64,000 nt of DNA, taken from assembly GCA_963794945.1 (NCBI GenBank), contig CAWCFT010000001.1, forward strand, positions 64,001-128,000, read 5' to 3'. Positions 1 to 64,000 of this stretch are shown piece after piece (positions within the stretch are counted from its first letter, which is position 1; each line of letters starts with the position of its first letter). Source of the stretch: Endomicrobiales bacterium. Its GTDB lineage: Bacteria > Elusimicrobiota > Endomicrobiia > Endomicrobiales > CAWCFT01. The translations under genes were made by a program, and so were the position numbers. Under the pieces are notes generated by a model. It saw only the letters and a program-made list of their open reading frames with translations. It was not told where the DNA came from and made no database searches.

Positions 1-154
1 GGCTTCTGATCGTAGCCGGGGAAAGGTCAAAATCGTAGTTCTCGCTCAAAACGTTTGAGGCGACCGGCTTAGCGGTCTTTATATAATGGTGTATGACCGC
101 CTGCAGTATCTTGTTCTTTCGTTCCTCAAGTATTTTCGGGTTGACCTGTCTCAT
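1..154 (-). CDS. hrcA: Heat-inducible transcription repressor HrcA, N-terminal part (runs off window)
   Basis: Manual translation from ATG at 154: MRQVNPKILEERKNKILQAVIHHYIKTAKPVASNVLSENYDFDLSPATIRS, the HrcA wHTH signature; CIRCE directly upstream. Confidence 0.93.
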   Translation of the reverse strand, partial: MRQVNPKILEERKNKILQAVIHHYIKTAKPVASNVLSENYDFDLSPATIRS

Positions 155-164
155 ATTATTCTCT

Positions 165-226
165 TCAAAATCAAATATCAAATGTCAAATATTTTGATTT
201 TGATATTTAACTTTTGATGTTTGAAT
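165..226. repeat. Inverted heptamer array (AAATATC/AAAAATC-type arms)
   Basis: tcaaaatcaaatatcaaatgtcaaat...ttttgattttgatatttaacttttgatgtttga; related copies near 17081, 17245, 21557, 24275, 26277. Confidence 0.75.
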
Positions 227-241
227 ATTATAAAAGTAATA

Positions 242-268
242 TTAGCACTCTATTAGTTAAAGTGCTAA
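242..268. promoter_or_regulatory. CIRCE operator upstream of hrcA
   Basis: TTAGCACTC-N9-AAGTGCTAA, 1 mismatch to consensus TTAGCACTC-N9-GAGTGCTAA. Confidence 0.93.
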
Positions 269-269
269 T

Positions 270-298
270 ATTATAGCACCAATTCAAATTCTTGTCAA
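270..298 (-). promoter_or_regulatory. Sigma70 promoter of hrcA
   Basis: Minus strand TTGACA-17 nt-TATAAT, perfect consensus with extended TG, abutting CIRCE. Confidence 0.88.
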
Positions 299-350
299 GC
301 AGGCTACTTATCGAGAGAGAATGGGTTCAGGCTGCCTGGCGGGCACGGGG

Positions 351-1620
351 TTATAGGTTCTTATCTACCCCGTGTTTTTTGAGCCTTTCGGAGAAGTCGT
401 AAGCTCTGCATAGGGTACACAGGAAGGGTACTTTCGCGTCAGGGTTATTGACCGTAGCCCTGAACTTCTTGTATCTTTCAGAATTCCATATCTCTTTCAT
501 GCTTTTCTCATAGATATTTCCAAAAGCGTGCTCCCTGAGCACGGTTCTTGAGTTAGACATCATTATCGCGCAATCCGGTATAACATACCCCCCCATCATT
601 ATATAGGGTTCAAGCCAGGCGATGCATTGGTCTATGCAGGCGTTTTTCTGTTTCTCTATGTGGCTGAAGAACACGTTGACACCGTACTTTCTCGCGTTCT
701 CCATGGTTTTGGCGATTATTTCTTCAGGCACCTTTTCTACGGTCAAAGACCTGGTCTCGGGGAACTCAAGATTACCTACAAAATCAAGCCTTGCTCCGCG
801 GCCGATCAAGTCCTTATCAAGCGACCCGATAAGCTTAACAAAATCAGGCATTTCGGTTATGTTCGGCTGAAGCATGGTGTATCTGAAACTTAATTCGGGA
901 AGCGGGCTTTTCTTTTCTTTCTTCATCTCAAGGAACCTGTTAAGGTTTTTTAAGACCCTGTCAAAACTGCATCCTATCCTTATCTTTTCGTAAGTCTGCG
1001 CCGTCGCAGCGTCTATGGAGACGTATATGCCTTCAAGCTTCAGATCTATCACCTTTTCCATTATATCTTCGGTGATCATGTCGAACGAGTCGACAAGATA
1101 TACCGCCGAGTGTTTGGCTTTAGCGTATTCAAGCATCTTAATGTAATCAGGGTTGAGGAAAGCCGAACCTTCCCCCGTAAGCTGGAGCCAGTGAATACCC
1201 GGGAAATTATCGACTATCTTCTTGAATTCTTCGAGGCTGAGATGCTTTTCTTCCTGGTCCTTCCAATAGGTATGCTCGCACATTATGCATTTCCTCGGGC
1301 ATATCGTGGTCACTTCTATCTCGATATATTTCGGGAACGGGGCGAGGAACGGGAATTTTCTAACCAGAGGGTTAAACGCGAAGTAAACGGCTGCTCCTGC
1401 GCCTTCGCCGGTAGGCACAAAGGCTTTTGTGTAAAAGAAGCTGTAAGCCTGTTTGACTCCCCTGTGAAATAAAATATAAAAGAAGGTCTTCAAATATTCA
1501 GAACAGGCTTTTAATTATCATGTTAAAAACATAGCCCGCGCCGAACAGCTTTATCGTCAAGTAAAGCCCTCCGGGCACGAATTTCATCCAGCCTTTTTTT
1601 TCAGGTTTGTTTTCAGTCAT
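351..1620 (-). CDS. Radical SAM protein with SPASM/twitch domain (one indel near 1500; ORF track start 1493)
   Basis: CPRKCIMC motif, C-terminal CIAW...PDC...CTLC; upstream frame from ATG 1620 (MTENKPEKKGWMKF...) joins with a 1-nt shift. Confidence 0.85.
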
Positions 1621-1624
1621 TTGA

Positions 1625-3931
1625 TCATCCTTTTAACATTTTTTGCGCGGTATTTTCCAGCAATTCCCATCTATTCTGAGGGTAGTAATCCTTCATTAGC
1701 AGAAAGTCAGGCGGCTCAGGTTTCAGCTTCGCGGACTGTTCATCTATTATCTCATACAAATACACGTAGTTCTTGGGGTCCGACGAATACCTCTGCCACC
1801 ACTGTTCCTGCTGAAGCTTCATGGAATATATATCCCGGTTCGGTATTGATATATCGGCTATGTCGGCGTAGGCAAGGCGCACGTGATTTTTCCAGAACTC
1901 ATGGAAGGTCTTGAGGCCCTCGGCATCCCAGTAAATAGCATCGTACTGCGGGGTTCTTTTGAGCTCGTTCGAGTTTATCAAAAGATGCGTCACCCCTTCA
2001 CTTTTTAGTTTGGCATAGACGCCTTCCGCCCTCTTCTCTTTGTTAATAGTTTCGATAAGCGGACAGTAGTCGCCCTGGAGGTTAACTATGAAATTCCTCT
2101 TTATATAGTAACCCCTGGGGTCGCAGAATACCATCACCTTCGCGCTTTTAGGGAGGTTATCGTTTATCCATGCCGCGACGTTATAGTACGGCGAAACGTA
2201 GGATGGCCTCTGGGTAGAAAGGTAATCGTATTTTGACTCCATCCCCGTAACTACGCCCAGAGGGTCCTGAATGTTCTTTTGCACACCCATAGCGAACATT
2301 ATATTGATAAGACAAACGCAAGCTAAGGCTCCAAGGAAATATTTTCTGTGGGCCTGCGGCAGAAGCGCCACCGCTCGCCCCAATGGTATGGAAAACACGG
2401 CTACGGCCGATATAAAATACCGCAGGTAAGGCACTTCCGCGGTCCAGTACAAATAGTAAATTACAAAGTACACAAGCATGAACTTGATCTTTTTATCGGG
2501 TTTCCTGAGCATAAAAAGCAGCGGAAGTAACAAGAGGAACGCCGGGCCAATATACCCTTCCGCCCCGACGCTACCCATGGTCAGCTCCCACGGGAGCGTA
2601 AGCTTGCTTATCAATCCGGGTTTCACTGCCGCCATATCGGTCATAGGGGCCTTATGCCCGTGCACCATCATATTGAGGCCGGTATGCGCCTCATTGAAGA
2701 CAAAAGGGTAAAGAGGATGCCCGGTCTGCGCGTAATTCCTGATCATCCAGGGAGAAAACGCTATAGCTGCCGCGGCTGCCACTACGGGAAGCAATACAAG
2801 AAGCTTTTTGAACTGCCTGCCGGAAATGTAATAGTACGCAAGAGCCGCCGAAATTCCGAGCGCCGCTCCGCCGCTTGTATATTTGCTTGCAACCGCTATG
2901 CCTATAAAAACCCCTGACAAGATTGCCCATTTTATTCCTGGCTCGCCGGAGTCGGTCGATTCCACAAGCCGCAGCGCGAAGTAAACCGCCATCATTTCAA
3001 TGAAGATAAGAGGGTACTCGAGGCCGATCCTGGTAGACGCTATAACCACCAGCGGCACTGCGGCAAACAGCAGAAGGGACGCGACCGCTGTCTTGAGATC
3101 AAAATACCTTTTACATATGGCAAGCGCCGCGAAAGCGCTCATGACGGCGAACGAGAAGTTGATAAATTTCGCCGATATCTCATTGCCTAACATCAAAGCC
3201 GTGGCGTAAAGGGTGTGCACGTAAGTGACTATTGAAGACGATTCATAACCGAATATTGTTTTTATCGCGTGGACGTTCACCCAATACTGAGAAACGCTTA
3301 CGTGATAGGATATCGCGTCGTAAAACGTCTCGGGTGTGAGGCTGCCCAGCAGAGCGATAAAAGCGCAGGCCAACAGTATTGCCTTAGAGTACATCGGGGC
3401 GGTTTTGAACTGGTTTAAAAGGTATCCCGGTTCGAACTTGTCTTTGCTTATTTTATAAATGTTGACTGCGGCCAGGGCCACAAGCACGGACAGTATCAAT
3501 TGAATATAGAATAACCCCGCCATGCCCGCCGCAGTTATAAAGAACATTAGCCCCGCGAGCCCAACCGCGGTATCTACCGTGAACTTCTCGGCCTTGTCCG
3601 AGGTGTCCAGCCCCGCGGCTTCGGAGGCCAGCTTACCAAGCCCGTTCGCGGAGAAAAATATTAGAAGCGCAGCCGACGCGCTTAACAGGTTCTTAAGCGA
3701 TACAACCATGAATTTCATGAGCGAGAACGGCTCCTGGTAATTAGCCGAGAAATAAAAACCTATGACTCCCGGCGAAAAAGGGTAAACCTTCAAATACCCG
3801 GCCATCACAACTGCTGCCCAGACAACCATGAGGAATGATACGATCCAGGCCGGAACATAAAATGAATTCTGTATTTGCGCTTGTGGCGCGTTAGCGGCCT
3901 TTTGTTTGTATTTTTTCATATTACCTGCCAT
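1625..3931 (-). CDS. Multi-TM GT-C fold glycosyltransferase (ArnT/PMT/DUF1420-like)
   Basis: About 15 hydrophobic segments, TPETFYDAISYH motif, ASKYT, PWMIRNY..TGHPLYP, C-terminal soluble domain. Confidence 0.75.
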   Translation of the reverse strand: MAGNMKKYKQKAANAPQAQIQNSFYVPAWIVSFLMVVWAAVVMAGYLKVYPFSPGVIGFYFSANYQEPFSLMKFMVVSLKNLLSASAALLIFFSANGLGKLASEAAGLDTSDKAEKFTVDTAVGLAGLMFFITAAGMAGLFYIQLILSVLVALAAVNIYKISKDKFEPGYLLNQFKTAPMYSKAILLACAFIALLGSLTPETFYDAISYHVSVSQYWVNVHAIKTIFGYESSSIVTYVHTLYATALMLGNEISAKFINFSFAVMSAFAALAICKRYFDLKTAVASLLLFAAVPLVVIASTRIGLEYPLIFIEMMAVYFALRLVESTDSGEPGIKWAILSGVFIGIAVASKYTSGGAALGISAALAYYYISGRQFKKLLVLLPVVAAAAAIAFSPWMIRNYAQTGHPLYPFVFNEAHTGLNMMVHGHKAPMTDMAAVKPGLISKLTLPWELTMGSVGAEGYIGPAFLLLLPLLFMLRKPDKKIKFMLVYFVIYYLYWTAEVPYLRYFISAVAVFSIPLGRAVALLPQAHRKYFLGALACVCLINIMFAMGVQKNIQDPLGVVTGMESKYDYLSTQRPSYVSPYYNVAAWINDNLPKSAKVMVFCDPRGYYIKRNFIVNLQGDYCPLIETINKEKRAEGVYAKLKSEGVTHLLINSNELKRTPQYDAIYWDAEGLKTFHEFWKNHVRLAYADIADISIPNRDIYSMKLQQEQWWQRYSSDPKNYVYLYEIIDEQSAKLKPEPPDFLLMKDYYPQNRWELLENTAQKMLKG

Positions 3932-3991
3932 TTTATAGTATTGAACAGCGAAAATATATTCTAAAACCTCAGATATCCCAGGAGCATTCTG

Positions 3992-5473
3992 TCACAACCA
4001 TTTTTTTAAAAATATTCTCTGAAGGAGGCCCTGAAAAGCCGTGTAATACTGCCGCCAGCTGGTCTCTTTATCGAACAGGAACTTCCAAACTGCCCTGAAA
4101 ATGAACTTCCTGTTGAAAATAGTGACCTGTTTCCACGCCCACTTATAAAGCTCGAATATCCTCTCCTGTGAAAGGTTCTTGGTTTTGAAAAGCACCTTGT
4201 CGCTGTAGTTGTACTCGTTCCATTTTTCCGAAAGCAGGTTGCCATCGCTCTTGAGTATCTTGTAGAGAGGCGTCCCGGGGAACGGCGTGTTTATACCAAG
4301 CTGAACAACATCAACGTCGAGTGATTTCGCGAACCTGACCGTCTCCCTGATGTCTTCCTCTGTTTCCGTGTGGTGGCCTATAATGAAGTTTACGACTATA
4401 TTGAAGTTGTACTTGTTAGCCATAGCGATAGCCTGCAGCACCTGGGCTAGCGAGATGTTCTTGCCTATGCTGTCGATTATCTTCTGCACGCCGCTCTCTA
4501 TCCCGAAGTTGATGCGGTAGCAGCCGCTTTTTTTCATAAGTTTGTACATCTCATCATCTAGTATATCAACCCGGGTGTTCGAGCAGACCCACTTGATGCC
4601 GAGCTTTGCTTCAATGAGCAAACGGCATATCCTTTTTACCCTCTCCGGGTCGAACGTGAAAAAATCGTCCGACATCGAAATCTCGTTAATTCCGTATTTC
4701 TCCACGAGGTATTTTATCTCGCCGACAACGTTCTCCGGGCTCCGCGCGGTTATCATGGAGCCGAAAACCTGTTTGTTGCAGAACACACAGTGGGCGGAGC
4801 ACCCACGGCTGGGCACAATGGTCGTAGAGAGCCAGCCTTTTTTAAGGTCCAGCGGCAGCATGTTCTTGTATCTTTCGGGGTAGCCTTTGAAGAGGTGCCT
4901 AGCCGGCATAGGCAGGCTGTCGAGGTCGGTTATCCTTGGAGGCCTTGGGTTGTTCACGGTTTTTCCTTCAACCGTCATGTAAACCCCCGGCACCTTGGAT
5001 ATCGCGTCAACGTCGAAGTTGTAAAGATGCGGTAGCAGATCGTATATCACCTGCTCCGCTTCGCCTTTAATGGCGATATCCGCTCCGTTATCAAGCGCTT
5101 CCTGCGGGAGCACGGTCACGTGCGGCCCGCCCATTATAACTTTTATCTTGGGGTTTGCCTGTTTTACAAGTTTAGCGTTCCTATAAGCGGCGTAAATGTG
5201 AGGTGTAAAACCGCTTAAGCCCACTATATTTATGTCGTTCTCAAGGACAAGGGCCTTCAGGCCTTCCTCGGAAAAATCTTCAATGAGGTAGTTGACGCAT
5301 TTTACAAACACGCCGTTGGCCTCAAGCACAGCCGCGATGTAGGCTATGCCAAGCGGGACGTAACCGAAACGCTGGCTGGAATCAGTAGAGTTTATAAGCA
5401 GGAATCTCAGCTTGTTTACTTCAGGGTTATTCTTGTGTCCATCAAATCCCAAAATGTCCTCCAATAAATTCAT
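3992..5473 (-). CDS. B12-binding radical SAM protein (class B methyltransferase-like)
   Basis: PLGIAYIAAVL and MGGPHVT cobalamin-binding motifs, SRGCSAHCVFC, GIESG, TPFPGTPLY. Confidence 0.9.
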   Translation of the reverse strand: MNLLEDILGFDGHKNNPEVNKLRFLLINSTDSSQRFGYVPLGIAYIAAVLEANGVFVKCVNYLIEDFSEEGLKALVLENDINIVGLSGFTPHIYAAYRNAKLVKQANPKIKVIMGGPHVTVLPQEALDNGADIAIKGEAEQVIYDLLPHLYNFDVDAISKVPGVYMTVEGKTVNNPRPPRITDLDSLPMPARHLFKGYPERYKNMLPLDLKKGWLSTTIVPSRGCSAHCVFCNKQVFGSMITARSPENVVGEIKYLVEKYGINEISMSDDFFTFDPERVKRICRLLIEAKLGIKWVCSNTRVDILDDEMYKLMKKSGCYRINFGIESGVQKIIDSIGKNISLAQVLQAIAMANKYNFNIVVNFIIGHHTETEEDIRETVRFAKSLDVDVVQLGINTPFPGTPLYKILKSDGNLLSEKWNEYNYSDKVLFKTKNLSQERIFELYKWAWKQVTIFNRKFIFRAVWKFLFDKETSWRQYYTAFQGLLQRIFLKKWL

Positions 5474-5536
5474 TTAAACTTGCTGTTGAGCCAATTAAAA
5501 AACCTTCCATGCGTGTCATCCCAAATCCAGCCTAAT

Positions 5537-5625
5537 TGTCATCTCGAATCCCGCAAAGCGGGATGAGAGATCTGGTTATTTTTGACAGAAGATTTCTCTC
5601 CCGCCACAGCGGGATCGAAATGACA
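5537..5625. repeat. Palindromic REP/MITE family A copy 1
   Basis: TGTCATCTCGAA...GAGAGATCT...AGATTTCTC...GGATCGAAATGACA; similar copies at 15787 and 63510. Confidence 0.85.
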
Positions 5626-5637
5626 ACAATGGATTAT

Positions 5638-6387
5638 TCAACGAAGTCTACTTAAGAGTCTCTCTGCCGTATCAAGGTCCTGCTTGTAATTAATATTTAA
5701 GTAACTGCCTTCCAGGGGGAACGCCCTTACGGTCTTACCGTCTTTAACCATCATCTTCATCGTATCGGCAAGCTCTTTTCTGCAGGACTTTTCCGAGACC
5801 GCCGTCTTCTTGATATATTCGAAAACCGAAGGTTTAAATATGTATGTCCCGCAGCCGATGAGGTTATTGAACGGCTTCTCGGGCTTTTCCACGAGATCAA
5901 GCACGTTCCAATTGCCGTCAACCTTCACGGTATAATTCTTCTTAATAGACTCAAGGTCTTCGGTAGCGTTCACCGCTATCATGCACTCGGGGCTATCGCC
6001 TATTTCGTAACTCTTTAGCATTTCAGCATGCTTAGTGTTTACATATATCTCGTCGCCAAGAATGGTAAGGAACGGCTCGTTAATTATGTCCTCAAGCAGG
6101 AGGACGGCATCGCTGAGCCCGCACTTCACCTTGCTGTCTATAAACTTATTCTCAAGATAAGTGATAGAGAGCCCAAACTTTTCGCCGCTTCCGAAATGCT
6201 GTTGTATAAGCTCTTTCTTATATCCGACAATGATATAGACTTTCTCAAAACCGAGCCCCTTAAGCATTGTAACGACATGCTCAAGTATCGGCTTTCCCCC
6301 GACGGGTATCATGGGCTTTGGCAGATCGTCAGCCAAAGGCTGAAGCCGTATCCCTTTCCCCCCCGCCAGCACCACCGCGTTCTTCAT
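5638..6387 (-). CDS. Sugar-phosphate nucleotidyltransferase (RmlA/GlmU-like)
   Basis: LAGGKGIRLQPL..DLPKPMIPVGGKP, VEKP motifs. Confidence 0.9.
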   Translation of the reverse strand: MKNAVVLAGGKGIRLQPLADDLPKPMIPVGGKPILEHVVTMLKGLGFEKVYIIVGYKKELIQQHFGSGEKFGLSITYLENKFIDSKVKCGLSDAVLLLEDIINEPFLTILGDEIYVNTKHAEMLKSYEIGDSPECMIAVNATEDLESIKKNYTVKVDGNWNVLDLVEKPEKPFNNLIGCGTYIFKPSVFEYIKKTAVSEKSCRKELADTMKMMVKDGKTVRAFPLEGSYLNINYKQDLDTAERLLSRLR

Positions 6388-6421
6388 TTTGTTTTCCTAT
6401 GTCCTTGTGATTTTCTGTTTA

Positions 6422-6533
6422 ACCTCCTCTCCCTCAACGGGAGAGGATTGAGGTGAGGGTGAACTTATTCCCCCTCATCCTACCTCACCGGAGGTGAGTC
6501 GCCTCTGGAGACTTCTCCCACAAGTGGAGAAGA
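6422..6533. repeat. Purine/pyrimidine-tract hairpin repeat (family C-like)
   Basis: cctctccc...gggagagg...gaggtgagggtg...cccctcatcc...ttctcccacaagtggagaa hairpins in an intergenic region. Confidence 0.6.
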
Positions 6534-6593
6534 AATAATAACAAGACACTATTATACCATAGAACCGAGCAATAATATTACTTTATCCCGCGT

Positions 6594-6928
6594 TTACCTC
6601 GACTTTATCATCGTAAGCATCATCTTGAACTTTTCTTTCGCCTGCAGGGCGTGCGGCTTGTTCGCGGGCAGTGTAATATACTCGCCTTTCTTAACGGTGT
6701 TTCGTTTACCGGAAATAGTTATCTCCGCTTCCCGTCTACGATATAAACGATAGCGTCAAACGGCGCAGTGTGCGTGCTTAAGCCCTGCCCTTTGTCAAAA
6801 GCGAACAACGTCACCGTGCCGGTGCTTTTCTTCAGTATCTCCTGGCTGACAATTGAATCTTTCTGGTACTTAACCGTCTTCTTGAGCTTTACCGCCACAC
6901 CGAGCTTCACTTTCTGTTTGATAGCCAT
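6594..6928 (-). CDS. Cupin domain protein (indel near 6730)
   Basis: TLFAFDKGQGLSTHTAPFDA, then continuation LPANKPHALQAKEKFKMMLTMI in another frame. Confidence 0.85.
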
Positions 6929-6993
6929 TTTATCCTCCAAAGATTATGCAAATGCATTAGGACTTTTTGACTTATTATAGATTATGACTAAAC

Positions 6994-7800
6994 TTAACTA
7001 TCTCCTTCATTATTTCTTGTCTCATCTATCATTTTCACTAGCTCTTCCCTCTTTGCTTTTAATTTTGTTTCCAATCCAAATTTACAATAATCGTTAATCA
7101 CTTTAAGCATTGAGAGAAACAACAGTAAAGAATAATATACAGCTTCACCCTCACCTTCGCTGCTAGCCGAATTGCTGACATTAATTTGATTATTTGCAAC
7201 GTTTGAAAAATCACCAACAACATTAATATTCGGATGAGTAAACTGACACAAACGACTGTAAATCGTAGAATACAGTTGATTGTTGGTCAATTCACACAAT
7301 CTTTTCAAAGTTAAAAAACTCCAATTAGTATTCTTTGGTTTCTCACCCTTCTTGCATAATTTACATTTTTCTTCTTCGATAAGCTTATCTATTTCAGGCA
7401 AAGAAACAGAAAATTGCTGGATCCTCGATTTGAAAATATCTTTCATTTTATCATCTGTCAGCCGATTATATTCTTCACTTAAGTGCCTATATGTTTCTTT
7501 GTGCCCATGAGCAATAAACAATTTTGCTCGATCATGCTGCTCTTGTTCATTACCGTATAATATATATGAAAGCTGCAACATTGTTCTCAAAAACTACTCT
7601 TGAAAGACAGCAGGCATCTTCGTTGTGACCTATTTCAGCTAAATGCAATATTGAATGTAAAGATTTAGAACTTCTCCCTAACAAACCCATTACCACTTTT
7701 GCGACAATATCATTAAGATTTGTTTTTTTCCGTTAGTAGACTGTTTCCAATCGTTTTCAAACCAATTTATAAATGATTTGAAGTATTCAATTCTATTCAT
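6994..7800 (-). CDS. DUF5677-like, possible HEPN-fold protein (two compensating indels near 7725 and 7585)
   Basis: Reconstructed N-half contains EDACCLSRVVFE; C-half has YSRLCQFTHPN (Rx5H); low GC. Confidence 0.6.
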
Positions 7801-7989
7801 ATCTGTGTTTACCTGCCTTATTTCTAAACTTTTAGTCCTAGTGTATGTTATGTCTCTACATCATCCGATATTAATTACTACCGTCCCCATTATTCTATGT
7901 TATTACAAATATTTTGAATTATTATAACTTATGTCAACACTCCAGTTTTTAGTTCAACAGCTCAAGCCTGATAATACGTACGTATCAAG

Positions 7990-10804
7990 CTACTTGGGGA
8001 TACACATTAGTGAATACATATTTTTTGTTATTGACTTAAACTTCGCTTTTAATGTATCTGTGGTTTTTGTATATGTAAATAGTTCTACATGAGTCTTATT
8101 TTGAATATTTTGTTGCCATGCTTCAATTCGTTCTTTTATATCAGGATCGTTTTCCAATCCACTCGTTTTTGTTATTTCGATTAGTGTTTCAAAGGGCATG
8201 TACACCTGCGCAAATTTAATATTATCTCCTGCAATATGCCCTATAGTATATGGTTCCCAGTAGTCTCTGATTATGTTAGGATACTTAAGTAGGTTTCTCT
8301 TTGCGGCCTCACGGATTCTATTTATCTCTGCCGAATTGTTTTCTTCTCCTGACCAAGACTGCCAGAGAACAAATTGGTAGTTCTCTTCTTTTTCATATAT
8401 ATCTTCCTTAGCATAGTTCTGAAAAGTAGCGACTGTTTGCTTCATCTAAGACCGATTTAATTAGTCCCAATATCATATAATTATTATATCCTTCTCTTAT
8501 CTTTTGGATAACGAGTATATCTCTTGGTTCATTAGTTTCTAATAAATAATTAGAAAATGTATATTTAGCATAAGTAGAGACATTAGATGCGGTTAAGAAT
8601 TCCTTCAATGCATCACGAATAGTGTCAAGAGAATAATTTAACTCCACCAACAGTATCATTTTTTCTTTTAAATGATAAACAGCCGACCCAATTCGTGAAT
8701 CAATTCCAGAGTTAGATTTAAATTCAAAACTCTCATTTATCAAACGCTTCTTGATTTCCATAAATACATCATAAAGTATCTTATCATTATCAACCCCGAA
8801 ATCTTTCAAATAACCGGAATAATCTAATACATCCTGCGACTTCAATTGTTCAAGCTTAAGCTTACCTGCCTCATGCTCTTGGAGCCAAAGAATGGAATTC
8901 TCAAGACTATTTGCTGGGTCATCGGGACTAAACCCGACATATCTCCTCATTGTTTCCTGTAGAGAAAGGGAACCAAAGTATTCAGGTGCATGTGATATGC
9001 GAGATGTTTCTATTTTATCAATACAGAAATGACCAATGAGCCCTATCAATTCTTTAATTATCGGTTTATCATGCTCACTAACATCCTTGCCGGTTTCATC
9101 CTTTATCCACGTAAAAATGACTTTATCTTTATCCTTTTCGTCACCCAATATTCTTTTAAGTTCCCTATTTTCTTTCCAAGTTTCGTAAAAATAAACCGGT
9201 GAATCCTGGCAAATCGTTTCAAAAAATTCAAAAAGAACAGGATGTCTTATTTTTGCATATTCCATAAGTATAGTATCTGCAAGACGCACTTTAAATGCTT
9301 TACCAGCTTTCGCTTCTAGTGCTCCTAAAGTGAGTTTCCATCCCCCAAGCGTACGGTTTATCATTCGCGGTGATTCATCTGCCAGTATCTTTATAACGTG
9401 AAGCATAGCCACATCTGAATCTTCAGGCCATTTAATAAAAGGGTCTGCAACATCATACATTCTCGCTAAATCGATGCTTACATTTTTTTGCATACTTTGC
9501 GAGGTTCGCTCAATTTGTTTTTTCGCGAACTCCCGTCTTTTTGTGCGGTTTGGCATTGGGAGTTTAAATTTATGTGTAATATTCTTAGGATTCATGAAAA
9601 GAAAATCAGTTATAAGCATGGTCTTCGGCTCGCTTCGTTTGTGGGTTTTAAGGCGTGCCTGAAGGTCTTCGTTTGATATGCAAAGCACAAATATCATTTG
9701 TACCGGCAAACCGTAACACCCCAAGTTCTTAAAACGTTCTATTATTTCAATCATTCTGAATATCTCATCAAATTCCGCTCGATCAACTTCGTCAAAAACA
9801 AAAAGCCATCGTTTTTCCCTTATTTTATTAACATTGCCGAACAAGCGTGCTGTTTCTGGTGACACTTCCTTCGGACATTCTTTTACGGCATTTTTATCGT
9901 AACATCCTGTAAGAGTACTGATAAGACCTCTATCGCAACGCAGTAAAGGTTTCAACCATTCGTTACCTGTATCACGCAACACTGCTTCCATAAACGGTAA
10001 AAACTGAAACACTTGAAGCTTCGGATATCGTTCAGTCAGCGTTTCAGACCATCGTTCCGCGAAAAGTCTCTCTAAATCCCGTGCCTCATTTGTTTCAGTA
10101 AGTGACAAATAAGAGTAAAGTGTATCTTCAGCGTTGAAATTTTCTATTGTCATTCGTGCGAATGATGATTTGCCCCAACCCATGCCTGCCGATATTTCAA
10201 CTACAATAACATATTCTGCTAATTTCATCAGTTCGTCAGCGATCAATTTTGCTGCTGGGGCAATATTAAATTCATCATTTTCACTTCCAACCGTCTCGTA
10301 TGCAAACCTCCAATTTTTCTTCATTTCTTCGAATGAAAATGTTTTTATTAAAGGATATGTGATAATTAGAACCATGGAAGGGAATGCCAAATAGAATAGC
10401 CACCAAATAGGCAATATTTGCGATAGCCATTTCACAATTAAGTGAAACCTTACCAGAATATGCGCAGAAAAACCTATTTGAGGCATTGGAATATTAGTAA
10501 AGTAAATAATCGCAACAGCTACCGCATCAAAAAATAAGAGAACCATAAAAAACCTAACCCATGAAGGTGGTTTATACAGTTTTTGGACTTTCAGGGCACT
10601 ATGTAGACTAAACGGAATGTCCCAAAGAAGAGAGGTTAGAAAAAACACAAACAAGAGTATTGAAAGTATGTCGGGAAGCAACAGGGCTAATGGCGAAAAT
10701 AAACCCCACCCTCTTGTTGCAAAGAATAATTGTATGCACAATAAGATACTTAATGAAAACAACGCATAGAGAGTTAAGAAAAAAATATTTTTTAAGTTCT
10801 TCAT
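7990..10804 (-). CDS. KAP-family P-loop NTPase with N-terminal TM helices (indel near 8420 joins ORFs 8408-10804 and 7990-8445)
   Basis: Walker A AGMGWGKSS, Walker B LFVFDEVDR, SPRMINR motif, about 4 N-terminal TMs; low GC. Confidence 0.8.
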
Positions 10805-10870
10805 AATGGTAAAGGTTTCACTAACTATTTTGCGTCATAATGTATCAATAGTCAAAATCGGCTAAATGAT

Positions 10871-12424
10871 TTAAGAAGCGGCCTGCACAACAACCGCGCT
10901 TGCTTCAATGACTTGGCCGTTTGGCATCAGGCAGGATACTGTCAGCTTGCCGGGCTGGGCAAGCGGCGCGGGCAGTTTTACGGTTACCTGCGGGCCCCAA
11001 TCTGGCGTTACTTCAACGCCTTCGCCATGCCACTTTATTTCCTTATTGCTTTTGTCCAGCGGAACCGGGTGTCCCATAACCTGCGCCGTTGCATATATTG
11101 GTTTGGATTCATTAAGCATGAGGCTTATTTCGGTTAGCTTTTCCGCTGGCGGTTTTGCCTGGTCGAAAGACAGCTTCAGTTCTATCAGGTCAAAGCCGGC
11201 GGTTGCGTTGTTGGCCGAAGGTAAGATCTCTCCCTGCGGGCTTGCAGCCCGCGGTCGAGATGACACATTGGACTGAGATGGCACTTGGGGTTGGGGTGAT
11301 ACCTTGAGCTGGGAAGACTGGCTTGGGGCTTGTTGAATGGCTGGCTTCTTGTGTTTGGCAGAGGCGGTTTTCAAGCCCTTCTCCGCTGATTTTATCTTGA
11401 GTTTTAACGCTTTAAGCTCGGCTTGTTTTTGCGCAATGTCCTGCCTGATGCCGGATGAATCACGCTTGATCTTCTCTAACCCTTTGGCGGCTGTTTCCAA
11501 GCCTTCAATCTCTTTCTCAAGGCTGGCCATGCTTGCCTTGTCGGCTTTAAGAGCGGCCCTTGCAGTCTTCAGTGCTTCAGGGTCAGGTTTTGGCTTCGCG
11601 GCGGCCTTTGCCTTCATGGCCTGTTCATCATCCCTCTGCTGAAATGCATCGTCTACGGCCTTATGAACGTCATCTTTGGTTGAGCCCTTGGGCAATATAC
11701 CTGGTAAAGTCATGCCTTTGGCAGACTCGACTATCCTTATGCCTGTGGGCTGGGCCTTATGAATGGCTGCGCTAGACACACCCCCCTCACCTATACCCGC
11801 CGATGAGGCGGGCCCACCTGCCTGTGGCTTCAAGGCCCTATTCACCAGAATTTCAAGCTGTTTTACTGAAAGGCCTTCCTTCTCGCACCGCTCAAGCATG
11901 GCTATTTTGGCCTCATCGCCCTCCAGGCGCACTATCTGGTTTATTATGCCAATACCGATTTCCAAACGTTTGGAAATTTCCTGAACAGGCACGGATAGCC
12001 TGCCGGCGGCTACATATTGGCCAACATAACTATCAGTTTTATTGATCCTTTTTGCCAGCTCACCATGGTTTATCTTTGCCGTTTCCATCAGCCATATATA
12101 TGATAGCCCGGTATCAATAGGAGACTCAGCAGCCCTTTCTCCATTCTCCGATATCATCAAACTGAGCCTCTGCTCTTCTGTCATGTTCTCTATTACAAGG
12201 CACCGGAACTGCGTACGCCCCAGCTTTTTTAACGCCGCGAGGCGCCTTCTGCCTACCGCAAGAGTATAACGGCCGTCTGCCTTTGACCCTACAACGCCAT
12301 CCTCTATAAGGCCGTTCTGTTCAATGTCTCTAGCCATTTCATCAATGCTTTCCTGGCTGTGCTTGCGCCCGCGCTCAGGCACATCAATAAGGCTGATGTC
12401 TATCATCCGCACTTCATCTGCCAT
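10871..12424 (-). CDS. ParB/Spo0J-family protein with long coiled-coil, low-complexity linker and beta-rich C-terminal domain
   Basis: SIDEMARDIEQNGLI, VGRRRLAALKKLG, ISENGER, HTH HGELAKRINKTDSYV; no parA in window. Confidence 0.8.
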   Translation of the reverse strand: MADEVRMIDISLIDVPERGRKHSQESIDEMARDIEQNGLIEDGVVGSKADGRYTLAVGRRRLAALKKLGRTQFRCLVIENMTEEQRLSLMISENGERAAESPIDTGLSYIWLMETAKINHGELAKRINKTDSYVGQYVAAGRLSVPVQEISKRLEIGIGIINQIVRLEGDEAKIAMLERCEKEGLSVKQLEILVNRALKPQAGGPASSAGIGEGGVSSAAIHKAQPTGIRIVESAKGMTLPGILPKGSTKDDVHKAVDDAFQQRDDEQAMKAKAAAKPKPDPEALKTARAALKADKASMASLEKEIEGLETAAKGLEKIKRDSSGIRQDIAQKQAELKALKLKIKSAEKGLKTASAKHKKPAIQQAPSQSSQLKVSPQPQVPSQSNVSSRPRAASPQGEILPSANNATAGFDLIELKLSFDQAKPPAEKLTEISLMLNESKPIYATAQVMGHPVPLDKSNKEIKWHGEGVEVTPDWGPQVTVKLPAPLAQPGKLTVSCLMPNGQVIEASAVVVQAAS

Positions 12425-12445
12425 ACTTTTCCTCCAATTTCCATT

Positions 12446-12570
12446 CTCCCCTCTTTTAGTTCAAAGAGGGGCAGGGGGAGTTTTTGAGCTTCCGCCTTAC
12501 GTACTAATAACTCCCCTTTATCCCCTCCCGCAAAGATCGGATCTTCAACTTTGTGAATAAAGAGGGGAAA
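12446..12570. repeat. Family C hairpin repeat copy
   Basis: cccctcttt...aaagaggggcagggggagtt...aactcccctttatcccctc...aaagagggga; similar to 13870-13972. Confidence 0.7.
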
Positions 12571-12604
12571 TATAACATTCCATGCTTGCACGTACAACTT
12601 TTAT

Positions 12605-13861
12605 TTATTTTAGTTTTTCGTAAAGCTCTATCATCTTCTTGTGCGGCTCGGAGGCTTTGGAAAGCTCGGTTATTCTCTTTTGCGCGGCCTCACCAAACTT
12701 ACGGGCCAGGGCCTTATCACGCAAGAGCGTCGATATCTTTTCTGCAAGCATTTTGGACGAATCGAAGTTGAACAAAAGCCCGGTTACGCCGTCCTCAATG
12801 AACTCGGGTATCCCTCCAAGTTCGGATGCAACGATGGCCTTATCCATGAACATGGCCTCGATAACCAGCAGAGGGGACATGTTTTCCCACTGCTCAGGTA
12901 TCGCGACTACTGCCGCGTCTTCCAGCGACTTCTTTATTTCCGCTCTCGGAACCTGTCCGGAAATGTATTCATACCTGGAGCTCTCAATTGTCTTCAGCTT
13001 TACGGCAACCTCTTTTTTGTAGCTGTCTTCCCATTTTACTTCCTGCGTTATTATTTTCAGTTTGGCATTCGGGAATTCTTTCCAAACCATTTCCATGGCG
13101 TCAAGAAGGGCCGAAAGGCCCTTTCTTTTTTGCAGCCAGCCTATAAAGAGTACGCTGTCTTCAAAACCTTCCGCCGTTTTTGCCGCGGCTCCGAATTCTT
13201 CCGGTATATCTACGGGGACAGTGTCAATTTTATCTTCTTTGATACCGTAGGCCTTCAATATATCGCGCGAGGACTTTGAGAGAACGACGAACTTGTCTAC
13301 CCTGCTAAGGAAAATATCAAATATTGTTTTGCGGAAAAAAAGCAGCGCCTTTTGCACGGGCATAAGCACCGGCGGCATGCACGGCCCGCAGTGGCTTCCG
13401 TGGAACTTCCGGCAGGCCGCGCTGTGTTCGCCCGAAAGAGTGCTCAAGGGGCAGAAATACCAGTAGTCGTATATTGAGAGCACAACAGGTATCTTAAGAA
13501 GTTTCGCGGCAACAAGCGGCGCGAACGTAAGAGTGTACATATTGTGCATGTGCACGGCGTCCGGCTTTGTTTTTTTGAACGCAATATAAGCCGCGATAAA
13601 CGTGAGCGGGTCGAACTGGAAAATGTACCACTTTAGTACGCTGACAAATCTCGCAAGTGGCCCCGAAAAATCCTCTTTGACCGGAAGAGCCTTTACATTG
13701 AATTCCTTTTCCTGTGGTTCACTCTCGAACTTTGTAGTGTAAATATCATTCTGCACACCGCTTTTTGCAAGCTTTCTTACAAGCCGGAGAGCGGCCTGCT
13801 CGCCGCCGCCGACGCGTTTGTGGTAGCCCGGGAAAGTATTTATTACGTGCTCTATTTTCAA
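12605..13861 (-). CDS. GT4 family glycosyltransferase with Cys-rich insert
   Basis: GGGEQ, YDYWYFCP...C...C..C, PEQWENMSPLLVIEAM, GGIPEFIEDG. Confidence 0.9.
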   Translation of the reverse strand: MKIEHVINTFPGYHKRVGGGEQAALRLVRKLAKSGVQNDIYTTKFESEPQEKEFNVKALPVKEDFSGPLARFVSVLKWYIFQFDPLTFIAAYIAFKKTKPDAVHMHNMYTLTFAPLVAAKLLKIPVVLSIYDYWYFCPLSTLSGEHSAACRKFHGSHCGPCMPPVLMPVQKALLFFRKTIFDIFLSRVDKFVVLSKSSRDILKAYGIKEDKIDTVPVDIPEEFGAAAKTAEGFEDSVLFIGWLQKRKGLSALLDAMEMVWKEFPNAKLKIITQEVKWEDSYKKEVAVKLKTIESSRYEYISGQVPRAEIKKSLEDAAVVAIPEQWENMSPLLVIEAMFMDKAIVASELGGIPEFIEDGVTGLLFNFDSSKMLAEKISTLLRDKALARKFGEAAQKRITELSKASEPHKKMIELYEKLK

Positions 13862-13869
13862 TTAATAAT

Positions 13870-13972
13870 ACCTCAAACTCCCCTCAATCCCCTCTTCATC
13901 TCAAGAGGGGATGCTCATTTTTTCGTCTTTTTATTCCCCTCTTTATGTTGAAAGAGTGGTTAGGGGAGTTTC
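13870..13972. repeat. Family C hairpin repeat copy
   Basis: aaactcccctcaatcccctctt...aagagggga...tcccctcttt...aaagagtggttaggggagttt. Confidence 0.7.
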
Positions 13973-14043
13973 TGATACAATTCCAATAAATTGACGTCGT
14001 GTAATCAAAATCCACCAAAAACTGACTATTTTCCTCTTATTCA

Positions 14044-14072
14044 TTGACAAGGCAACCCGCAAGAGATAGAAT
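14044..14072 (+). promoter_or_regulatory. Sigma70 promoter of the PilZ gene
   Basis: TTGACA-17 nt-TAGAAT, 25 nt upstream of ATG 14098. Confidence 0.7.
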
Positions 14073-14097
14073 TTTTCTGTACCCAGAGAGGCTCCTT

Positions 14098-14400
14098 ATG
14101 GACGAAAGACGATTATCTACCAGAAAACTTATGTCAAGCGCGCTTAAGATCTATTCGGAAGACGGCTGCCGAACAATCGGCTACGGGCAGATCGTTAATC
14201 TCAGCGAAGGCGGAATGCGCATGATCAGCGACAACAAACTCGGCGTGGGCGAAAAATTCAGCCTTCACTTCAGGATCCCCCACAGCTGGAATCTCGATTT
14301 CATCGGAGACGTCGTCCACAAAGAAGCCGCCATAGAATGCATCGCGTACGGCATAAAGTTCCAAGAAGGCCAGGACACGTTCATCCTTCAACTGCTATGA
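14098..14400 (+). CDS. Stand-alone PilZ domain protein (c-di-GMP receptor)
   Basis: ERRLSTR (RxxxR) and NLSEGG (D/NxSxxG), YGIKF; ATG 14098 preferred over TTG 14044. Confidence 0.88.
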   Translation: MDERRLSTRKLMSSALKIYSEDGCRTIGYGQIVNLSEGGMRMISDNKLGVGEKFSLHFRIPHSWNLDFIGDVVHKEAAIECIAYGIKFQEGQDTFILQLL

Positions 14401-14432
14401 TCTGAGACCATTGAAAAACCTAAAATACTGCC

Positions 14433-14529
14433 GTCATTGCGAACCCAAGGGGTGAAGCAATCTCGTCTTTCCGATGCAACAACGAGATTGCCCGCGTCGT
14501 CCCGCAAGGCGGGACTCCTCGCAAAGACA
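14433..14529. repeat. Palindromic REP/MITE family B copy 1
   Basis: GTCATTGCGAACCC..GGGTGAAGCAATCTCG...CGAGATTGCC..GTCGTCCCGCAAGGCGGGACTCCTCGCAAAGACA; near-identical copy at 17122. Confidence 0.9.
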
Positions 14530-14549
14530 TTACAAAAAGAAGCACCAAT

Positions 14550-15909
14550 TCAAGATATCTCCCTCTTTAATACAAGAGAAAAACCTTTCCTGAACAAATT
14601 TATAAAATGCGTGAGCATGCTGTTTAAATTATAACTGGGAAGCCCTTTCAAAGTATACAGAAGCACATTGATAATCGTGTTTTCCTTAAGATAAAACCCC
14701 ACCCGCATTTTTCTAGAAAGCCTGTAAACTTCCCTCTGCTGTTCTTTTGGGTAAGCGTCCGAACCCGGCCCCGCGGAAACCCCGTAAAATATGCTGCCGT
14801 CTTTCCCGCCCGACACCTCGGGAACGAAATAGCTGAAATGGGCCCTTATACCTTTCTCAACCGCCCAAGCAAGCGTTGCCTTATCTTTTTCGTAAGTGGA
14901 GCCGGGAAGCCCGATTATAAAGAACGCGCTTACCATTTTGAAATGCTTTTTCGCGGTATCTATGGCGTTAGAAATATCATTGAAACTCTCGCCTTTGTTT
15001 ATGTTTTTCAATATTTCCGGGTCAGTGGTCTCGGCTCCGAACCCCGCGTGGTAACAACCGGCATCCTCCATGGCTATCGCCACTTCATTATCGAACCTGT
15101 CCGCCCTTATGCCGTTAGTGCACGCCCACTTAAGGCCCAGAGGTCTTATAAGCCTGCAAAACTCTACAACTCTATTCTTGTCTATATTAAAAGCGTCGTC
15201 GAGTATTTCGAAATATTTTATCCCGTATTTTTCCTTCGCCTGTTTAAGTTCCTCAAAGCAGTTCGCCGCGCTCCTGGAGAGCCACTTCCTGTTGCGCGAC
15301 GCGCAGAAGCTGCACTGGTACGGACAGCCCTGCGACGTCATTATAGGGTACGCCCAGAAGCCTGTCTGCCAGTTTGGTCTTGAGATAATTGTAAGAATCG
15401 AACAGCTCGTAATCCGGGAACGGATAGCTGTCGGAGAACGGCTCGGAAAAATCAAGCGAATCTTCCCACTTGATGTACGGGTAACAGCACTGCACATCAA
15501 CGAAACCCGTCACCGACCGGACCGCGGCCTTTGGAAACTTTGAGCTGTATATCCGCCGGGCGCGTTCCGCCTCACGCTCGGTAAATGACTTGACAGAAAT
15601 TCCCAGAACGTCCGCCTCAACTTTCAGGAACCGGTCCCTGGGATATGGCAGTATGTGCTGGTCTATCACTCTCGCCTTGTGGTACGTCGCGGCGTAGGCG
15701 AGGCCTATGTTAGGTATGTTAGAATTGACGTCCGTTTTTGGGTCTAGCAGAAGCAATTTGACATTATTGAAAGGTTCTTTAGATGCTGTCATCCCGAACC
15801 CTATTTTTGGAGTGAGGGATCTTGTTTCCGATGAAATAAAAGATTTCTCTCCCGCCGTAGCGGGATCGAAATGACACAATAGTGGGTTATTCAACTGACT
15901 CAATTTCAT
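14550..15909 (-). CDS. Radical SAM protein with short B12-binding-like N-terminus (indel near 15375; in-frame repeat insertion at N-terminus)
   Basis: PNIGLAYAA in ORF 15253-15909; TSQGCPYQCSFC, GAETTD, FFIIGLPG in ORF 14550-15500; ATGA overlap with upstream GT. Confidence 0.85.
15760..15900. mobile_element. MITE-like insertion with family A core (15787-15876), flanked by 6-bp direct repeat
   Basis: CAATTT at 15754-15759 and 15901-15906; internal TGTCAT...ATGACA palindrome. Confidence 0.75.
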
Positions 15910-17051
15910 ATATTGTTGTAATAATCCAAAAGCGCGGGGATCACCACGCTGTCCAGATCATATTTTGCCGCTGTCTTGTAACCTTCAGCTATCATTGTCT
16001 CGCGGAGCGCAGCTTCCGATAGTAGTTTGTTTAGAGCCGTTTTTAGCCCTTCTTTATCTTTAAAGAGGATACCGTCTTTGCCGTCCGTGATAATAGTCTT
16101 TACCGCTGAAAACTCGCTTTCCAGCGCAGCCACCGGGACGCCAAGCGCCATGGCTTCAACGACGATTATCGCAAAACCTTCTCTTTCCGACGGGATAACT
16201 AACGCTTTTGAGCCCTTGATAAGCCCGTAGAGCTCATCTTTTTTTAGAAAGCCGGTGAACTCCACTTTCTTTTCAACACCGAGCTTCGCGGCAAGCCGTT
16301 CAAGTTTTTCTTTTTCCGGGCCGTCGCCGACAATTTTAAGCACGGCACCTTCGCGCGCGATCTCGCTGAAAGCCTCAATAAGAAGGTCTACGCGCTTATG
16401 GCTTATCAGCCTTCCAGTAAATATTATTCTGACTGCGTCAGGGACAGAAGGCACTTTTTTTAAAATTTCCAACTCTATCGCGTTAGGAATGACTGTGATA
16501 TTACCGGGATCTATGCCCAGCATCTTAACGGCCCTTTCCTTTGTGAATTGAGAGTTCGCGATATTATTAGCGCTAACCTTCGCGCAAACCAGCTCGCTTA
16601 TCCAGCCGGCTACGCCCATTAGCTTCGCGTAAGATATCCAGTATTTTAACCCCCACACCTCGTGCCAAGTTACAACGAATTTTGTTTTCCTGAGTTTTCC
16701 TGACACTAAAAGAGCCAGCCAAGCGGATATGGCAGGAAGGTAGGGTATGTTTCCACAGTCTACTACATCATAAGTGTTACCCAGCAAATGTTTGAATACA
16801 TGGTATGCGAAGTATACAGTTTCGAACGCGGATCTCGTGCTGTTATTGCTATAAAGAGGGACAGCTTTGCATATGCCGATAAGGTTTATCCCATCTTCAA
16901 CTATCCGGTCGTCACCCTGCCAGTATTTCATGCCGACGAGCGCCGCTTCGTGGCCTTTTTTGGCGAGAGCGCCGGCGAACTCCCTGCATCTTTTTTCGGC
17001 GCCGCCTATGACGTACGGGTATATCGGGTCGTACACAAATGCTATCCTCAA
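15906..17051 (-). CDS. GT4 family glycosyltransferase
   Basis: RIAFVYD..YPYVIGGAEKR, TWHEVW, PSEREGFAIIVVEAMALG; start TTG 17051 assumed. Confidence 0.9.
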   Translation of the reverse strand: MRIAFVYDPIYPYVIGGAEKRCREFAGALAKKGHEAALVGMKYWQGDDRIVEDGINLIGICKAVPLYSNNSTRSAFETVYFAYHVFKHLLGNTYDVVDCGNIPYLPAISAWLALLVSGKLRKTKFVVTWHEVWGLKYWISYAKLMGVAGWISELVCAKVSANNIANSQFTKERAVKMLGIDPGNITVIPNAIELEILKKVPSVPDAVRIIFTGRLISHKRVDLLIEAFSEIAREGAVLKIVGDGPEKEKLERLAAKLGVEKKVEFTGFLKKDELYGLIKGSKALVIPSEREGFAIIVVEAMALGVPVAALESEFSAVKTIITDGKDGILFKDKEGLKTALNKLLSEAALRETMIAEGYKTAAKYDLDSVVIPALLDYYNNI

Positions 17052-17080
17052 ATAAATACTCCATATTACGGCGACTAAGA

Positions 17081-17292
17081 TCAAAAATCAAATATTAAAT
17101 ATCAAAACTAAGATGTTCGCTTTGCGAACCCGAAGGGTGAAGCAATCTCGTCTTTCCAACGTAACAGCGAGATTGCCACGTCGTCCCGCAAGGCGGGACT
17201 CCTCGCAAAGACACCCACTATAATGCTTCTTCAGTGATCTCATCTTTGACTTTTAATCTTTGATTTTTGATATTTTTTGTTCTTGATTTTGA
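17081..17292. repeat. Composite repeat: family B copy 2 (17122-17213) between heptamer-array arms
   Basis: Left arm atcaaaaatcaaatattaaatatcaaaa; right arm tttgacttttaatctttgatttttgatatttt, which encodes the KYQKSKIKSQR tail of the radical SAM gene. Confidence 0.8.
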
Positions 17293-18385
17293 TTATCCCC
17301 GGGAACATCTTTAACGCCTTAAAAAGGTTTTTCATGTCCATGGGGTTGCACTTGGCGCACGCGCGGAAAGCTTCATAGTTCTTCTTCGATTTAAAAAGTT
17401 TTCTGAGCGCCCTCATCTTCTCACCGTTCCATGCGGTGCCCAGTTCGCTTTTAAAGAGGTTACCCGTTCCGCCTTCCTCAAGCTTACCCGAAGGATAGAG
17501 GCTGCAGCACGGGCTAACGTCGCCCGAAACAGTTATAAAGAGCTGAAGCCACGGAAGCAGGCAAACACCGCGTTTCAGCGGGTTCAGGGGTGCCTTACCG
17601 CACGCTATCCTTATATAATCCGGGTTATCCAGAGTCTCTACGAGGTTTGTCTTTACTCCGGCGTCTTTGGCGTAAGCCAGCGCCTCGCGCATTTCTGTTT
17701 CGATGTCTTCGGGTTCGAACCCGCTGAGAAGCCCGCTCTTGACTTCGTCCTCTACGCGGGATGTATCCAGAAGCCTGAAAAGCACGGCGTCGGCTTTAAG
17801 CTCTTTTGAGAGGTCTATCATCGCTTTCATCTGATTGAGGTTTTCTTTCATCACAACGTAATCTATCCGCAGGGACGGCTTTGCCGAGCCTGTCCGTGTT
17901 TTAGCTTCATTGAGCGCTCGAATGTTTTCCAGCACTTTGAAAAGATAATCCTGCCCGCGGATGGCCTTGTAAGTAACCGCATCAGGAGAATCTATGGACA
18001 CTTTTAGTATGTCGAGGCCCGAGGAAATAATGTTTTCTATGGTCTTAGGTGTTACAGCGGTAAAATTGCTCGATGTAAGCGTTACCGCGCCGCTTTTCTG
18101 TTTTGAGTATTTTACCATTTCGAAAAAATCCGGGTGAATGAAAGGCTCGCCTGTCGCCGCGAGGTTGACCGAGCCCGGCATGATGTCGTCTATTAACTTC
18201 TTGAACACGTCAAGGCTTATCGATTTGTTCTGTTCCTCTTTTTCAAGGACATAGCGCGGGCACATTTTGCATCTGAGGTTGCAGGAGGTTGTGATATCGA
18301 CTTGTATGTTCTCGGGGTTGATGTTTACCGACTGCGGTTTTCGCAGGAGTGAGATTAGCTTGGGTATAGATCTGGTCAGGTTCAT
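17240..18385 (-). CDS. Radical SAM/SPASM-domain protein
   Basis: CNLRCKMC, GEPFIHP, CLLPW..GDVSPCC, CAKC. Confidence 0.9.
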   Translation of the reverse strand: MNLTRSIPKLISLLRKPQSVNINPENIQVDITTSCNLRCKMCPRYVLEKEEQNKSISLDVFKKLIDDIMPGSVNLAATGEPFIHPDFFEMVKYSKQKSGAVTLTSSNFTAVTPKTIENIISSGLDILKVSIDSPDAVTYKAIRGQDYLFKVLENIRALNEAKTRTGSAKPSLRIDYVVMKENLNQMKAMIDLSKELKADAVLFRLLDTSRVEDEVKSGLLSGFEPEDIETEMREALAYAKDAGVKTNLVETLDNPDYIRIACGKAPLNPLKRGVCLLPWLQLFITVSGDVSPCCSLYPSGKLEEGGTGNLFKSELGTAWNGEKMRALRKLFKSKKNYEAFRACAKCNPMDMKNLFKALKMFPGIIKIKNKKYQKSKIKSQR

Positions 18386-18395
18386 TTGGTAGTGG

Positions 18396-19547
18396 TCAGC
18401 CGCTCTTCAGGAATTTTATCTGGAACATGCTTGAAAGGAACGCCGTAAAAGCCAGCTGTATGCCTATGTTTAGGAACGTCAGCGAAAATATAGCGAGTTT
18501 TATGGTGTCTATCTCGAAGATCTGAAGTTCGCCGAAACCTTTTTGCGCCCATATATAGAATATCCTTCCTATAGAAAAAAGGCCTACCAGAAAAATTATC
18601 AGCCCGATCACAAGCATTCTTTCAAGGCTGAAGAATTTTATGAATTTCTTAACAAAAGCACTGTCGAGGAGCCCTATGGAATCTGCGTAAACGACCGCGC
18701 AGAAACCCAGGTTTATTATCTGCCAGCCGAGAAGCGTTGTTATGCTCGCGAACACCATTGAGCGGATGTCCCAGGGATGCCCGAACAGCCAAACGGGCCC
18801 GAACAAAAACTTTATAAGCAGTATAACGCTCGGTACAAAAAGCACCAGCGCCGGAATGAAGTACAGGTAGACCGGGCTGTAGAGGAGCATGAAACGCATG
18901 TGTCTCCACGCGTCCCTGAAAGAGTCAAGCTTGGACTCGCCGCGCCTCGCGTAATAAACTATGGGTATTTCGGTGATCTTGAGTTTCTTCTTCAGGCTGT
19001 GTATGACCATTTCGGAAGCGAATTCCATCCCTGTGGTGTGAAGGTTCATCGTTCTGTAAGCATCCTTAGTAAAAGCGCGCAACCCGCAGTGCGAGTCGGA
19101 AACATTGCCGCCGAAAAAAAGCCTCAGGATCCCCGAAAGTATCGGGTTGCCTACATACCTGTGCGACCAGGTCATCGCGCCCGGAAGGATCTTACCTTTG
19201 AAACGCGACCCCATGACGAGGTCGTAACCCTCGCGCAGCGCGGCAACGAACTTGTGCGTTTCTGAGAAATCATACGTGTCGTCCCCGTCGCCCATGACGA
19301 TATATTTACCAAGCGCTTCTTCAATGCCGCGCCTCAAGGCGCTGCCGTATCCTTTCTGGGCCTCGCGTATAACCCGCGCGCCAAGGCTTGCGGAGATCTC
19401 TTCCGACCTGTCGGTCGAGCCGTTATCTACGATTATCACTTCGCCTTCGATGCCTGCCTGTTTGAACGAGCTTTGCGCCTTAGTTATGCAGGCAGCTATG
19501 GTTTCTTCTTCGTTCAGGCAAGGGATAACGACCAATACTTCTACCAT
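18396..19547 (-). CDS. GT2 polyprenol-phosphate glycosyltransferase (DPM1/GtrB-like) with C-terminal TMs
   Basis: IPCLNEE, VDNGSTD, MGDGDDTY, GSRFKG, SDSHCGLR. Confidence 0.92.
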   Translation of the reverse strand: MVEVLVVIPCLNEEETIAACITKAQSSFKQAGIEGEVIIVDNGSTDRSEEISASLGARVIREAQKGYGSALRRGIEEALGKYIVMGDGDDTYDFSETHKFVAALREGYDLVMGSRFKGKILPGAMTWSHRYVGNPILSGILRLFFGGNVSDSHCGLRAFTKDAYRTMNLHTTGMEFASEMVIHSLKKKLKITEIPIVYYARRGESKLDSFRDAWRHMRFMLLYSPVYLYFIPALVLFVPSVILLIKFLFGPVWLFGHPWDIRSMVFASITTLLGWQIINLGFCAVVYADSIGLLDSAFVKKFIKFFSLERMLVIGLIIFLVGLFSIGRIFYIWAQKGFGELQIFEIDTIKLAIFSLTFLNIGIQLAFTAFLSSMFQIKFLKSG

Positions 19548-20623
19548 CAGACGAACTCCTTCATGACGACGTTAGCAAGCAGGTACCCGCGGCGGGTGAG
19601 CCTCAAATTCTTGCCGCAGATCTCAAGCAGTTCATTGCTGACCAGCCGCTCTATCGCGCTGCCGTACTTATCGGTGACTTCCTTTGTCAGGCATATGCCC
19701 GGCATACAGCGCAGTTTAAGTATTATCTCTTCAGAGAGCTTTTTGTCGGAATCGATAACATCTATTTCGTCAGCCGGGTTCTCGCCTGAACCAATTTTGC
19801 TTATATAATTTTCTATACCTGCCATGTTCTTCCAGCGTTTGCCGTTCAGGTGCGAGGCCGCCGCGGCTCCAACTCCTATGTATTCCCCGTTCTGCCAGTA
19901 GATCATGTTGTGGCTGGAACGCCGCCCCGGCAGCGCCCAGTTTGATATCTCATAATGCTCGTAACCCGCGCTTTCAAGGAAATCCAGGGACCAGTCATAC
20001 ATATCGGCCTGGCTCTCTTCTTCGGTAGTGACGCATATCCTGTGGAATTCGGTGTTGGGTTCTATAGTGAGCGGGTAGATGGAAACGTGCTCGCTCCTTG
20101 CACAAAGGGCGCTTTTGAGGTTATTCTGCCATTCTTCGAGGGATTGTTTCGGCAGGCCGTAAATGAGATCGATATTTATGTTGTCAAAACCCAGCCTGCG
20201 GGCGTTATCGAGGCAATTCCAGAAGTCTTTAGATGAGTGGACCCTTCCCAGAAAGTCCAGCTCTTCCGTGCAGAAAGATTGGACGCCGATGCTCAGCCTG
20301 TTTACCCCGAGCGACCTGAGAGCCAGAAGCTTGTCCTCGTTTAGCGACTCCGGGTTGGCTTCAACCGTTATCTCGGAGAGTTTGCAGTCGAACCTGTCGT
20401 AAACATTCTTGAATATATCGGTAAGGTTTTCAATGGAAAGAACGCTCGGTGTCCCGCCTCCGACATAAAGCGTGGCAAGGGAAATGCCCTCGTACCTCTT
20501 CATCTCCCCTATAAGCGCGCTCGTGTAGGCGTCAGCCAGTTCTTTTTTGTACGGAACCGAGATGAAATCGCAGTACTTGCATTTCTTTTTACAGAAAGGA
20601 ATGTGCAGGTATAGCCCGTACAT
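19547..20623 (-). CDS. hemW: Radical SAM heme chaperone HemW (HemN-like)
   Basis: LYLHIPFCKKKCKYCDF, GGGTPS, YEISNWA, HNMIYW; start MYGLY at 20623. Confidence 0.9.
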   Translation of the reverse strand: MYGLYLHIPFCKKKCKYCDFISVPYKKELADAYTSALIGEMKRYEGISLATLYVGGGTPSVLSIENLTDIFKNVYDRFDCKLSEITVEANPESLNEDKLLALRSLGVNRLSIGVQSFCTEELDFLGRVHSSKDFWNCLDNARRLGFDNINIDLIYGLPKQSLEEWQNNLKSALCARSEHVSIYPLTIEPNTEFHRICVTTEEESQADMYDWSLDFLESAGYEHYEISNWALPGRRSSHNMIYWQNGEYIGVGAAAASHLNGKRWKNMAGIENYISKIGSGENPADEIDVIDSDKKLSEEIILKLRCMPGICLTKEVTDKYGSAIERLVSNELLEICGKNLRLTRRGYLLANVVMKEFV

Positions 20624-20642
20624 GTCGTGTTTTCCTTTACGC

Positions 20643-21536
20643 TTAAGCTTTGTTATCCTGCTTTTTGTCCTTAAATAGTTCAGCAACGCCTGCTATTGAA
20701 CCGAGCACGCCGCTGGTCTCTAGCGGAAGGAATATCTTTGTGGCCTGGCCGTTGGCAACCTTTTCCAAAGCTTCCAGGTACTTTATGGCGATAAGGTCGT
20801 TAGTAGGCCTGCCGGAATGTATCGCGTTGTAAACTATTTCTATCTGGTATTTATCCGCGTCAGCAACCTTTCTTATGGCTTCAGATTTTCCTTCGGCCTC
20901 AAGAATTACGGACAGCTTTGCTCCTTCGGCCTTAAGTATCGCCGCCTGGCGGAAGCCTTCGGCCTCAAGTATGTTGGCGCGTTTTTCACGTTCCGCCTTC
21001 ATCTGCTTGGACATCGCGTCCGTAATGTCGCGCGGAGGGTCTATTTTCTGTATCTCTACCCTTGTAACTTTTACTCCCCACTTGTCGGTAGCCTCATCCA
21101 GCACTTCTCTCAGCTGGTGGTTTATTTTTTCACGGGAGGTAAGCGTTTGGTCAAGTTCAAGGTCGCCTATAACGTTCCTGAGGTTGGTCTGGGCAAGCTT
21201 GAGCGAGGCCATGCCGAAATTGGCAACGTTGTAAACAACTTTGACAGGGTCGGTTATCTGGAAATATATTACCGCGTCAACAGTAACGAGCACGTTATCT
21301 TTTGTTATTACATCCTGCGGCGGCACATCAATGACTTGCTCCCTCATGTCTACTTTGCGCAGGCGCTGGAACGGCGGGAAAATTATAGCCATGCCCGCGT
21401 CCACCGACTTCGTGTACTGCCCCAATGTTTCAACGAGGCCCTTTTCAGCCTGCTGAACTATCCTAACGGCGCGGATAACGTATATCACGGCCAGGATAAC
21501 TATTACGGCTATCAATCCTTCAGGGGATGTTTGCAT
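20643..21536 (-). CDS. SPFH/band 7 (QmcA/stomatin-like) protein
   Basis: [38 protein letters not shown]. Confidence 0.93.
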
Positions 21537-21556
21537 ATAAGCCTCCGTTTTACTAA

Positions 21557-21675
21557 TAAATTTAAATTTCAAACATCAAATATCAAAATTTAGGTTAACG
21601 ATCTTTAGGATTCTTTTCAATATATCTTTTAACTTTAATTTGTCATTTTGATCTTTGATTCTTGATATTTGATTT
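21557..21675. repeat. Inverted heptamer array
   Basis: aaatttcaaacatcaaatatcaaaattt...tttgtcattttgatctttgattcttgatatttgattt. Confidence 0.75.
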
Positions 21676-22095
21676 CTATGTCTTTTTAACTTTCAGCCTT
21701 GTACCTTCGACGGCAACGACCTCCACCATCGCGCCTTTTTCTATCTTTTCGGTGGATTCGATTCGCCAAATCTCGCCTTCGATCTTAGCCACACCAAGCG
21801 CAGGCGGATTTACCGGTTCAGTAACCTGAGCCAACTTACCTATAAGCGCGTCCACGTTTGATTTTTTCTCGCCTTTCTGGAAATATCTTCTCACTATGGG
21901 CCTTATGGAATATATCGATATCAAAGAAACCGCCGCGAATATTATCCACTGCCAAAGCTCGCTCTTTATGAACAAAGCGCCGAACGCCGTTATAAGCGCC
22001 CCGGCCCCGAGGCAAGCGAAGAAGAAACCGCCGGGAGTGATTATCTCAAAAACGAACAGTATTATCGAGCCCGTTATCCATATTGACCAATGCAT
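21676..22095 (-). CDS. NfeD-like (YbbJ) partner of SPFH protein
   Basis: N-terminal TMs, ALIGK, GEIW, VVAVEGTRLKV OB-fold; adjacent to SPFH gene. Confidence 0.9.
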   Translation of the reverse strand: MHWSIWITGSIILFVFEIITPGGFFFACLGAGALITAFGALFIKSELWQWIIFAAVSLISIYSIRPIVRRYFQKGEKKSNVDALIGKLAQVTEPVNPPALGVAKIEGEIWRIESTEKIEKGAMVEVVAVEGTRLKVKKT

Positions 22096-22175
22096 CTTTA
22101 CGCCTCCAAAATCATATAGTTTCCAGCATTTTTCACTGGTTCATATTATATTACTTTTAGAGCTGATTGTAAAAC

Positions 22176-22207
22176 AAAAAAGCAGGCGTAAACTTCGCCT
22201 GCTTTTT
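22176..22207. terminator. Intrinsic terminator downstream of lepB
   Basis: AAAAAAGCAGGCG-loop-CGCCTGCTTTTT. Confidence 0.75.
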
Positions 22208-22231
22208 CATATTTTTGTTTAGCAAAACTAA

Positions 22232-23080
22232 TTATTTTATCAGCCTTATCCTGTCCGGAGGCCAGTAGAGGAAAAGCGCCCTGCCTTTCATGTTCCTGTT
22301 TGGCAGCGGGCCCCAGAAACGTGAGTCGAAAGACCTGTCGCGGTTGTCACCCATGGCGAAATAGTACCCGGGAGGCACAATAACCGGCCCAAAATTGTCC
22401 CTTATGACACCTGCGGGAAGAGTGTCGAACTTACCTTCCTCCCACGCCCTTTGGTATTGTTCGGAAGTCGGGAATATTTTCACCGTGGGATAAACGTTTA
22501 TATCCGCGAAAACGGCGTAAGGCTCTACCAGCTGCTTGCCGTTAACAAAAACATTCTTGTTCTTTATCTCAACCGTATCGCCGCCAACAGCTATGCAGCG
22601 CTTGATGAAATCCTTGTCGATATTCTCGGCGCGTTCGGCCTGGGTGAGTGCTGACGGCGGGCACTTGAAAATAATTATATCGCCTCTATGAACCTGACGG
22701 AATGGCAGGACCCTGTTGCCGCCGCTGAAAGGTATGTGGATACCGTAAATAAACTTGTTAACGAAAAGGTGGTCGCCTTCAAGCAGAGTCATGCGCATGC
22801 TGCCGGAAGGGATCTTGAAAGCCTGCACAAGGAAATACATAAGGAACGCCGCGAGGATCACCGCTGACCAGCCGGTCTCTATCCATTCGAACAATTCCTT
22901 ATTGAGTTTCTTTTCTCCGGCCGCAGGGTTTTTCTTCATGTCGCGGCGCATCACCATCGAAAGCAGAAAAGCTACTAAACCCGTGATAAAAAGCTTTACC
23001 TCCATGGACATTACCGTGTTCATGAACACGGCCGTTATAATGCCGGCCGACACCAAAAGCGAAAGATATGTCAGTATCAT
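22232..23080 (-). CDS. lepB: Signal peptidase I
   Basis: IPSGSM, DFIKRC, MGDNRDRSFDSRFWG. Confidence 0.95.
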   Translation of the reverse strand: MILTYLSLLVSAGIITAVFMNTVMSMEVKLFITGLVAFLLSMVMRRDMKKNPAAGEKKLNKELFEWIETGWSAVILAAFLMYFLVQAFKIPSGSMRMTLLEGDHLFVNKFIYGIHIPFSGGNRVLPFRQVHRGDIIIFKCPPSALTQAERAENIDKDFIKRCIAVGGDTVEIKNKNVFVNGKQLVEPYAVFADINVYPTVKIFPTSEQYQRAWEEGKFDTLPAGVIRDNFGPVIVPPGYYFAMGDNRDRSFDSRFWGPLPNRNMKGRALFLYWPPDRIRLIK

Positions 23081-23232
23081 TTTTACTCCTTTTTAAATCC
23101 GGAAAACTGGGCACTTTAAACGATAAACTTTATTAGATCTGTTTACCCTCTAACTTTATCCTGTTGCCAGATATTTTTTAGACTTATTTTACTGCTTTGC
23201 CGTCCGCACACCGGCTTAGGTGATTTTCCCGT

Positions 23233-24266
23233 TCAAACGCTTTTAACAAGCCTTATTTTGGAAGGCTTGAATACGCCTTTTTCAGTAATTATCGCTGTTA
23301 TATTTTTTGCCGGTGTAACGTCAAAACCCGGATGCTTTGCTATTGTGCCTTCCGGGGCTATACATTTATTATTTAGATATAAGACCTCGTCTCCCGAACG
23401 TTCTTCGATGGCTATCTTTTCCCCGTTCGGAGTACTTTGGTCAACTGTTGAAACAGGCGCGGCTATATAGAAAGGGATTTTGTGGTACCTGGCAAGTATC
23501 GAAAGTGAGTAAGTGCCGATTTTGTTTGCTGTGTCTCCGTTGGCGGCTATGCGGTCGGCCCCGACTATGACCGCGTTTATTTTCCCTGTCTTCATGAAAT
23601 GGCCCGCCATGCTGTCCGTTATAAGGACATGCGGTATCTTTTCCTGCTTAAGCTCCCATGCCGTGAGCCGTGAGCCCTGAAGGTACGGCCTGGTCTCATC
23701 AACGTAGACGAGATTTATTTTTTTATGTTCGTGCGCCGAGCGTACGACACCGAGTGCCGTACCGTAGCCGGCGGTCGCCAGGGCTCCGGCGTTACAGTGC
23801 GTTAGAATCACAGAATGTTTCTTTAACAGTTTTTCGCCGTTCGAACCGATCTTTTTATTTATGGCTATATCATCCCGCAATATTTTCAGTGCTTCTTTTT
23901 CAAGAGCCTCGCATAGCGCTTTAACCCCGCGGTTCTTGTTTTTCTCTATAACCGCTTCCATCCTATTGAGCCCCCAGAAAAGATTAACAGCTGTGGGCCG
24001 CGTTAACAAGAGTTCCTTCCGCGCGGCCTCTAGGTGCCTGACCGTTCTTGGCACATCGGTTCCTTTTATTTCCCTGCATGCAAGCGCCATTCCAAAAGCG
24101 CCGCCACGCCAATAGCCGGAGCTCCGCGTATAGACATATCCCTTATGGCCTTTGATACATCCTTATACTTACGGCAGGGAATGTATTTGATCTTCGCCGG
24201 CAGAAGTAGCTGGTTGAGAATATAGAGTTTAGATTTTTTCCAGTAAAGGGTGTCTTTTCTCTTCAT
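23233..24266 (-). CDS. mtnA: S-methyl-5-thioribose-1-phosphate isomerase (indel near 24100)
   Basis: IRGAPAIGVA, TRPTAVNL, THCNAGALAT, DETRPYLQGSRLT, GDTANKIGT. Confidence 0.93.
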
Positions 24267-24274
24267 AAAATTAG

Positions 24275-24387
24275 ATCAAATATTAAATATCAAAAATCAA
24301 AATTAATGTGCCGCTTGCGCGGTCTATTTAAATTGTCCGCGTAAGCGGACACTACATTTTTGATTTTTGATATTTTATTTTTGATTT
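24275..24387. repeat. Inverted heptamer arms enclosing two small GC hairpins
   Basis: atcaaatattaaatatcaaaaatcaaaat-[ccgcttgcgcgg...gtccgcgtaagcggac]-atttttgatttttgatattttatttttgat. Confidence 0.75.
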
Positions 24388-24400
24388 ACCCGGATAGATA

Positions 24401-24664
24401 TCAAGGTATGGTTTCAAGTACTTCATCGAGTTCTTCTTCACTGCGCCCGCAGATCTCGATCGTTTTTTCCCTTCCGCGCTCGCCCTTACGAAGAAAGACC
24501 ATATTGCGCCTTACTTCAAAGAATTCGGCAAGGAAATAGCACAGCTCTTCGTTGGCCTTACCTTCAATTGCCGGGGCTGAAACCTTCACACGGAGTATTG
24601 ACCCGATCCTGCTTACTACCTCGTTCCTTTTTGCGTTCGGTATTACTCGGACTTTGATCATCAT
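24401..24664 (-). CDS. DUF167/YggU family protein
   Basis: VRVIPNAK, APAIEGKANEEL, GERGREK; next to proC/yggS. Confidence 0.9.
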   Translation of the reverse strand: MMIKVRVIPNAKRNEVVSRIGSILRVKVSAPAIEGKANEELCYFLAEFFEVRRNMVFLRKGERGREKTIEICGRSEEELDEVLETIP

Positions 24665-24694
24665 AAAACCTAGCCCTCCTTTGAGGGTGTTCAG

Positions 24695-25510
24695 TTATTT
24701 CGAAAGCTCGCCCGCTCTTTTTTTTGCCTGCTTTACTGCCTCTATGAAAATCTTTGAAAAATGTTTTTGTTCAAGGTATTTGATGGCCGCTTCAGTGGTG
24801 CCCCCCGGCGAGGTCACGTTCTTCCTCATTTGCGACGCCGGGATATCCTTCTCCCTGAGCATCTTCCCTGCGCCGAATACGGTTTGGCGGGCGAGATTAT
24901 CGGACATATCTCCCGGCAGACCCATTTCGATACCCGCGCTTTTCAGCATTTCGGCAAGATAAAATACATAGGCCGGGCCGGACCCCGAGAGCGCGGTTAC
25001 GGCATTAATATTTTTTTCGGGCACTTCCACAACCACACCCGAAGCCGAGAATATCTTTTTAACGGTTTCTGCGTGAGATTTTTTTGCGTTCCGGCCACGG
25101 CACACACCGGCCGCGCCTTCGCCGGCAAGCAACGGCAGGTTGGGCATGACCCGGACTACAGCAACGCCGCGGGAAACCGATCTTTCAATAAAGTTTGTCG
25201 TAAGCCCTGCCGCGATGGTAACTACGAGCTGTGAAGGCTTTATAATGTGCCCTATCTCGCGCAACAGTTCTTCCATCGACTGCGGCTTTACGCTCAGGAA
25301 TATAATATTTGCTGCTTTTACCGCTGAAACGTTGCCGGCAGCAGCTTTGATACCAAATTTTTTATGGAGATAGTTGAGGCGGTCTTTCCGTACGTCAGAG
25401 GCCATTACGTTATTCGGCGCGGTAAGCTTGCTTTTTACGATGCCTGCGATTATGGCTTCCGCCATGTTGCCCGCGCCCAGAAAAGCTATCTTTTTGTTCA
25501 TTGTAGCCAT
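24695..25510 (-). CDS. proC: Pyrroline-5-carboxylate reductase
   Basis: GAGNMA, RVMPN, ALSGSGPAY, VTSPGGTT. Confidence 0.96.
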   Translation of the reverse strand: MATMNKKIAFLGAGNMAEAIIAGIVKSKLTAPNNVMASDVRKDRLNYLHKKFGIKAAAGNVSAVKAANIIFLSVKPQSMEELLREIGHIIKPSQLVVTIAAGLTTNFIERSVSRGVAVVRVMPNLPLLAGEGAAGVCRGRNAKKSHAETVKKIFSASGVVVEVPEKNINAVTALSGSGPAYVFYLAEMLKSAGIEMGLPGDMSDNLARQTVFGAGKMLREKDIPASQMRKNVTSPGGTTEAAIKYLEQKHFSKIFIEAVKQAKKRAGELSK

Positions 25511-25512
25511 AA

Positions 25513-26178
25513 TTATTTAAAAAGCGCAGTGCCAACCCTTATCATATTGGCGTGTTCTTCGATCGCGACCTCGAAATCGTCTGACATCCCCATGGAAAGC
25601 GTTGTCAGGCCCCTTCCTTTCAAGCTGTCAAATACCTCTCTGGCTTTCCTGAAGAATGGCCTCGCGAGTTCCGTGTCGTCAAAATATGGCGCCATGGCCA
25701 TTATACCCGTGATACAGATATTCTTGAGCTCTTTTGCGGTATTTAAAAAATTCTCGGCATTTTCAGGAGATAACCCGAATTTCGTTTCCTCTGGAGAAAC
25801 TTTAATCTCAAGGTAGCATTCCTGGATCTTCCCCATAGCGGAAGCGTGCCTGTTTATCTCGTGGGCGAGCTCGAACCTGTCAAGCGACTGAATAACGTCG
25901 AACAACTCAACCGCCTTTTTCGCCTTGTTCGTCTGAAGGTGCCCTATTAGATGCTTTGACACGCCCTTGAGAGCGAGCTTTGAGAATTTGGCGCAAGATT
26001 CCTGCACCTTGCTTTCGCCTATATCCCTGACGCCAAACTTCAATATATCGCGTATTTTATCATCGCTGACGGTCTTTGTGACCGCAACGAGCCTCACAGA
26101 AGCGGGATCAGCCCCCACGCGCCTGCAGGCAGAGATTATTCTTTCGTTAACAATTCTAAAATTTTCTTCAATCATCAA
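25513..26178 (-). CDS. yggS: PLP homeostasis protein YggS/PLPBP
   Basis: LVAVTKT, HLIGHLQTNKAK, LSMGMSDDFEVAIEE, RVGTALF. Confidence 0.95.
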   Translation of the reverse strand: MMIEENFRIVNERIISACRRVGADPASVRLVAVTKTVSDDKIRDILKFGVRDIGESKVQESCAKFSKLALKGVSKHLIGHLQTNKAKKAVELFDVIQSLDRFELAHEINRHASAMGKIQECYLEIKVSPEETKFGLSPENAENFLNTAKELKNICITGIMAMAPYFDDTELARPFFRKAREVFDSLKGRGLTTLSMGMSDDFEVAIEEHANMIRVGTALFK

Positions 26179-26213
26179 TAGTTTATTGAAAATAATTATA
26201 TCATATTTTTAAG

Positions 26214-26254
26214 GAAAAATAAAGCCCCCGGCTGCCTTTGGAGCATCCGGGGGC
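26214..26254 (-). terminator. Intrinsic terminator after groEL
   Basis: GCCCCCGG...CCGGGGGC stem followed by a U-tract on the minus strand. Confidence 0.7.
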
Positions 26255-26367
26255 CATTATTAACAAACAAACTGCAAGTCAAATATCAAATATCAAAAAT
26301 ATAGTATCTTCAAACTCTTTTCTGGCAAATCCTTATTTTTGAATTTAGTTGTTTGACTTTTAAACTA

Positions 26368-28021
<1,654 letters not shown>

Positions 28022-28047
28022 TTAAATTCACCTCTCCTTAATGTCGC

Positions 28048-28169
28048 GTTCCGCTTATCGCGGAACTTATCCCGCATTGCGGGATTGTTCCGGCTATCGA
28101 CGCCGGAACGCTCCCGGAGGGAAACGTGGTTTCCCTTCCGCGCTCAGAAAAGCAGCTAAACTGCTTTTC
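28048..28169. repeat. Five-hairpin structured element between groES and groEL
   Basis: Consecutive inverted repeats GTTCCGC/GCGGAAC, ATCCCGC/GCGGGAT, GTTCCGGC/GCCGGAAC, GGGAAAC/GTTTCCC, GAAAAGCAG/CTGCTTTTC. Confidence 0.7.
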
Positions 28170-28200
28170 ATCGCTGAACCCTTCCATAATGACCATTTCC

Positions 28201-28491
28201 TTATTTCTCTACGACGCCGAGAATGTCTTCCTGGTGCATGATGAGATATTCAACATCTTCTATCTTGACTTCTGTCCCGGAGTATTTCCCGTAAAGGATC
28301 TTGTCTCCGACTTTGACGTCCATGGCGATAAGCTTTCCCTCATCGGTGGTCTTGCCTTTTCCCACGGCGATCACTTCACCTTCCTGCGGCTTCTCTTTAG
28401 CAGTGTCCGGAATGATAATGCCACCCTTTTTAACTTCCTTCTGCTCAAGGGCCTTTACTACTACTCTGTCTCCAAGCGGTCTAAGTTTCAT
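28201..28491 (-). CDS. groES: Co-chaperonin GroES
   Basis: [26 protein letters not shown]. Confidence 0.98.
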
Positions 28492-28544
28492 ACAACTTCA
28501 CCTCCGTTTTTATTTTTTGGACCCATTCTAAAGCGCTAAAGATA

Positions 28545-28645
28545 TTAGCACTCGTATTTGGTAAGTGCTAATTATAACAAAAGCCAAAATTTCTGTCAAG
28601 GGGTTTGTAAAAAAAAGATTAGCACTCGCCAAAGGCGAATGCTAA
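28545..28645 (-). promoter_or_regulatory. groESL promoter flanked by two CIRCE operators
   Basis: CIRCE 28545-28571 (TTAGCACTC-N9-AAGTGCTAA) and 28619-28645 (TTAGCACTC-N9-GAATGCTAA); TTGACA-17-TATAAT at 28599-28571. Confidence 0.92.
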
Positions 28646-28679
28646 TCTCAAAATTAATGCTACTTTCAGTCGGTAAATA

Positions 28680-29429
28680 TCAGAACCACACTCCGAGACC
28701 GACTGTTGCGTTGGTACTTCCTCCGGCCACCGCGGCGCCGAGCTGAATGTAAGTGAACGGTATCAGCGTCAGGTCAATTCCTGCTTCAATGCGCATTCCT
28801 GAAGCGCTGCCAGTCATGCCGTTGCTGATGACAGTTGCATCCGGGTTAACGTTAGTTGAGTCGTAGCCAACACCCGCATAAGGCGTAATGATCGGGAGAT
28901 GATTAAACGAAACCGTCGCGCTAACGCTGGAATTTGAAGCTTTGAATTTGTTGGCATTCGCCGCCACGTTCAGGTCCGTCATAACCGCCTGAACCGAAAC
29001 CGAAGGCATACCCGGAATGCTGGGCTTGAATATCCCGTACCGCAAGCCATATCCTGTCAATGTAGAGTTTAGATAGGATGTGTAACGTCCTATAAGATCC
29101 AGGTTTGCCGGCAGGCCTATCTCAACCTGCACGATTGGTAGAGCTACGCTGCTAATCCCTGCGCTTTTCACTATGGTATCATCATTATTGATCTGCTTTG
29201 TTGGCACATGTATACCTATATTAAAGCCCGGAAACCCCAGTGACTTGCCATCATTATAGGTTCCGCCGCCTAAAAGTGCCCCTAAATCCTTCGCAAAGCT
29301 GTCCAAAGCCGTTTGCGCAGCGGCCCCACCAGCCGATATTTGAGTCTTAAAATTGTCGAACGGGTCTGTAGCAAAAACCGGCGAAGTCAAAAATGCAACA
29401 AAGATAGTATAAATCAATGCTTTTTTCAT
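28680..29429 (-). CDS. Secreted outer-membrane beta-barrel-like protein
   Basis: Signal peptide, alternating beta-strand pattern, C-terminal GLGVWF. Confidence 0.6.
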   Translation of the reverse strand: MKKALIYTIFVAFLTSPVFATDPFDNFKTQISAGGAAAQTALDSFAKDLGALLGGGTYNDGKSLGFPGFNIGIHVPTKQINNDDTIVKSAGISSVALPIVQVEIGLPANLDLIGRYTSYLNSTLTGYGLRYGIFKPSIPGMPSVSVQAVMTDLNVAANANKFKASNSSVSATVSFNHLPIITPYAGVGYDSTNVNPDATVISNGMTGSASGMRIEAGIDLTLIPFTYIQLGAAVAGGSTNATVGLGVWF

Positions 29430-29512
29430 ATTTTTTCTCCATTTTTATTCATATACTTAAAGTTAACCTTTAATTAGATATCAACAGTGTTATGCACAGT
29501 ATCAACAGATAT

Positions 29513-30295
29513 TCAATTATTCCTATCCCAGATAATGCGAATCCCTTCAAGCGTCAACTCAGGGATAATGGCTTTCACCTCCCTTATTTCCGGGACTATT
29601 AACCCTGCCAGCCCCCCCGTAGCAATAACCACCGGTGTTCCGTTAATCTCTTTTTTCACGCGTTTCAATATCTCTTTTATTAGGCCAATATAGCCGAAAT
29701 AGAGCCCCGAACGCATTGCGCTTGCCGTAGATTTGCCTACCGCTTTATCAGGTTTTGCTATCTCGACAACCGGCAGCTTCGCTGTGTATTTGGCCAATGA
29801 ATCAGCTGAAATGCCTGGTCCCGGTGCGATCGCGCCACCCAAGTATTCGCCCTTTCTAGACACGCAATCGAAAGTTGTTGCCGTGCCAAAATCAAGCACA
29901 ATGACCGGCCCTCCATAAGTAGCGTAAGCCGCGACAGCATTCGCCACACGGTCGGCGCCTATCTCTTCAGGATTCTCGTATAGTATATCAATTTTCGGCA
30001 TAGAACTTCCAGTTAAAAAGAATGGTGTCTTGGAAAAATATTTCTTTCCCATCTTATCGAATGCGGCATCAACCGATGGCACAACACTGGCTATGGCTAT
30101 ACCTTTTATTTCATCTTTTTCTATTAAAGAATAATGAAGCAGGTCGAGTATCTTTGTCCCATACTCATCTTCTGTCATATTCCTGTTAGTGGCAAGTCGC
30201 CATATATTTACCGGGCCCTTAATAGGTTTGCCTCCCGAATACTTGAAAATTCCCAGTGTAATATTGGTGTTGCCGATATCGATAGCGAGTAGCAT
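29513..30295 (-). CDS. coaX: Type III pantothenate kinase
   Basis: IDIGNTN, GADR, DFGTATTFD, ATGGLA, LTLEGI. Confidence 0.96.
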   Translation of the reverse strand: MLLAIDIGNTNITLGIFKYSGGKPIKGPVNIWRLATNRNMTEDEYGTKILDLLHYSLIEKDEIKGIAIASVVPSVDAAFDKMGKKYFSKTPFFLTGSSMPKIDILYENPEEIGADRVANAVAAYATYGGPVIVLDFGTATTFDCVSRKGEYLGGAIAPGPGISADSLAKYTAKLPVVEIAKPDKAVGKSTASAMRSGLYFGYIGLIKEILKRVKKEINGTPVVIATGGLAGLIVPEIREVKAIIPELTLEGIRIIWDRNN

Positions 30296-30301
30296 AGTTT
30301 A

Positions 30302-30839
30302 TTATCCCTTATCCCTGATATAAACATCTCCACCCTTGCTGTCGCACGCGACCAGAAGAGGAAGGTCAATGAGTTCTAATTTGAACACAGCCTCCGGCCC
30401 GAGTTCCGGAAATGCTATGATATCCGCCTTTCTTACCTTCTTGCTAAAAAGCGCCGCGAACGCCACCCGTCAGCCAGCAAAATAAACCGCTCCGTTCTCG
30501 CAAATTGCCTCTTTAACTTCCGCGGATCTCGGCCCTTTGCCTATCAGCGCCTTTACACCCCTTGAAAGAATAAGAGGCGTGTAAGGGTCCATCCTTGAAG
30601 ATGTCGTGGGGCCGCACGAACCGATAACATCACGCGGTTTCGCGGGGCACGGCCCGCAATAATAGATCACTGAATCTTTAAGGTCGAACGGCAGGTGTTT
30701 GCCTTTTTCGATGAGCTCAACCAGTCTCTTGTGCGCCAGCATCCCTTGCTGTATAAACCGTACCTGACAAGAGTACCCTCTCGCCTGCCTTAAGTTCAGC
30801 CGCTTTATTAATAAGGTCTTTTACGTTTAAATTTTTCAT
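30302..30839 (-). CDS. Fumarate hydratase/tartrate dehydratase beta subunit (indels near 30740 and 30455-30475)
   Basis: IYYCGP, GPTTSSRMDPY, IGKG; flanks continue in other frames (TARD, FPELGPEAV). Confidence 0.9.
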
Positions 30840-31683
30840 TATATTTTTTCAGTCTTTCTGCGTAGCGAATGGCACTGCATGGAAACCGCGACCGGCAGCG
30901 ACGCGATGTGGCAGGGAGCAAACTCAATGTTTACTCCCAACGCCGTTGTCATGCCACCTAGGCCCATTGGCCCCATGCCCAGCGCGTTTATATCATTTAA
31001 GAGCTCCCGCTCTTTTCCTTCGTAGAAAGTGTCTTGCGATGAGATGTTCAGTGGCCGGAGCAGGGCTTTTTTCGCAAGCAGCGCTACGCTTGCAAGCTGC
31101 GGCCTATACCCACGCCAACAACCAGTGGCGGGCAGGCATTAATACCCTTCTTCATTACTGTATCTATTACGAAATCCTTGACACCCTGCCAACCGGCCTG
31201 AGGTGTTAGCATCATAAGCGCGCTCGCGTTCTCAGTACCGCCGCCTTTGGGAAGTACCGTTATCTCTATCCCGTCACCGGCCACCGATTCGATATATATG
31301 TTAGCAGGAGTATTGTCACCCGTATTCTTTCTGTCTTCAAGGGGCTCGGCGACTACGGACTTCCTAAGGTAACCTTTCGTATAGCCTTCGGCCACTCCTT
31401 TGTTTACGGCGCCGGTCAGCGTTCCACCGGTTATCATGGCGGCCTGTCCAAGCTTTATAAAGATATCTGCGATGCCCGTGTCCTGGCAGAGAGCAAGCTC
31501 TTTCTGAGCAGCGAGCCGCGCGTTCTGGAGTATCTGGTCTAGTATGTCCCTCGCGGTCTCGGACCCCTCTTTTTGATACGCAGCCTCGACAGAGCGCAGA
31601 ACGTCTTCCGGCAGGAAGAAATTGGCCTGCCTGCACAGCATAGCAACTGTCTCGGTAATTTTCGAAGCCTGTATCTCTCTCAT
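30839..31683 (-). CDS. Fumarate hydratase alpha subunit (indel near 31095)
   Basis: CQDTG, NTGDNTP, KGGGTEN, ACPPLVVGVGIG; C-terminal GPMGLGG, PCHIASLP, CHSLR in another frame. Confidence 0.92.
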
Positions 31684-31689
31684 ATGGTT

Positions 31690-31770
31690 AAAATTATTAA
31701 AGATTTAAAATTTGAAAATTTAAAATTAATGACATCTAATCTTAAAATCTTTTAATCTTAAATCTTTAAT
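31690..31770. repeat. Inverted octamer-type AT-rich array
   Basis: ttaaagatttaaaatttgaaaatttaaaa...aatcttaaaatcttttaatcttaaatctttaa. Confidence 0.55.
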
Positions 31771-31780
31771 CGTCCTGGTC

Positions 31781-33118
31781 TTATCCGATCTTGCTTTTCT
31801 TAATGAAACCTTTCTTCATCATGTCCTGAGTAAGTGATCTTGAACGCAGAATTATCTTCTTGGCTTCTGTATATATCGTTGACGTGGACAGTTTCTTCCC
31901 AGCTATCTTTTCCTTAATGGCTTTAGTTCCCACTGCCGCGGCTACCCTCGGAAAAAGCTCCCAGTCGTCCATTGTGGGCAGTATCCTGTCGCGCCTGAGT
32001 TTGCTATCTTTTATGCAGTTTGAGATCTCTACTGCCGCCGTTATGCACATGCTGTCCGTTATGGTGGAAGCCCTTACGTCAAGAGTACCCCTGAACACGC
32101 CAGGGAAACCAAGCGAATTGTTTACCTGGTTTGGAAAATCGCTTCTGCCTGTCGCTACGACCGCGGCTCCGGCCTCTATCGCTTCCCATGGCCATATCTC
32201 GGGTGTGGGGTTCGCGCAGACGAACACTATCGCGCATTTCGCCATCTTTTTTATCCACTCTTTCTTTATGACTCCCGGCCCCGGGGTCGAAAGAGCTATC
32301 ACGGCATCGGCGTTCTCGAGCGCTTCCTTAATGCCGCCTACAAGCCCGCCAGCGTTAGTCTCAAGGCACAACTGCCACTTCTGCGGGTGGGTCTCTTTAA
32401 GCTCTTTTCTGCCCTTGTGCAGTGTGCCGTGCTTGTCAACCATTATTATCTTTCCGGGGTTTGCCCCATAAGTCATCAGGAGGCGGGCGATACAAATGTT
32501 CGCGGCCCGGCTCCGACAAGCGTTATGTTTATCTTAGATATTTTTTTGTTTACGACTTTAAGCGCGTTTATCATTCCAGCTAGCGTCACCAGAGCTGTCC
32601 CCTGCTGGTCGTCGTGCCAGACCGGTATTCGGCACTCTTTCCTAAGGGTGTCCAGTATCGGGAAGCATTTGGGCTGTTCTATGTCTTCTAGATTGATGCC
32701 ACCGAACGAAGGCTGGAGGATCTTTACGGTATCGATTATCTTCTGCTGATCCTTTGTGTCCAAGCATATCGGGTATGCGTCAACACCGCCGAGGTATTTG
32801 TAAAGCAGGGCCTTGCCTTCCATTACCGGCATGCCTGCTTCCGGCCCGATATCACCGAGGCCAAGCACCCTTGTACCGTCAGAAACCACTGCTACGCTGT
32901 TCCACTTGTTCGTGAACTCGTAAGCGAGCTCTGGGTTTCTTTGTATATCCTCGCAAACGGCGGCTGACTCCCGGCGTGTACCATACGGCAAAATCGTTAA
33001 AGTCCCTGATGCGGCATTTCGGGATGACCTCGATCTTACCGCGGTAGAACGGATGAAGCTTGCGCGCTAAGGACGATGGTTTCTCGGCACTTCTGATGAG
33101 CTCTTTGACGCTTTTCAT
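31781..33118 (-). CDS. NAD(P)-dependent malic enzyme (indels near 32965 and 32505)
   Basis: [44 protein letters not shown]. Confidence 0.93.
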
Positions 33119-33260
33119 TGTTTTTTTCAGGCAGGAAAACCTGGATGGGATTCTTACCTATCTCTCTTTCGTTTTTATTTGAAGCAGTTATTGCCTCAGT
33201 AGTTTTTGTACTATACCATCTGTTAATCTGTAATTTGGGATCTGTAATATGTAATTACAG

Positions 33261-34313
33261 TTATACTACTGTCTCAGAAAATTCTTTTATATACTGTTCT
33301 ACTATAACTGGGTCGAACCTCGTGTGTTCGCCGAGCTTTAGCATCTGCTTAATTTTTTCATCGCTATAACCATTCATGCGCATCTCGTCCACTGCCTCAG
33401 CCACAGAGACTATCCTTGCGCCGAGCGGTATCTTCTCGCCGCTTAGGCCGTCCGGGTAGCCTGTGCCGTCGAAATTCTCGTGGTGGTGCCGTATTACAGG
33501 CACAGCGCCTTTTAGTAAATTTATGTTCCTGACCATCTCCGCGCCGGATTTCGGATGGCTGGTCTCGGCGTCGTTTGCCCTGCCGGTGGAAATGAACTCT
33601 TTGACATTGATAAAACCTATATCGTGGAGTAGAGCCCCGTAGTACAGACCCTTATATTCCTGGTCCTTAACTCCCATTCTCCTGCCGAGCGTCGTTGCGA
33701 GCTGGGCCACGTTCCACGAGTGCCCCGCAAGCTTTGGGTCGCGGGATTCAACTGCCACTATGAGTATTTCTATGCCGTTGACAAAAAAATTTCTCTGATC
33801 TTCAGACAGCCGAGCGTTATTTATGCTCACCGCGGCCAAAGAAGACAAGCTCTCAAGAATTATAGCGTCGTCTTCGTCAAACCCGCCGGCCTTTTTATTG
33901 AGTATCTCTACCACGCCCACAAGTTCGGATTCAACTATCATCGGCACACAGATCATGGACCTGGTAACAAAGCCGGAGGCCTTGTCCATCTCTTTATTGA
34001 AACGCGGGTCGCTTGCGGCATCGTTTGCGACTATCATCTTTTTGTTCTGCGCAACAAGCCCCGCTATCCCCTGCCCCATCTTTACCTTCATTTTCTGCAC
34101 AACGCCGCCCTTTTCTCCGGTCGCGACCTTGAAAGACAAGGATTGTTTGTCTTCGTCGAGAAGCATTATCGAAGAAGCCTCCGCGTTCAGCAGCTTCTCC
34201 GCGGCCATTCCCACGCGCTTAAGCAGCGCGTCTACATCCATAACCGAAGACAGGCTCTTCGCTATCTCGAATATTTCTCTCATCCCCTCAGTCGTACAAT
34301 TGTTTTTAGCCAT
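33261..34313 (-). CDS. GAF plus HD-GYP domain protein
   Basis: GAF (GQGIAG..TRSMICVP), LLHDIG, HHENFDGTGYPDGL. Confidence 0.9.
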   Translation of the reverse strand: MAKNNCTTEGMREIFEIAKSLSSVMDVDALLKRVGMAAEKLLNAEASSIMLLDEDKQSLSFKVATGEKGGVVQKMKVKMGQGIAGLVAQNKKMIVANDAASDPRFNKEMDKASGFVTRSMICVPMIVESELVGVVEILNKKAGGFDEDDAIILESLSSLAAVSINNARLSEDQRNFFVNGIEILIVAVESRDPKLAGHSWNVAQLATTLGRRMGVKDQEYKGLYYGALLHDIGFINVKEFISTGRANDAETSHPKSGAEMVRNINLLKGAVPVIRHHHENFDGTGYPDGLSGEKIPLGARIVSVAEAVDEMRMNGYSDEKIKQMLKLGEHTRFDPVIVEQYIKEFSETVV

Positions 34314-34378
34314 ATCATTTCCCCTTGCGACAACTACTTAAATGATCCTGATAGTTAATCTGTATTTTTTTATCGGCT

Positions 34379-36101
34379 TTATTGCGCCGTCGCCAGGACT
34401 TCTTCGAGGCTGCTACGGCCCTGTGTGACTTTTATAAGGCCGTCCTCGAGCAGCGTGCGCATCCCCTGCTCGCGCGCGAGATTCCTCACCGGCCCCGCGG
34501 CTATTTCTTTTAAAAGCAGCGCCCTCATCTGGTCCGTCATCATCAGAAGCTCGTGTATGCCGGCCCTGCCCTTGTACCCCGTCTTGTTGCAGTTATCGCA
34601 GCCGCGCCCCTTGAATATGGTAGCATTGGCGGTGTCTATATTGTGCTGCGCAAAAAATTTCTGATGTTCATCGGTAATCTCCACCCTCTCCTTGCATTCC
34701 GGACACACGCGCCTTACAAGCCTCTGGGCAAGTATGCACTCTATAGATGAAGCGATAAGGAAGCTGGGTATCCCCATTTCATGCAAGCGGGCCACGGCTG
34801 ACGGGGCGTCGTTCGTGTGGATTGTGGAGAACACAAGGTGGCCTGTCATAGCGGCTTCCATGGCTATCTGGGCGGTTTCCTTGTCTCGTATTTCTCCGAC
34901 CATTATAACGTCCGGGTCCTGCCTCAGGAACGCGCGAAGCGCCGACGAGAAATCGAAACCTATCTCTTGTACAACGTTGACCTGTATGATGCCGGAAAGG
35001 TTATATTCGACAGGGTTTTCGGCTGTGAGTATCTTAGTATCGGGAGAGTTTATCGAGTTAAGCGCGGCGTAAAGCGTGGTTGATTTTCCCGAGCCGGTCG
35101 GCCCGCAAACCAATATGAGGCCGTAAGGTTTTTGAAGCGATGCCTTGAATTTCTCAAGTGTGTCCGGCAGGAAGCCCAGCTTGTCCATATCTACTCTTAC
35201 GGAAGCGCGGTCGAGTACGCGCATGACGCACGCCTCACCGAACACCGTTGGCACGATGTTAACGCGGAACTCCACCGGGTTGCCTTTCGCCATTACCTGT
35301 ATACGCCCGTCCTGCGGCCTGCGGCGCTCGGTGATGTCCATCTGTTCCGTCATTATCTTGAGCTTCGCAATTAGAGCGTTTCTAAACGAGAAGGGCACCT
35401 GGAACGGCGCTTCCCTAAGCATGCCGTCTATGCGGTACCTGACAATAAGTTTGCTTTCAAAGGGTTCTATATGTATGTCCGAAGCTTTCTGCTGAAGGGC
35501 GCCTAGGATGATGGCGTTAACAAGCTTTTCGACTTCGGGAGCGGACGCGTCGACTTCGGTGACTTCGACTTTTACTTCCACTTTCTCCAGCTTCATATCT
35601 TCGCTGGCGGCCTTTAGCTATGCCGTCCATCATCTTTTCAACGGAGACGCTGTCTGCGAGGCCGTAGGCTTTGTCTAGAACTTTGTTGATGTCTTCGGGA
35701 AGGGTAAGGTAAGCCTGAACTTCGAAGTTGGTCCTGAGCTGTATATCTTCTATAACAAAAAAATCCCGTGGATCGGCCATAGCGACAAAGAGGACATTTT
35801 CTTCCTTAACGAAAGGCACTGCCCTGTGGCGCCTAGCGGCCGCTTCGGGGATGACTTTTGCGACTTCGGGGTCTATCTCTATTTCATCGAGGTTAACCGC
35901 TTTGACTCCCCATTCCTGGGAAAGCGTGCGCAGGAGGTCAACCCGGCTCATCATGTTGAGCCGGACAACGACAGACTGCAGAGGTTCAGATGTTTTTTTG
36001 CTTTCTTCCTGGGCTTGCTCAAGCTGCTGATCAGTAAGCAGTTTGTTATCGGTGAGTATTTCTTTGACCGTTTTTCTTCTGACGGGGCTTTTGGAAGCCA
36101 T
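34379..36101 (-). CDS. pilB: Type IV pilus/T2SS assembly ATPase PilB/GspE (indel near 35612)
   Basis: ASDIHIEP, GPTGSGKSTT, LRQDPDVIMVGEIRD, TGHLVFSTIHTN, tetra-Cys; N-terminal MshEN-like region. Confidence 0.9.
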
Positions 36102-36288
36102 TTAATTTCCTTTTGATCCCGTATTCCTGTCGAATCTTGAAGTAACATGATTATACATGTTTTAATCCATTTTTTCAAGCAAAATTACGTTTAAAGGTTC
36201 GATGTTCAACATCACTGGTTCAAGGATCAAAGGCTCAAAGTTCAATCAAATACGAATTGTATTTTTTTATAGGTTTAGTTGACTTTAG

Positions 36289-36444
36289 ACAGGGCCTGCA
36301 AATCTCTGCTAATTTGCAGGCTCTGTATCCAGCGAAGAGAGGGATCAATTTAATAAAAAGTGTTTTGAGCCCGACTTTTGCTTTCTGGAGGGCTCAAAGC
36401 CAAGGGAGGCTGCAATGCCGACCGTCTTTTTATAAATTGATCCC
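36289..36444. repeat. Palindromic intergenic element (MITE-like)
   Basis: ACAGGGCCTGCAAAT/ATTTGCAGGCTCTGT hairpin; GGGATCAATTTA(A)TAAAAAG/CTTTTTATAAATTGATCCC long inverted repeat enclosing TTTGAGCCC/GGGCTCAAA. Confidence 0.6.
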
Positions 36445-36457
36445 GAGCGCCCCCCAG

Positions 36458-36487
36458 TTGACAGAATAGATTCTTTTATTCTATAAT
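36458..36487 (+). promoter_or_regulatory. Sigma70 promoter of hppA
   Basis: TTGACA-18 nt-TATAAT. Confidence 0.75.
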
Positions 36488-36619
36488 CTGTGCTCCACGC
36501 GTACAACCGCTGACCCGACCTTCAATCAAACAGCGTTTTACCGCAGGTCTATAAAGCACAATGGTGTGCACGGGTTTTGTCAAAACGCAGCGTGGTAATA
36601 TACTATAAGGAGACTTCAG

Positions 36620-39038
36620 ATGGAATCAAGACATGGTTTTATCACGAAAACCGCTTTAAGATTTATGTCCGGCGCGGCCGTCGTGCTGTCAGCCGTAGTG
36701 TCCGCGTTCGCGGGCGAGTCAGACCTCATCCTCCCGGACTTAAGATCGGTCCAGTTTCTCGGAGTTGACGGGCACACACTGCTTCTTTACGGGATCATCA
36801 TCTGCGTGTTCGGGCTTGTTTTCGGGCTCGTGCAGTTCATGCGCACTAAGAACCTTCCCGTTCACAAATCAATGAAAGAGATTTCAGAGCTCATATATGA
36901 GACCTGCAAAACCTATCTTATTACCCAGGGCAAATTCATTCTTCTTCTTGAAGCGATGCTCGCGGTTATAATCGTGGTTTACTTCGGCGGCCTACGTCAC
37001 TTCGAAACATATAAGGTTGTAACAATCATAATCTGCAGCCTTATAGGTATCGGCGGCAGCTACCTTGTTGCCTGGTTCGGTATGAGAATCAACACTTACG
37101 CCAACTCACGCTCAGCATTCGCAAGCCTTAGCGGCAAACCGTTCCCGACATACGCGATACCAGCCCGTTCGGGTATAAGTATCGGAATGCTCCTCATCAG
37201 CATTGAGCTCCTTGTCATGCTTAGCATACTCCTTTTTATCAGCCGCGACCTAGCGGGCTCTTGCTTCATAGGTTTCGCCATCGGCGAATCGCTCGGCGCA
37301 TCTGTTCTTAGGATAGCCGGCGGAATCTTCACAAAGATAGCTGATATCGGTTCCGACCTGATGAAGATAGTTTTCAACATTAAAGAAGACGATGCCCGTA
37401 ACCCCGGCGTAATAGCGGACTGTACCGGCGACAACGCCGGCGACTCGGTCGGCCCCACGGCTGACGGCTTCGAAACCTATGGCGTAACCGGCGTTGCCCT
37501 TATATCATTCATCCTTCTCGCGATAAAAGACCCCATCCTGCAGGTCAAGCTGCTTGTATGGCTCTTCGTGATGCGCCTTGCCATGCTTCTCGCGAGCGCG
37601 GCTTCATACGGTATCAATTCGCTCATAGCGAAAGCGATGTACGCGAACAAAGATAAAATGGACTTTGAAGCCCCTCTTACTTCACTCGTCTGGATTACAT
37701 CCTTCGTTTCTATAGCTATGACGTACGTAATATCGTTCTTCATCATAAGCGACATAGGGGACGGCTCGATCTGGTGGAAGCTTTCCACCATCATCTCCTG
37801 CGGAACCATAGCGGGCGCCGTTATACCTGAGATAGTAAAGATATTCACCTCCACAAACAGCGCTTTTGTAAAGAACGTTGTAAGCTCGTCGCGTGAAGGC
37901 GGAGCGTCGCTCAACATTCTCGCGGGACTTACCGCTGGTAACTTCAGCGCCTACTGGATGGGTTTCTGCATACTATCCCTTATGGCGATAGCCTACGGCA
38001 TAAGCACACTCGGCCTCGGAGCTTTGATGCTCGCGGCCCCGGTATTCGCGTTCGGCCTTGTGGCGTTTGGATTCCTCGGCATGGGACCCGTGACAATAGC
38101 CGTTGACTCTTACGGCCCGGTAACGGACAATGCCCAGTCGGTTTATGAGCTTTCTCTTATAGAAACAATACCCGGCATCAAAGAAGAAATAAAGAAGGAT
38201 TTCGGCTTTGACCCTAACTTCGACGTAGCAAAGCATAACCTTGAAGCCAACGACGGCGCTGGCAACACCTTTAAGGCGACCGCCAAACCGGTGCTTATCG
38301 GCACGGCTGTTGTCGGAGCGACAACGATGATATTCTCCATCATTGTGATGCTCACTCAGGGTCTGGTGGTCAACATTGACAAACTCTCTATACTTTACCC
38401 CCCGTTCCTGCTCGGCCTTATCGCCGGTGGCGCGGTCATCTACTGGTTCACAGGCGCGGCAAACCACGCGGTGACCAGCGGAGCCTACAAAGCGGTAGAG
38501 TACATCAAAGAGCACATGAAACTGGACGGAAGCGCCACAAAAGCCTCCACTGAAGATTCTAAGAAAGTTGTCGAGATCTGCACGCAGTACGCGCAGAAGG
38601 GAATGTTGAACCTTTTCCTTGTTATATTCCTGAGCACGCTCGCATTCGCATGCCTCGAACCTTTCTTCTTCATCGGCTACCTTATCTCCATAGCGCTCTT
38701 CGGACTCTTCCAGGCAATATTCATGGCTAATGCCGGCGCAGCCTGGGATAACGCGAAAAAAGTCGTTGAAGTAGATCTTAGAGAAAAAGGCACCGAGCTC
38801 CACAAAGCAACCGTTGTCGGCGATACGGTCGGCGACCCGTTCAAGGACACCTCTTCGGTTGCCATGAACCCGACCATCAAGTTTACGACGCTTTTTGGGC
38901 TTCTCGCCCTTGAGCTCGCCATCGGACTTTCGAGGCCGGTAAGCCTCGCGGCTCGCGGCAATATTCTTCGCCGCTTCGCTGGTGTTCGTGGTCAGAAGCT
39001 TCACACAGATGCGCATCAAGGGAATTGGCGACAAATAA
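36620..39038 (+). CDS. hppA: Membrane-bound cation-translocating pyrophosphatase (indel near 38950; corrected stop 39036-39038)
   Basis: GGIFTKIADIGSDL, EDDARNP, DSYGPVTDNA, GNTFKA, GDTVGDPFKDT. Confidence 0.93.
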
Positions 39039-39074
39039 ATATTCGAGCCATAATATATAAATAACAAAGAAGAA

Positions 39075-39097
39075 AGGCGGATATACGTTATCCGCCT
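39075..39097. terminator. Conserved palindrome copy 1 (AGGCGGATA-TACGT-TATCCGCCT)
   Basis: Stem flanked by A and T tracts after hppA; 8-copy family. Confidence 0.75.
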
Positions 39098-39203
39098 TTC
39101 TTCTTTTTATGCCCATAAGCCGCCCGTAAACCTGTGGACTAAAGTCAGGGAAACGCGGAAACTCCCTATTGGATGGAAATATTATTTTTCATATTATCAG
39201 GTT

Positions 39204-39302
39204 ATGAAAACAACTTTGAAGATTTTATTAGCTTTCGCGCTTTGCGCTGAAACAGTGGCATTGGTCATAATGTTCACTCAATACCTGTCAACGGCAGGAT
39301 AA
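39204..39302 (+). CDS. Small hydrophobic peptide 1 (32 aa)
   Basis: MKTTLKILLAFALCAETVALVIMFTQYLSTAG; paralog at 39400 with mostly synonymous differences at shared residues. Confidence 0.75.
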   Translation: MKTTLKILLAFALCAETVALVIMFTQYLSTAG

Positions 39303-39399
39303 CCTGCCTTCAAGTACACACAGCCTACCACGATAAAAGTCGGTTTAAAGCCGAAAATACCGATTGCGAGCGGCAGTGCAAATGATGTATCGTTAAGGT

Positions 39400-39513
39400 A
39401 TGAAAACTGCCTTAAAAATACTATTAGCATGCATGTTGTGCGTTGTTACGGTCACTGTGATCGTTCTATTCGTGCAGTATATTTCAAGAAAGGGGTTAAA
39501 TCATGAAACTTAA
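39400..39513 (+). CDS. Small hydrophobic peptide 2 (37 aa)
   Basis: MKTALKILLACMLCVVTVTVIVLFVQYISRKGLNHET; 18/32 identical to peptide 1; overlaps DUF2892 start. Confidence 0.75.
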   Translation: MKTALKILLACMLCVVTVTVIVLFVQYISRKGLNHET

Positions 39514-39742
39514 CATGAGTGTTTTAGACAGGTTTATCCGCGTGCTGATCGTTGCTTTAATAGTCGTTCTCTATTTTACCCATATTATAAGCGGCACGGT
39601 GGCCCTTATACTCGGTATAATAGCCGTTCTCCTTCTTTTAACAAGCATAATAGGTTGGTGCGCTATATACGCTCTGCTCGGCATTTCCACTAAAACCGAG
39701 CCCGGCGGCGTGCAAAATAAACAGGAAGGGGCCGGAGCATAA
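39503..39742 (+). CDS. DUF2892 (YgaP-like) membrane protein
   Basis: NMSVLDRFIR...GWCAIYALLGIST. Confidence 0.9.
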   Translation: MKLNMSVLDRFIRVLIVALIVVLYFTHIISGTVALILGIIAVLLLLTSIIGWCAIYALLGISTKTEPGGVQNKQEGAGA

Positions 39743-39773
39743 GTAACTCCGGCCGGGGGTTAAAAAAGAAAAA

Positions 39774-39795
39774 AGACAGAAGACCATTTCTGCCT
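39774..39795. terminator. Conserved palindrome copy 2, between convergent genes
   Basis: AGACAGAAGACCATTTCTGCCT with long A and T tracts. Confidence 0.7.
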
Positions 39796-39828
39796 TTTTT
39801 CTTTTTACTTCCCCCATCCCTTGTATAT

Positions 39829-40245
39829 TTAAGAGAGTTGTGATACCTTTTCCAATACCTCGCACGCCTTTTCCTTATTGCCGTGAAGCATGAGGTCGCT
39901 TAGAGAGACTATACCCACCAGCTGATAGTCCAGACTTAGCACGGGCATGCGTCTTACTTTCAAATTTTCCATGCGCTCTGCGGCTTCTTCCACAAAATCG
40001 TCCTCAAAACATGTCTCAACGTTGACTGTCATGAAGTCGCCGGCCCTCGCCGTGTTCGGGTCGCTGCCTTTGGCTAAGGCCCTCACGACAATATCACGGT
40101 CAGTCAAAAGCCCGATAAGCTTATCCTCATTTATGACTGGCAGCACGCCGATATTGAAGTCCCTCATCAAAAGTGCCGCCTCTTTTATTGTAGTATCACG
40201 GTTTATAGTTTGTATTTTGTGCGTCATAATGTTCCTTATCTTCAT
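39829..40245 (-). CDS. CBS domain pair protein
   Basis: IRNIMT, IGVLPV, GLLTDRDIVVR, VRRMPV, GIVSLSDL. Confidence 0.92.
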   Translation of the reverse strand: MKIRNIMTHKIQTINRDTTIKEAALLMRDFNIGVLPVINEDKLIGLLTDRDIVVRALAKGSDPNTARAGDFMTVNVETCFEDDFVEEAAERMENLKVRRMPVLSLDYQLVGIVSLSDLMLHGNKEKACEVLEKVSQLS

Positions 40246-40305
40246 ACCTTCCTCCTGCACATCTGCAAAAAGCCGTTGATTCGAACTTATGCCCTGCCGC
40301 CTAAT

Positions 40306-40747
40306 TTAGACTTTCGCGTGTTCAAGCAGTTTTGCCTCAAGCTCAATGCTCGGCACGCTCGCCAATGCGATCGATATCGGGCAGCCTCCCTTGGCGGTAA
40401 GAGCGTGTTTCTGAAATTCCTCGTCACTTATACCCGGAACGTTTGCTTCAGTAACCAGTTTTATATTGCTTATCGCGTATCCTTCGCCTATCTTATCAAG
40501 TCCCACTTCGGCGGTCGTGGTTATCTTTTCCGGAGGATAGCCAGCCTTGCCAAGTATCATAGATAATGCCATCGAAAAACATCCGGCATGCGCAGCGTAC
40601 CAGTTCTTCAGGGTTAGTTCCGTGCCCGTTCTCGAATCTGGACACGAACGAATAATCCATCTTGGTATCACCGCTGCCTAACTCCATGACACCCTTGCCA
40701 GCTTTTATGGGCCCTGTCCAAATGGCCTTGCTTTTTCTGATGATCAT
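40306..40747 (-). CDS. osmC: OsmC family peroxiredoxin (indel near 40597)
   Basis: YSFVSRFENGHGTNPEEL plus AAHAGCFSMALS...GCPIS. Confidence 0.92.
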
Positions 40748-40907
40748 ACCCGCCTCCAGAATATACTCCTTAAACAATTCAAATATATATGCCCCTTTAA
40801 CCAGCATTCTATCACTTCACACGCGGATTTATGATTATTCAATTCGCAATTTTATTGACTTTTTTCGCGCTCGGTATATAACCTCGCTTAGGTTCTCTCT
40901 TTTCGAG

Positions 40908-41454
40908 TTATTTATAATAATATCTTATCCCTACAGAAGGCAGCCATCCCGCCATATTACCGAATTGAGAATTCAAACTACTGTACCCAAGCCCGGCTTC
41001 AGTTCCAACGCTCAGATCAGGAAGCCCTTGAAAGAAGAATTCAACTCCGAGGCCAACGGCCAGATATGTGTTCGTCCCGCTTGTCCCTGTGTTGGAATAC
41101 GGTTCGATGCCCAGCATGCCAAAACAGTACGCCTTTAGATGCTGTTCCTTTTTGAGCAGGTAAAGTATCTTGCCGCCAATGTCGGTCGTTGTTCTGGTTG
41201 TTATCTTTATTGAAACCAATAAGGCCTTCCGCACCGATTTTCCCGGGCCCCCAATAGCGGTAAGTTAGGAAATTCACTCCGCCGTTAATCTGAACGCTCA
41301 TGCCAAGTGCGTCTCTTCCATCTTCGCTGGCACTCTGCGATGACTGTTCAGTTCCGGACTCAATACTGTCGGACCGTTGTCTCGCTGTAACCCTTGCGAA
41401 CGAAGCGCAGGCGCATATAGAAAGCGCACAAAATGTCAGAATAAAACGTTTCCT
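40908..41454 (-). CDS. Outer-membrane beta-barrel protein (start codon reads AGG after GGAGGAG RBS; indel near 41185)
   Basis: Signal peptide KRFILTFCALSICACASFA, beta-strand pattern, C-terminal GIRYYYK. Confidence 0.6.
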
Positions 41455-41561
41455 ATCTCCTCCAATATTAAAATTTATGCTGAAATACTAACATTTTGCC
41501 TACCCGGACCGCAATGACCTGTTTCTTGTTTTTACCGACTATTTTCGCCCAAAAAGAAAAA

Positions 41562-41584
41562 AGGCAGATAAATTCTGTTTGCCT
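41562..41584. terminator. Conserved palindrome copy 3
   Basis: AGGCAGATA-AATTC-TGTTTGCCT. Confidence 0.7.
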
Positions 41585-41604
41585 TTTTTTACATATATTT
41601 CACT

Positions 41605-42876
41605 CTATTGATACTTGTTTATCGCGAACTTGTCGATCATGGTGCCGTCCTGTTTCCATGCGGTGATCGTCAGCATGTAGGAATTGGCCTCTACCGTTTC
41701 ATAGCACGGCTGGTCTTTCGGGTTGTACGAGAACGCGTCCCAATCGGTAGGTTTTACGTCATTGTAATATTTCGCCCCGCTGCGGCCCGTTGTGTAATAA
41801 ATAGTCCCGTCGCGCGGCTTTTTCTGTATCTTATCGCCTTTTATCGGATATGTGCGGTAAATAGCGTGTTCATGGCCGTTGAAAACAACATCGACATGAT
41901 ATTTGTCAAAAACCGGGCAGAATGCGGCTTTGACGGCCGGGTTGGGCCTTCCCAATTTGTTGTTGTACGGAGGTTTATGGAAAAGCACTATCTTCCATAC
42001 CTTGTTAGTGGATCCCAGGTCGCGTTTCAGCCATTTGCACTGGGCCTTCAGTATATCGCCGTATTTTGGCGCCTCTTCATCTTCCTGAGAATCAAGTATT
42101 GCGAAATGCGCGCAGCCGTAGTCAAAGGAATAAACCTGGCCCTTCAAAGAATCAGGGCCATTCAAAGGAAGTTTGAACTGCGCCAGATAGTAAGCCGGCC
42201 TGGAATCATCTTTTACCTTATAGTCGCAGTACATTTCATGGTTCCCAAGCACGGGCATGGCCGGTATGGTATCGATAACACCCCAGGCAGATTCAAACCA
42301 GCTTTTCCAATGGGCATAACTCTGCCCTATCTCCACAAGGTCGCCGACATTCATAAAAAATTTGGCGTCCGGATTTTGGGTGAAAGCCTGGTGAATGGTC
42401 TTGTCCCACGGCTGATAGATGAGTTTGTCCTTATCGCCGCTTTGGCTGTCGCCGAATACTATAAATTTGAATTCAAATACCTTATTGCCCTCGGTTGTAA
42501 ATGTGTGGGACTCGCCTGTAAGGCCTCCCGATGCCAGGGAATATATGTATTTTGTCCCGGGTTTGAGGCCTTTCAGTGTAACGCTGAAAATATTGCTGTC
42601 GGCAGGGTCACCGCCTGAGACCTTGGGAAGTTTCTCGCTATGCACGATTTTTTCTTTAGCAGCGCCTGACGAGCCCGCGGGTTTGTATATTATTTTGGCC
42701 TCGGACACCGAAGTATTGTCTTTCCACGAGATAGTCTGCGTCGTCTTTGGGTCATCCGACCACGTCAGTGTGATTTCTCTGCAGCCCGCCATGGCCGCAG
42801 ACAGCTCTCCTGCCGGAAAGACCGCGATGGCAAAAACTACCGCCAGGATCTTCAATATCGATCTTAGGTTCTTCAT
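41605..42876 (-). CDS. Secreted purple-acid-phosphatase-like metallophosphoesterase (FN3 plus calcineurin-like domain)
   Basis: Signal peptide, FGDSQ, GDLV, GNHE, FHKPPY, NGHEH. Confidence 0.9.
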   Translation of the reverse strand: MKNLRSILKILAVVFAIAVFPAGELSAAMAGCREITLTWSDDPKTTQTISWKDNTSVSEAKIIYKPAGSSGAAKEKIVHSEKLPKVSGGDPADSNIFSVTLKGLKPGTKYIYSLASGGLTGESHTFTTEGNKVFEFKFIVFGDSQSGDKDKLIYQPWDKTIHQAFTQNPDAKFFMNVGDLVEIGQSYAHWKSWFESAWGVIDTIPAMPVLGNHEMYCDYKVKDDSRPAYYLAQFKLPLNGPDSLKGQVYSFDYGCAHFAILDSQEDEEAPKYGDILKAQCKWLKRDLGSTNKVWKIVLFHKPPYNNKLGRPNPAVKAAFCPVFDKYHVDVVFNGHEHAIYRTYPIKGDKIQKKPRDGTIYYTTGRSGAKYYNDVKPTDWDAFSYNPKDQPCYETVEANSYMLTITAWKQDGTMIDKFAINKYQ

Positions 42877-42896
42877 ATGGTTCTGCCTGTTTAAAT

Positions 42897-42951
42897 ATTA
42901 TATAAAATTGATTGTTAAGAATGTATTAATAAATGTGTTGTTTTGTATTAA
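42897..42951 (-). promoter_or_regulatory. Pho-box-like direct repeats plus -10 box
   Basis: Minus strand TTAATA-N5-CAACAC-N5-TTAATA-N5-TTAACA-N10-TATAAT (11-bp period). Confidence 0.65.
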
Positions 42952-43062
42952 CAGGAACCTTAACTGCCGGAGCTGCCGGTCTTAACGCAATGAGCCGAAC
43001 AAACCGGCCGCTGATAGATCCGCAAATGTAAAAATACTCAAACTAAACATCCGAAATAAAAA

Positions 43063-43085
43063 TGGCCGATATATTCTATCCGCCA
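43063..43085. terminator. Conserved palindrome copy 4
   Basis: TGGCCGATA-TATTC-TATCCGCCA. Confidence 0.65.
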
Positions 43086-43122
43086 TTTTAGATTCAGCCG
43101 ACTTGTTACGTCGTTCGCACTT

Positions 43123-43723
43123 TCACTTCCACTTCAAAACGAACAAACATCTCTTATTCCCTCGGAATATACATTCAAGTGTGCACACAAGTGACTTCTT
43201 TACCTCCGGACTTCTCAATGGCGCCCTGCATCCAGCCAACGCTCCCGTTGCATATAACCTCGCCGTAGTTATCATGGCCCTTCAGCAAAATTGACACGCT
43301 CCCGTTTGTGTCTTCAACCAATGACAATTCGCCCTGAGTGAAAAAGAATTTCCAAATCTGCGGAAAACGCTGGGCGATGAAGTGCTGAGAGCCTATTTTC
43401 ATGAATATCGACATCGCCGTGTTAAGGTTTGTGTGCGATACAAGCCTCATCGCTTCTGTGATCTTTGGAGTATTGCCTTTAGGCAGCACGCTTGTTATTG
43501 CGTATTCAAACTCTTTAAGAAAATCCGATGAAAAATAAGATATCCCTAGAGTTGACCCACTGACGATCTTCTCATTTTCGGGTTTCATTTTAGAAATGAT
43601 TTTGTGGAAGCTCTCATCACCGTATGTTTTTATAAGATAATCTTTCAGCCCGCCTACTATTGTACCGCGTATCTTCGCTTCTTGTATGTTATCATCCATG
43701 ATTAGTGATACCTCTCTTTTCAT
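43123..43723 (-). CDS. V4R/H-NOX-like small-ligand-binding protein (indel near 43177)
   Basis: KIRGT, RFPQIWKFFF..G, GWMQGAIE..G; corrected C-terminus ECIFRGNKRCLFVLKWK. Confidence 0.6.
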
Positions 43724-43766
43724 TAGCCTCGACGTTAGCGGGAGAACACCTTGTTCTATGTCTTAT

Positions 43767-44117
43767 TTAGCTTAACAACCATTCCAAACCGGCCTTACAG
43801 TCGTCAGTTACCAGCAAGCGGGCTCCCCTGTTAACCGCCACATTCTCGGCAAATCCAGTGTTCTTGCTTTTTTCATTAAGCACCAGCGTCTTGATCGGAT
43901 AATTCATGACTTTTGCGGCACGTTCGCCCAGAAGAAATTTATCTTGATCAGTGGGCCCTCCGGACAAAGTCATCATATCAACCAAGATACGAGTACGGTT
44001 ACTAATTTTGCATTCTCCAAGCACCAGGTCTATTAGCGATGAATATTGCGAGAAAGAATACTCGCCAGTTAATTGAATTTCAAGGTAATCAGGCAGTATA
44101 TTAATTTTGTAATTCAT
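43767..44117 (-). CDS. STAS/SEC14-like hypothetical protein
   Basis: RILVD, FAENVAVNRG, GLEWL pattern. Confidence 0.6.
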   Translation of the reverse strand: MNYKINILPDYLEIQLTGEYSFSQYSSLIDLVLGECKISNRTRILVDMMTLSGGPTDQDKFLLGERAAKVMNYPIKTLVLNEKSKNTGFAENVAVNRGARLLVTDDCKAGLEWLLS

Positions 44118-44172
44118 GAGTTCCCTCTTGAAAAAATGAACAAAGACATTTTTAAATAATGAGATCTGATAA

Positions 44173-44718
44173 TTATTTGCGTTTCCCCAGTTTTTCTGCC
44201 TCGGTATGTTCAGATTCTCTCAGAACGTGCAGCATGTATTTGAACTGCTTCTTCCTGTAGGCAGGATTTTTCCAATCGTTGCCGGTTATCACCTTGCGGC
44301 AGTTCCTGCTCCTGCACTTGCAGATCAATTTGTAATCAGGGTTCGAATCCGCCAGGCCGTAATCAAAACTTATCTCCTCGCCCTTCTTTATATCCCTTTT
44401 AGCTATAAAATCCCCGTTCTCGTCGAATACAAGATTGCCGTCGCAGGAATGGTTGAAACACCATTCCACCGAAAGGTTGTTGAAATCAAGCCCGTCCGGA
44501 GGGATAAAGCCTTTCTGGGTGCCAATGCAGAAATCTATTATTTTCTTCTGTATGTCCATGGAATAATTCCTAAAATGTTTCCACGGGATAACGTCTTCAT
44601 AGTCTTTTCTGCTTATACCGCCAGCCACTTTCTGCCCTTTTTTGAAACCGAACACGGCAAAAGCACCAATACCGCCCTTGTGTATCATCGACGGCTTTAG
44701 TTCCAGCGATACTTTCAT
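44173..44718 (-). CDS. SET-domain protein-lysine methyltransferase with post-SET Cys motif
   Basis: GIGAFA, FNHSCDGN, DIKKGEEISFDY, CKCRSRNCR. Confidence 0.92.
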   Translation of the reverse strand: MKVSLELKPSMIHKGGIGAFAVFGFKKGQKVAGGISRKDYEDVIPWKHFRNYSMDIQKKIIDFCIGTQKGFIPPDGLDFNNLSVEWCFNHSCDGNLVFDENGDFIAKRDIKKGEEISFDYGLADSNPDYKLICKCRSRNCRKVITGNDWKNPAYRKKQFKYMLHVLRESEHTEAEKLGKRK

Positions 44719-44803
44719 TTTAGCTCCAGTAAATTCAGGCTATCAATTGACTAAACGAAATTATACATCTTCTCTGGCGCCTATTGCAAATCGAAATAAA
44801 AAA

Positions 44804-44826
44804 AGGCGGATAAAAAGTATCTGCCT
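44804..44826. terminator. Conserved palindrome copy 5
   Basis: AGGCGGATA-AAAAG-TATCTGCCT. Confidence 0.7.
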
Positions 44827-44861
44827 TTGAAATTATTAACCGGTCGTTCATTCCTGCCAAA

Positions 44862-45253
44862 CTACCGGTTTTTCAAAGAATTTTCCGCTAAAACCGTAGC
44901 TAGACCCCACACTGCGTTCAATACAGCTAACAACAGCAAACTCTTCAACCCAAGACTCTCGTTGGGCGGCATTTTCAGCGGTATGAAAATATACCACGCC
45001 GCGAACGTTGGCAGAAGGCTCAGCATCAAACCCTTAAAAACATAAAGGTCGTCATAGAACGGAATGAGGAATATAACACCCCACAATCCTCCCCACACTA
45101 CAGGTCGATAGATATTGTCCGGCTTCCATCCCGCCGCCGGTGCATTCCAAACAGTGTAACGACCCCAGCCATGCTGAACAAATAAAAGAACATAGCCTCA
45201 ACAAATCCGCCGAAAGCCCCGCTTGCGAACACTACAGCCAGTTGTTTACGCAT
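44862..45253 (-). CDS. Small multi-TM hypothetical protein (indel near 45135)
   Basis: ATG 45253 MRKQLAVVFASGAFGGFVE..., then VWGGLWG...LNAVWG. Confidence 0.65.
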
Positions 45254-45347
45254 ACTCACCTCTTGGACAATATATAGCGTAAATAGATCTACTTTTCAAT
45301 GCTAATTTCCAGATCTCGTCGATTAGAATTTTCTCAATATAGCTCTT

Positions 45348-45572
45348 TCAAAATATCAAGTCGCGGTGAAGCCGCATGCTTTTTACTCCCACACGACCAC
45401 AGTGCGGGCAAAGAGGCCTGCGCCTGCTCCCCACGGCTCCACCGACACCAAGCATAGCGGGAGCCCACACGTGCCCGCGGGTCATAGCCTTTATCGGTTT
45501 TCCGCACGCCGGACAAACACTAGACCCGCCCGGTATCTCTGTTTCACATTTGATGCATTTATTCATAACCAT
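45348..45572 (-). CDS. Small zinc-ribbon protein
   Basis: CIKC, CPAC, CPHC; GGAGAG RBS. Confidence 0.6.
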   Translation of the reverse strand: MVMNKCIKCETEIPGGSSVCPACGKPIKAMTRGHVWAPAMLGVGGAVGSRRRPLCPHCGRVGVKSMRLHRDLIF

Positions 45573-45584
45573 ATAATCTCTCCA

Positions 45585-46464
45585 TTATTGTTTCTTATAA
45601 TAACCCCTTCCACCGCTCTTTGCATGTTCCCTCTCCGCCTCTGCCTTTTGCTTTATGAAAGTCCCTTGGTCAAGCTCTTCGAAAGCCGTTGCCAGCTCTT
45701 CCTGAGTGTTCATGACTATCGGCCCGCCCCATGCTACCGGCTCTTTAAGCTGTTTTCCAGTCACAAATATGTAACGCAGGCTTTCCACAGCCTTGACAGT
45801 AACCTTTCCGGAGTCGCTAAATAGGACGAGTTTGCCCAGCCACAACTTCGCTCCATCGAAATCGCCCGCGCCTTCTATAACATAACAGAAGCTCGCGTAA
45901 CCTTTTTTCGCGGTGTGCTCAAGTTCCCTTCCCTTTTTTAACTTGACATCCAGGTATTCAACGTCCACTATTAAGTCCTTGACCGGCCCATAAACATCTT
46001 CATACGCGCCGGAGATAACCCTCACCGCCCCGCCCGGTATTGTTACCACAGGGAGTTCGTTCTCAAGTACGCCGCGGTAGCGCGGTTCCATCATCTTATC
46101 TTTGGCGGGCAGGTTAACCCACAGCTGTAAACCGTGCATCAACCCATCGGTTATCTGCGGCATCTCTTGATGTATAACCCGCCGCCCGCCGTCATCCACT
46201 GGACGTCCCCGGGCCTATCTTGCCCAAGTTGCCGATGCTGTCGCCGTGGTGGACAACGCCGCCCAGCATATAAGTGACAGTTTCTATCCCTCTGTGCGGA
46301 TGCCACGGAAACCCCTTGACGTAGTCCGCCGGGTCATCGGAGCCGAAGTGGTCCAAAAGCAGGAAAGGGTCAGTAAGCTCAGTATGGTCGTGCGCGAACA
46401 CCCTGCTGATCTTTACCCCCGCCCCATCCCACACAGTTTGCCCTTCAAGAATAATTTTTTTCAT
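45585..46464 (-). CDS. Pirin family protein (indels near 46180-46210)
   Basis: DPFLLLDHF, HPHRGIETVTY, HQEMP, QLWVNLP, GPIVMNT. Confidence 0.93.
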
Positions 46465-46623
46465 TTATGCCTCGTGCTGTTATCCTTTAACTATTTTATT
46501 AGATTGCGCGGGAATATACGCTAGTCTGTTTCGCTATTTTTTTGACTTTTTTCCAAACCGGGGCTGCCGGTCAAAATTTTTACAATGTACCTCCGCGCCA
46601 ACCAATCCGCGACGAACGTAAGA

Positions 46624-46678
46624 TTAACATATTCTTAACAAATAAAGCACATGAAAATTAACATTTATACGCTAAAAT
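46624..46678 (+). promoter_or_regulatory. Pho-box-like direct repeats upstream of MCP
   Basis: TTAACA-TATTC-TTAACA, third TTAACA at 46658, TAAAAT 9 nt later. Confidence 0.55.
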
Positions 46679-46859
46679 CGAGTAAAGATCGTGCGTTATA
46701 ATACCTGAGCCATGAAACAGAGCATGAAGGAACACGCGATACCGTTCACTGAAACTGCCGGGCCGTCGGCAGCCGTCCCTTAACACTCATACCACCACCA
46801 TCACCCCCAGCCGCCACCGCAATACTATGCTTTTGAAATCGATACAGGAACCACGGGAA

Positions 46860-48844
46860 ATGAAACATTTCAATAGCGTCGGGACTAAACTTATAATAAT
46901 ACTGACTTTCGGGATAGTGATATTGTGCTCCGTTCATGGAATGATCAATATAATTTTCCTTAGCAACAGCATGACAAGAGAGTTTGACGGAAGGATCGTG
47001 TCTATCGGCGAAAACCTCTCTGCCGGTATAACTGAACAACTAGGGGTAGCGCTGTCGTGCACAAGGGATACAATGATGAAGATCATGCTTGACCCTGTGA
47101 TCCCCGTATTCGATTCGGTTGTGGAGAAGGAAGACATAGCTTATGTAGTGCTATCCAAAAATGACGGCAAAGCTATCCTCACTGCCGGCAGCCGAGAGGC
47201 GCTAAAGGGCAGGCTTTCGGGCGTAAAAAAAGACATCCGCTCTCTCGGACAGTATAAGATAAGCCGTGTGTCGTTCAAAAGCGGTAATTACCTCGAAGTG
47301 AATATCCCCGTGCTAAAGGATAAAAATACCATGGGGGTTATAAGCCTGGGGTTCACAGATACCCGGCTCAGGAATATAATCGCGCACTCAATTTGGTTCA
47401 TGGCTTTGACTTCGCTTATAGGAATATCGATACTATGCTCGCTGATATATATTTTTATCGGTAGGTCGGTATGCGGGCCTCTTAAAGAGGTAACGACGGC
47501 GGCTAAGGAGATAGCTAACGGCAACCTGTCCCAAAAGGATATACGAGTGGAAAGCGCGGACGAGATAGGCCAGCTCGCTGGTGTGTTCAACCAGATGGCC
47601 GCCAAGCTCGGCGGGCTCGCGAAAAGGGCAAGGCTTATCGCCGAAGGCAATATAGGCTCCAATATTGTCGAGGAACGCTTAAAGGCCGGCGAGAACCTTG
47701 AGAACGCGGCTATGCACGGCGATGAAAAGACAAAGGGTGACCTTGAGGAAGCTTTCGACGGGATGCTTGCTGAACTACGCAAACTCACAGTTCAGGCCCG
47801 CAGAATAGCCGCCGACGACTTGAACAATCCTTTGCTTGACATGCGTATGCAGGGCGAGCTCGGCCAGGCATTCTCTCTTATGACTCTGAAGCTCCGCGAA
47901 CTTTCGAAGGCGGCCGAACGCCTAGCTGAAGGCGACCTTGCCGAGAGCATAAAAGGAACAGGCGTGCTCTCAAACGCTTTCAAAAAAGTAATAACAAGCT
48001 CCGAAGAAATGGCGCAAAACGCCGCTACGATAGCAACTGCGACCTTACCGTCACCGTGAACATCAGGTCGGACAGAGATTCCCTCGGCATCGCTTTCTCA
48101 AAAATGGTCTCTAACTTAAGGAGCCTTATAGCGAACGTCAAAGAGCAGTCCGAGATAGTGTCGCAATCTGCAAAGGTGCTTTCGGACATGGCTGACCAGT
48201 TTGCCCAGGCTATAACGTCCGCGATAACCCAAAACCTTCAAACCGCCGCGGCGGCGGCAACCGACGCCCACAATACCAGCGTCATGGGCGAGAAATCGCT
48301 AAAAACACTCGTTGACAAAATAATGATGATAAAGTCCGTCTCTGAAGCGTCGGCCGCCGCTATGAATAAATTATCGGACAAGTCGTCGCAGATAGGCGAG
48401 ATAGTAGGCATGATAACAAAATTCGCCGACCAGAGCAGCCTGCTGTCCCTAAACGCGAACATAGAAGCCGCCAGGGCCGGCGAAGCCGGCAGAGGGTTCG
48501 CCGTAGTCGCCGGCGAAGTAAGGAAGCTTGCCGAGAATTCATCAAACTCCGCGCAAGAGATCTCAAGTATCGTGGAAGAAGTCCGGGGCGACACAAAAGA
48601 AGTATCGGCCTCTTTCATCAACGGGCAGCAACATATAAACATAGGCGCTTCACTGACCAAAGAGTCAAGCAGAAAGTTCCGTGAAATAGTCGCCAAACTT
48701 GACAACATCTCGGGCCAGATAGAAAAAATGGCGGCTGCTTCGGAAGAAATTTCCGCCTCATCCCAGGAAACCACTTCAGCAGCTGCCCAGCTGTCCGGCA
48801 CAGCCAAGGTCCTGCGCGATGCAGTAAACAAATTCGTCGTTTAA
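46860..48844 (+). CDS. Methyl-accepting chemotaxis protein with multiple HAMP domains (indel near 48037)
   Basis: 2 TMs, [42 protein letters not shown]. Confidence 0.9.
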
Positions 48845-48917
48845 ACCAACCTCCGTATATACCAGGCTATCTGTACGATCAATCCCTTTGGCAGCTTTTC
48901 AGCGGTATAACGCCACT

Positions 48918-49319
48918 TCAGGCGCGGTTTGTTGAACACGTATGAACTGCACGATGCCGTGAATATCGCTTAGTTTTTTGTTGTATTCTGTTCTCGCGCC
49001 GCTCAGCGTTATTTCCACAGGCGCGTTTTCCGCGGCTCTCTGGGAACGTACATGATATCACACAGCTGAAATCGTCATCCCAATACGCCTTGAATGCCAT
49101 CACACTGTTGTCAGGCAACCTAAAACTCACTCTCGGATTCTCTGACACATCCATCGCCACATTAAAAATGAAAGTAAACGTAGTCTCCACTCCCGGCTTG
49201 ATGGCTTCGGGCGTGGAATAGAACATGCTCAGTTCTTGGGCCTGGTCTTCGCAGTGCGTCGTAAGCGCAGATGCCGCCAGCGCTAGAAGCGAAATAATAA
49301 TATAGTTTATGACCTTCAT
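48918..49319 (-). CDS. Secreted hypothetical protein (C-terminus probably frameshifted near 49030)
   Basis: GGAGG RBS, signal peptide, beta-rich N-domain. Confidence 0.5.
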   Translation of the reverse strand: MKVINYIIISLLALAASALTTHCEDQAQELSMFYSTPEAIKPGVETTFTFIFNVAMDVSENPRVSFRLPDNSVMAFKAYWDDDFSCVISCTFPESRGKRACGNNAERRENRIQQKTKRYSRHRAVHTCSTNRA

Positions 49320-49423
49320 AATAGACCTCCGTTGGAATCTATTCTGTGATCATATTTTGTAATTATTTTCGTTTCGGTCAAATCGGTGGGATACACCAAA
49401 TACTGACAATTTTCGGCTTTAAT

Positions 49424-50420
49424 TCAGGCTGGCTCTCTTAATTCTGAAAAACGTATAAGCTTTTCCCTGGCTTCGTCCCACAGCGCGAGGGTTATGGACC
49501 TGTTCATCTGTGAGTATGTCAGGGTTTTAACTTCCTGCAGTTCCGGTATTTCCCTGTAACAGCGGTCGAGGTTGTAGTTGGGTATCCTGTAATTTAAGTG
49601 ATGTATGTAATGGTAACCGATGTTCGCGGTAAACCAGCGCAATATTCCGGGAAAATTAAAGAACGAGCTCCCCTTCACGGCCGCCTGGAACCTGTCCCAC
49701 TTATCGTCGCGGGCCCAGTATACGCCTTCAAAATTGTGGTTGATGAAAAATATCCAGATACCGAAACTGAACGCCGGGATAGCGACAGGCAGTTGAACGG
49801 CCAGGTACTGCTTGATGCCTACGGTATAATGGGCCGTGAAAATTATCAAAGCTATCATTATATCGGTAAATATAATGCTCCAAAAAGTCTTGGCGCGCGT
49901 GCCTCCTCTCGGGAACCGGTTTAAAATTAAAAATTTCAGCGCCGGACCTACCCCGAAAAGCACGAACGGGTTGCGGAATATCCGGTAACCTATCCTTTTC
50001 CAGAACGGACGAAGCCTTATATTCATTTACGGTCATAGTCCAAACGTCCCCTTCGCCGCGCTTGTCGAGGTTGGCGACAGTGGCGTGGTGTATAACGTGG
50101 CCCTGCCTGAAATCGAAGAATGCCATGAAAGTGATTATCCCGCAGATGTGTCCTATGATAAAACTCGCGAGCGGCGACCTGCGCCAGTACGATTTGTGCG
50201 AACAGTCGTGCATTATCAGGAATATCCTCACAAAGAAGAGGCTCGCGAGCGGCGCCAGCAGCAAAACCGTCCAATACCTGTAACCGTTATGCACAAGATA
50301 AAGCATAGTGAATATAAGTAAGAAATACGGAACTGACGTCACCAGCATTTGTGTTACGGACTTATAAATATCCGCCCCTTCATATTGGTTTAACTTCTGG
50401 ACCCATTCTCCGTGCTGCAT
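49424..50420 (-). CDS. Membrane fatty acid desaturase (Des-like; indel near 50010)
   Basis: His boxes HDCSH, HVIHH, HYIHH; IPNYNL. Confidence 0.9.
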
Positions 50421-50649
50421 AAAACACTCCTTAAGTTAATGTAAGAAGCTTTCCAGTATTTTATTAGATTCCGATCTAATATTTGATTACTTGTTTCGCC
50501 TTTTCGTTGACGTTTTTACACCTCGGACTTCACAATCGCCGCCAAGCTATTTTCAGTAGTAAGAAGATCAGTTAAAAGGAGAAAAACGCCATTGAACAGG
50601 CCAGCTTTAAGTTGTAACCTTTAAAATATCGTTCAAGGCGGAGGGTTTT

Positions 50650-51639
50650 ATGCTTAAAGTTGCCATAAACGGGCTTGGAAGGATCGGAAGGGCGGCGCTA
50701 AGGGTGATCATGGACACGCCTGAACTGGAGTTGGTGGCGGTAAACGACCTCATCGCGGTAGACAACCTCGTTTACCTTCTCCAGTATGATACAGTTTACG
50801 GTCTGTACGAAAAGGCTGTCTCTAACGATAAGGGTAATTTAGCGATCAACGGAAAAAAGTTAAAGCTATATACCGAAAAAGACCCCGCTCAGCTGCCGTG
50901 GAAAAAGCTGGGTATAGATATTGTGTTCGAGTGCACCGGGTTTTTTACCGCCAGGGATGACGCGCAAAAACATATAAAAGCCGGAGCAAAAAGGGTCATA
51001 CTTTCCGCGCCGTCAAAAAGCGAGGACGTTGTGACAGTGGTCCACGGCGTAAATAAAGCCGGAAAGGACGACGCAATAATTTCCACCGCGAGCTGCACCA
51101 CCAACTGCATAACACCGGTGATAGAGATCATTGGCAGGCGGGTGGGGATCAAGAAAGCGATAATGACCACCCTGCACGCTTACACGTCTTCCCAGCACCT
51201 GGTAGACGGCCCTTCCTCTAAGTTCAGGAAAGGGCGCGCGGCGGGCGCAAACCTTGTACCGACAACAACCGGCGCGGCTATCGCAACAACAAGAGCTCTG
51301 CCGCAGTATAAAGACAAGTTCGACGGTTCAGCAGTGCGCGCGCCCATTGCCGTGGGCTCGATATCCGACATCATCCTTGTAACATCAAGAAACACTTCAG
51401 TGGAAGAAGTAAACGGTATATTCATAGAAGAATCCCAGGCATCGAGGTATAGGGGCATTCTAGGCGTCGCGAGGGACCCGATAGTCTCTTCTGACATCAT
51501 CAGGGACCCCAGGGCTTCTATTGTCGATTTAGAGATGACGCAAGTAGTCGACCATGACCTTGTAAAGATAATGAGCTGGTACGATAATGAGTGGGGTTAT
51601 GTCAACCAGATGATAAGAACGGCTATGACATTCGCCTAG
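50650..51639 (+). CDS. gap: Type I glyceraldehyde-3-phosphate dehydrogenase
   Basis: INGLGRIGR, ASCTTNC, PTTTGAA, SWYDNEWGY. Confidence 0.96.
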   Translation: MLKVAINGLGRIGRAALRVIMDTPELELVAVNDLIAVDNLVYLLQYDTVYGLYEKAVSNDKGNLAINGKKLKLYTEKDPAQLPWKKLGIDIVFECTGFFTARDDAQKHIKAGAKRVILSAPSKSEDVVTVVHGVNKAGKDDAIISTASCTTNCITPVIEIIGRRVGIKKAIMTTLHAYTSSQHLVDGPSSKFRKGRAAGANLVPTTTGAAIATTRALPQYKDKFDGSAVRAPIAVGSISDIILVTSRNTSVEEVNGIFIEESQASRYRGILGVARDPIVSSDIIRDPRASIVDLEMTQVVDHDLVKIMSWYDNEWGYVNQMIRTAMTFA

Positions 51640-51667
51640 TCAATAATCATTCAACCTGGAGAATAAA

Positions 51668-53488
51668 ATGTCAACGGGAACTGATACTCTTGCCGATATA
51701 AAACAACAGGGAATGGGAGCAATACCCGGCGTGAGGGGCGTAACTTTTCGCGTTTGGGCACCCAACGCCGAAAAGGTTTTTTTAACAGGAACCTTTAACA
51801 ATTGGAGCAAGGGTTCAACGCCTCTCGATAAAGAGGAAAACGGTTACTGGGCTATCGAAGTACCCGCTGCAAAAACCGGTGATGAATATAAGTACCTTAT
51901 CTATGGGCTCAAGGGCCCGGTCCACCGCATTGATCCTTACGCCAGAAAAGTTACTAACTCGGTCGGCAACGGAGTCATCTATGATACAAAAGCCTTCGAT
52001 TGGGACGGCGATAACTTTCGCATCGCTTCCGACAACGAGATTGTCATTTATGAAATGCACATCGGAACCTTTCACGTGAAGGAAAAGGGCAAACCCGGAA
52101 CGTTCAAGAACGCGATCGAAAAAATGCCCTACCTAAAGGAATTAGGTATAAACGCCGTGGAATTAATGCCCATCACTGAGTTCCCAGGCGACTTTTCGTG
52201 GGGATACAATCCCTCTCAACCCTTTGCCGTCAAGAGCATTTACGGTGGGCCTGACAGCCTTAAGGAATTTATCAGGGCAGCCCACAAGCACGGCATAGCA
52301 GTGATCATTGACGTCGTTTACAACCATTTTGGCCCCAGCGATCTTGACCTGTGGCAGTTTGACGGTTGGAGTGAGAATGAACAGGGCGGTATTTACTTTT
52401 ACAATGACCGCCGTTCTAAGACTCCCTGGGGGAATACACGACCCGACTACGGACGCAGCGAAGTACGCCAATACCTGCGTGATAACGCGCTGATGTGGCT
52501 GGACGAATACCGCGCGGACGGTTTGCGCTGGGACTCCATACCATATATACATACAGTCGATGGCAAAGACTCGGATCCGGACAATGAGATACCTGAAGGC
52601 TGGACACTGATGCAGTGGATCAATGAAGAGATACACAAGAAGTTCCCGGGAAAGATCAGCATCGCAGAAGGCATGCATAATAACGCGAAAATAATTAAAG
52701 ATACATCCTATGGAGGCGCCGGCTTCAGTGCACAATGGGACAGCGAATTTTTAAACCCGGTCCGTCACGCAGTAATAGAACGTGATGATGCGTCAAGGAA
52801 CCTGGCGGCGGTAACAAAAGCCGTCGAGTATCGCTACGACCTGGATTTCTACCGGCGGGTAATTTTTACTGAGTCACACGATGAGGTCGCTAACGGCAAG
52901 GCCCGGGTACCGGAGGAGATCTGGCCGGGCAATGTCAACAGTTGGTTTTCCAAGAAACGTTCCACGCTTGGAGGAGCCCTTGTACTTACTTCCCCCGGCA
53001 TACCAATGCTTTTTCAAGGGCAGGAGCTGCTGGAAGACCACTGGTTCCAGGATAAAGATCCTATCGATTGGTCACGTGCTAAGGATGAACACGGTATTCT
53101 TAATATGTACCGCGACCTGATAACCCTTCGGCGCGATTTATCGGGCACGACGCGTGGATTTTGCGGACAGAATATCCATATCTTCCATTTCGATGACGCC
53201 TCAAAGATCTTCGCTTTCCACCGGTGGGACAAACAGGGTTCGAAAGACAGCGTGGTCGTAGCAGTAAATATGACAACCCAAAGCCGTGACGGCTATTCTA
53301 TCGGATTTCCCAGGCAGGGCCTTTGGAGAACACGCTTTAACAGCGACTCTTATAACTACGGACCAGATTTCGCGAACCATCCTTCGCTCGATGTTGAAGC
53401 CCGGGAGCCTGGGTTCGACGGTCTCCCTTGCTCCGGAAAAATTAGTATCGGCCCCTACACTGTGGTGATATTTTCGCAAGACAATTAG
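51668..53488 (+). CDS. GH13 glycogen branching/alpha-amylase-like enzyme with CBM48
   Basis: FRVWAPNA, IYEMHIGTF, WGYNP, DVVYNH, DGLRWD, ESHDE. Confidence 0.9.
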   Translation: MSTGTDTLADIKQQGMGAIPGVRGVTFRVWAPNAEKVFLTGTFNNWSKGSTPLDKEENGYWAIEVPAAKTGDEYKYLIYGLKGPVHRIDPYARKVTNSVGNGVIYDTKAFDWDGDNFRIASDNEIVIYEMHIGTFHVKEKGKPGTFKNAIEKMPYLKELGINAVELMPITEFPGDFSWGYNPSQPFAVKSIYGGPDSLKEFIRAAHKHGIAVIIDVVYNHFGPSDLDLWQFDGWSENEQGGIYFYNDRRSKTPWGNTRPDYGRSEVRQYLRDNALMWLDEYRADGLRWDSIPYIHTVDGKDSDPDNEIPEGWTLMQWINEEIHKKFPGKISIAEGMHNNAKIIKDTSYGGAGFSAQWDSEFLNPVRHAVIERDDASRNLAAVTKAVEYRYDLDFYRRVIFTESHDEVANGKARVPEEIWPGNVNSWFSKKRSTLGGALVLTSPGIPMLFQGQELLEDHWFQDKDPIDWSRAKDEHGILNMYRDLITLRRDLSGTTRGFCGQNIHIFHFDDASKIFAFHRWDKQGSKDSVVVAVNMTTQSRDGYSIGFPRQGLWRTRFNSDSYNYGPDFANHPSLDVEAREPGFDGLPCSGKISIGPYTVVIFSQDN

Positions 53489-53541
53489 GTTTTTGACTTT
53501 AAGAAAACACATAATTTTAAAACAAAGGAGGTGATATTATC

Positions 53542-53859
53542 ATGAAGAGATTAATACTAATAATGTTGGCGTTCTCGTGTTTTTGTTTTGTAGCTGGCTG
53601 CGCAACTGTGGCTTCGCCATTAACCGGCTACATCTACACCGATGTTAAAGCGCCGGCCGCAGCTACCAGCAATTCAGGCTCCGAAAAAGTAGGCACAGCC
53701 ATGGCAACGTCAATTCTCGGGTTGTTCGCCACGGGTGACGCCAGCATACAGACAGCCGCCGTTAGCGCCGGGATAAAAAAGATCCATCATGTGGATTACC
53801 ATTCCACCAGCATCCTCGGCATCTACTCAACGTATACGGTAACCGTCTACGGGGATTAG
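53542..53859 (+). CDS. TRL-like lipoprotein
   Basis: Lipobox VAGC, SILGLFATGDASI..A, IHHVDY, TVTVYG. Confidence 0.85.
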   Translation: MKRLILIMLAFSCFCFVAGCATVASPLTGYIYTDVKAPAAATSNSGSEKVGTAMATSILGLFATGDASIQTAAVSAGIKKIHHVDYHSTSILGIYSTYTVTVYGD

Positions 53860-53871
53860 TCGTTCAACAAG

Positions 53872-53912
53872 GAAAAACCGTTAACACCTTTAAAGTGCTA
53901 GCGGTTTTTTTC
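53872..53912. terminator. Bidirectional terminator between convergent genes
   Basis: GAAAAACCGTTAACAC-loop-GTGCTAGCGGTTTTTT. Confidence 0.65.
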
Positions 53913-53938
53913 ATTATACCCAAATCCTCCACGTTCGA

Positions 53939-56040
53939 TCACATTGTTATTGTAAGAGGGTTAGTCCTTTTAAGGTCCGACAATTGTTTCTGAATCTCCT
54001 TCAAGTCGCCTGTTGGTTTCTGGCAAGAGCCCTTTTCACATATGTAGGCAGTAAAATTCGCATCTGCCAGCTTTTTGCCTTTCAGAAGTTCCAATACGGT
54101 CGGCTGGCCGTCCTCGCCAAGTGCTAACACCCTGCCAGGCAGGAATTTACGATAGAATGGTTCTACTAGTGGCGCCGGCATGGCCCTACCTATTGCGGTG
54201 ATCACAGCTATCTCAACACCGTAATAGTATGCGTCAAGGGCGATGAGCATCTGCGCCATGTTCTCTGGATCTATCTCCGCAAGATGAGAGCTGGTATCGA
54301 ATATCTCTTGTGTGTTTCTCAAAAAGTCATTGTTATAAGTAAGCGCGTAAAGCCTTAGGAGGTTGAGAGCGGTCATTGCGTTGGAGTTTGGGGTTGAGGT
54401 GTCGTAAAACTCCCTGCCGCGCACCAGCACATCTGTGAGGCCCGCGTCCGACAAGAAATAGCTGCCGGTCGCCTCGTCCCTGAAAAGTTCGTCCTTCTTT
54501 TCCTGCAGTTCAAGCGCCCACGTGAGCCAACTCTCGTCGAAGGTCGACTCGTAAAGCGTTATAAGCCCCTGTATAAGGAAAGCGTAATCGTCCAAAATCG
54601 CCTGCCCTGGTGCTGCTCCGGCGCGGTAATATCTTCTTAATTTTCCGTCTTTATACAGCCGTTCCTTGATGAATTTTGCAGAAGCTATCGCCGCGTCGAG
54701 GTATTTATGTTCGCCGAAGGCCTGGAAGGCCATTGCCATAGAGTGTATCATAAGGCCGTTGTACTCGGTTACTATCTTGTCATCTGTAAAAGGCCGCGGC
54801 TGTTGCCGCGTTCTTCCAGCAGTTTTTCCCTTGAGCGCTTTATGCCGGCTTCGTAACGCTTCGGCCAGAGCTTTACGTCTTTAAATGTGAGTACTGTTTG
54901 ATCGCCGAAATTCCCCTCTTCGCAGACTCCGTAAGCCGCGCAAAATTCGTCAGAGACTTCCTTGCCCAGCACAACCTCAATCTCCGGCTTTGTCCAGAGG
55001 AAATACGCACCTTCAACAGTCCCAGTGTTTGCGTCTTGAGCAGTGTAAAACCCCCCGCTGGAACTCGTCATCTCCTTCAGCACGTAATTGAGCGTTTCTC
55101 TTGCTATCAACCCGTACTCGGGCCTTTTTGTCAGCAGGAAAGCCTCGATATAGGCCTCGGAAAGGTTCGCGTTATCGTAAAGCATTTTCTCGAAATGCGG
55201 GACAATCCAACAATCATCAGTTGAATACCTGTGGAGTCTGCCTCCCAGCTGATCGTATATACCGCCTTCGGCCATCCTGTCGAGCGTAGTTTCGGCCATA
55301 GCGAGCGCGCCTTCTACCCCCCTAGCGTGCATACGCATAAGTAGCATTATCGCCCTTGAAGGAGGAAATTTCGGCGCCGCGTGGAAGCCTCCATTTAGCT
55401 TATCGAAGGTTAATGAAAGGTTATTGACAGCCGTCTTAAACACCGGGTTTTCCGTAGCAGGCAGATCGGGGTACGGGTGTGACCTTACCATCGGTATTTG
55501 CTCTGCTATATCTAGAGCCCGCACCGGGTCGATATTCTTTAGGTGTTCCAGCATCTGGTCGGCTGATTTAAGAAGGGCTGCTCGCTGGTTCGCCCAGAGC
55601 ATCTGAACACGCGCAAGCGCCTTTGTAAAATCATCTTTTGCAAAATAGGAAGCCGCATAGAACGGTTTAAGGTTCGGCGTAAGGAACACTGACATCGGCC
55701 AGCCGCCGGTACCGTTTATGGATATAACCGCGTTCATATAAAGCTGGTCGATATCGGGGCGTTCCTCGCGGTCAACTTTGACCGACACAAAATATTTGTT
55801 AAGCAGCTCCGCCGTTTCCGTGTTCTCGAAAGACTCTTTCTCCATTACATGGCACCAGTGGCAGGTGGAATAACCGACGGAAAGGAAAATAGGTTTGTCT
55901 TCTGAGACAGCCTTCCTGAACGCTTCGTCCCCCCATGGGTACCAGTCTACGGGATTATACGCGTGCTGCAGCAGATAAGGGCTTTTCTCATTGACCAGCC
56001 GATTTGCTTTGATTGTTTTGGGTGCTTGAGCCGTAATCAT
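53939..56040 (-). CDS. Thioredoxin domain-containing protein YyaL/SPATA20 (DUF255) (indel near 54800)
   Basis: [52 protein letters not shown]. Confidence 0.93.
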
Positions 56041-56260
56041 AATTGCGCCTCTTTATTTATTCTTTACTTCTCACCTCATTATATTATAAAAGGTATGAAT
56101 ATAGCCTGATTGTTTTCGCTTTTTTATTGACTTTATTTAGCTTCAATAGCCGGCCCCGCCGGGGCGGTGTTTGTAAAATATTTTAAAAATAATGCCCAAG
56201 ATCATCCCCCCGAAACGGGATCATCCTGGGCTTATTCGTGCGATGCATATAACTTTACTA

Positions 56261-56626
56261 TTAATATGTCGTATCTTTAATTGTTTTTTTCTTTTCATTC
56301 GACAGGATGCCGTTTACATCCATTTTATCGCCGTCTTTCATCTTTGACACCTTTCCGTTTGGCAGCCTGTAAGTGCCATTTTTCATCACCACCGTGCCGT
56401 TGGACAGGGTTAAGTTAACATCCATCATCTCCATCATCCCGCTCCTTACCACTATCATATTTCCGTCATTCATCATGACGTAATCGCCGGCATTGAGCGG
56501 TTGGTTGTTTGTTCCGGTAACGGTCATGGTTTCAGTTGAGGTGAAATAACTCGGCTCCGCATTTACCGCGAGAGTGAAACCTCCGACAATAAGCATTGCT
56601 GCCAAAACAATAAAATAATTTTTCAT
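56261..56626 (-). CDS. Secreted Met-rich DUF6799-like protein, copy 1
   Basis: Signal peptide; MMNDGNM...LTLSNGTVVMKNG...MKDGDKMDVNG. Confidence 0.75.
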   Translation of the reverse strand: MKNYFIVLAAMLIVGGFTLAVNAEPSYFTSTETMTVTGTNNQPLNAGDYVMMNDGNMIVVRSGMMEMMDVNLTLSNGTVVMKNGTYRLPNGKVSKMKDGDKMDVNGILSNEKKKTIKDTTY

Positions 56627-56905
56627 CGTAATACTCCTTGTTTCGTTTTTACAGGATTAGCGGCCGAACGCCGGCTCTGCCAGCCATTGAGCGCTATTCC
56701 CTTTTGATTGCATCCTTTAGAACCTTACCTCCATAATTCTCGCCTTTTGCCCTTATTATAATGATAATTTCCTTTGTGAGGACAGATCTCAGAGGCTCAC
56801 CTCTTAGGTTAACTTTATCCTATTACATAACGCGCCGGTATGTAAGTGGCTGATTCTCTTTTCAAATGACTTAATTCTTCTCTTACCGTGTTTTCAGAGA
56901 AGCAT

Positions 56906-59423
56906 TCACCGTTCTGCGCCAGAGGTGGATCTTCCTCTGGCACGACCTGTTCCTACAGAAATCGGAGGATTCCATGTCGCGGTATTGATCTTCATGTCAA
57001 CTATCAGCGGGAGATGGTCCGAGGCGATTTTATCAAGGTCCGTCCTTGATACTTCCACGCGAGTGACCTTGAATTCCTGGCTGACGAAGACGTGGTCTAT
57101 TCTAGCGACAGGATAACGGCTAAAGAAAGTCGCTTTGGGTCTATGGTCATCAAGCTCTACCTGAGCGTCGCGGAGGACTTTGCTGATAATGTGGTATAAC
57201 CTCGAAAAAGGAAAAGAATTCAGATCCCCGCACAAAATTACCGGCCCGCGGCAGTCCGGGCTGTTTAGCCATTCCGTGCCTAGTAAAACATCCATATGCC
57301 GTATCCTTTCCCGTGGAAAGATTCCGAGGTGCGTATTAAAGAAATTGATCTCCGTTCCCGCAATGTTTATTACCGCCCAGATAACCCCGCGGGGTTCTAT
57401 AACCGAGTTCTTAGTTTTGACGGGAAAACGCCCCGCGCGGACCAGCTCCATCGGAAAACGGCTGAGCAGCGCTATGCCGTATTGTTCCTGGCCTACTACA
57501 ACAAGGGGATGAAAATGATAAGCCATCTCAAGTTCTTTGGCTATCAGGTGGGTCTGATCAACCTGTCCGGTGCGTTTGCGGCCCATGTCCAGTTCCTGAA
57601 GCGCGACGATATCAGGTTCGTGGCGCCCGATGGCGCGCGCGACCCTTTCAGGCGATATCTTTCCGTCGGTTCCAACACAAGAGTGCACATTATACGTGAT
57701 TACCCTGATACCGCCCGGGGCGGTTATTCTCTTTTGGGCAACCGGCATTCCGGTATATTGTTCAGGTTCTTTCGAAGGCCTGCGTTTCAAGAACCGCAAA
57801 ACCGCGAAGCGCAGGTCCAGCGGAGTTAAAAATGTTTCTTCTCTCTTTCTCGGAACAACATCAACCGGAAGCAAGGCAAAACCCGTGGTCTCCTCGATCC
57901 CTGGCCCGCCGTGCGATCCGTGTTCTACTGGGAAGGTCATAGGCCTATGTCCCGGCCTGTATCCAATAAAACTCAGGTCGCCTGCGTTGTGATGATGGCA
58001 TAGGCTTATCAAGTCTTGAGTTAGCTGGTCCAGATTCGAGCGCCCCTCGCCTAATATATTTTTCGCATCGTGCGGCAATACAAACTCTCCTTCTTCAGTC
58101 CAGGCGCGCGCTTTTCCTCCTTCTTCTGCCAGCATAACAACGGGTATCTTAGCTTTATCTACTAATTCCCGCGCGAAGCGGTGCAGTATATCCTTGTTCA
58201 TCTTTCGAGGTAAATATATATCTCCCTTCGGTCCAAAAGCCGTAACGACAAGCTTCTTATCAGGACTATAGGCGCTATCATCGTCCGCGCGTGTTCGGAC
58301 GTTTTTATTATAGAATGAGAACCCCAGAAAACTGACGCGCCGCAGCCGTTCCGCGTTCTTATCAATGCGCTGCAGGCGGAATTCTTCATTCAACCCTTTC
58401 AGGACTTCGGCTACCGCGTCTTCAACGTTTTTTTTGTATTTAACTGCGTAGGAAACGGAATCTTCCTGCCCGTGATCCGAATAGATCCAGAGGTCATAAT
58501 TGCGGCGTGAAGAATGCATGGCGTCCCGGTATATCTTCGCAATAGCTCGGTCGATACCCTGCAGAGACCAGGATCGCCGCCCGCGAGGATGGGCCGCGGT
58601 TATGGGCCACCTCGTCGTAACCTATAAAATTCAAATGCACAACCGGAAGCCCGCGCGCGATATCGAGCTTTGCCCCCATTGCCGCGAGGTCCCTCAAAAG
58701 GATACAGATTAGGGCCCGTATATAAATAAACTGGAGTTCTTTTATAATATTCTCGTCGCTGAACAACCCGCGAATAAAATCGAATATACCCATCGCGAAT
58801 TCTAGCGCCATTAACACGAATACCCGAAGCATTGATGGGATATGGGTCAACGCCAGGATAAAAGATTTAAACGGGTTGACGTCTTTCCATAGTTGGCCCC
58901 ATCCCACGGAAGTCACACAAAAATGTGATTCCTGAGCGCCGCCCCTGAAAATATTTGAATACGAACTCCCACCTTCCAGGAGCCCCTCTCCTTTTAGCGC
59001 GAGCCTCTTTTCTACTTCCATTACCGCGTCGCTTTCGTACATCCGTAAAACCTTTCCGCTGTCCCTGTCTAGGTACCCAAACCCCGGCACTACTTGCTTG
59101 ACTCCGTAAAATAATTCACCCTGGACCGAGGGAGTGCTCGAGGGCATCCCCGGGTAAAGCGTATGAAGCCTGTAAAAATTATTCTCCTTGAGTTTTTTAA
59201 GAAAAGGCATTTTATTATCAGCGAGCGCCTTGTTTAGCTTCATCCGTGATAAACCGTCTATCTGCAGGAGCACTAGCCCGGGCTTTGTCTCAGCCCCTTT
59301 TATCCTTGGAAAAGGCAAAAGCCTGGCTGACCACTCGCTTAATGAGAATAGCCGCGGTATATTGAGAAAGAAATTAAATATTTTTTCACCTGATCTTAAT
59401 TTTGATGAGACAGTCTCAGTCAT
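56906..59423 (-). CDS. Alkaline-phosphatase-superfamily domain fused to endonuclease/exonuclease/phosphatase domain (indel near 58575)
   Basis: QIDGL, PSSTP, GYDEVAH, SDHGQ, GSHGG; then TYNVH, ALQE, NTHL, GDLN, IDHVF, SDHLP. Confidence 0.85.
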
Positions 59424-59509
59424 AGTGCCGCTGTTTAGTTCAATATATTGCCCAAGGCCATCCCGCAGGAGCGTAACATTCCCGGGCTTTCATGGGTGGA
59501 GTCTGCACG

Positions 59510-59875
59510 CTAATGTGCCGGGTTGTTAATTTTATGCACTTTGTCGCTCGACAGGTTGCCGTTCACATCTATCCTGTCGCCGTCTTTCATCTTATTAACC
59601 GACCCATTAGGCAGCCTGTAACTGCCGTTCTTCATCACCACCGTGCCGTTGGGCAGGGTTATATTAACGTCCATCAACTCCATCATCCCGCTCCTTATCA
59701 CCATCATATTTCCATCGGTCATCGTGACGTAGTCACCCATAGCGAGCGGCTGGCTGTTGACCCCGCTAACAGTACCGGTATTGCTCGCCGTTAAATATCC
59801 CGTTTCCGATTCCTCCGCCAGCGCGTAACCACCTATCATAAACATTGCTGCAACAACAATTAAATAATTCTTCAT
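59510..59875 (-). CDS. Secreted Met-rich DUF6799-like protein, copy 2
   Basis: Clear paralog of 56261-56626, including upstream leader. Confidence 0.75.
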   Translation of the reverse strand: MKNYLIVVAAMFMIGGYALAEESETGYLTASNTGTVSGVNSQPLAMGDYVTMTDGNMMVIRSGMMELMDVNITLPNGTVVMKNGSYRLPNGSVNKMKDGDRIDVNGNLSSDKVHKINNPAH

Positions 59876-60121
59876 CGCCATACTCCTTGTTTTGTTTTAA
59901 TGAACAAGCCGCCGAATGCCGTTCTTTCATGGCATGGAGCGCTTTTATCTTTAATTTCTTTTAACCTTGCCTCCATATTCTTTCCTATTAGGTCTAACTT
60001 AATTGTATTACTTAATGCGCTTGCATATGCTCGGCTGATTCTCAATCCCCATGACTTAATTCTTTCCGGCATTTTTGTTGCCGCCTAACACATGAAATAG
60101 CCGTATTTTGATAAAACATAA

Positions 60122-60145
60122 AGGCAGATAGATCTCTATCTGCCT
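60122..60145. terminator. Conserved palindrome copy 6
   Basis: AAACATAAAGGCAGATA-GATCTC-TATCTGCCTTTATGTTT. Confidence 0.75.
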
Positions 60146-60181
60146 TTATGTTTATTAGAAATTGCCGATTCGTAATTTTAC

Positions 60182-60556
60182 TTAATTGTTATCTTCCCAT
60201 AATTCAAGGACATTGCCGTCGGGGTCTTGTATCTCAGCCCAGAAACCCCATTCGCCCGCAGCGGTTTTAGGCGTTATCACCCTGCCCTTCTCAGCTTTGA
60301 CCTTTGAGAGGCTCTTATCTATCGATTTAACTGTTATGACCGGCATGGGCGTTTCCTTTTTATTTACCCGTTTGAACAATCCGCCGTTAACCGCGCCCTT
60401 CTCCACAGGCACCCAGTTCTTGTCCACTCTCACGGTAGTAATGTGTGAATGCCCCGCCTCGTGTGATGATATCTCCCACCTAAATACCTTTCTATAAAAC
60501 TTCCCAGCCCTTTCCACGTTGTCAGCCGGCATATCAAAACCTGTTACATTATCCAT
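60182..60556 (-). CDS. VOC/glyoxalase family protein
   Basis: FYRKVFRW, GAVNGGL, DPDGNVLELWE. Confidence 0.9.
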   Translation of the reverse strand: MDNVTGFDMPADNVERAGKFYRKVFRWEISSHEAGHSHITTVRVDKNWVPVEKGAVNGGLFKRVNKKETPMPVITVKSIDKSLSKVKAEKGRVITPKTAAGEWGFWAEIQDPDGNVLELWEDNN

Positions 60557-60731
60557 AGATTTTACCTCCAATAAATTCTGATTTGACTTACGTAATCAAG
60601 GAGCCGCACTCCCCCCTACAGGATATATATTTGCGCCGCCAGTTCCAATTACCTTTTTCCACTTTTCACTGACCTTTTTACAGGTTAGCGCTTGTCATCG
60701 AATGAGAAGTTTTGCAGTAAAAAATAAAAAA

Positions 60732-60754
60732 AGACAGATAAATTATATCTATCT
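60732..60754. terminator. Conserved palindrome copy 7
   Basis: AGACAGATA-AATTA-TATCTATCT. Confidence 0.65.
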
Positions 60755-60782
60755 TTTTCCCTTTTAGTCCTTTTTAGCAAAG

Positions 60783-61193
60783 TTAGGGAAGTTTGACGCC
60801 GTCATCACATTTACCATCATTCGCAAAATACTGAATGTAATTCTTTACCGCTTCGGCCATTTGCGCCATATCGGCAGGCTTTGGGATATAATCCAACACA
60901 TATTTCTTTAGGCCTTCTTCATTCGGCCCTGCCGATGTGGCCGCTGTGAGCAGGACAATAAGAACATTCTCAGTGAAGCCTTGTTTTACTATCTCCCTTA
61001 TTGTATCCCAACCGTTCAGAACAGGCATGTATAGATCCAATAATATTACCCCAATAAATCCATTCCTGATCTTTTCAATACATTCCTTACCGTCGCAAGC
61101 TACAATAACATCCATTCCCTCTTGCCCAAGGTAACGGGATACTGCATCCCGTATCCCGGGTTCGTCATCAACGATCATGATCTTTGCGGTCAT
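60783..61193 (-). CDS. Single-domain response regulator (REC)
   Basis: IMIVDDE, LLDLYMP..NGW, LTA, YIPKP. Confidence 0.92.
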   Translation of the reverse strand: MTAKIMIVDDEPGIRDAVSRYLGQEGMDVIVACDGKECIEKIRNGFIGVILLDLYMPVLNGWDTIREIVKQGFTENVLIVLLTAATSAGPNEEGLKKYVLDYIPKPADMAQMAEAVKNYIQYFANDGKCDDGVKLP

Positions 61194-61405
61194 TTTTCCA
61201 CCTATATTTTTTGTAGCCACGTTACATTAGCCGGAGAATTCGCCGACCCGGCCGCGAATACTAACGCCTTCAGTCATTTAAATATTTTTGTATTAATATA
61301 TTACATTATTCACAACTTCCCTGCAACAGCATGAAATCGCGTCAGACGGATTTTCGCACTGCTGCCCCGGTTTTTTCTCGAACGAAGATAGCTGCAAATA
61401 AATAA

Positions 61406-61428
61406 AGACAGATATGTTTTATCTGCCT
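61406..61428. terminator. Conserved palindrome copy 8
   Basis: AAATAAATAAAGACAGATA-TGTTT-TATCTGCCTTTATTTATTT. Confidence 0.75.
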
Positions 61429-61505
61429 TTATTTATTTAATGAAGTTAGAGAAAACGCCGTACTCCGTAAGCAAATTATTGCTTTAGCCACCCACAGCGT
61501 TCCTT

Positions 61506-62390
61506 TTACACCGCCGCCGGGACTTTTTGCCAGATGTGGGCATATTCGTCGGCGAACTTCTCGAAGTGTATGGGGTTTTTCCGCGTCAGAATTCGTACGT
61601 CATCGGATACCGTTGACCGCAGCCCTTCCCTCGCGTGAGGGCCAAGGCTCGCCATTGCTTTTATATCCCACTCGCTCATGCCGTATCCTTTCAGCGCCTT
61701 TTCGAAAGCAGCATCGTCCACCGCAACGTAAGTTATGGTTCTTCCTGCCGCCTTTGAGATCAGCCCTGCCGTTTCCTTCAAAGTAAGCGCCTTAAGCCCG
61801 GTCAGTGTGTATTCCTTAAAATGGTGCGCGCCCGGGGTAAGCAGCATCTCGGCGTCGGCTGCCGCTATGTCCCGGACGTCTACAAAGCTTATCCTAGCGT
61901 CGCCGGAGTTGAAGCTCATCGTGTTCTGACGAATTTATCTGCCCGGCGTAGTAGACCGCGAAGTTCTGCATGAAGTTGTTCGGCTGTGTGATCGCGTAAG
62001 GTATGCCGCTGCGGCGCACCAGGTCGTCAATATGGCCGTGCACTTTGAAAAGAAAATGGCTCGAATCCGCGTTGGAGCCCATCAGGGACGAGCGCAGGAT
62101 AAAGCCTATGTTATTGCGTTTGGCGGCCCGATAATGTTCTCGGCCCACCCGGTCATCGGCTCGGCAAGCGGCAAAAGCATGAACACGCTGTCGAAGCCTT
62201 TCATCGCTTTCTCAAGCATATAACGGTCGCCGAGGTCCACTGCGATGCCCGGCACGCCCGCTTTTTTTATCTTTCCCTGCTCGTCCTCCGGCGCCGCAGC
62301 AGTAACATCCGCGCCCTTCGCCTTTAAGTACTGGACAAGGAGCGTACCTATATTCCCGGTTGCCCCCAATATCAATATCTTGTTGCTCAT
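61506..62390 (-). CDS. NmrA/atypical SDR oxidoreductase (indels near 62128 and 61928)
   Basis: ILGATGNIG, PNNFMQNF, FVDVRDIA, YTLTG. Confidence 0.88.
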
Positions 62391-62586
62391 AAAACCCTCC
62401 TTCGCGGCGAAATATTTTTTTGCCTTCACCGCCCGCTATAACAATATACTAGATGCGGAAGGACCGTAAAATGATGTTTTTCCCAAAAACCCTGTGTTTT
62501 CTCCCATATATAACAACGCGGCTGCACTGTTTCCTGTATATGTTCTTTACGCTAAATGCTATGATATATACAGAGGAGCAAATCGT

Positions 62587-63430
62587 ATGCCGGTAGAGAT
62601 AGGGAAAATAAATACCTTAAGAGTAGTTAAAATAGTGGAGTTCGGTGCATACCTTGACGGCGGGGACCGGGGCGAGATATTACTGCCCAAAAATACTATG
62701 CCCGATAACTGCGCGGTTGGCAGCAGTATAGAGGTTTTTGTTTATTTCGATTCGGAGAGCCGTATTATCGCCACCACCAGGAGGCCGTACGCTATGGTTG
62801 GAGAAGCGGCCTATTTAAAGGTTGTTTCCACCTCTTCTTTTGGCGCCTTCGTTGACTGGGGACTGCCTCAAAAACACCTACTTGTGCCTTTTTCCGAACA
62901 TAAAAAGCGAATGGTAGTTAATCAATTCTACTGCCTGTACATATACAACGATAAACACTCCGGCCGTGTCGTGGCAACGGAGAAGTTCGATAAATTCATA
63001 GCCGCCCTTAATTCAGATTTCGTTGAGAAACAGGGCGTTGACCTCTTTATCGCCGAACAGACCGAGCTTGGGTATAAAGCAATTATCAACAACACCCACT
63101 GGGGCATGCTCTATAAAAATGAGGTGTTCCAGAAATTGGAAATAGGCCAAAAGATCAAGGGATTCATTAACAGGGTCCGGGAAGACAAAAAAATAGACCT
63201 CTCCCGTTACGAGCCCGGCTACAAAAGAGTCGAGAGCCTGCTTGACACAATACTTGCAAGCCTCAAACAACACAAGGGCTTTCTCCCCTTGAGCGACAAA
63301 ACCCCGCCCGCAGAACATCTACGCCTTCTTCGGCGTCAGCAAACAATCCTACAAGAACGCCATCGGCGGCCTCTACAAAAAGAAGCTCATACGCATCGAT
63401 CCCGACGGCATACGCCTGATCGAAAAATAA
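62587..63430 (+). CDS. cvfB: CvfB/YitL S1 RNA-binding protein (indel near 63310)
   Basis: FGAYLDGG..EILLP, FGAFVDWG, TELGYKAII; corrected C-terminus FGVSKQSYKNAIGGLYKK. Confidence 0.88.
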
Positions 63431-63509
63431 TTTTGATCCGGCTGTCAGGTTAAATCGAGATAAGATAACGCATTTATTTTTTCGTTGCCATCTCGAACGC
63501 CACTTAAAT

Positions 63510-63574
63510 TGTCATCCCGAACGAATGTGAGGGATCTAGATTTCTCCACGCCTCTTCGTAGGATCGAAATGACA
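63510..63574. repeat. Palindromic family A copy 3
   Basis: TGTCATCCCGAA..GAGGGATCT AGATTTCTC..GGATCGAAATGACA. Confidence 0.8.
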
Positions 63575-63629
63575 TGAACTCACAAACTTCAGCAATAGGC
63601 TCATTGCCCAGCCTTGCGATGATCTGCTC

Positions 63630-64000
63630 TCAATAAACCTCGAACTTGGTCGAGAGGCCGCGTTTTTTCACGCCTCTCCACAGCCAGTTGAAAAATAAGC
63701 CTGTCGCCATAAGGTAGGCGATGTTCAGCAGCGTCGCCTTCCACATTAGCCCCGGCGCGTAGGCTTTTACAAGGACAATGGAACGGAGCTCGGCGAAAAC
63801 GTAAGACGTCGGGAGTATTGCCGCGAAGAACTGCGCGCCACGCGGCAGGGTTTCAACGGGATAGAATACCCCGCTGAACGGCTGGAAAAGAAATGCGAGG
63901 CCCCACGCGACTATCTCCGCCGACTGGCCGAAACGCAAAATTATCGCAGTGGCCACAATGCCTATGCACCAGCCAAACATCAGCAGGTTGAGTATCGCCG
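63630..64000 (-). CDS. ABC-2 type transporter permease (5' end outside window)
   Basis: PFSGVFYPVETLP...ILPTSYVFAELR. Confidence 0.85.
   Translation of the reverse strand, partial: AILNLLMFGWCIGIVATAIILRFGQSAEIVAWGLAFLFQPFSGVFYPVETLPRGAQFFAAILPTSYVFAELRSIVLVKAYAPGLMWKATLLNIAYLMATGLFFNWLWRGVKKRGLSTKFEVY

Follow-up and report, generated by a model that had tools for sequence, protein, structure and literature searches.

What are the short palindromes that punctuate a patchwork of unrelated genes in the genome of this Endomicrobiales bacterium, and why do they gather in one place? In the 64,000-nucleotide stretch analyzed here (hereafter the window), the original prediction offered three answers: recombination sites of a cassette-capture system, region-specific binding sites for a chromosomal protein, or a terminator repeat that has proliferated. 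The last of these fits best, but in a form restricted to one island and lacking the foreseen genome-wide spread. From sequence comparisons, we conclude that the hairpins are probably bidirectional intrinsic terminators that descend from one ancestor and were copied locally, together with promoter DNA, in an accessory island.

All eight predicted cores were recovered at their starts, A and T tracts included. A profile search of the genome contigs, using a profile derived from these eight copies, revealed about 14 copies, 10 of which lie within 30 kb (C1:103,075-132,945, on the contig of the window). These are the eight of the window and two more (copies 9 and 10) immediately beyond its end, so that 10/14 copies occupy about 1% of the genome; a few others are on contigs C2, C4, and C17. 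The real genome has 20 profile matches, against 2, 1, and 1 in three genome shuffles. No match occurs on C1 before position 103,075, which agrees with the claim that the motif is missing from the initial 39 kb of the window. The clustering is also found when hairpins are collected independently of the motif: of 66 A/T-flanked hairpin loci, 7 lie in the island, 6 of them family members, and 59 lie elsewhere, with 2 members among them (Fisher p=2e-6). An even spread along the genome, combined with a spacer of unconserved length, had been expected of a mere terminator repeat; the spacer length is indeed not conserved, whereas the motif is clustered. An Rfam scan of the window gave no family at gathering score. 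One weak copy (C10:9865) is a doubtful member, although counted among the 14, and may be an older generic terminator, because the same aminotransferase gene has a similar hairpin on its 3' side in another genome (G003). Other dispersed repeat families are present in the same genome.

The island consists of accessory genes, has a stress-regulon-like content, and shows the same GC content as its host (Table 1). At its left edge stands a membrane pyrophosphatase that is a core gene (present in 111 of 122 genomes of the class) and whose C-terminus is probably, by inference, frameshifted in assembly GCA_963794945.1. The island genes themselves are patchy. The VOC gene was found in only 3 of 400 other genomes of the phylum, and in 90% protein clusters SET has four other members while 7 of the 10 proteins tested have none.

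Table 1. Coordinates of the island, its core neighbor, the hairpin copies, and the shared promoter motif (positions in the window)
Feature	Position	Strand	Description
Membrane pyrophosphatase	36620..39064	+	PF03030; NF001950 above cut-off
Accessory island	39503..64000		Continues to ~C1:133,800, with copies 9 and 10 in that extension; YgaP, CBS, OsmC, metallophosphoesterase, SET, pirin, MCP, desaturase, GAPDH, GlgB, DUF255, DUF6799 (two), EEP, VOC, REC, NmrA, S1-domain, ABC
Copy 1	39075..39097	+	Perfect 18-bp stem including tracts, 5-nt loop; left edge of island; 10 nt past annotated stop of core membrane pyrophosphatase
Copy 2	39774..39795	-	4-nt loop; flanked by YgaP-like and CBS genes in convergent orientation; better fold on minus strand
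Copy 3	41562..41584	-	Loop GAATT; 20 nt past metallophosphoesterase; promoter motif next; two A-C mismatches on transcript strand
Copy 4	43063..43085	-	Loop GAATA; outer pair changed to T-A (compensatory); 89 nt past gene for 182-aa hypothetical protein
Copy 5	44804..44826	-	35 nt past small membrane-protein gene
Copy 6	60122..60145	-	6-nt spacer; 36 nt past VOC gene
Copy 7	60732..60754	-	Loop TAATT; 28 nt past receiver-domain gene
Copy 8	61406..61428	-	77 nt past NmrA-like gene
Promoter motif	39142..39197	+	Before first of two tandem small membrane ORFs
Promoter motif	39337..39392	+	Before second tandem small ORF and YgaP-like gene
Promoter motif	40806..40861	-	Upstream of OsmC
Promoter motif	41486..41541	-	Weaker; right after copy 3
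Promoter motif	46493..46548	-	Upstream of pirin; 68% identical to fatty-acid desaturase promoter
Promoter motif	50458..50513	-	Upstream of fatty-acid desaturase
Promoter motif	50565..50620	+	Upstream of GAPDH-glgB
Promoter motif	56078..56133	-	Upstream of DUF255 thioredoxin-domain gene
Promoter motif	56817..56872	-	Upstream of first DUF6799 paralogue
Promoter motif	60002..60057	-	After copy 6, upstream of second DUF6799 paralogue
Promoter motif	60620..60675	-	After copy 7, upstream of VOC

Ordinary bidirectional intrinsic terminators consist of an A tract, a stem-loop, and a T tract, and lie just past stop codons. The island copies have this anatomy. The A and T tracts are kept in every one of them. 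From the stem base onward, 7-8 of 9 nt are T in 10/10 copies, as read on the transcript strand assigned to each. A stop codon lies 10-89 nt before the hairpin in 9 of the 10, two of these being between convergent genes. The remaining one, copy 10, is the most decayed, ends no gene, and heads the promoter block of PAP2. The predicted position past gene ends is thus confirmed in kind, while the predicted distance of 20-80 nt is too narrow and copy 10 escapes the rule. Eight of the ten copies point one way on their assigned strands, the strand of copies 2, 9, and 10 being our choice.

The stem is best preserved at its base. On the assigned transcript strand, the four basal pairs, next to the U tract, are intact in 40/40 island cells of the alignment, with 4 G-U pairs and 3 cells altered on both sides, while the upper five pairs are formed in 42/50 cells and unpaired in 8/50, none of them as G-U. 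Across the alignment A1 (125 cells), 92% of the cells are paired and 7 changed on both sides, values matched by 1 and 2 of 500 shuffles, respectively, although these statistics are inflated by the relatedness of the copies and copy 9 is misaligned. Folding energies on the transcript strand range from -4.1 to -15.3 kcal/mol, copies 1, 6, and 9 being strong and several weak (-4 to -8). The strand preference is mixed, and the claim that mismatches do not consistently favor G-U pairing on the transcribed strand holds only in part. Copies 2, 4, 7, 8, and 10 fold better on it, whereas copies 3 and 5, which carry A-C mismatches there, are less stable on it than on the opposite strand (-4.1 vs -9.5 and -7.1 vs -11.2 kcal/mol), and this speaks against the terminator reading.

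The spacers of copies 1 to 8 measure 5, 4, 5, 5, 5, 6, 5, and 5 nt, so the reported 5 nt in six of the eight window copies is correct. The two copies just past the window have 11 and 6 nt, which leaves 5 nt in only 6 of the 10 island copies, and the spacer is not fixed. Nor are its sequences unrelated, as had been proposed: loops on the transcript strand include GAATT, GAATA, TAATT, and GAATT, and the mean identity of the nine 5-nt loops exceeds that of shuffles (p=0.005). Such GAATW-like loops therefore point to a common descent of the copies. A 5-nt loop is the modal one in the family (9/14 copies), as compared with 11 of 121 listed loci in unrelated bacteria. Beyond the tracts, the flanks of any two copies are only weakly similar (next-best z 4.5, in short segments) except for the promoter blocks after copies 7 and 10 (C1:132,945), which are homologous. 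Copy 5 and the C2 copy have 44 nt in common at 86% identity, tail included, and a sigma-70-like promoter for SET adjoins the T tract of copy 5.

The same genes elsewhere lack the hairpin. None of 29 pyrophosphatase orthologues has the family stem after its stop, one of them showing a partial likeness (GCCGATA/TATCGGC). Four paralogues within the genome (VOC at 55%, NmrA at 48%, and two hypotheticals) have no hairpin within 120 nt of their stop, and it is absent from 3/3 loci of SET homologues and, judged by eye, from 3/3 VOC homologues. Because these counterparts of the flanking genes, whether orthologous, paralogous, or homologous, are devoid of it, the hairpin was probably installed locally. 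Exact motif matches occur in 7 of 400 genomes of the phylum, one in each. A single copy follows kdpE in G004, a genome from a different family, and its loop is GAATA, as in copy 4. In a scan of GTDB, the same stem was found at no fewer than 120 unrelated loci as a single terminator-like hairpin with loops of 3-11 nt; among the matches listed, one of 120 loci had two copies, with flanks of just 300 nt for 40 loci. In the 17 viral loci, no second match exceeded 26 bits. Matches in Pseudomonas, where the hairpin lies between tRNA genes and tuf (one locus, by eye), were treated as convergent. The genes adjoining the pyrophosphatase vary too much among 14 relatives, all of other families, to place a breakpoint at the island edge. 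Of the 3 loci found in metagenomes with SET, none is the island of a close relative.

A second sequence recurs in the island. Many of its genes have in common an upstream promoter motif, AAGTCA-N10-GAA-N31-TANAAT, with 14 such promoters in the island. The motif, native to several of the order's families, is stress-regulon-like and looks activator-dependent. Among 435 pairs of motif-bearing promoters, three are outliers in similarity (z 4.0-4.5), all within the island, and two of these link unrelated genes: VOC with PAP2, which lies outside the window (70% identity), and pirin with the desaturase. Two promoters have apparently been copied beside unrelated genes. The two repeated elements are only loosely associated: a motif promoter follows copies 1, 3, 6, 7, and 10, with a variable distance and with clear homology limited to the copy 7/10 pair, and there is no hairpin at the motif promoters of OsmC, pirin, the desaturase, GAPDH, and DUF255. 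In the region equivalent to this promoter cluster in G003, no such hairpins were found in 100 kb. Among the papers listed in searches of open-access full text, none concerned either motif.

The observations behind the preferred reading are the hairpin and T-tract anatomy, the position after stop codons, the clustering, the related loops, the covarying stems, and the absence of the hairpin from the same genes elsewhere. One ancestral terminator would have given rise to all copies, and transcription would end at them in both directions. Copying may have proceeded by short duplications or by homology-assisted recombination among AT-rich intergenic modules, with terminators and neighboring promoter DNA gathered within one island as short self-contained gene units. 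The similarity of neighboring copies does not measurably exceed that of copies far apart (p=0.14-0.26), which leaves serial tandem duplication unsupported. A bolder reading, which we regard as possible if rather doubtful, makes the hairpins the joints of a recombinase-free gene-collecting hotspot, where crossovers in shared terminator and promoter modules put incoming genes under a lineage-wide and apparently undescribed stress promoter; such a system would be a chromosomal counterpart of the PeSL modules of phages, one that builds a regulon.

Site-specific recombination sites of a cassette-capture system (attC-, pdif-, or att-like) that double as terminators would account for hairpins that punctuate unrelated, mostly self-contained accessory genes, for their largely common direction, and for copy 1 at the junction between core and island, and the enzyme could be missing since the genome is 86% complete. 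Nevertheless, we consider this very unlikely. As predicted, no recombinase lies in or near the window: the five tyrosine recombinases of the genome are on C7, C12, C15, and C17 (XerD on C12). In this 86%-complete genome, the best IntI match reaches 80.9 bits against a cut-off of 265, and there is no PF07508 or PF00239 match that would reveal a resolvase or large serine recombinase. A dif or pdif site is defined in PMC6449649 by 28 bp with two 11-bp Xer boxes around a 6-bp center, a layout unlike the island spacers, which vary in length and sequence. The attC sites described in PMC5027507 have RYYYAAC...GTTRRRY boxes in a long imperfect hairpin and mostly promoterless cassettes, whereas the island genes have their own promoters. 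Such boxes are absent within 150 nt of 14/14 copies. A dif pattern matched none of the copies, though it did match elsewhere. Homologous genes elsewhere lack the site. Among read joints, 0 of the 15 listed (of 27) end at a copy, and a further check gave no joints from 22 contigs, coverage being far too low for either to count; one 284-nt read contig spans copy 5 colinearly with 2 letters different. Of 3 DNA runs listed, one had a 0.14 share; the run used may be the source sample and gave sparse short contigs. A fixed, unrelated 5-nt core had been the argument for a recombinase or a dimeric protein. It fails, given spacers of 4-11 nt, related loops, and concerted changes in the two arms.

The same changes weigh against the arms being sites for a dimeric DNA-binding protein (a matS-like organizer) or an RNA-binding regulator, maintained by regional selection on sequence, which we judge unlikely despite the strong regional restriction, the modal 5-nt spacer, the co-regulation of the island by a shared promoter motif, and copies 3 and 5, which retain most of the sequence yet lose transcript pairing. 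Also against it are the spacers of 4, 6, and 11 nt, the tracts and post-stop position, the lack of conservation in relatives, and the hairpin-free promoter cluster of G003. matS-like sites are palindromes of constant length that occur throughout a large domain of the chromosome and are conserved along with their protein; here the spacer is variable, the span is 30 kb, and relatives do not conserve the motif. Equally improbable is that the island as a whole, or the greater part of it, was acquired in one block from a donor that used this stem as the usual terminator of its lineage, which would make local copying unnecessary. The patchy genes, the few cluster members of its proteins, and the G004 copy are in line with it, but copy 1 terminates a core, class-wide gene, the GC content is that of the host, the promoter motif is native to the order, and no stem cluster appears in the genomes or viruses among the GTDB matches listed and the 17 viral loci. 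Finally, the hairpins could have been left behind as scars by a tiny non-autonomous mobile element (of MITE, REP, or SPRITE type) and co-opted as terminators. This is highly improbable: the copies on C2, C4, and C17, the other repeat families, and the pneumococcal SPRITE (PMC3049150) lend it some plausibility, against which the shared stretch is just ~45 nt, the copies are clustered and not dispersed, no profile match lies at an IS end, and the arms are at genome-wide expectation (53 vs 52). DNA uptake sequence terminators, as in Neisseria and Haemophilus, have a single arm strongly over-represented genome-wide, and were rejected on the frequencies of single arms (53, 39, and 22, with 52.4, 37.4, and 22.3 expected).

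The stem is found singly in many unrelated bacteria, as an ordinary terminator would be; yet such terminators have unrelated stems in this genome and at orthologous positions, whereas ten island copies share one. Like pdif and attC sites, the palindromes lie between accessory genes, but without the 11-6-11 Xer layout, the attC boxes, or IntI. SPRITE, a terminator-like repeat with A/T termini near gene ends (PMC3049150), also lies between convergent genes and has no known mobilizer, but it has an 18-bp duplex, a long U tract, and ~30 copies chromosome-wide, as opposed to a 9-bp core mostly in one 30-kb island. By analogy, the family resembles the PeSL (promoter-early stem-loop) regulatory modules of T4-type phages. 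As described in PMC2839356 and PMC4122927, these stem-loops are repeated and terminator-like, have a stem consensus in common, and accumulate among small unrelated genes of a variable region, often beside a shared promoter type; some copies are degraded. The same papers present PeSL as a composite of stem-loop, promoter, and ribosome-binding site with a shared stretch of ~100 nt (against ~45 nt here, where the hairpin has no fixed link to a promoter), and report crossovers and mini-circles in phages. The island family, by contrast, sits on a bacterial chromosome and its promoter looks activator-dependent.

If the preferred reading alone holds, this locus would be a small, clean case of an island reusing one terminator and one promoter type, and a caution that palindromes repeated between unrelated genes do not have to be sites of recombination. 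Crossovers at the hairpins, if they occur in close strains, would carry PeSL-type shuffling, which is published for T4-like phages, over to a bacterial chromosome and would account for the way in which new genes come under a stress regulon. The promoter motif offers a testable entry point to stress regulation in a phylum for which few regulons have been described.

All eight palindromic cores of the original prediction were found in the window where they had been claimed. We built a two-arm profile from these copies and searched the source genome, G000 (2.9 Mb in 19 contigs, 86% complete, and the only genome of its family in the comparison), at a threshold of at least 20 bits, which gave 20 matches versus 2, 1, and 1 after shuffling the genome three times. 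Of the 20, ten score 31-41 bits and lie in C1:103,075-132,945, on the contig of the window, which spans C1:64,001-128,000: the eight copies of the window and two just past it, all in a region of accessory stress-type genes (the island). Outside it, only C2:130,983 and C17:47,633 exceed 30 bits and, together with two weaker matches (C10:9,865 and C4:80,048), they bring the family to 14 copies. A count of A/T-flanked hairpin loci, which is independent of the profile and thus avoids its circularity, gave family members at 6 of 7 loci inside the island versus 2 of 59 outside (n=66, p=2e-6). On the genome-wide scan, which the original prediction had proposed, the family is clustered in the island with few copies elsewhere, and its spacer length varies: the claim of an exact 5-nt spacer in six of eight copies stands for the window (5, 4, 5, 5, 5, 6, 5, 5), whereas the two copies just past it have 11 and 6. 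A DNA uptake sequence was ruled out, since a single arm is not enriched in G000 as a whole.

Nine of the ten island copies are located 10-89 nt past a stop codon, two of these between convergent genes, while copy 10, the most decayed, lies between divergent genes, where no gene ends. On the strand taken as transcribed (chosen by us in copies 2, 9, and 10), all 40 island cells of the four basal pairs, beside the U tract, are paired, four of them by G-U and three with changes on both sides. Of the 50 cells in the upper five pairs, 42 are paired, and A-C accounts for four of the eight that are not. Folding favours the transcript strand in copies 2, 4, 7, 8, and 10 and the other strand in copies 3 and 5, with little difference in copies 1, 6, and 9. 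Copies 3 and 5 had rightly been singled out as not favouring pairing on the transcribed strand, yet they are a minority among the ten. In an alignment of the copies, 92% of 125 cells pair (matched by 1 of 500 shuffles) and 7 cells have changes on both sides (matched by 2 of 500), values that are inflated by the kinship of the copies and include a misaligned copy 9. The spacers had been described as unrelated, which they are not: nine 5-nt loops are related (p=0.005; among them GAATT, GAATA, TAATT, and GAATT), and copy 5 has 44 nt in common with the C2 copy at 86%, tail included. The modal 5-nt loop is therefore the expectation under common descent and needs no recombinase geometry. What was observed is the anatomy of the hairpins, where they lie, their clustering and relatedness, and their absence from the corresponding genes elsewhere; they form a real, island-restricted family of probable terminators.

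Many island genes are preceded by the motif AAGTCA-N10-GAA, with a TANAAT box 31 nt further on; the motif probably serves as an activator site, with its centre around -52. Its refined profile has 29 matches in G000 versus 2 and 1 in shuffles; 10 are in the island, where weaker sites bring the number to 14. Outside the island, the motif precedes a BON-domain-like gene and genes that we take to encode Ku, MsrA, catalase-peroxidase, and CsbD; such a set suggests a regulon for general stress. The exact pattern has 6 copies in G000 and 5, 4, and 2 in three other genomes (G016, G003, and G011); the motif thus occurs in several copies in three more families of this order, it also turned up in a single genome from a different class, and in one further family (f10, 89 genomes) its exact pattern is at background level. 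The regulon does not need the hairpin, because the cluster of motif promoters in G003 has no family hairpin within 100 kb. We found no published description of the motif or of the hairpin family in open-access full text.

Comparison of 435 promoter pairs revealed three outliers, and every one is an island pair (the DUF6799 paralogues, VOC/PAP2, and pirin/desaturase). A hairpin stands at the start of both the VOC block (copy 7) and the PAP2 block (copy 10), and the alignment of the two blocks continues through the promoter (z 13.5). No other observation points as directly to duplication of hairpin-plus-promoter DNA beside an unrelated gene. On the 3' side of copy 1, a promoter and a small ORF are duplicated in tandem (195 bp); these ORFs are missing from our 50-aa ORF list.

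Coordinates of promoter motif sites, small ORFs, and repeats
Feature	Location	Strand	Remark
Promoter motif sites	window 39142-39197, 39337-39392, 40806-40861, 41486-41541, 46493-46548, 50458-50513, 50565-50620, 56078-56133, 56817-56872, 60002-60057, 60620-60675
Promoter motif sites beyond window	G000 C6:77,421-94,060; C9:68,631; C9:101,573-124,547; C14:76,295; C16:5,595; C17:47,037
Small hydrophobic ORF, 32 aa	window 39205-39303	+	paralogue of the next; own motif copy
Small hydrophobic ORF, 37 aa	window 39399-39512	+	own motif copy
ATCAAA-type repeats	window 154-226, 17071-17274, 21552-21680, 24266-24388, 26262-26308, 31689-31770
Other palindromic families	window 5589, 15840, 14437, 17122, 12447, 13935

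Other features of the region and genome were recorded. The phosphodiesterase/EEP fusion gene (window 56985-59391), split by a frameshift, has a 74.5%-identical paralogue at C17:48,784-51,189 (locus L004), in a second stress-type island with CsbD-like, BON, OmpA, and receiver genes, where the hairpin and the motif promoter each occur once. Frameshifts split many G000 genes, which we interpret as assembly errors; a tRNA with anticodon TTA ('tRNA-Stop' in ARAGORN) at C8:108,533-108,607 is possibly a sequencing error or a pseudogene. The window also has three CIRCE-like inverted repeats (235-269, 28538-28572, and 28612-28646; two in tandem) and an AT-rich ATCAAA-type dispersed repeat family, often in inverted pairs between genes. 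Just right of the island, two opposed IS110-family transposase copies surround a defence-type pair, SIR2-like and DndB/HEPN genes (L001:11698-17881, C1 ~137,700-143,900).

That the hairpins are site-specific recombination sites is quite improbable. No IntI over the cut-off, resolvase, or large serine recombinase was found in G000, which at 86% completeness means not found rather than absent. The co-occurring tyrosine recombinase that the original prediction proposed to look for is there in so far as the genome has five, one of them XerD, but all are on contigs other than C1. XerD, on C12, is the only Xer-size recombinase found, and the assembly may lack XerC. The dif patterns searched match elsewhere in G000 and at none of the hairpin copies; three 28-mers with a good XerD-type arm (C1:9,426; C5:49,836; C5:82,562) are dif-like by such a pattern. 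The layout of dif and pdif sites is 11-6-11 (PMC6449649). With the attC box definition of PMC5027507, a search out to 150 nt from each of the 14 copies gave no box pair.

A protein-binding site is improbable, and we hold the import of the island en bloc from a donor to be just as doubtful. Within the loci examined, the hairpin does not appear to travel with its genes. Copy 1 sits 3' of a membrane pyrophosphatase gene present in 111 of 122 class genomes, and the 29 best-scoring orthologues all lack the family stem past the stop, one having a partial likeness. The family hairpin is likewise lacking at four genes of G000 outside the island that are paralogous to island genes, at three SET homologue loci (51-81% identity), and at three VOC homologues. 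Exact stem matches occur once each in 7 of 400 other phylum genomes (reversed control, 2), with spacers of 4, 5, 8, 8, 8, 9, and 10; the one in G004 has the loop of copy 4 and lies 3' of kdpE, a gene without such a hairpin in G000. That the hairpins are the scar of a mini-element is very unlikely. A chromosomal gene-collecting hotspot resembling the PeSLs of T4-type phages is unlikely, if less so. PeSLs, repeated promoter-terminator modules through which genes are exchanged in variable regions (PMC2839356, PMC4122927), are the closest in working, but the hairpin family does not belong to them: their fixed composite structure is not found here, and crossover at the hairpins would be hypothetical. 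SPRITE (PMC3049150) is alike as a repeat, but the hairpin family is not dispersed.

Of ten proteins whose 90% clusters were inspected, seven (pantothenate kinase and GAPDH among them) have no other members. The SET protein (window 44173-44718) has four, on short contigs (0.9-5 kb) of other assemblies, a hint of recent transfer of SET. Near-identical homologues of the hydrolase and of PAP2 are encoded on contigs of 8.2 and 3.7 kb. The family stem with a 6-nt loop also occurs in many Pseudomonas genomes (L058:182-211 and similar loci), between a tRNA cluster and tuf at the one locus examined.

We consider it fairly likely that the copies descend from a single ancestral terminator and spread within the island, where they would stop transcription and insulate short units, each with its own promoter. 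Short duplications would account for the spread, or else homology-assisted recombination between the AT-rich modules that lie between genes. Against this copied-terminator explanation, some copies are weak or mispaired, flank homology is slight beyond one pair of copies, and similarity shows no gradient between neighbouring and distant copies (p=0.14-0.26). Across GTDB, the stem is found at 120 loci or more, rarely more than once per locus, and its loops are 3-11 nt long among the matches listed (5 nt in 11 of 121). None of 17 viral loci has a second match above 26 bits. Since it occurs at many unrelated loci, mostly singly, it would be a workable terminator stem that often arises, and it is the cluster that, judging from these comparisons, is a peculiarity of the G000 lineage.
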